DNA of 64,000 bases from Bilabrum cf. latius (Eukaryota): contig OZ237770.1 of assembly GCA_965178125.1 (NCBI GenBank), positions 124,001 to 188,000 on the forward strand, read 5' to 3'. The position numbers and the translations under genes are program-made. The notes beneath the pieces are model-generated. The model saw only the letters and a program-made list of their open reading frames with translations. It did no database searches and was not told the DNA's origin. Shown here piece by piece: positions 1 to 64,000 of the stretch (position 1 is the first letter of the stretch; each line of letters opens with the position of its first letter).

Positions 1-134
1 ATTTAAGTGCGGAGCGACATTCGGAAGTGCAGTTAGGCTGCACATGGGGTGGCTGGAAATGCGTGGAATGAACGGAAACCGGAACTGACACATGGACAAA
101 GCCTGATGAATCAAATTGCCTCACTTTGAAACGA

Positions 135-1379
135 ATGCCAGTTGAATTCGCGAATCAAGCTGACATCTATGCGTCAAAGAGTCCCATTTGGGATGGCTCT
201 GGCGGAATACGTGCAGAAATGGTACAGGATATACAGCACAAGTCTCGCGACCTATTTACAGGACACATTCCAGCATGTGGAGAGAAGTGGCACCAAGAAA
301 TCCTTGTTGCCACTGGAGATGCCGTAATTACTGCTGTGAAAAGGCGCATGATTGCTGTCAGACTTGGATAGCATGCCAATATCTAGCAAACCACTGTAAG
401 GTAGTCTGGCCAAATCCGTTTCGCTACGTGTAAGTCCCGTTCACTATGCGTGCGTGCAGCGACAAGTACTTACTTATTAATTTTGCAGGGCTATTGTCTC
501 GAGTACAAGGGAAAGCCAGCGAAGGTAGTCGTATTTGCTCCAGAACGTAAAACAGACCTGTTCTCGTTGGTGAGCAAATGTGGGGGCTTTGGTACTGTAG
601 GTGTTTCAATTCATGTAGCACGAGAAATCATCCTTGCGCTTGATCATGTGAATAGGCGTCAGATTGCGCACCGTGACATCAAGCTGGAGAGCATCGCATT
701 GGGTGAAGCAGGAAATATTGTGCTGAGCAATTTCATTTACAGCATTCCAACCCATGATGGCAAAATGTGCCCGCTCACCACGAAGCTGAGGAGCGGAACT
801 AAGGCCTATGCAGCGCCCGAATCTCTAGCGGGGGCGGCGCACAACCCAGTGACGGCCGACATGTGGAGCCTGGGAATGCTGCTATTCTGCCTGGTCATGG
901 GGAGGCCGCCTTGCCGCGTGGCCGACGATTCGGACAAGTGGTTCCGCGTGCTGAAGCGCAAGAACAAGAGGGAGATGGACGAGTTCTGGACTAAGCACAT
1001 GCGGGCCTCTAGAATCAAAATCGACGCGCACGCCGTGCACTTCCGGTCACTGATCGAAGGGCTGCTGGAAGTAAACCCCCTGCGTCGCTTGCAGATGCAG
1101 GCTGTCAAGAAGCACCCGTGGGTGTGCACGGTGTGTCCGCCGATCGACACGTGCAGGGGCATGATCGTTAAGATGGCAGAGAGAATCGAGCGACGGCGCA
1201 GCAGTGCTCCAAAGAAGCCAGCAGCAGCGCCCAAGCAGGGAGGCGTGGGCATCGCCGCCCCTCGAGAGGGCGGACAGAAGCGGGTGGTAGTGACAAAGGC
1301 TGCCACTTCAGGGCAATGCGGCCGGCCCCCTCATATAACGGTGGCACGAAAGGTAAAACAGCCGGCCATGGCCCAATAA
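135..1379 (+). CDS. Ser/Thr kinase-fold protein (CAMK-like), probable pseudokinase; 2 exons (135-395, 489-1379)
   Basis: Motifs HRDIKLESI, GTKAYAAPE, ADMWSLG and HPW; DFG is replaced by NFI. The upstream exon reads RLG-TAG-HANI-TAG-QTT (TAG at 369 and 384), matching the alphaC-beta4 HxNI motif. GTAAG donor at 396 and TTTTGCAG acceptor ending 488 are in phase. Ends TAA. Start uncertain. Confidence 0.75.
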
Positions 1380-1602
1380 TGCAGAGAGAGTGGAGGAGGA
1401 AAGGGGAGGGGGCACAGCCGGGATTGCCTGCGTGCTGCCACCCTGCAGGTGGCGGCGAGACCAGGCATGACTGCAGCAGGCGGGGTTGCCAAACTCAGGC
1501 CCTATTTGTAATGTTGAGCTTAAGAGATGTGCATTGCGACGAATTCGGCTGGTGCATGTACCCGGATGGGTGTCAAAACCTAAAAGCTAGATCCGCATAC
1601 CC

Positions 1603-3084
1603 TCAGCCCCTTTGCATCTTGTACTAGCTGTCATCGCCGCCCGCCATGCTCTCCTGATGCTTCATCACGTTGTCCACCACGTGCTGGGCGAAGGGGTTGG
1701 AGCAGGTCCACGCCGGAGACACGGCGTTCAGCACGTGCGTGGACCGGGCGTCGCCCTCCACGAGGAAATCCATCACCAGGGAGCGCTTCTCGGTGTCCAC
1801 CAGCTGTGCCCTGATGCCTGCCTTGCCATACTCTGTGAAGTTCTCAAGACCCACGCCCTTGACAAGCTCGGAGGCGCCCTGCGCCATGTACTGCTTGGAA
1901 TACTTGCGCATCTCAGACATGGCAAGTCCCCTGAAATCAAAGGAGGCGTTCACGAAGAGTCCCATCTCGGTCATGGCGATGTCAATCAGTTCCTGCGCGT
2001 CAAAGTTGTCGGTGAAGCCGTACTGCTCCCGCCAGAATGCGGGTATGGCGGTCGGCCCGATCTTGCACTTGCCGTCCACGGTCACGGTGAAGTGCACCCC
2101 GAGGAAGGGCTGCTCCAGGTCAGGCACGGGGTACACGAGCCTCTTCAGAGGCACGTCGCAGTAGAGGTAGAGTCCCTTGAACGGGACGATGGTTAGCTAA
2201 GTGCCGAACTTGAGCTGGTGGGCCAGACGGTCGGCGTACAGGCCGGCGCAGTTCACCAGGTGACCCGCCTCGATGAACTCGTTGTGAGGCATCGCTCTAG
2301 TTCCGGTGTTCACCTTGACGGTGTGGCGAGCGCCCGACTCGGAGTCCCCAGGGATCACCCCGGTGCATTCGGAGCCGAGCACGAACTGGACCCCGGCCGC
2401 CTGGGCGTCGTCCCGGATCGCCATGGTGACCTCGCTGGGCCCCGCCGCTGCCGTCCTGGGCGACCACAGCGCTCGCTCGGTGGTTTTCGCGAGTGGCTCC
2501 AGCTCCTCGAGCTGCTTCTGGTCGATGACCTCGAGAGGCACGCCGTTCACGTCTCCGCGGCGTTTCAGCTCATCGAGCCCGGCGAGCTCCCCTTCGTTGC
2601 GAGCAACCACGACCTTTCCGCACTTGTTGATTCTGAGGCCCTTTTCGTCGCAATAGGAATGCAAGAATTGGTTACCCTGGGCGGTGAGCTTCGCCTTGAG
2701 CGAATCCGCGTGGTAGTAGAATCCTGCGTGCAGCACGCCGCTGTTCCGCCCGCTGGCATGCTGCGAAACTTCAGTTTCTTTCTCCAAGACAACTACAGAG
2801 CAGTCTGGGTGCCTCTTCTTCAGCTCCCATGCGATGTTGATTCCAATGATCCCGCCACCTACAATCACAAAGTCGGCTGACTTTGGTAGAGACGCATTGG
2901 CGGCTGCTGCGAACCCCCGACTGTTCTACTACTATGCGAATCCATAGCTGACCGTCGACTTGTGTCCCATCATGGACGCTGCTGCCCGGGTGCCGGCCTG
3001 ATTGGCACGTGAGGCGAGCGGCTACCAGCGTCGCGCCAAACTTCGCGAGGCCTGGCCCACATACGCGCGGGCTCTTCTAAGCAT
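1603..3084 (-). CDS. L2HGDH: L-2-hydroxyglutarate dehydrogenase/oxidase (LhgO/L2HGDH family FAD oxidoreductase) with probable mitochondrial presequence
   Basis: One frame from MLRRARAYVGQ (3084) through DFVIVGGGIIG, HASGRNSGVLHAGFYY, NCAGLYAD, IVPFKGLY, YPVPD..PFLGVH, AGIRAQ and NAVSPAWT to TGA at 1603-1605. Requires reading TAG at 3022-24, 2926-34 (TAG TAG TAG), 2197-99 and 1624-26. Confidence 0.92.
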
Positions 3085-3130
3085 TACAATAGATCGTAGG
3101 AACCGGTTAGATCTGTTTGTATGAAACTTG

Positions 3131-6100
3131 ATGTACCAGCTGCTTACCAGCTGTAGTGGTGTGTCAGTGACAAGATGCGTCTTGCGACTGGCGCCGCGCG
3201 CCGCAAGGTTCCGCAATTCATTCATCGATATTTCAGATTTCGGATTTCAGCACCACAGTGGGGCATTTATGCAGCGTAAGCATGCGCATATTGGATTGCG
3301 CAAGTCGCATCTGATTCGGAACGTGCCAGATCCAGGTTCGGAAACCGTCTTGCCGGCTGGTTCCAATGCTTCTCCATCGCAAGAACTGCGTTTGGTGAGG
3401 CTAGTTTGTGATATGCTCGAACCCAATAAATCAAAGGGCACTGCACTGAAAGAGTGTTGCTAGAGGTTAAGGGGGTGGCGGTGCGACCTGCGAGCAGATG
3501 CAGCAAGTATCCCCCAGACAATGGAAGCCATGGCTAATTGTGTAGCTCAGCCCATCGCCGGCAGCAGCATTAGTATGGACGCAGTGAGCAGCCGACTGCG
3601 GCACCGTTCCTGGCGTGAAGATGTTTTGAGTTCTGATCGCCTTTCAGTAGCTGTAGCGCTCGCGAGTGGGGTTGTGCTTGCGGACCTTTCAAAGGCAGCA
3701 ACTCCGTACAGTGCTGCACGATTCCATGAGATCAATCGCAGGCCGAAATCTATTTTCTGGCATGCTGCGTCCGTAGGCAACACTCGGCTGTGTCTTATGC
3801 TGGGTCTTCGCCTGGCATTGACCATGCTGCGTTGCGACCGCACCAGCGGGTGCAGCCGGCCGCATCAACGTCTCGGAGTTAATGATGACTCGGAGGGCGA
3901 GCGCGAGCGCGGCATCGAATGTACCGGAGGGGATGCAGGAGACGCTGCCAAACAACACAAGGACTCGCCATCAGTGATCCGTGGCAAAGCAGCTTACGCC
4001 ATGTACGAGATGTGGGAGCTCGCGCACCACGCAGGCAACACGTTGCTGCAACGTGCACTGGGCATGTTTGCGATCCTCGGTAGAGGCGGGCCTGCCTTGG
4101 GCCTTAGAGCCCGAGATACTGGGATGAAATCTGCCTCAGAAGGACAGTCAGCATCTTCCGTAGCAGAAGAAGATAAAATGGAAGATGGCGATGAAGGGAC
4201 TGAAAGGTGCACACTGACATCTGCTGCTGTATCTGCTGGTGCATCAGCTGATGCATCTGCTACTGCAGCATCCTCACACGTGGCCTCGCCCTCTGCTGTC
4301 ATACGTGACACTGTCAGTGGTACAACTCGTATCGAAGAGGCGGTGCTTGGCTTCGCACCTAAGAGTGGAAGCGGTCTCAAGCCAGTAGCAATGGAGTGGC
4401 GTGCGATTCTTAATAACCAGTTGCTTGACGGGCAAGGGGGAGCATGGGGCTGCGGCCCTAGCAATATTGTGCCACCCGCTAGCTCTAGCGAATCATCGTC
4501 CAGCAACGCGATTTCATAGAACGGCCTGCTGCAGGTGCCCACGGTGGCGTGCGCACGTGCCACCAGCTGGGCACTGGGGGTGGAGGCGGCTGCCGCTCTC
4601 CTTCTCAGCGGATTTGGGCGGCTGGCCACGGCGATGCAAGCACCAGTCCGACGAGGAATATTGCACGGTGGTGCTGCGCAGAAGAAGAGATTGGTCACGG
4701 GCTACCGCTGGGAAGAGGAGGGGCAGTGCGGCATCCTCGGCCAGGACCACACGGGCGGTGCAGTGACTGCTTTCAGGTGCGCACGGGAGTCCTGGGCCAC
4801 AGCGCGGGTCATGATCGGCGCGTTGCAGGCATTCTGTCGCGATGACAGTGCTTCCTCGAACGAGAATGCATTGTATGGTGGTTCAGGTCATCCCTGCCGC
4901 ATCCTCCAGAGGCACCTGGTAGCTGCCAGTAGCGCCTCGCTTGCGGGAGAAAGAGGGTGTCAGGAGAGGTGCATCGCGTTGCTACAGAAAACGGAGCTAG
5001 TTCATCCGATTCAGTGGAACAGCATGGTCAGGATCCCTACTTCACTGATACAGGCCTACGTCCATTTCCATGGTGGCTTGGGTAGCATAGAAGAGGACCC
5101 GCTGCTGCAGGAGTGCCAGAAACCGGTTGCGAGCATGTCCAATATGTTCGAGGCAATCCCTTCGTTTACGCAGAAACTGAAGCATGTGCACATGGCTGGC
5201 TGGGTCAAGTCGATGCTTCGTATGGGAGATACTGCCGAAGAACTGAGTGATGCGGTGCTCAAGCCGATGCTGAGGTGGTCGCTGGCGGACGCAGGCGTCG
5301 TGCCCTCGCCCTGGGCTGGCCTCGAATCTGCACGTTTCTTATCCATGTACCGCACTTGCCTGGGGTCTTCATCACGAACGTACAGGCTTTTGGGCAATGT
5401 GCCACATGACCTCACCTTCCCGCATGGCCCGTTTGGCATCTAGGGGAAGGGCGGTGCGTTGCCTGCCGGAGCCTTGCTGCTCTCGCTCCGGATGGCGAGG
5501 AGGCACGGGCAGTCCAACGCTGGCAATGCTCCGCACGCACGTCCCCGTCAAGAGGCGCAGAAGCTCGCTCGGTGTGACGACGATGAGCTGTGGACAGGCA
5601 GTGGTGCCAGGCGCGTGAGAATGTCTGTGGATTTCAGCACTGCATTCCTGCGGCAGGAGCTCTGCGTTTCACGCACAAGTGGCAAGGAGCCATGGAGAAA
5701 GAATTAGAATATGGCTCGCGATGATCTCCCTGCAAGCAACGCACTGGCACTTGCAGGGTGCCACTCTTCCAGATAGAGCGCAACTGGCACAGATGGAGCA
5801 GTAACTGATACATTGTCGCGCTCACCAGCTGGAGCATGGTCAAGGCAGGACACGGTATCTCTAGTATGCGAAGGAGTCGCGGGTGATCCTTACTTTGATG
5901 ACTTGGGCGAATCGTGGGTTTACTACTTAGGGTGCATTCCGGTAAGCATTGGCTGCCTGCACCGGGTTCCAGCCGTTGCTCGCACAGGCGGTGCAATCGG
6001 TGGCGGCATGGCACTACTACTGATGTTATGTAACGAAGCCTTATCCAGGGATTATCCCGCCTTTGAATCATGGCAGAGAACATTCCTCCCATGTCCACTG

Positions 6101-8335
6101 TGGGTGCTTCTGCTTGGGCTGGTTACTCTTGTTATGGTTGTGTTCGAGGCCTGTTACACTCGGGTTTTCCTGTGGATTCGAGATCGCCTGCTGCCAAAGA
6201 ACAAGGATACTGCTCTGGACGCAACTCTTGCCATGCGGCTGCAGTTCCCGTATTATGTGGTAGGATAGCTGCAATCGTCTATGCGTGAGTGGAGGCAAAA
6301 CAATCCGCTGAACTGGACCCCAGGTGAGGCGGCTGCATGGGTGCACCTTGGGGTGTGTCCAGCGGACTTGCTGCGGGTGTGCCTTTCGCAGTGCTGCGGC
6401 AGTTTCGCATCGATGCAGCGACAGGACTCGATGCGGGTTTTGAAGCTCATGGCAGTTGCGTGCATCGGCTTAGTGGAAGGGAAGTGTGGCCGTGCCTCCG
6501 GAACAGCGCGCAGTATGCGTGATTTGCTGGAGGCTGGTGCATCAGCGACTCTTGTGGGCGGCAGCCGTGATATGTCGAGCGGATCATCGAAGCGAGTGAC
6601 TCGATTGCAGCGCGCCGCACTGTTCTTGCGCGACTGGAGTGCCTTAGACGACAAAAGTGCCCGGACTCGTGCAGATCTACTCGGCCTTTCAATCAGCGGA
6701 ATGCTTGCAGTTGCGCGGCACCATGTGCTCCGAAACTACACGGATGAGCGAGTAGAGCGAGAGGGTGCGGATCCCTCCCAGTACAACCCAGTCGACCCGA
6801 GGGACATCGAGCACGCCGGGCATGTCGCGAGAGGCAGGGCAGTGAGAGCGCTGTTCGAGTCCAGGAATCAGATGCCCCCGGGCTGGCTGCCCTCGAAGCG
6901 GCTTGGGGCCAGTACCCTTCGCCTGCGAAGCTAGATTCAGAGCATGCTCGAGGACCGCAACCGCAGGATGGAACGGTGGCTTGCAGTGGCCCGAACGAAG
7001 GATCCCGTCCGTGGAGGCGAGCAGGAGCTGCAGCGCATTGCGGTGCAGCAAGCTCCACTCGTCACGCCATTTTCAGCCACACGGGCACCGGATGGATCGC
7101 GAAGTCTCGCCGAAGGTTCGCTGTACGGCGACGTGTCTGTATGGGCAAAGAGGCAGGAGGAGAGGGAGGCAGCACGCAGAGCCGCAGCTGACCGAAGTAG
7201 GCAGGGGGTTGATCGCGAGGATGAAAATGATGAGGATAGCGACCAAGAGCCAGAGACAGGCGGCGGGTCGGGCGAGTGTTCAATGGTAGGAATTCCCTCT
7301 GGCGCCGATGCCCAGTCCGGATCCAACAGCTACCCTGCCAGACCTAGCTCAAGGCGCAGAGATGCATCGACGGACCGGAGCGAGGCAGATCCCGGCCCGG
7401 GGCTGCGTGCTCTCTTCATGGGTGCGCAGCTGACTGGGGCTGCGATCCGATCCCGGCTGCAGCTGTCGAGGCGATGGAATCCGTTGCGGCAAGCTGTGTT
7501 GACGACCCCCCCTGCGCTGCTGTAGATTTAGAGCCCCCAAGACTTGCTGGCTCACGTGCTCTGCTGCTCAGAAGAAGCCGTGCTTGGCAGATGGTGGAAA
7601 GGCGGCGAAATCAGCCCAGCGTCACAATAGGGCGATGATGGTGGGGTTGGAGCGCCGCCACCTTGTGTTGGCATTAAGGAGACAGAGTCACGGGACAACT
7701 CGGAACGGGAGAACTCTGCGGATGGAGTTCGCCGGAGATAGAGAGATGGTGAGAGCACGACCGATCAGAGCAATGAGGCATCCGCCTAGCACGATGAGGA
7801 ACAACAGAAAGACGGTAGCAAAGGCACAGATGGAATCCCTATACAAGCGTCTCGGTTCCATGACCACCGTCTCAATCCCTGGGTTGGCGGACCAGAGGAC
7901 ATCGAGCTGTATCATAGGGTGAACACGTGCGAAGGCATCGTCAAGCACGCAATGCAGAAAGACAAAGAGCAGCTAGCAATGGGAATGGCTAATTCTGACG
8001 CGGATGCTGAAAATGCGGAACGCTGCACCGGTGCCGAGGCAGATTCCTGCGACAAGCCGTCATTGCATGCAGGGTGCGATGCAGACGATGCAGCCGATCA
8101 AGATCCCCCCGTAGTAGGCGACTAGGTGAATCCATTGATTGAGAAAGATGTGCTGCTGGTGCAACGTCTCCTGGAATCGTTGGAGGTCTTGCACCCCGAC
8201 GTGGTGCAGGTAGCCAGGGTACTCTACGAGTGGGCAGAGGTGGAATTTCCCTGGATGCATGAGAGGAAGAAGAGGCTGCTCATGCATAGAAGGGCGAGCG
8301 CGGAGCTGATGAAGAGGACGGCTTTCGCCTCGTGA
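3131..8335 (+). CDS. Large hypothetical protein (~1700 aa) with one hydrophobic segment
   Basis: Nine track ORFs (3128, 3521, 4535, 5459, 5813, 6281, 6944, 7919, 8126) share one frame and are separated only by TAG: 13 TAGs at 3461, 4517, 5441, 5705, 5774, 6266, 6932, 7523, 7529, 7628, 7739, 7787 and 8123. First non-TAG stop is TGA 8333-35. Start uncertain; no family recognised. Confidence 0.75.
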
Positions 8336-8462
8336 CGAAGAGTCTATCCAAGGTCCCGGATGCCTTGAGCAATCGACCAGCCAAGTGTGACTGGGAGCTA
8401 AACAAGAAGTGATGCGGACAGTGTGTAATCTCCTGCTTGTCAAGCAGATTGAAACGAGTATC

Positions 8463-9506
8463 TTACGCAGTGGGCACGTTTGAGCGTTCCGACTCAGTCA
8501 GCTCTGCCTGCAGTGCCTGTTCGGCGAGCATGGCGTTAACGGGGTTCCTGGTTTTGGTTCCGTCAGGCTGTTCGACCGCAGTGTCACCTTCGCCGGTTGA
8601 TCCAGAGGTGGAAGCCGGCATGTTGCTTGCTTCGGTGTGCTGGGGCAGGATGACCTTGATATACACATAGAATCTGCCTGCGCCAAGCACAGCGCCAGCG
8701 ACGATAGACCCGATCACTGCACCAGCAATTACGCCTCCCTTTCCTTTCTTCTTTGCGTCGCTGCCAGATCCACTACCGCCGCCGCCGCCGCCGCCGCCGC
8801 CATTGGAACCCCCCCCACCGCTGCCACCGCCATCGCCGTCATCGGAACCACCACCACCGCTGCCACCGCCACTGTCGTCGTCAGGTCCACCACCACCACC
8901 TCCGCTACTGCTGGAGCTTGCCCCGGCACAAGCGGCATTCACCGTGAAGGCTATCTTCGAAGTACCGATGCTGACGTCTTCGACCTCTCTGCCGTCGAGG
9001 AGGGTGAGCCTGCCGGGCAGCTCTGACAGGATCTTGCTGAGATCGAGAACGACGTCGCCGAGACCGACCGCCACTTCCACCTTGCCCATATCGATGCCAA
9101 GCGTGGCATCCTTGCACGCCACCCCTGCAAGCTACCGTGGCGCAGCCATTGCATACGTACTAACCCTGGGTGACAGCAGGCGGCGATGGGACTAGACGAA
9201 AGGGCTGGCGGCTGTCCCGAAGTGGGAGCGACGTGCGGGCTGATCTGGGGGCTCAGCTCCAATGAACACGCGGACGACAGCATGGGTCCGATATGGATTT
9301 GGATGTTGCTGCGAGTGCGCGATTTCGTCTGCCGATCCGGATACCAACAGAACTGTATAGGTAAAGTATTTGTACTGCTTCTCCCACCAAGGTTTAAAGC
9401 TAAATGGTGATCGGCGCCGCGCGGCCTGCAACGAACCCTGACCAAAAAACCTCAACATCATCCTCAAACTGTTGCTGGCGCCACCTTCAAGGCACACTGC
9501 CTTCAT
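8463..9506 (-). CDS. Probable single-pass membrane/surface protein with Gly/Ser/Asp-rich stalk
   Basis: ORFs 9192-9506 and 8463-9122 are in frame, joined through two TAGs. C-terminal TM segment GVIAGAVIGSIVAGAVLGAG follows a poly-Gly linker. Ends TAA. 5' end uncertain. Confidence 0.55.
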
Positions 9507-9617
9507 GCAACCAAGATACTGCAGCCATGCAAGTATTGGCTTGACCTAGATCGGTCGGTATCATCAATCCCCCGCTCGATAGACCGAGGCCCGCTGGAGA
9601 ACAGTTTCTCATACCTC

Positions 9618-10500
9618 TTAAGCAATCTGGTTGCACATGTTCTGGAGAACACCTCTGCATGTCTCCACGGGCGGGCACACCGTGCACACCCACGGGTGTC
9701 GCATCACTGCTCGGACATCCATCCTTTGGTTGGGATCCACGTGCAGGAGGCCCTCGATCAGAGACCGGAAGCGGGCAGCATGCTGGTCGATCCGGATCTT
9801 AGAAGCCCTGACGTGCTTGGTCCAGAACTCGTCCAACTGCCTCTTGTCCCTGGCCTTGATCACACGGTACCAGGGATCGCAGTCCTCGGCAACACGGCAC
9901 GGGGGTCTTCCCATGACCATGCAGAATAGAAGCACGCCGAGGCTCCACATGTCGGCCTTGATAGGATCGTGTCTTTGCTTGCGAATGGCTTCTGGTGCAG
10001 CGTAAGCTCTCGTGCCCCCAACGCTGCTGGAGTCTCTCGGTAGCATGCCAGCCGTCATTGCAGGCTCAACACTCTGAAGACCAACTAATCTAAGGTCGAA
10101 GCCCGGTGTGAGGCGCACGTTCTCGAGCTTGAGGTCTTTGTGAGCAACGTGCTTTGCATGCATGCCGTTCACCTGCAGTAAGAGCTGCCTCGCTGTGTGT
10201 ATGGACAGGCCGCGAGCGCCCAGCCCGTGCCGCGCTTTGACCACATCAAAAAAGTCACAGCGGAGGTACGGACCGAGAAATATGGCCCGAGCCTATGGTT
10301 GAGAGTACATGTGCTCTACAGGCCTGGCGAAGTCTCTGCCGTCGTGTGCGGCGCCGTGCGGTTGAGGCGACTCATGGCGCGTGTCGCACACCGAGCATGC
10401 TGCAGCTACTTCAAGCTGCTGTGCCTTCAGACCGCACTATTGCGCTATCGCTAGATAGCATGGACGTGAGCACTGCGGTATCCGATTGGGATGGTTTCGG
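9618..10500 (-). CDS. Ser/Thr kinase-fold protein, probable pseudokinase; paralogue of 135-1379
   Basis: Motifs HKDLKLENV, GTRAYAAPE, ADMWSLG and HPWVCTVCPP; DFG is replaced by GLQ. The frame stays open upstream of 10244 if TAG is read through. Ends TAA. Start approximate. Confidence 0.75.
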
Positions 10501-11075
10501 CACGAAAGGAACTTTGGTGGTACAATTTGGAACTGGGCTAAGACAACAGAGCATGGGACAGTAAGGTACTTACGCTTACGGCATCGTAATCATTTCTGCC
10601 CAGTAGTCTGAGGCAACTCTCTACTTTTTGTACCGTCACTTCATCGCGGCCTGCTCCGCAAAGCACATCAAACCGCTGCACCAAGCCATCCCCGTCCTAC
10701 CCGTCGCTGTGCATGACTGCTTTGCAGCTCATCAGCCTCGGCCCGATCATGCGTCCTGGGGCTGCAACTATTCGTACTTGGTCCATAATAACATCGCAGT
10801 TCTACATGTGCGAATTTACCTTGGGTCGTAAAATGTGTAGAAATCCACATGTCGCAGTGTGCGTGGGCAATCAGGGCAACCCGGAACCGGAACAAGATAT
10901 CCAAAATCCGGATTCAACGCCTCGTCCAGTGAATGGGATATTGCTAGGCATGTGGAGTTAAATGCAAGCAACAGATTAATACGTCGGTGTCGATTGTATA
11001 CGGCTGTGCGCATCACCACTGCTACCATCAGCCGAAATATCCCCGCAAGCACAACTCTCCCCTCCAAACCGCAAT

Positions 11076-14000
11076 TCAGGCCCAGAGATCCCCGAGCTCA
11101 CATTCTGCCTCTGCCTCCGTCTCCTTGCTTCCATCGCAATCGGACGACAAACCAGCCACAGCACTTACCTTGTCACCATAATCAGCGGCTGGTTTGTCTG
11201 CTGCTGCCCCTGCATTATCAGCTCTGACGCTGCCCCGCTGGACCAGCTGCTCAGCTGCAGCCACCCCTGCCTCCCCGGCGGGCGGTTTCGCACCCCTATC
11301 GAGCGGGCCCATGATTCCATCAAGAATAGGTGATGCCAATGCGGGCGGCCTTTTCTTTTTGTTCTGGCCATTTGGTCCCTGCGATGCGCCTTGCTCGCGC
11401 CCGGCCCCAAGGTTGCCCTTGTCCCACTGGCGAATGCGGTGCCGTTCTCGTCTCTGTCCAAAGCCGTTTTCACCCGTTTCCCCCGTCCTTGCGTGGACTA
11501 GTCCTGCTGCTCGTCGTACTGCAGGACTAGACAAGGCAGGTGGGCGCCTGGTGACCGGCGCAGCGGCTGCATAATGGCCCTTCTTGCTCGGTTTCCCTTC
11601 GTCCCGAGCACTTGCCTTGGTGCTCGGTTTCCCTTCGTCCCGAGCACTTGCCTTGGTGCTCGGTTTCCCTTGATCCCGAGCACTTGCCTCAGTGTTCGTC
11701 GGTTTCCCCATGTCCCGAGCACTTGCCTCGGTGCTCGGTTTCCCCGCCATTCTCGAAGAGGAAGCCGCCCCAGCGCCACTGCTGACCCCGAGTGACGGCG
11801 GCGCGGGAGAACTTGCTGAATGCTGACCCATTGCGCCAGCACCGGCTGTAATTACAGGAGCAGCATCCTTGGTATGGAGAGACCCGGCACCTCCGCCTCG
11901 ACCGGTCCTTGCATCGGGACCCCCCTTCCCAAAATCACCCTCGATGGCCCCCATTGCGCTATCTGCCGCGGTGCTCTACCTGCTCGATCCACGGGCGGAC
12001 TTGCCTTTGGACACCCTTGGCGGTGACAGGGACAGCAGCCCTTGGCTGTCACTTGCTGCCCCATCCCCACCCCCGCCCCCACCGCCCTTCACCCGGGCCG
12101 GTGTGGATGCCGGACTGGATCTCGACTCTGCTCTTGACCCCGACTTTGATCCCTGCCTTGCCCCGCTAGGGGGCGTCCTTGTTCTCCAGGGAACAACGGT
12201 GTCTCCCGGCCTGGCGTGGGAGTGGAGCAGGTGCGGTTCGGGGCCTGTGCCGGCAGCACCATCCGCAACAGCCTCGTATCTTCCATCGTCATCGTCATCG
12301 TCATGCATATCCTCGGGTTCGTGCTCCGAACCATCGCCTTCATGTTGTTCTTGCTGCTGCTCTCCTTCTTCATATTGCTCGTCGTCGTCGCCCGACTCAC
12401 TGGTACCCTTGGGCGCCCCCGCCTGCCGCGTGACGCCGTACCCTAGCATCCTACCGTAGTACGCCTGCCTCCGCTCCCGCTCCAATCTTGCCTCCTCGGC
12501 CGAAACCGCACGCTACTCCACCACGGGAGCGAGCTGGGCGTACGGCCGCGATCCACTCGGAATCGAAAGGACCTTCCCGCGCGCCACCGATGCCTGCCGG
12601 TTGCAACCGTCGCACCTCTGCACAGACTCGAGCTGCTTCCTGTAGAGCTCCTTGGCGGAGGGCAAGGAGGCCCCCGCTCTCGCGACCAGCTGCTCGATTG
12701 ATTCCGCCGCGGAGAGGAGGCCAGGGGTCGCGAGGAGATCCGCTGCTAGCGGTTCCGCAAGATGCGCGGCGCCGCGAGGATGCCCCGGTGGGTCCTCCAG
12801 TTCCGCTGCGGCGGCCCCTCGGCGCCGTGCGGCCACTGACCTAGACAGGCTGCCCCTCAGGTCGCTCGCAGCGGCCACTGATCCGATCCCTCGGGGTACC
12901 CCGCTGAAGGTGGCCGGCTCGCGGCTGCGGAACCGGTTTGCGGCGCCGCGCAAATCAACGACGATGTCCCCTCGCTCGTGGGCGGGGTGCAGCATCCTCA
13001 CCTCAGCGGGCAGCTCCTCGTCGGCGGTTCCGCTGCCACTCGGCGCCGCGCACTCTCCGTCCTCGCTCTCCATCTGGGCGAGAACTGCGGCCACCGCACG
13101 CCTGCGCTCCGCCGGGGTGGCCAAACCGGCGGATCGGACCCGCTGGGCCGCCCTCTCCCAACGGAGCTTGCGGCGCCGGTCGCGGGCCGCTTTCTCCTCC
13201 AGCTCGACACGGCGGCGCCGCGCATCTTCGGCCGCCTTCTTGCGGAACCTAGGCATGGAGAGGAGCCGCTGCTGGGTTTCGGTGAGGGGCGGCGCGGCGC
13301 CGGTTCCGCTCACGGGGTCGCCCTGAGGCTGAGGCAGCCCGCGGCGGGCTCGCGGCACGGGCGTGGGCGGCGCATCATCGCTGCAGTGCGATGCAGCTGA
13401 CGCGCGCAGTGCGCTGTCGCTGTACAGCGCGGGGTTGGGGTTCACTCCCGGCTCTGGGGAATCGCCGGAGCCGGTTGCAACCTCGGAATCACCCTCGGTT
13501 GCCACTGCGAATCCCACGCGGTCGACTTGTTCCCTGGACGACTCGAAGCGCGAGTGGGACGGGAGCGGGTCCTCAGTTCCATGATGACCAACGGCCTCCC
13601 TTGTTCCCTGAGGGCCTGCGTGGATGCCGGCGCCGGCGTACCTCGGACGCGGGTCTTGCTCGGCATGCATCTCGCTGGACCCTGTCTCTGGCGCGGGATC
13701 GAACCCCACCGCGGCGCCGTCCTCTTCGTGTACCCTCCTCGAGACGGACAGCAACTCTTGCTCGCCTATCTCTTGCTCGTCTAGCTCCCGTTCTCGCTCG
13801 TCTTCGCCCCCATGGGGCACCATGTCCTGCTCTCCGCCGATCCTCCAGCCTCCGCCGCTGCCGCTGCGCACGGGGTCCCCGCTCGACCCACTCGTCACAC
13901 CACGGAGACCACTCGTCACACCGGCCTCCCCGCGACTGATGTCGAGCCCATCGTCCCCATCGTCCCCATCGTCCCCATCGTCCCCACTTCTGTCTTTCCC

Positions 14001-16637
14001 TTGATGCGTGCGGCCCGCTGCAGAGACATCATCCCTGTCTGCACCATCGCATGCCCGCCTCCCAGTGTCGAAGGAGACCGTAGCATCGCCCAGCTCTTCC
14101 TCCTCTTCTCTCTCCTGTTCCCTCCCTATTCCATCTGCACTCGTCACACACCGCTACCCACGGGAGAACAAGGGGCCCAGGATCTGGCTGCAAGGCGTCA
14201 CCTGCACGTCGCCGCCCACCGCGCACTCAACCACGGCCCCGGCCGTGCGAGCACTCGTCACACCTTGGACCGGGTCTGCGGCCGGCATGGCAGACAGCAC
14301 TACGACGGGGCCAGCTGCCCCACCGTGCGCTGCACCCTGCAGCTTCTCTGTGTGCACCAGCACGAGGCCAGGCAACGGTTTGGACCCGTCGCGCGGCGCC
14401 AGCACCGAGCGGAACTCGGGAGCGCGCGGAACACCGAAGTCACCGTCCTTGTTCCCTGGGTCACGATCTGCTGATCCATCGCCTGCACCGAGAGTCGCCA
14501 CCGCCTGTTTGGCCAGTGCCACCACAGGATCCGGATCCTCTGCTTCTTCGCTGCCCGAACGCGCGTGCTACTTTCGAACGTCGGTGCTGCCACCGGCGCC
14601 GCGCATTTCACCGACCCTGGTTCCGCGCTGCCGCGCCACAGCCATTGACCTGCCCTCCCTCGCGGAATCCGAAGCCAGAAACCGCCGCACGGCCCCGTCC
14701 GCTCCCCCCGCGAGCAGCAGCCAGCCGTTGGAGGAGGCTGCTGCCACCTGCGACTCCGATGCGAAGTCGGGGGCGCGCATGGACGGCATCTCGACGATGC
14801 CCTCCCGCCCCGCGCCCCTCCACCGACGAAGCGCCACCCGCGTCACGCCTACCCCACTCGTCACACCGGTAGCACTCGTCATCCTGGCTGCCGCATCCAG
14901 TCCAGCGGCTGGCACGGTGCCCCCGGCTCCCACCGCCCCGCTGCCAAGCAGCCTGCACACCCCCAGCTTCACCCAGGGAACAACGGAAGAACCTCCTGCT
15001 CCGATTGGATCGTGAGGCATCCTCCACCCCCCTTTTGCGCTGAGGGCCCACAGCTGCACCCGGCCCTGCGAGTCACCGAGGGCCATTGCGGCCCTGCCGA
15101 TGAGGTCCTCGCCCGGAGGTGTGTCCCGGCCAAAGGTGCACTGCACTGCGTTGAGATCACCCCAGGCGCAGAGGGCGATCGTCATCGGACCACTGGGTGC
15201 ACTGCACGGCAGTGCGCCCAGGCAGTACGCTCCGGCTTGTTCCGCGATGCCTCCTCCTGCACCATCGGTTGCGGAACTGGCGCCGCGCATTCCCCTCTCT
15301 TCGTCCTCGTCCCCCGCTTCCACAGGTCCCGCCGAGAGCACCCAAGCGCTGAACGTGCCATCGTCACACCCAATCACGGCCATGCCCCGCTGCACCCCTG
15401 GCCCTCCCCCGAGCAGCCGACGGCCGCCCCACTCGTCACACTCGCCCTCGGTGGCACCACACACCGCCACGCTCACGATGCTGGGAGATCGCGTGGCCGC
15501 GCCCTGGTTCCGCTCGGATTGCGCGGCGCCGCCCACGGGCATGCCGCACTGTGCAGCCACCACGCCCCTCCCCAGCGCACCCCGGGCCACGGGCACGTCC
15601 TTGGCAAGCAGGCGGATTACGGAACCGGATGATGCGCGGCGCCGCAGTGCCAGCGGGTGCGTTCCAGTTCCGCTGCGCTGCGGGGTCGCGAGAGCCCACG
15701 CGGCGAAGGTTCCATCCGCACACCCCGCGACAACGAAGGTTCCCTCGGATGACACGCTCAGTGATGTCACTCGGGAACTCAACGGACACCCAGGAAGCGC
15801 CACGAGCGGAGAGCCCGGGGTTCTACGTCGCCCTGGGCCATCCCTGGCCTCTAGGTGTGACGAGTGCATGGGTTCCGCCCCTGGCACGCCCCGGTCTCTT
15901 GCGTGCCGTGCAGCCTGGCTCGCCCGGGCAACCTTGTGGTGCGCGTCAGACTGTGTGATGAGTGATTCATCACTGGTCACACTGGGAGGCAGCGCGGCCA
16001 CGAACACGCTCCGCATGGCCTCGATGGCGAACATCACTCGAGAGGGAGCGAGCACTTGCTCCTGCCGGAGTGCTCGCTTCGAACCAATGGAAGCAAGCGG
16101 TGCACCATGCGTTCTACGGCGGGAATAGGTGCCTTGCCGAACGGGATCTCCGTCCTGCACTGAATGAGTGCCGTAGCCGGCGGTCGGGGGTATGGATGAT
16201 ACAAGCCCTTCGCTGGCGGCTTCTTTCGTCGCAGCTTCCCTCCCGTGAGTCGCGTCGGGAATAAACTGTACATGAGACAGGGGAAGCGGGAGAAAATCGT
16301 TAGTTGCCCCTGCGTTTGTCTCGTGGGAAGTCTCCCCACTCGAGACGCCATCCCTGCAGTGTGAGTCCGTGACGCGAATACCGAAGTCTTGCGTAGCACC
16401 ACCTGTCTCGCAGTCCAATACTCTGCGAAAGATGAAGGCTGGTAATAATATTTAGGAAATATACGAAAACAACCGAATCGAAGTGCTGCACGAGCAATCA
16501 AGTGCGTCTTACCGCAGTCCACCTTGCTGCACTGCAACAGCAACCCGGCTTCCAGGTCCACGTTTTTCGCAGTCGCCCGATACGACCGGCGACTGGAAGA
16601 CGGAAGAGGTATATCCTTGTATCTACTCCAATCTCAT
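11076..16637 (-). CDS. Large protein with N-terminal WD40-like blades and a long low-complexity/coiled-coil C-terminus
   Basis: ORFs 14568-16418, 14154-14525, 12513-14147, 11976-12485 and 11076-11954 share one frame, joined by TAGs. WD-like segments include VTSLSVSSEGTFVVAGCADGTFAAW, GCDDGTFSAW, GDSQGRVQLW and LLAGGADGAVRRF. The first exon MRLE-TAG-IQGY (16637-16513) joins via a phase-2 GT-AG intron at 16512-16423. A possible donor near 11168 makes the 3' end uncertain. Confidence 0.7.
11585..11745. repeat. 36-bp coding tandem repeat (~4.5 copies) encoding GKPSTKASARDE-like units
   Basis: Unit TGCTCGGTTTCCCTTCGTCCCGAGCACTTGCCTTGG repeated with substitutions and one 3-bp insertion. Confidence 0.9.
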
Positions 16638-16805
16638 TGCCCCGAGCATCAGCTGGCCAGAAGCCCCTAGGATTGGGTGTGAAATTTGAAAATTCGTTTG
16701 CTTTTCGTAGCGAAGGTTCGTTTGGCAGGTTCGTTAACTGGGCAGCAGTGTGGGCGGCCAATACTATGCCTCACGGTGGTATATTACTTTGGAGGGTATT
16801 CTTCA

Positions 16806-19800
16806 TCAGTGCTCCTCGTGCCAGTCATAACCAACCACCTTGAGGTCGACTTCCGTCCTACCAGCCGCAGAACCATCGATGAGATTCGCAGCGAAAATGA
16901 CCACCTCTTGACCTTTCAGCACAAACGCCGATTTTGGCTGGTCTGCTGGGACGTAGTTCAGCTGCTCCGGGGTCCATCGCTCCAAAGTGGCCCTGGGAAA
17001 CGTGAGGGTGACCTCTGCCATTTTGATATCTCCGGCGGGGTCCGACCTGGCCCGCCACTCCACCCGTGGATTACCGACCTCTCCTAGTTCCGGCTTCGGC
17101 CTCACAATTCCAGCGGTTAGGTGCAGCTGACCCTCCGAGTCCTTCATCGGTCGCTCCCAAAGAAGCAAGTCGAACGGACGAAGATGCGAAGAAGTGTATG
17201 ATCCTGCCGCTGGTCCATCGTCTGTCAGGTGCGAACGTATTGATGGTCGCTCTTGGGATGGCAATCCTGGTGGAGGAACAAATACTACAGGTGGGCGTGA
17301 GCAAGCGCCAGCACCACCGCCAGCACCAGCACCGGCGCCAGCGCCAGCACCAGCGCCAGCACCAGCGCCAGCACCAGCACCAGCACCAGCACCAGCACCA
17401 GCACCAGTACCAGCACCAGCACCAGCACCAGCACCAGCACCAGCACCAGCACCAGCACCAGCACCAGCACCAGCACCAGCACCAGCACCAGCACCAGCAC
17501 CAGCACCAGCACCAGCACCAGCACCAGCACCAGCACCAGCACCAGCGCCAGCGCCAGCGCCAGCACCAGCACCAGCACCGTTACTCGTCACACCACTTGA
17601 CCAGAGCTCTTCTAGTGCGAATTCTCTCGATTCATCCTACTCCAGTACCCGACTGCTGTCTGCAGAGCTGTTCCGGGGGAACCGTTCCAGCACCCACAGC
17701 AGTGCACTGCACGATTCCTGCATTACGCGGGCCGGATGGTGTGACGAGTGCGTTGCAGAGCTCTCAATTCTGCTCCCAGTAGCGCTCGATGGGCCGCTTG
17801 CTCTTTGCCCGACTGGTTGCCCGCGTGAATCACCACCACTGCCACCGCTGGGAGTATTCGCGCAGTGGCAGCTCGTGTAACCGTCGAGGTAGAGTTGCCT
17901 GCGCATGTGCCTGTCCCACATAGAGGCCTCACCGGTGACCAAAGGTGTGACGAGTGGGGCCCCGAACCAGTCCACAGGCGGCCTGTCCTCACCGGTGTCT
18001 CCGGTCTGGGCACCATCGCCAGCGGGGGCAGGGCTGGCGCTGGTACCACCCGCTGGCCCAGCGGCTCTGGAGGCAGAATCGGCTCTTGGCGCACTCGTCA
18101 CATCCATTGCATCATCCCCCGGTGAGTGCGCATCTCTAAAGCCGTGTGTTCCCTGCGCCCACCCGTATGCCAGCCGAGTGCCCGCCGACGGGGGCCTGAA
18201 AGCTGCCTCAGCGCCAGCTGATAGGATGGCAATGCTCCGTTCCTTTTGCGCGGCGCCGGCTCCGGGTCCTAGCGGAACCGAGTCCTCTCCCTCGAACATG
18301 TGGCCGCCGATGGTTCCGAATTCCATTCCAGGAGGCGTGTCTGCGATGTCGGGGGCGCAGAGGGGGCAGGGGCCGGCAGACGAACCGGCTGTTGCGCCCA
18401 TGTCTGCATCCACGCAGCGACCCAGCTGGGCTTCCACAAACGTGGCAGAGCGATCCACGCTGCCCGCGCATGCACGGACCTCATCGAGGTCACTGGGGCC
18501 GTACAGCGCGCACTGCAGTGCGATGATCGCGTCGTCAATCTCGAGCCGAAGGCTGGGCCTCGACTGCAGCAATCCCCGCAACACCGATTCCAGCCCAGGA
18601 GGGCAGCCGATCTCGGGCGGGAGGTCCGGAATATCCTTATTCCGGTACGGCTTTGCGTCTTGGTTGGATGGGAGCATGGTCTCCACGCCGTCTATCCCGG
18701 CACATCGCGCCAAAAGTCGCCAGAACATCTTCCCCGCTGCCCACGCCTCGGCACCGTGATAGGCCTGGTCCAAGAACTCGACAGGCTCGTCCTCTACCGT
18801 GGCTGGTGATGCTGGCGCCCTTAGGGTGTGACGAGTGCGACGGGAGCTGATGCGGCGGCCCATCCGGAGGGCGAAGAGCTCAGGGGCCGTGGCAGCGGGC
18901 GCCCCATCGGGCGGCCCCAGGGCTTCCACAGCGATGCGCGTGCCGGTGGTGGCAGGGCCTTCGCCCGCCGCGAAAGGGGTGTGACGAGCGTACGAGTCCG
19001 CGATACCTGATATCTGGCTGCGCGCAGCAACACTCGTCACATGGACGGAACCGGTTCGGGCGCCTGTCTCTGTCCACCCCGAAGACTCGAGAGCGGCATC
19101 GCCTGCGGCTCGCAGGACGGCCTGGGCTTCGGGGAACAAGGGCAATGCTTCGCCCCAATCCCCTACGACGGCTCGTCCATCTGTAGCCAGGAAAACATTG
19201 TCTGCCTTGAGATCGCAGTGTGCGAAACCGGACGTGCGAGCTGACCGTACCGCGTGCAGCACCTGCAGGAGCCAGAGAGCTACCTGCCTTCCAGACAAGC
19301 CGCACCCGTGGTGCGCTTGCTACGATCCTTGTTCTGCACTCGTCGCATGATCATATGACGGCGGTGCAGTGCCGGTTTGACCACCCCCACCGCCCCGCCA
19401 CACGGAGTGGTTCCGTCGCCGCAGGGCGTGCGCGGCTACCCACTCGAGGTTGGTGGGATAGACAGGCATGGCCATCCAGGTGGTCAAAGTGGCGGTGCTT
19501 GCCGCCTCTAGGAACATGGGAGTCGTCCACGGCAGTACCAGCTGCGAAGATCCGATCCACGCATGCGCTACTTTGGCCACGTTGGGCGAGTCCCGCAGCA
19601 GCACAGGCAGCATCCAGCTGCTTGCAAATCGTCTCGCCATGATCCTCGCCCACGGGCCCTCCAGGCTGACGAAGGGAATGTTCCCTCTCAGCACCATCTA
19701 GGAGTAAGGTGTCGTATCTGGTATAGGGATAGGCGTTCCGCTCTCAAGTCCCGCACCTATGCCCACTTCACAAGCCCCAGCGGCCCCAGCCCCGCTCGCC

Positions 19801-20636
19801 GCTCCTGGGTCGCTCTGGGCGTGCGCTGCATGACCTCCGCGCACACCATCGGCTACATGCAATGCCTCAGCCGGCTCCGATCGCGAGGCATCAGCTGCTG
19901 TCTCGGCCAGGAAGATGCACGAGTTGACGCCCTCGGGATCGCCCGCCTTTCCCAGGGGCATGTTGAGCGGGAACACCCGCCCACCCTCCAGATCGGCAGC
20001 CTCCATGGCCGCTGCGGTCGGTGCTGTGCCCGGGGAAACACTCGTCACACCAGAACCGGACTGGCGGTTTGAGCCGGTCGGACGCAGGTGCACGCGGCCC
20101 TCCGCAATCGTGCGCTCAAGAGCGGCAGGGGGGGCGATGGTGAATAGGTCTATCGGAGCACGGGGCATGCCCGCGGCTCTGGTTGCTTCTGCGCTCAGGT
20201 GCTTGAGCGGAGGGTGGGCCCGGGTCCAATCCCCGGTGCAGCCGAGCACTGTGCCTGGCAGTGTCTCGAATGCGTTGGTAGCAGCAGCCTGCTGCTTCAT
20301 CTGCGCTTCAGCGACTATGCGAGCGTGAAACATACGCTTCTATTGCATGCCGATTGAGTGGATATTTCTAGTGATGGTTGCAGGCTGGGGATCTCGACCG
20401 AAGAGCATTGCCGCCACAATGCGATGCCCCGTGTGACCGGGTAGATTGAGTATATGCGAGAATGAAGGATCGCTCAAAACATTGCCTAGGCTGACTGAAG
20501 CGGAGCCACGCGATCTCATTCCGTTAGATCGGCCTGCGTTGCTTGAAGAAAGCGCTGCCATTGCCGCCAGGGCTGCCTGAGCTTGCTCGTTGCTCACTCC
20601 AACGAGGCAAGCTAGGGGCTTTGCAATTACCTGCAC
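16806..20636 (-). CDS. PINK1-like Ser/Thr protein kinase with large insertions, a (Gly-Ala)n tract and a C-terminal globular domain
   Basis: ORFs 20340-20636, 19698-20333, 19320-19697, 17637-19298 and 16806-17591 share one frame, joined by TAGs. Motifs HCDLKADNV, GDWGEA, GAPAATAPE, YHGAEAWAAG, IPDLP..LRGLLQSRPSLR and ALQCALYGP. Ends TGA. The 5' exon(s) upstream of 20636 are unresolved. Confidence 0.7.
17305..17580. repeat. (GCACCA)n hexamer microsatellite, ~46 units, encoding (GA)n on the minus strand
   Basis: Seen directly; near-perfect with GCGCCA variants. Confidence 0.97.
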
Positions 20637-21220
20637 TCCATTGAAACGGTGATACTACTGAAAACTAACGGATGCGAGGGCCTTGTCCAGGTGGTGCTTG
20701 CGCCATTGCCGTTCTCACGGCATGATTCTCTTCAAGTTGGACGAAAACAAGGGCGCTGCCATCGAAGAATGGATATGTGTCTATGGTCTATCCATGCTCA
20801 TCCAATGCGTGGCCATTCCACTCAAAATGACCGCGTGGCAAATTGCGTCTTAGCTAGCTCTGCAGCATCACGCGCACGGTACCAAGCGAGTTCTTGGTAG
20901 CATCGACTTGCACTTTATGCGTGCCATAGCCTGCAGGCAGCTGAACGAATAGAAGCATATGCGGTACCCTGCCGCGCAGGCGATGTTGATTTCCTCGAGG
21001 ATGCTGCCAGCCAGTGACCGTGCGCTGCAGTTTCATCATCGTGGTGACCTGCATGCCATCATTTGAACTACATACTTGAACGCATTGAAGTATCCCTACA
21101 AGCAAGCAAGTTAAGGCTACATCTGTACGGATACGGGAAGGGCCTCCGCACGCCCGTTCAAGGAAGAAGCGCAACCGCATCACTGGAGAACGCAGGCAGA
21201 CGAGTGGATCGCCGCCCTGC

Positions 21221-23020
21221 TCACTTCATGCGGATGCTTCCCTTGGCCTCGTTGCAGTCCCACTCCACGACCGCCTTGGGATATTCCCTCTGAAACACGC
21301 CGGTGGAATCCCCCGTCTCGGTGCAGGACCCCAGGGCCTTGCCCCCGTAGTCCTGGTCCCACTCGGCTGCCCGCGGCCAGTCGGTTCCGTCGCATCCCAT
21401 CCAGCCGTAGCCAATCCAGGCGTAGTCTCCGCGGGTCAGCAGGAACTCCGCAGTGACGTCAGTGCTCCTGGAGGTGACGTCATCGGCCTGCACCTCGTAC
21501 CTCTGGGTCTCCTTCCATTCGTCGGGACCCGCGGGCGTGCACCAGGAGCCCCTGAGCGTCTGGGCGCACTGGTCCTTCTGGGTCGAGTTGAGGCTGGCCA
21601 CGCCCGAGCCTCCGTGGCGGGTCAGCTGCCAGGTCCATCCGCCCGACTCGATGACTCGCTGGTGGAAGTACTCCTTGTTCCGCTGGTAGGCGGTCACCAT
21701 GTCCTGCATGTCCTGCGGCGTGGACCCGGTGTCGTTGATGAAGTGGGTGTCCTCCTCTGTAGGCCCGGTGATCTTCATTTTGTCGTCCATCCAGCCCAGT
21801 CCGATGGGGATGGGCGTGTGCAGGAGCGTCTCGTTCGAGATCATGTACTCGTTCACGTACCAGTCAGCGAAGGAGGCATTCCTGTGGTCGAAGATGTACT
21901 CGCCGCAGGGCGCCTTGCCGCAGTCGCACTCCTCTATGCACGACCCGTCTCCCTTTGGGTACTCGGGCGTCTGCTTCTGATCGTGGTAGAACCCGCTGCA
22001 CTTCTCGTACGTGCACGCGGGCACGTGATACGAGTGGTTGCTGGAGGGCCCCTTGTAGTCCTTGAACTTGATGAACCAGCCCTCATACGCAGGATCGTCC
22101 AGCTTTTCACGGACCGCCGTGTACCAGTTAAGAGCCTTGATGGTGTTCCGGTATACCCACACCCTCTGTTGTTCCCCCGGGATGCCGGGGTCTGCCGCGA
22201 GCACCATCTCTGCCTGTTTGGTGAGCAGCTCCTCGTCGTTCATGGGGTGCTGGTTGGCCCACACGGCCTTTGCGTTGGACCAGTCGTACACGACCACACC
22301 GTACTGGATGGCCTTCTCAACGTCGTGGAAGCCGCTTGCGTTGCAGGCGTAGAGGATCGTAGACCGCTTCATGTCCCAGGTCGGCTTCCAGTGCGGCTGG
22401 CAGTTGGACGAGTTTCTGGGGGCGGGCTCCGGCGGTGTGGGAGGGAGCGGCTGTCCCGGGCACGTGCTCCCGACCTGCTTGGGGCACGCCGCGGGGTGTC
22501 GCCACTAAATCGTGTACTCGCAGCCAACTTCTTCTTCTACCATGGTTGGCACGTTGTTTGTTGGCGCGTCCTTGTCGCAGATGAATTGGTACTTGGATGC
22601 TCGGTGGCCCCACAGAGGAGGATGGGAGCTCCCGCAGCTCTGCGTGCCCGGTTCCCCCGATCCGTAAAGGGTGAGGTTGAATCCAGAATTCCCACCATCG
22701 ACTAGGTCGATAGTGCTGTTGCTCTGTAGTAGTCCTAGTTGGTAACAGGAACCAATTCCTTGGATCCCGCTGGAGTGTACGGAAAGGCCACAGCACTGCG
22801 AGACCGGAGCCACTGCGTTCTCACAGGGCGAGGAAATGTAATAGGATACCTCCCGTGGCGCTGGGCTCATCACAGTAAACGTTCCTGACGGCAGGGTAGA
22901 AAGGTCGAACGATACTGCACCGTTCGCGGCGTTCTCCTTGCAAAACGTGCACCCCGCGTTCGCAGCGATGAACCCGGATGATGCGCTTAAGAGCAAGAAA
23001 ATAGTGCTATACTACTTCAT
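21221..23020 (-). CDS. Secreted protein: signal peptide, mannose-6-phosphate-receptor-homology (MRH)-like domain, Pro-rich linker and putative glycoside hydrolase (GHL15-like) domain
   Basis: Signal peptide MK-TAG-YSTIFLLLSASSGF. Cys-rich domain FDLSTL..YYISSPC..FICD..CEYTI-TAG-WRHPAAC, with the MRH C-terminal CxYxxxWxxxxAC signature spanning TAG 22505-07. Catalytic-like part YDWSN..WVYRN..FLLTRG..GYGW..FQREY. Ends TGA. Confidence 0.75.
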
Positions 23021-23390
23021 GGTTGCAATCGTTTGAGACCTTCTTGCGTAGGATGTAAGTGGGCGTATTAGCAGCTGCTGTCGCGTCGCACGGGCGCGCA
23101 GGTTTTGTCGATCCCAAACAAATATTTGTCTCAAAATGCTCTGCAGAGGAACCGAGGTGCTGTGACGAACCAAACTAATGCTTCTCGCAAACACTGCCCT
23201 GTTCAAAGCCGTGTGTGCCATGTCTCCAACCGCCACCGCCAGACCTAGCAGCTGCCAGTTGCGCAGCGTTGCGCAGCTGCTCGCACAATCGCAGGCACCG
23301 TGTCGCAGATACCCGTACTACGTAATGCCCCGAAATCCCAGCATGTACTATGCCGGGGTTGGCGAGAGTTGCTCCGTGTGTCCCATTCCA

Positions 23391-23474
23391 GCGCCTGCGC
23401 CTGCACCTGCACCTGCACCTGCACCTGCACCTGCACCTGCACTTGCACTTGCACTTGCACTTGCACTTGCACCT
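23391..23474. repeat. Compound hexamer microsatellite (GCACCT)n(GCACTT)n, ~14 units
   Basis: Seen directly; coding status unclear. Confidence 0.9.
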
Positions 23475-23899
23475 ACACGATCCGTTCGCAGCAAACTCCA
23501 CATCCCCCCCTTCCTCGGGCACGCATTTTGAGCCAGGCATGCACCACAGACACGATCTGCCGCATCTTGATATGCACCGGGCAGCCATCGGCCGCGCTCC
23601 AAGTATTACCGTGCGATGCATCTAGTGTCCGTGCATTTGGGTGCACCGTGCCCGCTTGGTTTGATGCATTTGCTCAGTGAGACCCGCATCACAAGATGAA
23701 CGCACCCTGAGCATGTGGCCACAATGCCTCTTTCGCATTAACCACAGTGGAATCGCGTGCAGCATGATGCACCCTATCTGCTGGCAAACGATGCTAGCCA
23801 CTGGCCGTGGCCATGTGGCAAACGCCCTCACACGGCCAGATGTATGGTATCCGCCCCATCACAAGCCACGTTTTCAGATACAGTGCGAGTCGTCTTAAT

Positions 23900-24203
23900 T
23901 TAAGTTCGGCTTTCTTCGTCGGTTTGGTCTGCAGTCGTCGCTGTGGCCCCGCCCAGATACTCAGCAAGTCGCTGCAGATTTGCAGCCTTTGCTGCATCAA
24001 TCTGCGCAAACAAATGACGAATGTGCACGAAGTTCTATCCTGGAATGCGTAACAGGTAGGTATGTGGTTTACTTCATGCAAAACTTAGCCCTCTCGACGA
24101 ACAAGGCACTCACACCTGTTGGCAGGTTTTCAACAAACTTCCTCAGCGCCAATTCCGCTGCCTCATTAGTAGCAGGTACTTTTGAAACAATCCTAGATTC
24201 CAT
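23900..24203 (-). CDS. Possible small two-exon hypothetical protein
   Basis: MESRIVSKVP..ENLPTG, then a candidate GT..CATTCCAG intron, then TAG-NFVHIRHLFAQIDAAKAANLQRLAEYLGG..TAA. Plausible composition only; no family recognised. Confidence 0.25.
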
Positions 24204-24601
24204 ATTAGTGTGATAGCGGCCAAAGTTAGCCAGTTCGTGCTTCAGTAGCGCAGTTGCAGTTGTCCATTATGTACACGTTACGATACATCCAAATCATACT
24301 TTTGCGACCAATTGACACTCTGTAAGGGTTTGCGTACCAATAGAACCCATGGGCTCCTGGCGGCTGTTTGCGAATTAAGGTGTGACTTTTTTGGTAGCGA
24401 TTGCAATACAGAGACGTATGGCACGAAAAACTGTTCGGAATGATGCCATATTAATGTACCGACCACCCAGAGAGACGTTTGTGGCCCGGCACGCATCCTT
24501 GTGTGCATTATACCATTGACCAATTCCTGAACGCAGGTAGATCGCCGAACTACATAAAGCTGTCCTTGGGATCCCACAGTTGCATTATATACCCAGTGGT
24601 A

Positions 24602-27600
24602 ATGCATGGGGAGCAGAAGGCAGACCCATCGGTTCCCGGCAGCCGATCCGGGGCTGCTACGCTACCTCCAGTGAAACTGGTCGACAGTCAAGGTGACATG
24701 CCGTCTGAGCAGACAAAAGGAACATGCCAGGACAAGTGCCTTGGGATCTGCTCGATGTTGTGCTGCGGCTTGATCGCCGAGAAAGAGCTGCCAATGAGTC
24801 TTCGGGACTTTGATGAGGAAGCTCTCAAGGAAATGAGGGCTTGGTAGTACTACGATTTCGCAGATAGTGTGTTTACACTAGCAAATAACTTAGTGAGGCC
24901 CTCTAGAATCGCTGGATAAAATCGTGTGGTTTCACCCGCGATTTCTGATCTCTGTCTTGGGCCCACGGTCTCGAATGGTTTTCAATCGGACTTAAGTCTC
25001 CCCGGTCTTGTCAGCATCGCAGTTTGTACCAACTTTCGTGACCGAGGTAAGCACGTGCATCTTGCCTGGAATGGGGATGGGTCGTAGCAGCCTCTGCATT
25101 TCGCTCTTTCTGTTGAAGAGCGCACTACTACTGTAGAGTATCAGTGGTGTAGGAAATGGCTTGCGCATGTTGTATTTGCGTTTGTCCTCGCCTATGTTTT
25201 CTCATGTGCCTCCCTGGTTTTCGTTGAGATGTGTCGGTCATGCGTGGATGTCCTCAGTTTCTTCGGTGCTTTATCCCCGCAGCTAGCAAGGCAGAACGGT
25301 TGGGCAAACCCGAAGTCGTTCTGGGGCTTCTTATCGACTGTAGTGACTGTTGCATCGCTGCTGGCGTTCATCCTGTTCGCCCCGATCGCTGAGTACGACG
25401 GCGTGAAGCTGCCCGTCTTTCGATGGGTGGCAGTGGCGGGCGCGGTCAGCTGCCTCCTCTTCGTGATCGTGCTCGCACCCGAAATGATATGGCTCGCCGC
25501 TGCGCTCTTCCTCATCGGCAAAGTAGCAAGCAGGGTGGCGGGCCTCATGTATGACGCCATGCTGCACGACGTCTCGAGGGGTGGGCTTCGGGCAGCGGAC
25601 GAGATCGCGAACCGAGCAGCTGCTTTGGGTTACATCGGAATGATACTCTTCTTTGTCATATACGTCGTGTTCTTCTTCGCCGGTTCTTTCCTGGAGAATG
25701 ATCCGCTGTGCGGAGAGGACAACGCGAACCAGACGCTCCCGGACGGCCGCTTCTGCCTGCCAGAGGGCCCCAAGGCGCCCTCCGGCCGGGCCCCCAGCGC
25801 CCTTCCTCTGCGACCAAGCAACTCCAGTGCGATCATCCCCGGAGCGACCTATTAGGACGATGACACGCCCGAGGACGAGTCCATCAACGAGATCGCCATG
25901 TGGACGGAACACCGGCTGCCCACGGCTCTCGTGGGCGTCTGGTGGCTCTCCGTGCTCCTCTTCTGGGTGATGCCCTACCTCAAGCCGTACAGGGGCATCC
26001 CGCGCCCCGCATCCCTGAAGGACGGAACTGCCTGGAGCTTTGTAAGGTTTAGTTTTACGGAGGGACTTCTGGATTAGTGGAACGCGTTCGTCACCGCAGC
26101 TGGGCTGCCTGACCTGTGGATGTTCCTGTTGGCTTGGATGTTCCTGTCGGACGCATCCTCTACAGCCACATCCTCGGCTGCGCTGATTCTTGCAGACGAG
26201 CTTGACATCGGGACCCTGACCATCGGCTTCATGGCGGCCGCGGGCCTGGCCTCTGCGGCGGTGGGGATCGGATTCTACCGCTGGGCCATTTCGAGGGGGT
26301 GGATGACGGGCCAGCAGGTGCTCTACACGAACATCGTCGTGCTAACAGGCTGCGGCATGTGGGTCATCTGGGTGAACAGCGTGGTGGAGGTATTCGGAAT
26401 CGCAATCATAGGGGGCTTGCAGATCGGAACGATCGGGTCGCTGACGAAGAGCATGCTTTGCGTGATGCTGCCCCGCGACTCCCAAACCAGGCTGTTCTCC
26501 GTCTACGAACTGACGCAGAAGGGGACCTCCTGGATCGCGCCTCTATTCATCGCGATCGCAAACGAGGCGCTGAATGCGGAGCAGAACGGCCGATACAGGG
26601 AGGTGGTTGTCGTGGCGGTCATGGTGGAGATCGCCATCGGTTTCCCGCTGTTCCTTGCGGTTGACCCCACCCGGGGCCAGAGGCTGGCTAAGGATCTTGA
26701 CGAGACGCTCAACCAGTCGGAGGCCATGGGCCTTTCTTCCGCGGTTGGATTCGAGGGCGTGATGATGCAGGCGGTGTTCGGCAGCAGCGGCAGTGGCAGT
26801 GGCGTGGGAGCAGCAAAGAAAGACGAGGGCATGGGAGGTGGGGGCAGGGGCACAGGCGGTGCTACTAGTAGGACAAGTGGTGACGAGGGAAAACCGGGTG
26901 CATCGCACGATAGCGGGTCGCGCAGTTCTAGCTCCGCATCGGACCTCGTCCGTGCCCTCGTGGCCCTGGGGAACAGAACCCGGACGCAGGTCCTTGGTGC
27001 GGACTGGGTGGCGGTGATGCCGAGGGGGACGCTTGCCAGGGAACAAGGGTCCCTCGGGGAATACGGCGGGTCAGGGGAGATGCCAGGTGCGGTGCACTGT
27101 GGCGGCGGCGCAGCGGCGGCTGGTGGAGTTGTGGGCGCCTCCATGGAGGGCAGCAGCGAGGAGGGCCCTCCCCCCGGAGTGAGGGGGGGGGCTAAGGTTG
27201 GCGGTGTGACGAGTGGGTGGGGCGGGGGTAGCTCTGCGAGCGAGAGGCAGCGGCTGCTGCAGGCAGCCGCCATCAAGCCTGCCGCGCTGTCATCGGCAGA
27301 GGCGGCTGCCGCGTCCATGACTGGCGGTGGAGTCGTCGGCGAGGCGCGCACGCCCATTGCCAGCAACAGCAGCAGCCAAAGCTCGACGAGTGCGGGGGGC
27401 TTCTCCACCACGAATCCGCTGGCCAGGAGCCGGACGAGTTCTGTAGGGAGCGACAGAAGAGGCCCGCAGCTCGAGGGTGCATCGTGCTGCGGTGCAACGA
27501 AGGGCATGGGGGGGGGTACCCGCCGGGGCGGCGCTGTGGAGATGGTGTCGGTCAAGTGCGTGGAGAACGGGGAACACGGGGCGTCGGCCTGTGGACCCGG

Positions 27601-28282
27601 GGGTCCGCGCGCGAAGCGGCGGTCTCGCCGGACACCGCGCACCTCTACGGAACTAGACACTGAAGGAACCTCGGTGAACGTTCCGCGCGCGTACCCCGTG
27701 CCTGAGGATCCGCTGCCCCGTTTGGCCACCCTGGCGTACTTGGCCTCCCAGGCACCGGTTGCAACCTCTCTGGGTGCGGGCCGCCTCAGCAGTTGTTCCC
27801 TGGGAACGGGTCCGATGGGCAGGCACCGCGCGTCGGCGTACTGCCTCACCGCACTGGACCGGAAGCAGCACCTCCGGGCGCACCCCGGGGCGGCCAAAGA
27901 GGCGGGGCGGTTGAGGGATGAGATCCAGAGCGGGCCCGTGTCTGCGTCCACTTTGGCCACCCGACGGGCCTCCATGGCAGGAGCCCAGAGCAGCCAGGTG
28001 CACGAGCAGGTCGCGTGGGGGGAGGGGGAGGAGCCTACGACGGGCCCCCACCTGGCCATGGAGCTGCAGAAAGGAACGTTCCGCAGGTTCGGTTAGTGGC
28101 TACGCATGTCGGGAGATGATGTGACGAGTGATGACGGGGTTGGTGCTGGGGTGGCAGGCGGAAGCAGCGGCAGTGCTAGCAGCAGCGAGGGAGCGGCCGC
28201 TGGCGATGTGCAGCCGTCGGGCCACTCCTCAGAGTCGAAGAAGGCCGTCTCGGACTGGCAGGTCGATCCCGAATCTGCGTGA
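24602..28282 (+). CDS. MFS transporter, Atg22/UMF1-like (vacuolar amino-acid efflux type), with long disordered C-tail; exons 24602-24892, 25023-25046, 25283-28282
   Basis: Family motif EMRAW-TAG-YYDFADSVF spans TAG 24845; also MYDAML, ALGYIG, FLLAWMFLSD and LFSVYELTQKGTSWIAP, plus many TM helices. In-phase GT-AG introns. Further TAGs at 25853, 26075 and 28094. Ends TGA 28280-82. Confidence 0.82.
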
Positions 28283-28465
28283 TGCAGATCAGTGCATTGA
28301 ATCCATGGCTACTTTGGTAACTTTGAACTTCACCCCCACCCTTCTCGTCGTACGGGTGTGATACGCTGATTTGATCCGATTCTCCACAGGTCGCACGCTT
28401 TCCAGAATAGTAATACAAAGTCTGGCGGCACACACTAGTCTCTAGTGCAACCAGCAAGCCTAATC

Positions 28466-29689
28466 ATGGTTTTCATACTTTTGACGTTCAGTCTGGCATG
28501 CCAATTGGTGACTCCCAGCCCAATGTAGCATGGCTGGGACACCGTAAGCGACATGCTGTTTGCGCACGGTTCTGCGGACAGCATCCTTGAGTCGGATGCC
28601 ATCGACTTTCTGGCCAGCAATTATCAGATGGTAACGTTTGGGAACTGCTATGGGAAATCAAACGGTACTCAGGAGAAGGCCGTAGAGCAAAGCGGGGCAG
28701 CCATCAAGTAGCGCAGCTCGCATGTCAAGACCATATTCTACTGGAAAGTATGGCTTAGTGAGCAGATCGAGGAGTGCTCAGACGCAGCAAGTGAGTGGAA
28801 GGCTCACCCTGAATGGCGTCTGCTAGACGACAATGGAGAGGTGGTGCACCACGGAGTCTATTCGTATGTGGATCCAACGAATTCCGGTGCGCGGAAGTTC
28901 TGGAGCGACCACGTTTTGCATCTTGCTGACATAACCTATAATGGCATGCCTACCATTGATGGTTTCTTCATTGATGGAACCACGAACAGCAACAGGTCCC
29001 TGTTCGCAAACGTGTCCGATGCTCGCTATATGCAACTGATCGAGGCGCAAGCAGACATGCTTGCCGATGTGCAGAGCCAGCTAGATTCACGAGGACACGG
29101 TCAGTTTATTCTCAATAACGGGTTGGACGCTGATATTTCTGCGAAGCTGTACGAGCGAAACGATGCGACCATGCTGGACCATTTCGCCATCCTCCAGTTC
29201 ATCGACAAGTAGACGGGCGAGATCCTGCCGGCACCGATGGAGCAGCTGTACTTTCAGACGCTGCAAGATCCACTTCTTCGCAACCGTACCATACAGTTCA
29301 AGGGCTGGCCCGGGCCCATCATCGCGCAGCGGGACAAGTGGCCCAACAACACTGCCTACCCCCAGCCGGTCACCCTTGATGACTTCAGGCGGGATGCAGC
29401 GGACCAATTCAACAACGCGCTTAGCTATTTTCTGCTCGTAGCAGAGCCCAACTATTGGTGGAGCTACTCCTGGTTCTGGTACATGGCAGACCTGATACCC
29501 TCCGTGCAGGAGAGCACCGTCCCGGCCCAGTTTTACCCCCAGCTGCAGTGCCAGCTGGGGGCGCCTTAGGGGCCGGCGTAGAAGGTATACGAGCACGTGT
29601 ACGAGAGGCAGTACGAGTACGCGCGAGTGCATGTGGATCTGACGAATCGCAAGGCGAGCTACGTGATTTGGCTGGGCAAGTGCCCATGA
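28466..29689 (+). CDS. Secreted putative glycoside hydrolase (GHL15-like), 407 aa
   Basis: Signal peptide MVFILLTFSLAC; motifs GWDTV, AIK-TAG-R..KTIFYW, HPEWRL, D..ARKFW, KGWPG, ALSYFLLVA..YSWFWY and LGAP-TAG-GPA-TAG-K..YERQYEYARVHVDL. Five TAGs (28526, 28709, 29210, 29567, 29579). Ends TGA. Confidence 0.85.
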
Positions 29690-29827
29690 TTTTGCGTTTG
29701 GGGCGGGGCCTCGTGGCGATAACCGGAACCGAGTTGAGAATCAAACGGCAGCGGTGTTTATCGCCGTACACACTAGATATATTTGGTTTTAGGGCAAGAC
29801 GCTGTTTGATATTGTAAAATTAATATC

Positions 29828-31888
29828 ATGCAATCTTTAGGGAGAGCATCTAGTGTTCGAGGGTCAGGATTGAGCCAGCAAACAGCAGGCGAGCCAACAA
29901 CACCGCCTTCAGCCGCGGTCGCCAGCCAGGCACACGCGTCGAACAAGCAAGAATCAGACGATTCGGTTGATCGCAATGCACCAAAAAGAGGAGGCGCGGC
30001 CAGTGATATTGGAATCGATTCGACCAGCGGGATGCTGTCCGGTGGCGTGCTGGATGATGTGTCGGGACCTTCAGACAGCCCCGCGTCAGGTATCGTGCAT
30101 ATCACGGACAGAACCGAATCTCCAGCACTTATTGGAGTAGAAGCTACTCGCAGGCGCAGCTCGGTGGGAAAAGACTCCCTTGCTAGCGAAAAGCAGTCAA
30201 GATTCGGGTCCGTGTCGCCTGCTCGCCTTCGGACGAGCGCCGGTGCCCCAGACATGAAGGCAGGCATGCCTCCGCGCCCTCATTCAACCACAGGTGGTCG
30301 TAGAGATAATTTTGCTACGCCGGCTGACGTCGCTGCGAGCTCATTCGGGAGCGAGAAGGATGGTGATGCCGCCGAGCAGCCAGCCAAGGTTGCTGGTGCT
30401 GGTGGTCATGCGCAATCCCGGCTTCGCGGCCGCAGACGCATCTCAGTCGTCGAGTCTGACGCCGCCAGCATAGGAGGCCATTCCGACGACGACGCCGCGC
30501 ACTCCAGCGGAACCGCCTACTCCCCACAGGGCAGGCGAGCGCGCAAGGCCTCGGCACAACGGACTCGTCACACCAATGCGAACGAGCAAGCCGAGCTTCA
30601 AGACCTCACGGCCGGTGGGGAACAACAGAGGGCGGGAAGTACATCACCCGATCGGATGTCGGTGGCTAGCGGAACCGGAAGCCGCCGCCCCGCGCGGCGC
30701 CGCGGCAACCGCAGGCTCTCGATCGCCGAAGCAGCGGCCTTCCCGAACCCTGGCACCGACGTTACGAACGTTCGCTCTGGATCCCTCGATTCCACGGGAC
30801 TGGAAGCGCTGCTGGGGCCAGTTCGGCGTCGGAGCAGTACAGGTGCTGACGATGGCGACGAGAAGGAGGAGGAGGAGGAGGACGGGAGCGGCCTAGCAGC
30901 AGGCAAAGCCGACCTCAGCGACAGAAGCGCAATCGTCACAGCCCGCACCAAGTCCTCGGACTCGCACTCGTCACAGCAGAGGTCCCCTCTGCACCGCTCC
31001 GTGGCCTCGCCCCTGTCCATGCCCGCTACATCGGTGGAGCCCAAGTCCGTCGAGATCAGGATCGGGGGGAGCGGGGAACACACTGCAGCATCAGCAGCAG
31101 AGGAGGAGGAGAGGGTAGAGGTGGAGGGTGCCACTGGCGTGCACGATGAGGCAGCGGGTGACGTTGCAAGCGAAGCTCAGGAACGTTCGCTTTCATCCAG
31201 CCATCAGGAGGAGTAGGACCAAGAAGACGGTGGCAGGCCGCTAGTTGTCAGCTACAGGCACCTGGGAGTGGACAAATCCACCGGCGTGCTGGTCTCCTAC
31301 CAGAAATTCCGGATCGTGAGGATGATGCGCGGCGCCGGTTCCGCAGAAAAGGCGCGGTCGGAGGCGGCCCGGAGGAGAGGCAGGGCGCTGACGAGGAGAC
31401 GCACCACGTCCTACCAGCGCTTCCTGGTGGTGCGTCCCGGGATCGAACCCGGGAGCGGGGACGCCCGCCCGTCAGGCAATACGGGCGCATCGCACGGTGC
31501 TGCTGCGCCCGAGGTTCGAAGATCAGACGCTGTCCGATCTGGTGACCCGACCGACGTCGACTGCGCCATCACAACGTACCGCACTTACTTTGTGTGGCGG
31601 CTCTCGCGCATCGCGGCCGAAATGGCGGCCAAGCAGGCCGGGTCCACCGGTGGATTGGGTGCATCGCACGGCGGTGCAGGCACGGGGCTGCCCCCTCGCA
31701 CCCTGTCCCCTGCCTTCTCCGTCAGCATGCCCAGCGGGCGCTCGCCCGCGGAGCCCGGGCCCATGCCGCTGAGCCCTCTGCGCGGCGGGAGCAGCGGCGG
31801 CGGCGTGGTGCATGGCGATTCGTCGGCAGAGGGAGGACAGGCGGACTTGCTGCCCTCCGAGCTGAGCTTGGGGAAGCCTGCGGTGTGA
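29828..31888 (+). CDS. Hypothetical, mostly disordered Ser/Arg-rich protein
   Basis: ORFs 29828-31216 and 31268-31888 are in frame, joined by TAG 31214 (HQEE-TAG-DQED). Ends TGA. Confidence 0.7.
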
Positions 31889-32416
31889 TGAGTGCGGTCG
31901 CGGGTGATCCGCAGTGCAGTGGGGTGGCTGTGGCTAGCAAGCCGCGGCTTGGTTCGAGACTGTGCGGCATGCATGAATGATGGCACGAGCATAATATCGG
32001 ATGATTCGCAGAACTTGACGCCATTTGCATTCATTCAAGCAGCGACGAAATTCATCCATTCTGGACCGGCCATGCGAACCCCCACGCCCCGATCACCCGC
32101 TCTTGAAGCCTACACTCGGTGCACCAACAGCCTCCCTCTTTGCCTAGCAGGCAAGAGCGCCAAGCATTGCCCATCAGATAGAGAGAGAAACAATGCATGG
32201 AGCACCAACCATCCTGGTAGAGAGAGACAAACGCCGTGGATGCGGTCCGTAGTGCGCGCCGAGCAAGCGACTGGGTAGTCACGCGAGAGGTGCTGACCCA
32301 GCGATCCGCCAATTTCCGAGAGGAGTCCAACCCCCCGAGGGAAGCGACGACCCCGCACGGGGGTCATCGCCTCTCAAGAGCCCGACTCGCCTCTCTAGAT
32401 GCCAACCGCGACCCCC

Positions 32417-33835
<1,419 letters not shown>

Positions 33836-33966
33836 TATATCTAGCTCGAAAGTATGAGCTCAGCGGACGGGAAAACGATCGGCCGTCAGAATACTGTATT
33901 TAGTGTATTTATCACGCTACATACCGCTACCTCGATCGGATATTTCTATTGCAGAGGGTGGTCAAC

Positions 33967-36900
33967 ATGTCAGCTTAGACCCAATCAGTATCGAATAAAT
34001 GGGATGGGAATCCATACGAGTCTCCTGTTTCCAGTCCTCCAGCCCGGAAAATCCACGAAATCATCGCCGAGAAGACGGCAAAGGGTGAAACATGCGTCTC
34101 TTTCGAGTTCTTCCCAGCCAAAGTGAGGGCCACATTACCATAGGTACAGTCCTTACATTTCAAAAATAATTATTGGACGTATGAGGATCGCAGAGCATTG
34201 ATCGAGGACGTGTGCGCCCAATTATAGCATGCATACAGCTGTTGCACCTTGAGGCACCTGCCTCTTTTCGTGCCGGGTACAACACTGTGGAGGCACTGCT
34301 TCCACAATAGTTGGTCGTTTCATATTTGGCATGCATTCTGTTTCGCAGACTTCGGCTGGCATGCGTAACTTGCTAGCTAGAGTTGAGTACATGCGATTCA
34401 CGCTGCAGCCAGCGTTCGTAACTCTCACGTGGCGATCAGCGTTCAAGGATGAGAAACTCTGGCTTGAGATCGGCGCTACCATCCAAAAGGTAAGACTTAA
34501 TTGCTTGCATAGGGGGTTTGCCGTCGATTCGAGGATAGCCATCACCCCAAGAGCTCGTGCACGCCCGCATCCAATGATCATCGAATTAATGAAGCCTCCT
34601 CCGCTCCATCCCCCGCAGGAGTTCAAAATCCCGGTGCTCATGCACCTCACGTGCCACCTCCCCAGGGAACAGCTCGAGCGCGTCCTCCGAAATGCCCGGA
34701 AGGCCGGCATCCGGAACATTCTAGCCCTTCGGGGCGATCCGCCTATCGGATCCGACAAGTGGGTGCCCGCGGAAGGCGGCTTCTAGAACGCCCACGAACT
34801 CGTCACGCTCATCCGTGAGAAGCACGGCGATTATTTCTCCATTGCCATCGCGGGGTACCCCGAGGCCCACACTGAGTCCTGGAACGACCAGTCCAACGAG
34901 GCCGCGGGTGGCGACGCGGAGCCCCCCAAGCCGGACAAGAAGTCGTCCACCGGCGCCCAGGGAACAGCGAGCACGGAGCTGTGGCTGCCCCCCTCCGATC
35001 AGGCCAGGCTGCTAGACCTCCAGAGGCTGGCCCACAAGGTCAAGTGCGGCGCGGATTTCATGGTGACCCAGTTCTTCTATGACGTGGGCGGCTTCCTGCG
35101 GTTCGTCACCGAGTGCAGAGAAGTCGGAATCAAAATTCCAGTCCTGCCGGGTTACATGCCCATCCAGACCTACAGGGGCTTCGCCAAGTTTAGCCAGTGG
35201 TGCAAGACGCACGTGCCGCCGGCGGTCACTTCCGACCTTCTCAAGATCAAGGATGATGACGCTGCCGTCAAAAAGTACGGTGCGCAGCTGGCGGTCCGCA
35301 CGTGCCGCGTGCTGCTCTCCTGCGGCAGCCCCTGCCTTCACTTCTACACCATGAACCTGAGCCAGACCGTGGAGGTCGTGCTGAGGGACCTGGGTCTGCA
35401 CCCTGCCGACCAGCTGCAGGCGGCGGCGGCAACGGCGGGCGCTGCATCCACCGGTGGATCTAGCGGAGTCATCATGAACCCGTTGACGGGGGCAGAGGAG
35501 GAATCCAAATCCGGGGATGCGACCGGTTCCGCTGCGGACGACAGCGCGGCGCCGCTGGCTCCATGGGCGGGCCGCGCCCCGGCCCGCGCCGGCGAGGCGG
35601 TGCGTCCCATTTTCTGGTCCAACCGAGTGACGTCGTACCTGGCGCGCACCTCGGAATGGGACTGGGACGGCTTCCCCAACGGCCGGTGGGGAGACAGCAA
35701 GTCGCCTGCCTTTGGAGACGTGACCGAGTACTACCTCGCTTTCAAGCGGCCAAAGGTGGACCGCAAGGCGCTGTGGGGTGTGCCTCGGTCGGAAGCTGAC
35801 GTGTCCAAGGTGTTCGTTGGCTTCCTCAAGGGGGAGGTCTCTAGCCTGCCGTGGTGCGATTCCACCCCCGCCGCAGAGACATCAGCCATCGCGCCGCAGC
35901 TCTTGTGGCTGAACTCCCACGGTGTTCTCACCATTAACAGCCAGCCTGCCGTGAACGGGTGTCCCAGCGAGGACCCGACGTTCGGGTGGGGCCCCACCGG
36001 CGGTTACTGCTTTCAGAAGGGATACCTGGAGCTGTTCTGCCCCCCTGACCTCTGGCCGCTCGTGGAGAAGGAGCTGCTCAAGAGACCAAACCTGAGCTTC
36101 CACGCCATCACCCTAGCCGGGCAGGAGAGCTGGAGTGTGCCAAGTGATGGCGGCAGCAGCCGCTGCATGCGACGAGGACCGCAGCACGGGACTACTGCAG
36201 GTGCATCCTCGGGTGCTGGGGGGACAACGGCCGCTGCCAGCTCTGAGCAGATCCCGCACGAGGACGAGGAGGACGAGAACGAGCCGAACGCGGTCACTTG
36301 GGGCGTGTTCCCCGGACGGGAGATCGTCCAGCCAACGGTTGTGGATCCCGTGTCTTTCCGCGCATGGAGGGAGGAGGCCTTTGAGCTGTGGAGGACGCAG
36401 TGGGCAGGGGCCTACAAGAGGCCCGAGAAGGGAGGCACGGCCGAGGAACAAGAGGCCAGGGGGGTCATCGATCGGATCAGGCAGACCTACTGGCTGGTCA
36501 ACGTGGTGGACAACGACTACGCCAGGAGCGATGCACCCGACGAGGAGGCTGACGGTCCAGAGGTTCACGCGATCGGCGAAGAGGACGAACAAGGTGCTGC
36601 TGACGCGCCTGTAGCACCCGCGGCGCAGGGCATCTACTCTGCACTGCGAGCGGCCGTGACTCGCCGCATGGGGACCGCCGAACTGCGCGGCGCCCTTGGT
36701 TCCGCAGCCCGGCGGGAGGAGAGGCTGGCGCGGAGGGTGGCTTCTCTGGAGGCTGCTCTCGGGGAGGCGGGCGAGGAGGCGGCGGAAGCGGCCATGCGGG
36801 CAGCTGCGGCGGAATCGGAGGCGGCGCGGCTGCGGTCGGAGCTCAGGCTGCTGAGGGCGCGGGGGGCTGCCAACAGCGGTGGGGGTGGGGGTGGGGGAGT

Positions 36901-37255
36901 TGGGGGCGGAATTGGGAATAGGAGCAGGAGAGGGACTGGGCAGGATGGACCCGGGGCCGTGCGCTGGCAGCCGGGGGCAGGCGGTGGTACTGCCAGGGTG
37001 CATCGCGCTGCGGTGCACGGAGGGAAGGCCGGGTCGTCATCTGCGGGGGCCGCCGACGACTCAGCCACCTCTGCAGGGACGGTGTCCGCCTCCCAGCTGT
37101 TCGGGAGGTGTGCGCCGGGGTACGGGAGCAGGTTGAATGAGGTGGCGGGGGAGGCAGCCGCGAGCGGGTCGCTTGTGGCGGCGGGTGCGTCCAGCACGAT
37201 GCAGATTGGGTTCGTGGCCGATGGTGCCAGTTCCTCCAGGCGAAAGGTGATGTGA
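33967..37255 (+). CDS. MTHFR: Methylenetetrahydrofolate reductase (eukaryotic catalytic and regulatory domains) with C-terminal extension; introns 34123-34348 and 34490-34618
   Basis: MSA-TAG-TQ..SFEFFPAK|TSAG..; MHLTC, NILALRGDPP, GGF-TAG-NAHELV..GDYFSIAIAGYPEAH, GADFMVTQFFYD, LHFYTMN, VRPIFWSNR, FPNGRWGDSKSPAFG, TINSQPAVNG and NAVTWGVFPGREIVQPT. Ends TGA. Confidence 0.95.
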
Positions 37256-37504
37256 ACGGGAGAGGCCATTCCACGCACTGTACTCGTTGGTGGGCTAGTA
37301 ATTGGAACTGTGTGAGTGGATTGATGCAGTGCACTCCTCGCTCTAAATGAGTATACCCGTTTCTAGCATCCGTGACGCTTTCGCCACACCACTGTTGGCA
37401 AGCAACGAGGCGCGGCATTTCTTTAAGTAGCATATATCCGGGATAATCAAAGGAGTCCTACCAGGCCGCAGTCGCTTCAGGGCGCTCAAGGTGCTAGAGT
37501 AGGT

Positions 37505-38080
37505 GTGATTCGCGAGGCCAAGGGCAGACGCCCTATCTGGAAGCCAGAGGGCCAAGTGGCCCAGCTACCAGGGCGGCGCGGTCCGCTCGTGCCACGAGGC
37601 GACCTGTTCTTTGAGCACGAGGGGACGGCGTTTCTCATCGATGTCATGGTGGTTGATTCCACTGCATCAATCTACCAGTGGGACCACTCGTCGCGGAGGA
37701 CTAATGGAGGCGACTGGCAGGAGGGGTCTGCTTTGCGGGCCGCGCACTCCACCAAGCTAGCCACCTATGGCCGGTCCGTCGACCAGAGAGCGTCCAGGGT
37801 CAGGAATCCGGATCGGAGATAAAGACAAGTGGTATGCAGGCACTGTGAAGACACACAGGAGCGGTGATGAGTGGCGTGCGGGTTATGCCATTTTTGGTGG
37901 ACGTGTTTGGGGGGGATCGGGGAGAAGTCTGACCGCTTCCTGTGGGTGCTCAACTGGTTGCGGAAGAAGAAGCAGGAGGACAAGGGGCTGCGGGTCCCGA
38001 CTCGCCTAGCTTATGCGCGCCTCTCGTGATCTTCCTGGCTAGCTCGCCTTTCCGTCGCCGCCTTGCACCAGCGCATGCGT
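37505..38080 (+). mobile_element. Decayed fragment of a non-LTR retrotransposon C-terminal restriction-like (REL) endonuclease domain
   Basis: RGDLFF..LIDVMVVD..ALRAAHSTKLATY, then in other frames VMPFLVDVFGGIGEKSDRFL and ARLSVAAL. This resembles the RPD..DVTV..A..K..KY..FxP..E.FG..RLSV pattern. Broken by TAA/TGA and frameshifts; no RT seen. Confidence 0.5.
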
Positions 38081-38544
38081 GGGGTATCCGAGTGTGGACC
38101 ACTCAACGATCCTCGACTTTGTCTCGAAGTCGAGCACCCAGTTTGCAGTCAACGAACCACTCGAGCAATAATAAGGCGTTGCTTGAAGGCAGGCGCCGAA
38201 ACTTTCTGTCTGGGGTTTACAAGAAGTGGTCTATTAAGGATGGGGGCTTCTCTGTAGGTAGCATGACCTGAAGCACAACTTGCGGCCAGTCAAACATAGA
38301 TTATCAGCCTTTGAAACAAAACTACGCATTTGAGTTTAAGTCTACGCCTTGGAGTCTAGACTAGACCCTGATTTGCGTCCAGCTTGCGTCAGAAAAGCAG
38401 ATCTGGTTGCGTGTACTTCGCTGGCCGATTGTAACGTTACGACGAGAGTTATTGAGATTTGAGGCCTTGTTGGCGAGCGCGATTGCCGTCATCGCCTGCC
38501 AAGCGAACGCAGCTCCATCGCAAAGTGCAATAAACGCAGCATAA

Positions 38545-39693
38545 ATGCGATCCACTCTTACGTGTTTAAGCATGTGTGCCCTTCTGCTCGCTGGGGCAGC
38601 CCGTGGGAGGCGCACGAAGCACGAGCAGAAAGTCCTCACCGGCTCTACGCAGAAATCGAGCTTGCGAGCCTCCGTCAAAGCCCAGACTGCCACCGGCACC
38701 GCTCATCTCCAAGATTATCATGTTGGGTCGTGCGATTAGTTGAAGGTGTATGGGCGGCCCATGGCGACAGGCGACGAGCTCCGGCCTGGGCAAAAGCTTA
38801 CGGGGTGGGGTACGTCGTCTCTCGAGGCTGGCGGCTTCAAGCTGACGATGCAAGCCGACTGCAACCTGGTGCTGTACGGGCAGGACAATGAGGCCCTGTG
38901 GAACTCGCAGACCTCCAAAGCGGTCTCGCGTAATACAGGTTGCAGTCTCCTGATCACGGGAGACGAGTGCAGCACTCAGGGCGACCTCGCTATCGTCAGG
39001 GGTGGCGACGGGAGATTCCTGTGGAGGATCCCATCGTCTCAGCTGGAAGGCGGGGTGCAGTCCTTCAAGCTGCTCTCCGAAGGCAAGGCGCATCTGCTGT
39101 CGAAGGACGGCACCCCCGTCTGGGAGACTGCCAAGGGGGAGGGGAAGCGGTTGGACAGGGACGGGCGCACGCTCACCGAGGGCTTTACCTTCGACTCGGC
39201 CTTCCCCAACGGTACTGACTGCAACGCCTATCAGCTGAATCGCCGCCCCACGATGCTCCCCGGTCCACTGACGCTGACGAACAAACTCCCCTACGGAACG
39301 ACGATTGAGTCGGGCGGCGGCGAACTCCGAATCGAATGCTATGAGAAGAGCGATTAGGTTTGTCGGGTAAGGTACAACAGCGGAAAACAAATCTGGTATT
39401 CGTCTGGCGACGGCAAGAAAGGCAGAGACAAGACAGACGTCGCACTCGTCATCACGGGCCCCGAGTGCAGGCGGGTGGGCGACTTCGCCCTGGTGGGCTT
39501 GAAGACGGGGAAATACCTGTGGCACGTTTCCTCGGGAGACCTGGACCCCCCTGCCGATTCGTTGCGGGTGATGGATGAGCAGATGTTTCTGTTTCAGGAG
39601 GGTGGCAAGCAGATCTGGAGGAGCGACGCGCCCGAGGGCTGGATCGCGTCCGACCCCAACGCCAACGATGGAGTCAAGCTCGGGGGTTGGTAA
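38545..39693 (+). CDS. Secreted bulb-type (GNA/B-lectin) domain protein
   Basis: Signal peptide; motifs KLTMQADCNLVLY..ALWNSQT and DGTPVWET. Three ORFs joined by TAG 38737 and 39355. Ends TAA 39691-93. Confidence 0.85.
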
Positions 39694-39907
39694 TGGTAGC
39701 GTAGGCAAAGACGGCAGCAAGGCGAATACTATAACAGTGGGTCCCATGAAATGAATCATGTGCCCTCGTCGTGGGGGTGCATGTTTCCTTTCCTGCAGCA
39801 AGAAGGTGCTGGTATCGCACAGACGCTTATCATCTCATGTGACGTCAACAACGAATCAGACTCTGCCTCAGAATTACCAGTTCAAGGTGCGGTACGGGGA
39901 TCACCAA

Positions 39908-42280
39908 TCAGCCCAGCAGCCCCCTCTTCTATGACTCGGACAGCCTTTGGACACGATACGGCCAGCCGCCTTCGTCCCTATGAGGTCTTCCATCCTGGCC
40001 TTCCGTCGGGATGGCTTCGCCGGAGCCCGTCACAATAGTCATAATTCCCCCACCAAAACTGCTGCCGGTTCGGCAGTGTCTGCTAGAGGAATGGCTGGTT
40101 GCTGCCCGGCGACCGACCTGATTACCAGAGGCTCGAGCTCCGCTCGCAATCGACCTACCAGGGCCAGTACCTGCAGAGGCGGCTAAAGTCGAAGCTGCGC
40201 CATCCTATGACAATCTCACGCTGGATGCAGCTTTCTCTCGTTCACCCGATCCATTGCTAGCCCGATGTTCACTGACCGCAGGGTCATCATCACCTGCCGC
40301 GCCGCCACCTGCCAAGGTACCAGACGCACCCGCGTAGGCAGCCGTCCATCGCTACGACGCTTCTCCGCCTGTATCACTACTCGTCACACCCTTAGAGAGG
40401 ATCGCGGCATCGATCAGGAGGGGATCGGAAGGCGCCGAGGTGCCCCCGGGGCACACTGCCTGCAGGGTTACAGCGTACGACATCCCCGGTTCGATACCCG
40501 GTATACGGGCCCAAGAAGATTCTCCGGGCCATCGCAGGGACCGTGACGGACCGACTCGGAATCGTTTTGCGATGGTGCGGGGCAGTCGGATGGTGGCGCT
40601 TGTTGCATCATCTCTCTAGGGCGATCCTGGCTGCGTGCCGACAGCCCTTGTAGCACCCCTGGCGCCGGTTGCAACCACTTGTTCCCTCGGTCTCATGTAG
40701 GCATATTTGAGGCGAGGCTCCACTGGCAGTACCATGGCCCACCGGAGGATCCAGCCGTCAGGGGGCAATCCACCGGTGGATCGGTACCTTGGCCCCCGAG
40801 GGGCGCGCCACACGACGCTGGCGAATCGCTGTGCAGATGCAGGGGCAGGTGCAGGTGCAGGGGTTGGAGATGAGGTTCCGCTATGGGCCTGCTACGCGCG
40901 GCGCCCCTGCACGCTGCCAGGGGTGTGAGCGCCAGCATCGCCACCGCCAGCATCGCCACCGCCAGCATCGCCACCGCCAGTACTGCCACTGCCAGTACTG
41001 CCATTGCCAGTACTGCCACTGCCAGCGTTGGATCGCCCACCACCCGGTTCTCGATCATGCTCATGCTCACGCCTATGCTCCTGCTCCTGCTCCTGCTCAC
41101 GCCCATGCTCCTGCTCCTGCTCACGCCCATGCTCATGCTCCTGCTCCTGCTCACGCCCATGCTCATGCTCCTGCTCATGCTCATGATCATGCTCATGCTC
41201 ATGCTCATGCTCATGCTCAAGCTCCTGCTCCTGCTCGTGCTCAGTGTCATATTCAAACCCCAGAAACCCCTGGAGGCTCGGCGGATCTGGTTTGTCAGGC
41301 ACCAAAGCGCACGCAACAATCGACGAGGTGCGGCTCCAGGGGCCCCAGCCGGCTCCATTCCGGAGGCGCGCTTGTGCCACCACAGCAGTGCCAGCCCACA
41401 GCCCGCCGTCCAGGGGGGCAGTGGACGGGTGGCCATCAGCTCCGCTGCCCCGACCTGTGGAGCCTCGAGAGTGGCGTGGCGGGCGCCGCGCGATTCCGAA
41501 ACGGAACACCGTGACCGCTGCTTCGGGGGCTGCTTCCAGACCAGTGGAGTGGGTTGCTTCCACCGGTGCTGTGGCGGCGCCGAGCATGTCATCATCGGCA
41601 ACATCCACACTGCCAGCTTGTTCCGTGCTGTGCCTTATTTTTCCAGATATCTTTCCCTGTTCTTCAGAGAATGCTCCTGCCCGGAGCAGCCGTACCCCGA
41701 TTTCCTGCAGGGGCAGACTGCCCTACTTGGCCTGCTGCCCCTCAACCACTCCACTGGGGCGTGTGCCTGCTCCCTTACAGGGCTCAACCTGTGGTAATAT
41801 ATCAATGGATACGATCAGTGATGCGGTGCCTGGTGCGGCGTGGACTTGCATCCGCAGCCCATCGGCCGATGGTGGCACGAGCCGTCCGGCACACTTGCCA
41901 CGAGTATTGAGCAGGCGCACGATTCTAGTTGAAGCTGCGCAGTCTAGTGGTGTCAACTGATGCTCTGGCGTGCATGCATCAGCTCTCGCGCCTGCATCTA
42001 AGAGCGCAATAAGGGCTAGTTCATGTCCTTGCTGTGCTGCAAGCAGAAGCGGTGTGCATCCTGCATCATTCTAAGCCTCAACGCGCGCACCATGTTTTAA
42101 CAGCATATTGACCATGTCTGTGTGCCCAGCATATGCAGCGATGTGCAACGGCTGCTGCCCGCCACCAGATGGTGATCGATCCGTTGCGTTTGCGAGTGCT
42201 TGATTCTAGTCCAACAAGCGCCGGACTTCATCGATACTGCCACGCCAAACAGGCAAAAATATATCTGTGTCGATATCCAT
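39908..42280 (-). CDS. Ankyrin-repeat, His/Glu/Gln-rich repeat and fibronectin type III domain protein (~790 aa)
   Basis: Ankyrin region GSIDEVRRLLD-TAG-N..QPLHIAAYAGHTDMVNMLLKHGARVEA-TAG-NDAGCTPLLLAAQQGH..LTPLDCA. FN3-like region VVWRAP..GGLPPDGWILRW..IPGIEPGMSYAVTLQAVCPGGTSAPSDP. Eight TAGs (42206, 42071, 41723, 40892, 40616, 40352, 40205, 39929). Ends TGA. Start is the first ATG after an in-frame TAA; an upstream exon is possible. Confidence 0.8.
40931..41240. repeat. Coding tandem repeats: 15-bp units (GCCAGCATCGCCACC x3, GCCAGTACTGCCACT-like x3) followed by an (ATGCTC/CTGCTC)n tract encoding (HE/QE)n
   Basis: Seen directly; lies within the ankyrin-FN3 gene. Confidence 0.9.
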
Positions 42281-42433
42281 ACCCACCTGCGATTAAACTC
42301 TCTGTGGCGTGTAGATGGCAACGATAGAGGGTCTGATGAAGTTCTCGAACGTTCGCTATCCACCCAATTTATCCTGGAGGGAAGTCCAGGCCACGGGCAA
42401 AACAATAACCGATGTGCATGCATATCATACGCG

Positions 42434-45364
42434 TCACTCATGCATTCCTGGTAGCAGGTGCCACGAGTGGACTCGCCGGACGGAATCACTGGCGACCTTC
42501 CAGTCGCTGTCACTACCAGGGGCTCCGCCATCCCCTGCTCCCAAGGCGAAGGAGAGCAGCACTCCGTGCACGCGGCGCACTTTGCAAGCCACGTGCACCT
42601 GTTCCAACCCTTGCAATTGCCACAGCTCTTGCATAAGCTACTCTGCTGCATTCGGCGTTTTGCCCTGGTTCTCATCGGGCTAGAGCAGTTGCCCCGAGAA
42701 AGCGAGCACGGGGGCGAGTGCGTCCAGCCCCGGCATGCCTCTCGAGTCATCATCCTTGCACGCACACTCTGCGTACGATTCGCAGCTGCACAATGTATAG
42801 CTACCACCGTCACATTCTCGACTATCATCTGCTACGTCACCTGCCTCGGCTGCGGCTCGCTGCCTCTAGGCGCCACGCGGCATGTCCTGCAACACCATGC
42901 GAATTGCACCAGCGATCGTGATATGCATGCCGCGTTCCGTGTTGACAGGGTCAGGATCGATGGTACCGGACGCTGTGATACCTGCAGCAGGCGAGTCGGT
43001 AGTAGCGGCAGCACCGCCATTCTAGACACCGGCATCGTCCCTTGCATAGATCTAGTCTAGCTACAGTCCACTTGTCATTTGCTCCATTTCTCTGAGATGG
43101 CCATCATACGGATCAAATGTGTGCTCTGACCCGCCGAGACCCTCTATCACCCACCCATCGCCTGCATCTACATTTCCTTCTGCCAGACAATTTGCGCCCT
43201 CAGGCTCGCTGGCTTCAATCTCCACATCTCGCAGGGGGTCTGAATGACTTTTATGAGAGATGATGTCCTGGCTCTCAATGGAATCATACAGCCCTCCTCC
43301 AAGAGCAGCGTCTGCGATGCATTCCCATCCCTCTTCATGGGCAGATGTTGACCTATTACTACTAGTACTAGAAGGGGGGCGGTTGAAGCCGCGATCCTTC
43401 TTAGTATTTCTGTTTGATGCTGCGTCGTTGTTACTTTGGCTGCCAGTCCAAGTGACATTTTCAGCCCTGCCATGGGCTGGTGCGTCACCAAAGGATGGTA
43501 GCACGACTTGCCGCACATGCATGACCCCCTTGACCGCATTGGGGGGTCTAGTGGACTATGGCTATGAGCAGGTACCTGCTTTGGCAAAAGCACCAGCAGT
43601 GCCGTATGCGCGGGCTGGTGCCCCACTGCAATCCATGTCATAGAGGAATCTCTGCGCAGCACCCAAAAGACTTCTCTGCAGTCGAGATGGTGGCGCCGCG
43701 CATTCGAACGGAACCTATGCCCGTGGCCCGCTCGAGAGTAGAGCGATCAGGTTCTGCCCATCACTCTGTTCACCGTCACTGGCAACTGTCGGCAGCACCA
43801 CTTCGATCACAGCGCCAAGTAGAACGTCTGCCTCCGCGATGTCTCCTTTGGCTGCACACCTTAGCACGTCCTGCAGCGTAATGGTAGCATTGGCATCGTG
43901 CTGTGTGTCTTCTACTGCCAGTGCTGATGTTGCTGGTGTTGCTGATGTTGCTGATGTTGTTGATGATGCTGATGGTAACGTGGCTCTGGTCGAGTCCAGT
44001 GGCTAGTTGCCTGCCAACTTGAGCTAGGGCGGGCGATGTCTGTGCACCCAGCCGGTTGCAACCTCAGGCAAACCGAGTCGTTGAGGCTTATGTGTTCCCT
44101 GGTGCATGTGCTCCCGCGGCTGCCTCCACCATCCCGGGCCCAGCAGCAGCGGAGTCGGCCACCGGACTGGCACGCTGCAGGCGAATGCCTGGGATACCTC
44201 TCTCGCCTTTTCTGCCATCCTTTGGATGGGTGCTTCGGCCAGGACATGGTCGCTGCTATCCCTGGGTCGCATGACCCTTGAGCGACTGGCGACCGTGAGT
44301 GTGCCGCCACCATTGCCTGGCTTCTTGCAGGACAATTCAAACGATCTGCTGTTGCGTCTCCTGCTAGTGCTAGTGCTAAGGTTGTTCGCAAGTGCTGCAA
44401 GCTCGAGTGCCTCAAGGGCCGCATTAAATTCGCGACGAGTAGGGTTGCTTGAGAACCGCATGCCTCGATCGTTTGCAGCTTTCCCTGCACCGGAAGCACT
44501 TGCTCCCATGGACGGGCGAGCACGAGCGCTCGCTTCAATCGTGGCAAGTTGCCAGGACTCTTCTGGATCCTCGATCGAAACCACAAGCGGCATATCGCCA
44601 CGGTCTTTCATTACCTTGAAAGATTCTGTCGAAGATGGACATTCGGGTGATAGATGTATGTCTTCGGGCCTGGCGCGATCGCTGAACACCCAAACGGACT
44701 GCACACCAGATTCAGCGTGGAGCAGGGACCGAGCGCGCGTGACTCCAGCGGACTGTGGTGATGCCTGCGCCTCAATCGCTAGTAACGGCGCGGTAGATAA
44801 CATCGTACCAAGGTTACTGGATGCATCCGATGGAATCTGGCGCAGCGATTGCCCCGGCGCTTGCCTGTGCTCGCGTCCCTGTTGCATTCCCCCGTTTGCA
44901 GCCGAAGAGTTTTTGGTGGCCCGTACCCAAGCGTGGAGCCTCGCAGCAGCAACTGCAGCTGTTGGATCATCGTATAGTAGTGTAGCAATCATAGCTTCGC
45001 GAATCTTGTGGCGTCGTGCCGACGGCCGGGCAGTCTTTCGCTTTCCAAGCACGTCCGCTCGCCATTTACCCTTGCCGACCTCACATGCGACCTCTGTTAT
45101 ATTGTCGCTGCAGAGTAGGCTATCCAGTGAAACGGCTTTCAATATTCTGTGCACCAGTGTTTCTCCGTGCGCAGTTTGCCTCGATACTCTCGAGTTCGAA
45201 GCTTGCAGCCAAACGTCAGCTAGAACTCCATTATTACCCACTGAGCTTCTACGGATTGAGCCTGTACACAGAGAAGATGCGTCAAGATCGAGTGTACGGG
45301 CAATCATCGCTACTTGAATCGCGTTAAGGCTCGCCGACACCGCATTGCGCAAATAATTTCTCAC
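42434..45364 (-). CDS. Large hypothetical protein (~975 aa)
   Basis: ORFs 44024-45364, 43061-43522 and 42434-42634 share one frame. The intervening stretches contain about 11 TAGs and no TAA/TGA. Ends TGA. Start unresolved. Confidence 0.65.
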
Positions 45365-45577
45365 GAACCAAACTGCGCATTCAACTGAACCGTGAGTCTA
45401 GGATAGACTTAATAATGATTACTATATTGTGCTATCATGCCGCAACGCTTGCGGCTGTCAGTCGAGGTTATGAGCCCGTCAAAGCGACCAACCCGGAAGA
45501 AGTCAGGCAGACAGCGCTCCGTGTATGGATTCGTTTATTTCATGCGTTGGATAAGAAGTATGCTTCACCTATCCATA

Positions 45578-47185
45578 TCACCCGCGGTACATGAGGTTCA
45601 TGCGGTTGAGCGCCACCGTCCTGACGAACCTGCTCCTCGCCATGGTCCTGTGCGGCAGGAAGGGCCTCTTCTCTTCCTCCTGCGGCTGCTGCTGACTGCC
45701 CGCGTCTGCCCCGCGGCGGACCCGCGCAGACCGGAGCAATCGCTCGGGCTCCGGATCCGGCAGGTGGGGATAGAAGGCGCCCACTGGCGCCCCTTTGCTC
45801 TTGCCGCCCACCTGCCCGCACCACGCCGGCCTGCCACCGTCCTTCCCCTCTTGCTCCCCGCTAGCGGCAGCAGCCCCCGCGCCGCCTCTCCTCCTGGGTG
45901 AAACCCTGGGTGAGTTTCTCGCATCGGCCGCTGCTTTCCTCGCGGCCTCCTCCCCTAGCACGGAGCTGAGCGTCATGCCGGGATAGTGCTCCTGGCCCGT
46001 GGGCCGCTTGTACCCCGTCTTGAAGGGGGCGCGACCTCCGCTCTCTTCCTTCCCGGCGCGGCGCCGCCGTGCGGAACCGGGTCGGGGCCCCGTCCCCTGC
46101 ATGCGCCCCCGTGCCGTTTGCGACCCGCTCTGGGGAGCACCTGCTCCGCCACGAAGCTCCCTGATCGCAGACTCCGTCAGCGCAGGGTACCTCCCGTACT
46201 CTAAGGGTTTCTTAGAGACGAGTGTGACGAATGGAGGCGGTTTATCTTCGGCGTTTCCGCCCTTCACCGCGTCTCGCATCCGCCTCGCTCTGGCTCTCCT
46301 GGCATTGGCCTCCTCCTGCAGACGCTCCTTTGCAGCGAGGAACAGGGGCCCGCCCACGGTGCCGTCCAGACGGGGCTCCTGCAGCGTCGGTACAGGTCTC
46401 ATTTCCTTGTAGGCTGCGGCGGATGAGGGCCGGAAAGTGCCTCTCGATCGGAGCGCCTCAGACAGCCGAACCTTCTCTTTCTGCTCCTTGTGAAGCTTCC
46501 TGGCGACCTCGTACCTGTCCAAAAACGGGTCATCAAGGTGCTTTGTAACTCCGATCGGGTCTTGTTCCATGGCCCGTACCTTGGTTGAGGTTTTCATCTG
46601 CGAGCCGTAGTGCCTGCTCCCTTTCTGCAATCGCTCCACGCCGTGCTCATCGAACGGGTCGCCAACTCCTACGGACGGCGGCTCGCTGTCCACTGGTGCA
46701 ACAGCGGCAGCTTGCATGGATTCTAGCAAAAGCTTGCGCCTCTGCTCCTCGGCCCACTGAGTTTTGTCCTTTGGTCGGACGAGCTGGTCGAAGCGATCGG
46801 CAGATCCGAACGCGACGCCTTTCGTGCTGAGCTTCTCGCCTTTCTTTCGCTCGGGGGCTGCTCGTTTTGCAGACCAAGTCTCGCGGCTGCCGTCATCTGT
46901 AGAAACTGTGCAGTCCCAGGAGTCCCGGTCTGCACCCAACGTCATCTTGAACTTTTGCTTTCGCTCGTTCTGCATCGGATACGTCGGCGGGCAGAAGAAC
47001 GTGCCTCGAATGATATCACGATGACGAGAGAAATTACCGGTCATCAATGCAAACTCCGGCTTGCCTTCCTTGGTCTTCCCGACTTGGAATTTCGCTTGAG
47101 CCTGGGAGTTTGGCAGCTGAGTGATCGTGATTGCGTTGTCCGACGGACCTCCCCTCCACTTTCCCATCAACGTCTTGAATGACAT
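45578..47185 (-). CDS. Hypothetical basic protein (535 aa)
   Basis: Uninterrupted ATG-to-TGA ORF with protein-like composition; family not recognised. Confidence 0.7.
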   Translation of the reverse strand: MSFKTLMGKWRGGPSDNAITITQLPNSQAQAKFQVGKTKEGKPEFALMTGNFSRHRDIIRGTFFCPPTYPMQNERKQKFKMTLGADRDSWDCTVSTDDGSRETWSAKRAAPERKKGEKLSTKGVAFGSADRFDQLVRPKDKTQWAEEQRRKLLLESMQAAAVAPVDSEPPSVGVGDPFDEHGVERLQKGSRHYGSQMKTSTKVRAMEQDPIGVTKHLDDPFLDRYEVARKLHKEQKEKVRLSEALRSRGTFRPSSAAAYKEMRPVPTLQEPRLDGTVGGPLFLAAKERLQEEANARRARARRMRDAVKGGNAEDKPPPFVTLVSKKPLEYGRYPALTESAIRELRGGAGAPQSGSQTARGRMQGTGPRPGSARRRRAGKEESGGRAPFKTGYKRPTGQEHYPGMTLSSVLGEEAARKAAADARNSPRVSPRRRGGAGAAAASGEQEGKDGGRPAWCGQVGGKSKGAPVGAFYPHLPDPEPERLLRSARVRRGADAGSQQQPQEEEKRPFLPHRTMARSRFVRTVALNRMNLMYRG

Positions 47186-47444
47186 GGTGGCCCAAGACGT
47201 GAACTATGCAGTATTCTTTGGAGTATGGGCTGCTCTGCGCAAAAACTACCGGATTCCGACTGTCCGTTCACCACCGCGCAATTCAGGTTCCGCTGCGAGA
47301 TGGTCGCAAAAACACCAACGAAAATTCAACAGCAAATAGAATCATATTAATCCAATCCTGGTCAGCGGGCCACACTAAGCATGATTCTCGACGATCGCCA
47401 CCCCTGCTTACGTCAACCCGGATCTGATCGCGATGCCATGCAAA

Positions 47445-49005
47445 TCACCGCCCCGCTCCGCCGGCCGCAGCCCCTTTCCCGGAAGCCGCCCGCGGATCCG
47501 CCTCGCCCCCCTCTGGCATGTTCTCCAGATGCTCCGCCTTGGTCGCAAGCCTCCGGTCGAAGGGCACGCCGATCTTGACGGCAATGTCTTCCAGATCCTG
47601 GACCACCTTGAGGGTCAGCGGCACGCCTGCCTTCCCACGGATGCCCTCGAATTCCCGCTCCGGATCCCCGGGGATCAGCACGGGCTTGGACGCGTCCACC
47701 GGCTTGGTCTCGCGGAACCGCCTGACCCACTTGTCCATTTCGGCTCCGAATTCCTCCTTGGGCCGGAACCGGCTCACGTCGAAGGCCATGAAGAAATGGC
47801 CGATGCCCTTGCCCCTCTCCTCCTTGGTCAAGCCGTCGTTCACGCCGTCCCTGAGCGCGAACGGGGGCGCGTAGGGTCCCCAGTTGGCACCTGACAGCAC
47901 GGCCGTCATGATGTCCACCCAGCTGCTGAGGCAGTAGCCCTTGTGCGCCCCGCGGGTCCGATCGGAGCCGAGCATGAGAAGGGCCCCACCGTCCTTCATC
48001 TCCGCCGGGTCATTTGTTCCCTGGCCCTTCTTGTCGATGCACCACCCGTCGGGGACGGGCTTGTTGAGTCGGTGGTTGATCTCGACCTTGCCGTACGCCA
48101 CGCATGACGTGGCCATGTCCATTACGTACGACGGTTCGTCCTTGCACGGCACAGACACGGCGATCGGGTTGGTGCCCAGCATCCGCTCCGCGCCGAAGCA
48201 CGGCGCTACCAGCTTGGTCGTGTTGGTCATGCTCACTCCGATCATGCCCTGCTTGCTGGCCTCAATCGAGTACCACCCGGCAATGCCGTAGTGGTTGGTG
48301 TTGCAGACGGTGACTGCGGCCACGCCGTGTGCCTTGGCCAGCTGAATGGCGATGTCATTCGCCTCTGGGCCAACGATCAGGCCCAGCCCGTTGCCGCCAT
48401 CCACGACGCAGGCCCCACCGTGGCCTCTCACGACCCGCACCTTGGGGTCCGCCTCGATGGCGCCGGCTTCTAGGAGCTCGAAGTACGCGTGGAGGCGAGC
48501 CACACCGTGCGAATCGATGCCGCGCAGGTCTGCGGCGGCAAGCACATCGGCTGCTCGGGCGGCGCGTTTCTCCTGCTCGGATCGGAACGAAGAAATCGGC
48601 ACGTGGTAAGGTGTGGATCAAATATACACGGACTTTGTACGAATCATATAGTGTTTAGTTGCACAATCAATGTAAGTGCACTATTTCGCGGAGGAACGGC
48701 CTGCAGAAAGCGATTAGTCTACTGGAAACGTGTCTCACCGATGCGCCAAAGTGCTCAAACACTTTCTATGTGAACTCCCGCAGATACCCCGCTTTGAATG
48801 TGTACAGGGGCGGCGTCTTGTACTCAGATTTCTTATTGGGGGTGGCTTTGTCCTCGACCACAGCATCGTTCGACGCATCTTTGGCAGATCTACGCCCAAT
48901 CAAGAAGCCTCCAATGGCTGCACCGGCAACTGCTGCTCCTGCAATCGCGGCAGTCTTCCATGGAAATCTACTGAGATCAAATGTCTGCTGCTTGGACTGG
49001 CTCAT
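47445..49005 (-). CDS. Ldh_2-family (type 2 malate/L-lactate dehydrogenase) oxidoreductase with N-terminal hydrophobic anchor; intron 48738-48573
   Basis: Exon 1 MSQSKQ..AAIAGAAVAGAAIGGFLIG..YLREFT-TAG-KVFEHFGAS; exon 2 EKRAARAADVLAAADLRGIDSHG, NTNHYGIAG, LGTNPIA, DMATS, HKGYCL and VLIPGDPE. Ends TGA. Confidence 0.9.
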
Positions 49006-52000
49006 ATCCAGACAGGTTGATGTATGAGCAGGAGAGGTCCGCGTCACACGCTCGGGCGAGCAGCGGAACCTAGGCAGCCGCAAGAAAGCGCGCGGCGCCA
49101 CTGGCAATTACTTCATGAATTTAATGTAGAACGGTGCTGCCCTTGATGCATTGAAAGCATTCATCCCGGAACGTTTGATAGCGGGATGCAGACCGCAAGC
49201 GCACGGGGACAAGGATCAGCAATGTGGTACTTGTCTGGAACAGGGCAGCTGTCAGGGCTCGCACTTAAATCGTACGGTTAGTCAGTCATCATGCTCACGG
49301 TTAGCCTTGGACGCCGAATGATGTGGAATATGCGTAGTACCAGCATGGGACCAGGAATGGTGACGTATATTCGAACTTCAGACTTTCCACTCATAAGGTT
49401 GAGCGTCAACGCCGTAAAAGAATTGAAGTCTCAAGTTCGTGCGTCACTGTTGCGCTCTTTCCAGCGGATATCGCTACTACGCGGTGCAGGTTCGATTCTA
49501 TTCTGGCGAGGTCTAGCGTCGGTGCCTCAATCATTATTCGCTTGCTCACTCTTGACCTGCCTTCAGCCAGGTACCAGCACCAGGTTCCGTGAGTTAAATT
49601 CCACTCAGCAGGCAATGCATGTCGTTCCGTCAGGGGGCTCATTACCGGAATCTCGGGCGAGCAGGCAGCATAAACGGACTGCCCTTTACCGGCTCTTCAT
49701 TACTCCTGGCATCATTAAAACATGCTATAATTAATCGTAGCTGAATATTAATGAGCTTGATCTCATTTTATGGGTGTTAATATCTCGTTTGACTTTGTAA
49801 ATTTACGGTAAGGCGAGGCTAACTTTTGGTGCTGCTTCGTAGCCAAGCCTTGGTCACCTTCAACGTCTCAATTGAGCTCATTTCGATAATTCAAGCAGCT
49901 TTATGGGTTAATATTCATAGATTCTGGCTTGTCGTGGTATCCGTCAACCCATTGATATTCCATAAGTACCGTATTTCCTGAGCAGGCAAGGCTGGACAAG
50001 AGTTGCAAAACCTCGCTATAGCAAGGCCACATGTCCTGGGCGAATTGAACCTTATGGAATCAATTTTCATTAAGTGCTTATTAGTCTTGCGGGGTATGAG
50101 CATATGCAGCATAATTTTTCTGGCAGTGGCACCCTGGTAAGCTATCGACCAGTGGTTCGCTTGTTGCGTCAGCCTCCGGGCTTATTTGAAGCATAACGGC
50201 TGAATCAAAGCCTGCAACACATATAATACGCATATTGGTGTAAGCATGCAGTGGGTGCGGTCAGGAGATGTCAAGCAAGGTTGCCACGGACTTGGCGGAG
50301 GGTTGAGCAGTTGTGGAAGGTAATTGGAGCATGGCAAGCCCCACGACCCACAGCCCTGTGTATGCCCCGGTAGCGTAACCACAATCTCTTTGACATATTT
50401 ACTGTCATTTGAGCATGACTGTCTTTGCGGCTTTGGTGTATGAGGCTGCACGGCAGGGGCTCGGCAACTGCGGGCTCAGACAGCTACTGCTCATGACACC
50501 ACCACTGTTCAGACCAAAAGGCAAGGCTGTGGATCGCGTGGCTAGCAGAGGAGCGCTGATGACATTTAATGGTGTTCAGTGTTGAGAGCACCGGTCCAAA
50601 TCTCAGTATAGCATAGTAGGCCCAACCACACGGAAGAGCTGTGACACGTCGCGGGGGGCACCTTGGGGGTCAGGTCTATGCAGCAGATATAGTACGGTTC
50701 TGATACTCCCGCCTTACCAGATGGTTGAAGCCATAGTATTGCTGAATTAGAGGGGTTGTCATCTGTTAATCGTCCCATGAAATGGTCGTGCAACCCTGAG
50801 AAGGAGGCGGACGTGCCAAGCCTGCTAGCAACTGCGCGGGGGGCTGCAAGCTCTCAATTAGCAATAAACGGGCTAAAGGAGCTACTTGCAGTGTTGAATA
50901 GTAGCAGAGGATGTCTGTGGGGCCTGCTAGGTGTTGTAAGTTAATATGGGCCGTGGTGGCAGCTGGGACGCAGATGTATGCAGCCTGGGGTTGCAGCAAA
51001 CTAGGGCCCTCATGTAGAGTCGGAGGCAACTAGAACATGCACTGTGCAACCGCAGCAGTTCAACAAGGTCCTTTGTATTAGATCAATGCTACGGAAATTC
51101 ATCTTAGGTCTCATGTAAAGGATGTATGCACACTATCTTTGGACAGTGCAAGTTGCTTGCCAGTCACGCTGCATCAGACGAATAACTGGATCCACATGCC
51201 CATAAAGCTCATCGTTAACACTTCATATATAATTATCACAAAATTGAGAGTATTAACCAGCAGGTATGCCGAACACGCATTGCAGGCAGAAAAAACTACA
51301 ACCAGCCCATGCAGCCCTCTGGCAGAAACCGGGAGGCACCAGGCTCGTCGTTGCGAGCAGCAAGCACGTGTGGACCTACAATGCTCTTTTGTACGGATAA
51401 CATACTGTAGCCGCCTGATGAGGCCAATGGGTGCACAGGAAATAGGATGCAGGTGCCTCGAAAATTGCTCACAGCGGCCCGCCCACGCTCTTCACCAAAC
51501 CCAGGCATCAATAACTGCAATTCGTGCAATTTCAGACCGCCATTAGTATAATTATAAATACATTTAGTGTGAGAGAGAAGATCATGCCGATTCATCGAGG
51601 AATGAAAGCATAAACGCTACCTGAAATATATCCTCCTATGCGACCTGCCGGGGCGAATTTCGTGAATCCCGTGCTCGGTGGCCGACAGCTTGAACTGCAC
51701 CCGCTGTATCTTCGTCAATAAGTACGTTTCAGACTTGAAATTTGCACACAATACTATTAATGAAGTAAATATTATATTAAATGAGTTATTATTCTCTTTA
51801 ATGATTTTCAATGGTTGGAACACGGCCCCTGAAAATAGGCCCAATCGGCGATTTTTATTCCGGTAATGAGCCCCCTGACGGTTCCTTAGTTTGCTGCACC
51901 GAGGGAACTCGGTGCGAATGAACAGATGTATACATGAAAGCATGAAAGGATCGGATTTCGAGACGACGCACCCTCACTTTATATTCTTCTCTCCCGAAGC

Positions 52001-52331
52001 AATCGGATGTGGCGCAGTCCCCGTGCTCCTCCGATTCAGCTGCCTCCAGAGGACTCATTTCTCATTCCCCGTCCTCCACCTCGCCCGTCATCTCCAGCCC
52101 ACCCGCCAGATTGCCCAGCCTCAGCAGCGAGGCGCAGCTCCATGGGACCGCCCCTTAGTCTAGTGCACATCATCGGGTGCAATGCAATGCAATGCAATGC
52201 AAACACCATCGCTACGCACTACTCGACCACTGCCGGGCTTTGGGCTGTAGTCCAGCCGCCGCCCCTCCTCGCCAGAAGCACCTCAATCCACCCGACCCTT
52301 CTCCCCCTCCCAAAGGCCCCCCCCCTCCCTC

Positions 52332-54230
52332 TCACGAGAGGCTCCTGACCTTGTACACGCCAGGGAGGCCCATGTCGTCCAGCAGGTCGATCAGCTGCCT
52401 CCTGTCGCCCTTGAGAGCAGCCGCACCCGGCACATCGATCACCTTATGCCTCCCAGTCTTGAAAGTAACGAGCACCCTCAGGCCTCCCTTGGGAATCGGG
52501 CCCATGCGAGCCGCGATGTCCGCGACACCCGGCGGCAGCGGCAGTTCATCCACCCCCGCGCCCCCTTTGCCCGTGGCACCCCCACTCGCCACACTCGTCA
52601 CACCACCACCGGTCGTCCTCTCGCCGTCCCTGTCCCGGAGCGCTGTTCCCTCGATGTCTCCGTCCCCGTCCGCGTCCACCTTCCAGGCTCGCTCGACCAT
52701 CTCGACAAAGTAGTAGTCGTCGTCCACGCTCGCGCTCACGTCCTCGAAATAGGTCCGGAACTCGTCCCGTGTGACGATCCCGTCTGCCTTGTGGGTGTCC
52801 CACTGTGCAAGGAAGGTCTTGAGCGCCTCCTCCCCCGTCATCTTGCCCTGCTTCACCTCAGGCATCATGGAAGCGTCGTAGTGGCCGGCGATGTCGGCCA
52901 TGGTCACATGCCCGCTGCCGTCCTTGTCCAGAGCGTCGTACGCTAGATCGATGGCCCGTAGTCGGGCATCTGACATGGGCCCGCGGAGACCCGCCAGGAA
53001 CTCGGAATAAGAAACCACCCCGTCGCCGTCGTGGTCAAAGGCGCCCAGCAGCACGTCGTACTCCTCGTCAGAGAGCCTCACCCCCTGGTCAAAGAGGCCC
53101 CACTTGAGGTCTTCTCTTGATAGCTTCCCGTCCCTGCCGTCGTCCATGATGCGGAACTTTTTGCCGATGGCTCGGATGGAGAGGGTGCCTCTGGAGGTCA
53201 TCTGCTTGCGGGCCATTGCGAGCAGGGCATCGGCGGTGACTGGCTTGAGGTCCCGGTCGTCTCTCGCAGCCTCGGGTGTACTAGCGAGCTGAAAGTGCCA
53301 GCGGTTCTGCTCCTTGGCCGGTCGGGGCCTGCCTGCCTCCACGATTCCCACCGGCTGGTGGGACTTGGCGTGCACCTCCAGCTCGGGCCCGAACTCGCCC
53401 ATGCTCTTGTCGCTGAGGAGACAAGCGAGCGGGATGTTGGTGGCGCAGTGAGTTAGAACAAAGGGCTTCCCCGCCTCCACCTCAAGTCCCGTTTCCACAT
53501 CCCTGTCCGCGCCCACGCCTTCCACCCTCCACTGGGCCAGACGGGGGGAAGGGGTCATCACGAAGGTAACTTCCTGCCGCTTGCCCCTCCCGTGTCCCAG
53601 CACAGCATCCGCAGGTTCAGAGCACAGGAAATAGGGCGCGCCCACCATGCCAGTGGCGGCGTCCACACGGAGAGCGGGGTCGGTGGCCAGGCACACCTTG
53701 TCCCCGTACCGGAGAATGTCGCCGACTCCACCGTCGCCAGCCGATGAACATCCACGGGCAGCTGCTCCCCCACTGGCAGCGCCCGCCTTCGGCAGCGTGC
53801 TGCCAAGCGCGGCCTCCGTTGATCGGACAGCTGCAGCCGGCACGACGTGGATGATGCTCCGAGCAGTTGCCTCGGGCTGGGGAACCGCGATGGCCGGGAC
53901 CGTCTTCTTGGTCTTATCTCTAGAATCGTGCACGTTGGACGCGATGCGAAACGTTTCTGTTCTGCCGTCCGAATTGGTGAGCGTGACTGCGAGCTGGACG
54001 GCATCACCGAAGCGAACCGAGCCATCCGAGCTGTAGCTGTGGGGCACCTGTTGCAGCTGAATCGCCTTCTATCGCTCCCTTTGCTTTATCAATAGCCGGC
54101 CGCGCTGCTTCTTCAGCTCGAAATCGCCAGCGATCGCGGCCTCCGCGCTCTAGTCCTCCGACCAGTTTCCAAGAAGCACCCCCCGCGAGTACTTGGCGCC
54201 ACCAGACAGCTGCTGCGGAGTGAAAAGCAT
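52332..54230 (-). CDS. CFAP161: CFAP161-like ciliary protein fused to a calcyphosin-like EF-hand domain
   Basis: MLFTPQQLSGGAKYSRGVLLGNWSED-TAG-..DFELKKQRGRLLI..R-TAG-..SSDGSVRFGDAVQL, LRYGDKVCL, LTHCATNIPLA, FGPELEV and QNRW; then FRIMDDGRDGKLS, FDHDGDGVVSYSEF, LDKDGSGHVT and DGIVTRDEF. TAG at 54150 and 54069. Ends TGA. Confidence 0.8.
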
Positions 54231-54759
54231 AACGGATCAATGTATTTTGCCTTTGACTGCGTGCGATGGACTAGTGTCCTTAGAGACCGAAAGGATGGCC
54301 CCGCGCGGGATCGATCCGTTGCCGATGAGAGTGTCGCCGCGCAATTTCCAACGCCAAGTTCCGCAATTCAGATGTAACGCGTTGTTTACACGGATTTTCT
54401 GAGTTTTGCTGCCAGAGGGCCCAGCTGGCACAAGTCCTGGACTGTACGGCTAACCGCGGGGTTCTACCTGAATCCGCAATTGTTTGGGTTAATATAGGCT
54501 CGGTTCAGATCATTGCAGCAGTCGCTTCGCTCCGTTGAACGACTGCATCGAATCTTGCAAGCCACTGAAGCCGTCCGAGCCCCAGCCAGGATCTCGTGCG
54601 AGCGTTGTGTGAAAGCAGGTTGCATTGGAAGGTGGTGCAGAGGAATTGTGTGCACATTTTCACCTGTTTGTAGCTGGGCTTCGCTTGAAACTAGTGATTG
54701 CCGCGTTTGCTCGTGCTTTCAGTGAGAGGCTCGTCACTCGGACTTGAATCGATAGCGGT

Positions 54760-57700
54760 ATGGCAGGCAACAATCCGTTCATGGCACGCCCAGGCGCGCC
54801 TCAGGGTGGCGGAAGACCACCCGCCACATTCGGTGCGCGGCCGGGTCAGCCTTTCGGCGGGGGTGCCCCACCGAGAGGACCAGCCAGTTTCGGTGGCCGA
54901 CCGCCGCAGGCACCCATGGGCGGCGGCCCCCCGACGGGCGCGTTCGGTGGAGTGTCTGCCGGAAGCAGTAGTGCCGGCGGGCCGCCGACTTCGTTTGGAA
55001 ACAACGTGGGTGGGGGGCCCGGGGCCGGCCCGCCCACCGGTTTCGGGGGCGGAGGGCCGCCCGTGTCAGGCGGATTTGGAGCCGGAAACGGTGGACCGCC
55101 CATGTCCATGGGAGGCGGTCGCCCGGGACAGCCCCCACCGATGAGCATGGGCGGAGGCGGGCCCGGTAACGCGAATGGCCCGCCTGTGTCGTAGGGCGGG
55201 GGGCCAGGAGCCGGCGGAGGTTCGGTGGCGTTCATGAACCCCCACCAGCCGGGTGGGCCCCGCCCGGGCATGGGTGTGCCGGGGGGCAACATGCCCGCGG
55301 CATTCGCCGGGGGTCAAAACTAGCCGTTGAGCGGGCAGGCCGGGATCCGGGGGCGGCCGGGCGCTCCCGGCGGTGGGGCCATGACCGCTGCGCTAGGGGT
55401 CTCCGGGCCCAAGGAGCCCCTAGCCCAGGTGGACGAGGACGCCAACTGCGACCCTGCCTACATGCAGCTAACCACGGGCGTGATACCATCTTCCGCGCAG
55501 CTGGCTGCGTCCACCGGGATACCCCTGGGAGCCTGCATCCATCCACTCGCTGACCTCCCAGGGATGCCGGAGCTGCCCACTGTGGACTTTGGTGCCTCAG
55601 GGGTGGTCCGCTGCAAGGCTTGCCGGGCGTACGTAAATCCATTCGTGGAATGGCTGGAGAACGGCCGCATGTGGAAGTGCAACATATGCGGGGTGATCAA
55701 CGAGACCACGGCCAGCTACTATTGCGGCCTCGACGGCAACGGTCAGAGGCTGGACAGGAACGACAGGGCTGAGCTGTGCAGGGGAAGTGTCGAGATCATC
55801 GCGCCGGTGGAGTACATGGTGCGGTCCCCGCAGCCACCCGCGTTCACGTTCCTCTTTGACGTGTCCTACCAGGCAATCGAATCGGGCCTGCTGCGAGCGG
55901 CGTGCGCCTCGGTCAAGGAGCAGCTCACGAGCCTTCCCGGCGGGGACAGGACGCTCGTGTGCTTCATGACGTTTTCCAATAGCGTGCAGTTTTACCGGAT
56001 CCGACGGGATCGGGAGAAGGCTGCGATGCTGGAAGTGCCTGACGTGGACGATATGATGCTGCCCACACCGGAGGACCTGCTCGTCACACGGACCGAGTGC
56101 ATCGCGCAGATCGACGCGCTGCTCGAGGCGCTCCCCGAGATGCACGCAGGGAACAAATCCACGGACGTGTGCCTGGGCCCAGCCCTGGAGGCCAGCTACG
56201 AGGTGATCAACGCGGTGGGAGGGAAGGTGATCGTGTTCCTCAGCTCGCTGCCCACCAAGGGCAAGGGCAAGCTCAAGCAGAGGGCCGCGCCGAGGATGCT
56301 GGGGGGCGCGGAGGAGCACAAGCTCATGTCTCCCGAGGAGACGCCGGAAGGCCTCTATTACCGCCAGCTCGCAATGGAGATCAGCAGGCAGCAGATCAGC
56401 GTCGACGTGTTCTGCGCCTCGAAGGGGTACTGTGACCTGGCAGCCGTGGGCGCGGTGAGCCGATTCACGTCGGGGCAGGTGTTCTACTACCCGGGCTTTG
56501 ACGCCTCCGTGGACGGCGAGCGGCTGCGGCATGACATCGGGCATGACCTCACCCGTCGCACGGTCTGGGAGTCCGTCATGCGGGTCCGTTGTTCCTCGGG
56601 GATGCACGTCCAGAATTTCTACGGGAGCTTCTTCATCCGCGGTCAGGACCTCCTCACGATGCCGACCGCCAACTCGGACACGGCCTTCACCATCGACCTG
56701 CACCACACCAACTCGCTCGCTCCCGGGTCGACCATCGTGCTGCAGGCCGCGCTGCTGTACACTTCCTCGGATGGGGAGCGCCGCATCAACGTGCACACCC
56801 TCTGCGTGCCGGTTGCAACCTCCCAGCGGGACATCTTCGCCACTGCGGACAGCGACCAGGTGGCCAACATGCTGAGCAAGAAGGCCCTCGACCAGCTGCT
56901 GCGGGAAGGTATCCCTCGGGCGAGGCAGTCGGTGCACCAGCAGGTGGTGGCGCTGGTGCGGTCGTGGACCAACTTCAGGAAGAAAAGGCAGGCGGCGAAG
57001 GAGGCCAGGGAACAAGCGCAGCAGCAGAGCGGGCAGGGGCCAAGCGCGGAGCATTCGGAGCTGGATGACGAGGACGACGAGGACCAGCAGCTGTCGGACG
57101 GGACGGCCCTCGGGCTGAGAGAGAACATCCAGCTGCTGCCCCTGTACTGCCTCGCGATGCAGAAGTGCCCCTTGTTCAGGGGAGGCACTGACGTGCCCCC
57201 GGACTACCGCTCCTCGCTCGTGTACAGGTCGCTCTGCATGCCAACCGTCATGGCCACCACCTTCTTCTACCCCCGGATGTTTGCGCTCCACTCAATGCCT
57301 GCCGAGGCGGGGACGGCATTGAGCGACGAGGAGATGGACAAGCTTGAGGAACAAGGGGAGGACCCTAACGCGGCGGGGTTCGGGAACGTTCGTCTGCCCC
57401 CCCCCGTGTCGCTGTCAGCCGCACACCTGGATTCCAAGGGGGTGTATCTTCTCGAGGACTCAACGGACATGTTCGTGTGGTTTGGGAAGGACTGCCCGGG
57501 CCCCCTCATGCGCGAGTTCCTGGGCATTGAGAGCCTCAAGGGCATCGACACGGGGTCGGCCCCGTTCCCCCAGGTGGACTCGGACAAGTCGAGGAGGACG
57601 CACGCAATCATCGCCGCGCTGGTGGAAACATACGCCCAGGAGCCCACGATCAGGGTAGTGTACCAGTCGGCGGGAGACGAACTCGAGCGAAGGTTCGCTT

Positions 57701-58284
57701 GGCGACTGGTGGAGGACCAGCAGCAGTTCAGGGGCGGCTCCATGGCCTACCCCAGCTACGTGGATGTGGTGAGCAAGGAGGCGGCGGGGGGGCCCAAGCT
57801 GCCCGGGGGGCCCGGCGCGAGTGGTGGTCCCCCACCTGCCCTGGGGGGACCCCCCCCAGCTGGTGGGGGCCCGGGGGGTCGACCCCCTGCCATGAAGCAG
57901 CAGCTGCCGGGGGCCCGGCCGGGTATGATGCCGCCGTCGAGCCAACCCGGGGGCATGATGATGCCACCTGGGTCCACAGCCGGCATGGGCATGGGCATGG
58001 GTGCCAGGCCTGGGCATGGCGGGCCGCCCCCGGGAGTGTCCCAGGGGTTCGGAGCCGGAAATGGCATGGCCCGGCCGGGTGTCCCCATGGGCGGGCGGCC
58101 CGGGTTTGCAGGCGGGGCTTTTGGCGGCGTGCCGGGCGGTGGACCACCACCGAGCGCAAGTGGTGGACTGGGGGGTCCCCCTCGGCCCATGGGAATGCCA
58201 GGAGGAGGCGGCATGGGGGCCCCACCGAGGGGTCCTGGAGGGTTCGGGGGTGGGGGGTTCGGGGGAGCGATGCCCGGGCAGTGA
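54760..58284 (+). CDS. SEC24: COPII cargo adaptor Sec24 with Gly/Pro-rich N- and C-terminal extensions
   Basis: Zinc finger RCKACRAYVNPF..WKCNICG, EYMVRSPQPPAFTFLFDVS, trunk domain, ESVMRVRCSSG, QAALLYTSSDGERRINVHT, YPRMFALH and gelsolin-like region. The N-terminal ORF 54760 joins in frame via TAG 55192 and 55321. Ends TGA. Confidence 0.95.
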
Positions 58285-59759
58285 CCGAGTTGTGGGTTTT
58301 GTCCCAGCGAGTTCAAGTAATGGAATGTAAAGCAAACGGAAATCATGCGAAAATGATTGATTCACAACGAATGTACTCCTTGTGACTTGCGGCGGAGTCA
58401 GCGACTCGAAATGCCGACATGGTGAAACTCACCGGCGGCAGTTCTGGCAGCTGCGGCTCGGATGGTCGCAGACTGGTCGGCCATAATCGGCAATGAGATT
58501 GATGAGCGCGCAGCTCCACTCAATTCAATGGGATCTTGCGTGTTGATGAGAGATGCGAGCTACGTAGAATGTGAGCGTTATCCTTCAGTTATATGTATGG
58601 TACAATTAGAAAGCATGGATTGCGGTGCGATCAGCAAGGAGCCCACTTGGCAAGGACGCTGATCCTGGAGTGAATAGAATGCGTGCAGCGCAAGCCGTAT
58701 CTTTCGGAGCGGCGAACGTATGTGTTGGGCTTTATCTTTTTACTGCTGTTCGTGCCCTGAAAAAGCTTGTATGTAGTCCACCAGGGGGATTGCTTCATTT
58801 TCTGTTGGTATCCTCCAATCACTTCACAATTGACTTCGATTTATGTTTTGGCAACCGACTATGATTGTTTACCAGCATCAAATGCTTTTTAATTGAATAT
58901 TATCTGAACCATCCGTTTTTGCAGCAGCTTCATTGGCGATAGAGAGCAGAATCGCCTGTCAGCAGCCGGACAACCAGCCTGAGCCGGTGAGCGCATCACA
59001 GTGTGACAACGCGGTTTTGTCGATCGCAGTGCTGCCTCTCAACGCCCTTGCTTTCAACACATTCCGTTCTCTATTACGATTAGGATGGATCAATGGGCTG
59101 CGCTTACAGGCATCATGCTGATCGTAACTTCAAAGCATCCGTATGGCGCCGTGAGGAGATGCCTGCGAGGATGCTGCTGTGCAAGAACTCTTTGACTTCG
59201 AGACGCGCGTGGGTGCAAAAATCCCGGTGGGCAGAGCATGGAGATGGCAGTGAAGGAGAGGAGGATGATTGTACAGGCTCGCTCTCATCGACAGAACAAA
59301 TATCGCTCCTTCCGACTCCTCCAAGCGAGCGGTCGAGAACAGGTCGTACTGTAAATCATCACCCAAGATGTATTGAGTCCGCCAATACGCCAAAGCAGCC
59401 ACATTCGGATGTTTAGTGTATGGTAGGGCGTCGCAGAAGGAAGTTTCCCAAGATGCTTCGCGCTACTATGACGGGTAGACCAACGACAGCACGGCATCTG
59501 TGCAACTTGTAGTAGGCAGGTGCCCCTCCCTCGCGGGTGGCCAAGTCTGGGGCGAGCAGCAGGCCAGCTGAGCGAGTACGAAGTAGGTGGATTTTACACT
59601 CACGAGAAGAGTAATGAATGGTGCCGCTCACCAGCCCGAGATTGCGAGTGGCATTAGTGAAGTCGCGCGCGGGGGCGAGAGAGGCGGAAAATGTGAACAA
59701 GGTGGATATACTAATAGGGTAGAAGTATCAGGATCCACAAAGAGGGAATGCACATGGAA

Positions 59760-60190
59760 AAGGGGGCGGCGGGACCCACACGATTGCGGGGTTGGTACCA
59801 CAGCCAGCCAGCCATCCAGCCATGAAGCAGCAGCTGCCGGGGCCGCGGCCGGCCATCGCATGTTGCCACCACTGGCAAGCCCGTCCGGTGCCGGAATGGG
59901 CATGCTGCATGGGCATGGGATCGGACCTGATATGGGCCCACGGTGAGGCACCGGGCCGGGCCACTGCATGGGGTGCGAGGCCCATGTCCTAGGGACATGC
60001 CGGGTGCCCGACCCAGGTGTGGAAGTAGTGCCTTGGGGGGCGGCATCGTGTGCCCGGAAGAGACCCACCTCCTTCAGGCGGGGGTGCACTTGGGAGCCCA
60101 TCAAGGCTAATGAGGAGACTGGGGGGAGTTGGTATGGGGTCCGCCAAAGGGGCAGGGAGGGTTCGGGGCGGGGCTGGTGGGTTTGGCAAC
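59760..60190 (+). pseudogene. Degenerate partial duplicate of the Sec24 3' low-complexity tail
   Basis: Exact 24-nt match GCCATGAAGCAGCAGCTGCCGGGG at 57889-57912 and 59819-59842, followed by loosely collinear frameshifted similarity. Boundaries approximate. Confidence 0.55.
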
Positions 60191-61648
60191 GCTCGGCCCG
60201 CGCAGCGTGGGGTGCTGCTAGTCGCGGCTTGGAGAGTTGACTAGTCTACGCCGTGGGAGAGACATTGCGGTTCAGTCGACTGTCTACCAAGGGTGTTTAG
60301 TATAGCCGCATCGCTGGTACGAGGGTGGCTTACTCCGATCCTGGATGGCTTGGATTGCTGCCAGCAGCACGGTGGTCGCAAGATTGTCGGTCTGGCTTCC
60401 CCAAGGAAAATATGCAAAATTGATCACAACCCTGTCTGTATGGGGTCATGCTTCTCTACACAGAAGGAGTGTCTGCAATAGCGTGAGCTGCTTAGTTTAA
60501 ATCACGCTAAAATGAAAGGAGGTGTCGGTCATGGCGCGATCTGTGCATTGCTTGGTGTTCGGCTTGGAAGCCGCTTGCATTGCATCATCCGATTCGATAG
60601 ACAGGACCTCTCATGATAGAAGCTGGCTCGTACTTTTTGACGTAAATCTGCAACATGTGATCATTTAGCTCCGATAGTTCATAGGATGTACCTACTAGAC
60701 TAGAAGTGGCTTCCCTTGTCTCACTTCACTTCACACTTCTAACGAATTGCAAATCACGCGTTTCTCACCTTCTCTCCTATATGGACTATCCCTAGATCCC
60801 CATCTTCGTACGGCTAGAGCAGATCAACTGGACGTAACCGCTGAAGGAGCCCATGCAGGGCAGACACCCGGGCAAGAGGTATGTAGGCTACGCTTTTTGG
60901 ACGATTCCAGCAAATGCCCTCTACCACCCAGCAGCAGCACGGCGCATGATAATTGTATTGTCGTTCAACCATTTCGATATTGCAGGTAGGGTTGGAATGT
61001 TGTGACCGTGCACATAGGCCTAGTTTGGGGCGGTGCCAGGAGGCGTAGGTGTGGCAGCGTGAAGAAGCATCCGGCAGGTTGCAAAAGAGAAAGTCAACTG
61101 CAAGGCGGGGAGGGTAGCTGATCCAGTCACGATGGACATAGCACTATGAGCATCAAGAAACGGACGATACTTCCCGGACCTGTTCTATTTCGGAGACGGA
61201 ACAGAGATTAATACGTCCAACGCCCGATTGGCAGGAATCTACTATATAGACAGAGCTTCAAACTCTCCGAGGCGCTGATACAGCCAATTTGCACGATGTG
61301 CCAATTGCACGAGCAGAATCCTGCGTTGTTGGATCGAGTTCGCCAGGTAGGACCCTTTTCCAGGCAGGTTAGACGACCAGGCGAGCTGTGACAGCGCACC
61401 AAAGCAAGCACAACATTACTTTTCTTAAGCCAGCTGCTCAAACTACATCTAGATGGAGGTACCATGAACGGGGGGATTAAAGTGGTCAGTATATCGGACA
61501 TAGGGTGCCGTTCATTAAGATCAGATCGGAACGCGTGACTGGCTTTTCATTACGCAGTACAGTATACATGAATGGCCAGGTGAGGCCCACACAAAAGAAA
61601 AACAGTGTTATGTCTGTAATCTATGCTAACACCATGCTAACACCCAGC

Positions 61649-62928
61649 TCAGCTTCCCTCCTCCGCCACGGCCTCGACCACAGCCTCGCCCTCCCCTTCA
61701 GCAGCAGCAGCAGTCTCCTCCGCCGCACTGCCAGCCGCCGCCTCCTCGGCCTGTTGTTCCCCAGCAGCTGCCTCCTCATTGGCGGCATGCGCCTCATCTG
61801 CCGCCCTCTCCTTCTCGTCCCCGCCCACCGCTGCGTCGCCATCTCCACCCGCGGCTGCACCACCGTTCGGTGCATCTGCCCCCCCAGCCGCCGCGGCGGC
61901 GTCATCTTCGGCGGGCGCATGGGCTGCTGGTGACCGGCTCTCGCCCTCGCCCTCCCGCCGCTCATCGGAAGCAGCGCCGCCGGTGGCGGCGGCGGGGGGC
62001 GCCCCGCGGTCGTCCCTCCTCGCACCACCGTGCGATGCACCTCCCGCACCGCGCGAGGGTCTGCTGACCGGGTCCAGCCGGATGGTGGCAGTCGCCCTGT
62101 GCCTGTTGGTGATCTCGCTCATGTCCAGCATGCGGAGTGCCCGCTCCATGCCGTCTCTGGAGAGGAAGTGCACCCGGGCCCGACCGTCCCCGATCACGTC
62201 GGCCTTGCCCACGTCTGCAGCCTGCCGCATGTGGTCTTTGACGTCCTGCGGGGTGTGACGAGTGATGGTGTGACGAGTGATAGTGTGACGAGCGCGCAGT
62301 CATGGGTCCGATGCATCGTGCATGGTGCGCAGGACTGCAAGGACAGCGCGAGGCACGCGTCCTCACCTGCCAGCTGGTGCCGTCTGGGATGCCAGTTACT
62401 TCCACGGTGAATCCAGTCTCGACGGCGGGGCTCCTCGCCGGCCTCTCACGCCCGGGCGGTCCCCGACGGTCGCCCCGATCGCCGCGATCGACGCGGTCGC
62501 GCGGGCCAGCTCCCTTGGCAAACTCCACGGTCACGCGCCTACCATCGAAGTTCACGCCGTGCCTCTCCCTGACTGCATCTGCGCACCCAATAAAAAATGC
62601 GGTTCGCATGAAGTAATGTTGGCATGAGGCCTGCTTGCGATCCATGGCAGTGCCTCCGAGTGGAAAGAAGTGGGCCCCTTTGACACTGCTGAAGAAGCAG
62701 TACCGCGACACAAATCCATAGGTATCGGATCAAAATCATGCAGCTATTGGACTTACCCTCCGCATCTCTAAGCTCGTCGAATGTCACAAAGGCAAACGCG
62801 ACGCCAGGCTGTCTGCGGTTGAGCTTCACGCTAATCGTGCGAATGGGTCCAAACTTTTCGAACATCCGGCCAAGCTCGTTCTCGCGAACATCATCAGGGA
62901 GATTTCCGACGAACAAACGGCCAGCCAT
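61649..62928 (-). CDS. SRSF1/SRSF9-like splicing factor (RRM plus pseudo-RRM); introns 62756-62579 and 62366-62246
   Basis: MAGRLFVGNLP..FAFVTFDELRDAE|DAVRERHGVNFDGRRVTVEFAKG, then SWQ|DVKDHMRQA (SWQDLKD signature). In-phase GT-AG introns. Ends TGA. Confidence 0.9.
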
Positions 62929-63444
62929 GGTAATTATTGAGCTCGTATGTGGCCAAAAGCATGCCTGTTTGGCAGACTGAGATTCTGAACTGGCACGCAA
63001 CAAACAGTCCGAGAGCGACCATATCAAATACAGTAGCCGCGCGGTCTGTTTATTCGTAGACCGCTCGCTGGCGACAATATTATTTTATATACTGCTGCTT
63101 AGCGGGTTCAGGCCTATCATAGTCGCTTGCTGCCGAGCAGTCGGCCGATTGATCCACACGGTCCACTCGGCAAAGGAATCAGCATATTTTCTGACTTGGC
63201 TTGATACCCGTAGCCACAGCAATACGAGGATATGAATCCTTCCACATTTGGTTAGCATCGTGGGGCCCGGGCTGGCGCTGGCCCTGGAAGTGGGCAGGAA
63301 TCGCAGGGTGGGACGCACCACGTTGGCGCGCGGCCTCGTCCAGGGGCACCCAATGGTGTCATGAGGGTGCAAGGGCTGGCTGGAAATTGGAGTTCAAACG
63401 GAGCAAGGCCCATACAGCCAGGCAGGCCAGGGCCGGGTTCTGCT

Positions 63445-64000
63445 ATGGCAGGCCAGTCCCAGAGCAACGCTGGCGGCAATACTGCTCGCCCCGCGGTCCT
63501 TGGCCAAGCAGCTTCTGGAGCGCGACCGCTGGCAGTTAGACCACCTGCATCGATGGGTGTATTTGGATCTGGAAGGCCGGCATCTGCAGGTGCATTCGGA
63601 GTTCGTGGCCTTCCGGGCTTGCCGGCTGCGAGCGGTGCTCGCCCGCGAGCAGTTGCCCCGGCATCGGCCCGGCCCAGCACTGCGCACTCGTCACACGGAT
63701 CGGTCACGGCACGGCCGGGCTCCATGCAGGGGTTCGGTCGCCCCGTTGGACTGTCGTTCGGCAGGCCTGGGCCCAGCACTGGCACTGGTACAAGCCCAGG
63801 CACAGGGTCGACTGGATTCGGGCAGGGCAAGGGCAAGGGCAAGGGCAAGGGGCAGGGCCGTGCTGACCCCCACGCGGGGCACGGCCCGAGACCGTCTGGC
63901 GCGCACTCGTCACAGCCAGTCCCGAGACCACACCAGCCGCAGTCCATTCGGCCCCCTCCACAGTCCCGGTCCCAGCCACCGACATAGGCATAGCAACCGA
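63445..64000 (+). CDS. 5' part of a Gly/Pro/Gln-rich protein running off the window
   Basis: MAGQSQSNAGG.. stays open to the window end if TAG is sense (PPQSRSQPPT-TAG-A-TAG-QP). Start could be 63361. Confidence 0.55.

Follow-up and report, generated by a model that had tools for sequence, protein, structure and literature searches.

In the window, that is, the whole stretch of 64,000 nucleotides of nuclear DNA that was analysed, UAG is best read as a sense codon, most likely for glutamine, with UGA in most genes and UAA in some as the sole terminators; we put the probability of this reading at about three in four, for a code as seen in 64 kb only. Support for the core reading (TAG sense and probably glutamine, TAA and TGA stops), which a preliminary description of the DNA had proposed, comes from homology, an unbiased read-through test and spliced transcript contigs. 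The word 'probably' used there for glutamine is of the right strength.

Among 21 stop-to-stop open reading frames (ORFs), 18 carry in total 80 in-frame TAGs and none an in-frame TAA or TGA, a lack that for TAA is partly circular, since the ORFs were delimited by TAA. The earlier count of about 70 TAGs in about 19 genes was thus a fair estimate; the described lack of internal TAA was confirmed and extends to TGA, no accompanying frameshifts were found, and in-frame TAA as frequent as TAG, looked for as contrary evidence, was not seen (0 TAA, 80 TAG). The ORFs end 17 times at TGA, four times at TAA (1379, 8463, 9618 and 39693, as previously described) and never at TAG. After removal of the first 50 codons, the 16 long ORFs hold 65 TAGs in 13,596 codons. 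Part of the 80 TAGs lies in 5' stretches that are probably UTR or intron, one example being the TAG at 45400, ahead of an intron documented by a contig. When termination is limited to TAA and TGA, there are ORFs of 1791, 1736, 1302, 1178, 1120, 1000 and 994 amino acids, as compared to 986 for the longest ORF in the standard code. Four of these long frames are:

11076 to 16451, minus strand: 1791-codon ORF ending at TGA, with TAGs at 14570, 14156, 12515 and 11978.
3125 to 8335, plus strand: 1736-codon ORF of unassigned family, ending at TGA, with 13 in-frame TAGs (3461 to 8123).
16806 to 20714, minus strand: 1302-codon kinase-like ORF ending at TGA TGA, with five in-frame TAGs.
42434 to 45418, minus strand: 994-codon ORF ending at TGA, with a 5' intron (45261-45363) and 11 TAGs in the main exon (44026 to 42640).

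The coding score of the 1791-codon ORF persists beyond each of its four TAGs. The 1736-codon ORF gave no match in a Pfam search, and its length free of TAA and TGA is, at the triplet counts found, much greater than chance would allow. The read-through test took standard-code ORFs of 80 codons or more whose tail looks coding; past the stop, the coding signal persists in frame for 17 of 30 TAGs, one of 16 TGAs and none of four TAAs. Equally, when stop-type codons flanked on each side by 40 codons free of TAA and TGA were considered, both flanks looked coding for 26/273 TAG, 1/79 TAA and 2/313 TGA; two of the three TAA/TGA exceptions, among them the sole TAA, opposite a kinase gene, are antisense to genes, and the third falls in a decayed segment. 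Within Pfam envelopes (2937 codons) there are nine TAGs, no TAA and no TGA.

Whether UAA has been reassigned together with UAG (UAR to glutamine, NCBI table 6), in-frame TAA being too rare at high GC to be noticed, depends on the behaviour of TAA, which ends four ORFs, three of them listed here:

72 to 1379, plus strand: protein kinase ending at TAA (Pfam Pkinase, E 3.2e-24, from residue 154).
9618 to 10589, minus strand: paralogous protein kinase ending at TAA, followed by TGA two codons on.
38545 to 39693, plus strand: secreted B_lectin-like protein ending at TAA (39691-39693), with TAGs at 38737 and 39355.

TAA is indeed the rarest stop triplet (525 on both strands vs 898 TAG), and the CAA:CAG ratio of 12:97 in the Pfam envelopes predicts about one TAA, so that its absence from that sample alone is not significant. 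In the 13,596 codons, however, a CAA:CAG ratio of 110:373 applied to 65 TAGs predicts about 19 in-frame TAAs, with none observed. Furthermore, four genes terminate at TAA with the coding signal ceasing there (0/4 continue), reading through TAA as sense adds almost no length to the ORFs, and the lone TAA with coding-like flanks is the antisense one. The coding score of the B_lectin-like gene falls after its TAA, and its transcript contigs X5 rec5 (38602-39823) and X7 rec12 (38507-39873) end 130-180 nt beyond it. Joint reassignment is accordingly highly improbable. In the first kinase, the TAGs at 369, 384 and 402 lie in an N-terminal stretch to which no PDB kinase alignment extends (these begin at residues 165-184), and belong to the part of the 80 that is probably UTR or intron.

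The assignment of UAG as a sense codon is strengthened by genes in which TAG falls within conserved protein families:

1603 to 3246, minus strand: L2HGDH-like FAD oxidoreductase ORF ending at TGA (Pfam DAO, E 1.7e-54), with TAGs at 3024, 2934, 2931, 2928 (the latter three consecutive), 2199 and 1626.
21221 to 23605, minus strand: 794-codon ORF ending at TGA, with a weak MRH/CIMR-like stretch.
24455 to 28282, plus strand: Atg22-like transporter ending at TGA (Pfam ATG22, E 2e-26), with an exon 1 piece (24455-24919), a main ORF (24920-28282) and TAGs at 24845, 25853, 26075 and 28094, that at 25085 being doubtful.
28370 to 29689, plus strand: GHL15-family protein ending at TGA (Pfam GHL15, E 4.5e-14), with TAGs at 28436, 28526, 28709, 29210, 29567 and 29579.
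33960 to 37255, plus strand: 3' exons of an MTHFR gene ending at TGA, with introns at 34123-34348 and about 34488-34616 and a TAG at 34784 (Pfam MTHFR, E 3e-73; MTHFR_C, E 9.6e-79).
39908 to 42292, minus strand: ankyrin/fn3 protein ending at TGA, with eight in-frame TAGs (42208, 42073, 41725, 40894, 40618, 40354, 40207 and 39931).
47445 to 48900, minus strand: Ldh_2 (malate/L-lactate dehydrogenase family) gene ending at TGA (Pfam Ldh_2, E 8.7e-108).
52332 to 54236, minus strand: CFAP161 and EF-hand fusion protein ending at TGA, with TAGs at 54152 and 54071.
54748 to 58284, plus strand: Sec24 ending at TGA (Pfam Sec23_trunk, E 6.9e-66, and four more Sec23/24 domains), with TAGs at 55192 and 55321 within the Gly/Pro-rich N-terminus.

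All seven motif TAGs quoted in the preliminary description are in frame and correctly placed, with x for the TAG: FGTxLTIVPFKG (L2HGDH-like, 2199-2197, minus strand), CEYTIxW (794-codon ORF, 22507-22505, minus), RAWxYYDF (Atg22, 24845, plus), GGFxNAHELV (MTHFR, 34784, plus), GARVEAxNDAG (ankyrin, 42073-42071, minus), LREFTxKVF (Ldh_2, 48768-48766, minus) and GNWSEDx (CFAP161, 54152-54150, minus). While the TAG in CEYTIxW stands, the assignment to MRH is weaker than had been stated, the Pfam match being sub-threshold (E 0.0025, 18.4 bits vs a cut-off of 22.5). Equally, for CFAP161 the Pfam match is weak beside EF-hand matches, but the family is upheld by PDB FAP161/CFAP161 chains (E 1.7e-16 to 4.6e-9), whose alignments extend over both TAGs. 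PDB and homologue alignments, a check proposed beforehand, cross TAG without gaps or change of frame. Pfam DAO covers residues 125-523 of the L2HGDH-like ORF and PDB 8w75 aligns with residues 125-527, crossing TAG 2199 without a gap; in the translation of this ORF the stretch from the triple TAG to the FAD motif lacks Met. Ank_4 (E 8.4e-15, residues 18-96) crosses two TAGs, PDB alignments run through the MTHFR TAG, and the GHL15 alignment with 19 homologues is gapless at the TAGs. An HMM from 149 Atg22 homologues aligns both pieces of the transporter, with TAGs 26075 and 24845 on match states. In the Ldh_2 gene the TAG lies in exon 1, followed by an inferred intron, and the frame that matches an HMM from 79 bacterial homologues differs between exon 1 and the main exon.

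Contigs from two transcript studies (X5 and X7) retain UAG, as the preliminary description had suggested to check: these contigs show five GT..AG or CT..AC joints and no other letters against the window, and none is listed at a TAG. Such X5 contigs contain 27 TAGs, of which 12 belong to contigs with a splice joint of their own. Without other letters, X5 rec1 and X7 rec8 cover the Atg22-like region from 25419, X5 rec2 spans 28430-31986 (GHL15), X5 rec6 spans 41147-42302 (ankyrin/fn3) and X5 rec7 joins 42287-45260 to 45364 onward (994-codon ORF); the MTHFR joints (GT..AG) appear in X5 and X7 contigs, with the spliced frame unbroken and its TAG retained. A further spliced gene precedes MTHFR:

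32005 to 33760, minus strand: pepsin-like aspartyl protease gene ending at TGA (32417-32419), with introns at 33293-33426 and 33506-33611.

This gene shows CT..AC joints in the contigs, a stretch of 12 residues (not shown) in its spliced translation and no in-frame TAG. An ORF on the opposite strand (32019-33323, plus) with seven TAGs was rejected as a gene on the basis of joints, spliced translation and coding scores, being the antisense of the protease.

That the in-frame TAGs are untranslated, reflecting assembly errors, U-to-C editing, tiny introns or pseudogene decay, is a practically negligible explanation, for which the comparison of reads over 20 kb of the window, made with contigs only, which lose rare variants, provided no support. 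T-A-G kept in spliced contigs excludes editing, micro-introns and assembly error where covered; contigs from three further studies repeat the TAGs with no other letters and are contiguous across them with real introns removed. Furthermore, the frames are interrupted by TAG alone, never by TAA or TGA, with zero frameshifts, 18 of 21 ORFs are affected, Sec24 and MTHFR among them, and the same trait is found in a relative. In this metagenomic relative, L001 (78% protein identity), an RRM exon carries an in-frame TAG of its own, and both of the relative's genes end at TGA. The RRM gene of the window is:

61649 to 63003, minus strand: SR-protein (RRM) gene ending at TGA; the window copy is free of TAG.

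In tblastx of L001 against the window, TAG in the L001 copy is aligned with Asn in the window. L001 is also 78% identical to the CFAP161 fusion over residues 174-633.

As a sense codon, UAG most probably specifies glutamine. Codetta-like inference, a kind of test recommended for the genome and here applied to 12 TAGs that fall on match states of purpose-built HMMs, ranked glutamine first, with posteriors of Q 0.78, K 0.13, T 0.04, N 0.035 and E 0.013; the method decoded 55 of 57 sense codons correctly. In entropy-matched control sets of true Q codons, drawn from few genes and not independent, Q was called in 95% of 500 draws. The observed posterior was reached by 77% of true-Q sets and by at most 0.2% of those for every other residue. 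The log-likelihood difference LL(Q)-LL(K) was +1.79, within the 5-95% range of true-Q sets (1.0 to 6.7), and the margin over K was reached by 0/400 true-K sets, likewise 0/400 for E, T, N, R, L, Y and S. Leucine was rejected (LL(Q)-LL(L) +16.3 nats, 0/400 true-L sets reaching the observed value), as was serine (+5.6, 0/400), and matched controls also rejected Lys, Glu, Tyr and others (0/400 each), glutamine alone being consistent with them.

The margins over T and Y are low for true-Q sets, at the 0.3% tail. The alignment columns of nearly all TAG sites vary strongly (entropy 3.3-4.05 bits), which leaves little information per site. Hydrophobic columns occur at some sites: that at Atg22 TAG 24845 shows Y/V/L/I, and in the five PDB alignments shown, CFAP161 TAGs 54071 and 54152 stand opposite L, L, L, L, M and V, V, V, T, R. 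The call is fragile, leaning on the single Atg22 site 26075: omission of this site gives K 0.49 and Q 0.31, omission of both Atg22 sites K 0.60 and Q 0.17. UAG could thus be a codon for another polar residue, chiefly lysine, else threonine, asparagine or glutamate, read by a CUA derivative of the respective tRNA, which is unlikely. In its favour, K takes second place with all sites and first place in those omissions, K/E/R-type residues prevail in homologue columns at most TAG sites, and relatives of about 92% identity carry E, K and R there; two such relatives have E/E, K/K and R/Q at three sites, one Gln in six, with one close relative thus showing Gln at a window TAG site. On the other hand, true-K entropy-matched sets were called K in 500/500 cases and the observed margin was reached in 0/400, with E, T and N alike. 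Glutamine is by far the commonest product of nuclear UAG/UAR reassignment. It is also the best-supported residue here, in a call that rests heavily on one site.

A dual meaning of UAG, sense within genes and terminator near some 3' ends as in Condylostoma, karyorelicts and Blastocrithidia, is decidedly unlikely, though dual use may occur in two genes. In the L2HGDH-like ORF (TAG 1626) and the ankyrin protein (TAG 39931) a TAG stands six codons before the terminal TGA, whereby UAG termination may occur in some contexts; the coding score drops past 1626. The base following sense TAG is G in 18%, vs 36-45% after CAG/AAG/GAG (p 0.0016), a depletion that could reflect residual release-factor action. 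However, at about 0.5% TAG per codon chance alone should place a TAG among the last 10 codons of around one gene in 21, and no homology-defined end at TAG is seen in the window: the TGA of GHL15 coincides with the family C-terminus at the same end residue as in homologues, and the CFAP161 fusion ends at TGA where the protein of its relative does.

A code in which UAG means glutamine while UAA and UGA terminate (NCBI table 15 type) is described in PMC5304391 and PMC11687900 for the fornicate Iotanema spirale, the ciliate Protocruzia tuzeti and two phyllopharyngean ciliate lineages. As in Iotanema and Protocruzia, UAG alone is sense here, UAA and UGA terminate and glutamine is best supported. 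Unlike these taxa, the window has about 60% GC, ordinary GT-AG introns of 100-230 nt and large genes. Ciliate genomes and that of an anaerobic fornicate are unlike such a GC-rich, intron-bearing genome. The nearest named homologues are from choanoflagellates and the bicosoecid Cafeteria. The main stop is UGA here (17/21), whereas UAA dominates in the two taxa of the 2017 paper, according to that paper. UAG codes for leucine in the uncultured rhizarian exLh and some ciliates and for serine in Scotinosphaera (PMC5304391 and PMC11687900); the uncoupling of UAG from UAA, with UAA kept as stop, is shared, while both residues are rejected here by controls. UAR encodes glutamine (table 6 type) in many ciliates, hexamitin diplomonads, the oxymonad Streblomastix and ulvophycean algae (PMC11687900), and in the aphelid Amoeboaphelidium protococcarum (PMC6299283). 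With these the window shares a stop becoming glutamine and UGA still a stop, but TAA is not sense, ending four genes and being in frame in none. In the ambiguous stop/sense codes described for Condylostoma, karyorelict ciliates and Blastocrithidia nonstop, in-frame stops are likewise frequent, but here only one of three stops is affected and no gene of the window was seen to end at TAG.

The host would be a GC-rich, intron-bearing and flagellum-building eukaryote, the ribosomes of which take UAG as an ordinary sense codon, a trait that may have arisen independently, as the preliminary description proposed. A tRNA with CUA anticodon, pairing with UAG and not UAA (Panek et al. 2017), would decode it, the simplest source being a mutated copy of tRNA-Gln(CUG), and an eRF1 with weakened UAG recognition would accompany it, as expected here as in Iotanema and Protocruzia; the 64-kb window holds no tRNA gene and no eRF1 gene. 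A code in which UAG alone is sense is a rare variant already known from a few other protists, and the bearer of this Iotanema/Protocruzia-type code is apparently a different flagellate.

The window (G+C 51-68%) is tightly filled over its 64 kb, on both strands, with eukaryotic genes and ordinary GT-AG introns of 103-226 nt; high G+C together with introns of 100-230 nt is a combination which we take to be unlike ciliate macronuclear genomes. The following genes and long ORFs are present.

Genes and long ORFs of the window
Two paralogous protein kinases
1603-3246, minus strand: L2HGDH-like FAD oxidoreductase
Atg22-like transporter
GHL15-family protein
MTHFR with eukaryotic regulatory domain
Pepsin-like protease
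B_lectin-like secreted protein
Ankyrin/fn3 protein
47445-48900, minus strand: Ldh_2 dehydrogenase
52332-54236, minus strand: CFAP161 and EF-hand fusion
Sec24
SR-type RRM protein
Several very long ORFs, matching no Pfam family

Several of these genes and the sequence between them have features of their own. The Ldh_2 gene, with an in-frame TAG in exon 1 and an inferred intron after it, shares 53-58% identity with MAG homologues of Bacteroidota, Planctomycetota and Verrucomicrobiota and has the appearance of a gene of bacterial type that this eukaryote acquired long ago. Equally, the L2HGDH-like protein may be a bacterial-type LhgO, since some bacterial homologues are closer (51-53% identity, E to 3e-125) than the solved fly L2HGDH (E 5.9e-57). 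The stretch ~59618-60616 on the plus strand resembles the Sec24 3' end, with PAMKQQLPG... in both translations, is interrupted by frame changes and five TAGs, and probably represents an incomplete duplication of the Sec24 tail that has since decayed. At 48001-52000, G+C is 0.51 versus ~0.6 elsewhere and no convincing ORF or family match was found, while di- and hexanucleotide repeats in long ORFs at 17200-17600, 23400-23500 and 40900-41150 (all minus strand) translate into long (GA)n / (HE)n-type peptide runs.

The preliminary description had proposed that TAG is a sense codon located within conserved coding sequence, with TAA and TGA remaining stops. All motifs quoted for this proposal contain an in-frame TAG at the coordinates assigned to them; for the MRH motif the TAG is in place, but the family assignment corresponds to a sub-threshold Pfam match. 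In 21 ORFs, defined as stop-to-stop frames with TAA and TGA as sole stops, in-frame TAG occurs in 18 (80 in total, part of them probably non-coding) and TAA or TGA in none, an absence which for TAA is partly circular, as the ORFs were defined by this codon. In the trimmed set of the 16 longest ORFs minus the first 50 codons of each, 65 TAG stand against 373 CAG and 110 CAA in 13,596 codons; if TAA was also Gln, the CAA:CAG ratio applied to the TAG count predicts approximately 19 in-frame TAA, with none seen. Not accepted as coding were TAG 45400, located upstream of a demonstrated intron with a length that is not a multiple of three, and three TAGs of the first kinase (369, 384 and 402) in an N-terminal stretch without alignment to any PDB kinase. 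Equally, the plus-strand ORF 32019-33323 (7 TAG) was rejected as a gene, being antisense of the spliced protease gene. The Pfam envelopes (2937 codons) contain nine TAG and neither TAA nor TGA, and alignments versus PDB chains and homologues cross the TAGs of L2HGDH, MTHFR, GHL15 and CFAP161 free of gaps with the frame unchanged, in agreement with the proposed location of TAG within conserved coding sequence without frameshift. In the L2HGDH-like gene, three consecutive in-frame TAGs (2934-2926, minus strand, FAxxxNSRGF) stand between the only candidate start methionines and the FAD-binding motif; with UAG read as Gln, they would add QQQ to the presequence.

With TAG as sense, the longest ORFs reach 1791, 1736 and 1302 aa, compared to a standard-code maximum of 986, and reading TAA as sense gains almost nothing. 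ORF length is suggestive, not decisive, and was rejected as proof by itself, since ORFs are likewise lengthened when TGA, the most frequent stop triplet, is read as sense (80 ORFs with 300 aa or more). All standard-code ORFs with a length of 80 codons or more and coding-looking last 60 codons were subsequently assessed for whether the next 60 codons of the same frame are also coding by a codon-usage score, which treats stops as neutral (stop codons themselves score zero) and is mildly circular, having been trained on TAG-as-sense ORFs.

Read-through of standard-code ORFs by terminating codon
TAG: 30 tested, 17 with downstream coding
TGA: 16 tested, 1 with downstream coding (an off-frame ORF)
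TAA: 4 tested, 0 with downstream coding

The TAG-terminated ORFs without continuation comprise ORFs that are antisense or out of frame, ends of exons (Atg22 24845, Ldh_2 48768), low-complexity stretches and the L2HGDH-like TAG 1626, located 6 codons upstream of TGA. In a second scan of stop-type codons with 40 TAA/TGA-free codons on each side, both flanks are coding for 26 of 273 TAG, 1 of 79 TAA and 2 of 313 TGA; two of the three TAA/TGA exceptions are antisense to genes and one is located in a decayed segment.

Nine public sequencing runs, dating from 2025 and none recorded as RNA, contain the stretch; four of them share one organism label, cover it completely and may be its source, and five are from three further studies. 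Contigs, not raw reads, of the runs X5, X7, X8 and X9 were compared with 25419-45418 (20 kb), whereby the contigs of X5 and X7, which derive from two studies, lack five segments that are bounded by GT..AG (by CT..AC for minus-strand genes).

Segments skipped by contigs
34123-34348 and ~34488-34616: MTHFR introns, contig joints
33293-33426 and 33506-33611: protease gene introns, contig joints
45261-45363: intron of the 994-codon ORF, joint in X5 only

As introns are skipped and the joined MTHFR exons form one uninterrupted frame that has the N-terminal sequence canonical for MTHFR and retains TAG 34784, the X5 and X7 contigs are cDNA-like, whatever their label; a DNA origin would need processed copies of three genes. 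Long contig pieces contain no other letter compared to the window and no mismatch on any TAG, with 27 TAGs on gene-sized X5 contigs, 12 of them on contigs with their own splice joint. The anticipated retention of UAG in mature mRNA is thereby observed in spliced contigs from two studies, and assembly error, U-to-C editing and micro-introns are ruled out at the covered sites, as spliced contigs keep TAG. UAG is decoded as sense in the mRNA of most genes. In four genes, contigs end 91-412 nt past TGA or TAA, as expected if these codons are real stops. As separate observations, many unrelated contigs of the matched runs pile up at 40760-41426, and at 42287-42302 the 3' end of the contig of the 994-codon gene overlaps the 5' end of the ankyrin gene contig by ~16 nt, which suggests very short intergenic spacers at this location.

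The stops are as reported previously, with TGA ending 17 of the 21 ORFs and TAA the other four (1379, 8463, 9618 and 39693), and none of these 21 ORFs of the 64-kb window needs TAG as its end. That TAA is still a stop is concluded from the coding signal and transcript end at these positions, with none of the four TAA-terminated ORFs continuing and one contig transcript ending shortly after TAA 39691, from the minimal effect of TAA read-through and from the lack of any credible in-frame TAA. Equally, TGA has been retained as a stop, with its single continuation among 16 being an off-frame ORF and its absence from the Pfam envelopes. A joint reassignment of UAR to Gln (table 6 type) was rejected, as neither the 21 ORFs nor the Pfam envelopes contain in-frame TAA and as TAA ends four genes. 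Some termination at UAG might have left traces. In two of the 21 ORFs of the 64-kb window, TAG is located 6 codons before TGA, and the base after the 65 sense TAGs in frame in the 16 long ORFs is G in 18%, compared to 36-45% after CAG, AAG and GAG, with A raised to 34% (chi-square p 0.0016). The low frequency of G may be an avoidance of a strong termination context.

The amino acid was addressed by a Codetta-like residue test, in which match-state emissions of profile HMMs built from homologues only are collected per codon in aligned window frames, including a term for the unknown share of a codon among the codons of a residue.

Homologues in the profile HMMs
GHL15: 29
Atg22: 149
Ldh_2: 79, bacterial
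L2HGDH: 30, bacterial
MetF: 30, bacterial
CFAP161: 3

Of the 57 sense codons with at least 5 sites each, 55 are assigned correctly by this method. For the 12 TAG sites on match states, the posterior is 0.78 for Q, 0.13 for K, 0.04 for T, 0.035 for N and 0.013 for E. In control sets of 12 sites matched by column entropy, with draws that reuse few genes, Gln is called in 95% of 500 true-Gln draws and the observed posterior is reached in 77%, while sets of any other residue reach it in at most 0.2% of draws. The observed Q-over-K margin of +1.79 nats is located within the true-Q 5-95% range (1.0 to 6.7) and outside the true-K range (-7.5 to -4.0), being reached by 0 of 400 true-K sets and equally by 0 of 400 sets for E, T, N, R, L, Y and S. 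Among the other residues, Leu, Tyr, Trp and Ser are in practice ruled out; specifically, a UAG to Leu code as in the rhizarian exLh type does not fit, with a joint log-likelihood for Leu 16.3 nats below Q and none of 400 true-L sets reaching the observed value. The proposed assignment to Gln is probable in that Gln is the best residue and the only one that fits the matched controls, but the call rests heavily on Atg22 26075, a site with Q as its highest emission, and K leads without this site (K 0.49, Q 0.31). Nearly all scored TAG sites are located in highly variable, mostly polar columns and two or three in hydrophobic columns (Atg22 24845; CFAP161 54071, opposite L/M in the five PDB alignments shown), and two relatives with ~92% identity possess E/E, K/K and R/Q at three TAG sites. 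A joint protein search with the ankyrin/fn3 and 994-codon ORFs (39908-45418, minus strand) gave 25 ankyrin-repeat matches and no close relative, so that its 20 TAG sites provided no data from that search and the ankyrin sites were left out of the residue scoring. Including strong precedent, we assign a probability of about 0.8 to UAG encoding Gln, with Lys as the main alternative.

Relatives of the organism are represented by database protein fragments with 98%, ~92% (two), 83% and 76% identity to window proteins. The fragment with 98% identity, P0059, stops directly upstream of TAG 25853, at the point where gene calling under the standard code would truncate it. The metagenome contig L001 encodes a CFAP161-EF-hand protein of 78% identity and an SR-protein gene with its homologue at window 62045-63003; the fusion of CFAP161 with an EF-hand pair and C-terminal extension is kept in L001 (2-1390; 78% over residues 174-633). 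L001 begins inside the CFAP161 gene, downstream of the TAG sites of the window, and a second metagenome record, L003, has the same sequence, with ORFs identical over the shared part. The RRM exon of L001 contains an in-frame TAG at the position of a window Asn and both L001 genes end in TGA, so that one further species or more has the TAG-sense trait too. The window and the L001 relative differ in their TAG positions. The gene order in L001 (CFAP161, then SR protein) differs from that of the window. Four CFAP161 homologues were found, the close one, P0055, being without N-terminus. Among X5, X7, X8 and X9, no diverged relative for a TAG versus CAG codon comparison was found on 25419-45418. CFAP161 is an axonemal inner protein, and the presence of its gene implies that the organism would possess cilia or flagella. 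The nearest named homologues of GHL15 belong to the choanoflagellates Choanoeca and Salpingoeca and a diplonemid, and those of Atg22 to Cafeteria (twice) and Symbiodinium; as these lineage signals conflict, the organism is left unplaced, and a look-up of Sec24 in the ESM Atlas gave broad eukaryotic clusters only, without finer placement.

In nuclear codes, a reassignment almost always affects UAA and UAG jointly. The code of the window is a real, rare variant of an already known type. According to two papers, reassignments of UAG only are few, comprising Iotanema, Protocruzia, some phyllopharyngean ciliates, a rhizarian and Scotinosphaera. The code proposed for the window (UAG as Gln, with the stops UAA and UGA) has been described in Iotanema spirale, Protocruzia tuzeti and two phyllopharyngean ciliate lineages; UAG is reported as Leu in a rhizarian and ciliates and as Ser in Scotinosphaera (PMC5304391, PMC11687900). 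In Amoeboaphelidium, TAG and TAA are both reported to encode Gln (PMC6299283), whereas TAA is a stop here. In the open full-text literature, no choanoflagellate, heterotrophic flagellate or stramenopile with a sense UAG was found; the producers of the genome may already know of the code.

As to the mechanism, only the anticodon CUA reads UAG while ignoring UAA, as set out by Panek et al. (2017; PMC5304391). A tRNA(CUA) would be expected as the UAG decoder by this logic; most simply it might be a one-base derivative of tRNA-Gln(CUG), and it would be accompanied by an eRF1 that binds UAG less strongly. Searches with ARAGORN gave no tRNA gene in the window or in the metagenome contigs L001-L004, an Rfam search of the window no RNA family, and no eRF1 gene is among the ORFs of the window.

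Tentatively, and at somewhat below even odds, the window might represent an undescribed independent origin of the UAG-only to Gln code, in a lineage of free-living, GC-rich flagellates that belongs to neither ciliates nor fornicates and has several environmental members. On this reading, the fast turnover of TAG sites between relatives with 78-98% identity and the avoidance of a following G by sense UAG would suggest a young reassignment, with an eRF1 still competing at UAG. On the practical side, gene calling with the standard code cuts short 18 of the 21 ORFs here and database proteins of relatives are visibly cut at TAG, as in P0059. Interest to specialists would arise mainly if phylogeny shows an independent, recent origin. 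A further example, from a GC-rich flagellate that has ordinary introns and environmental relatives and in which the main surviving stop is UGA and not UAA, would be independent information on the way in which UAA and UAG are uncoupled by eRF1 and a CUA tRNA. If the young, independent origin is true, the organism would provide a natural system to watch the capture of a stop codon under way.
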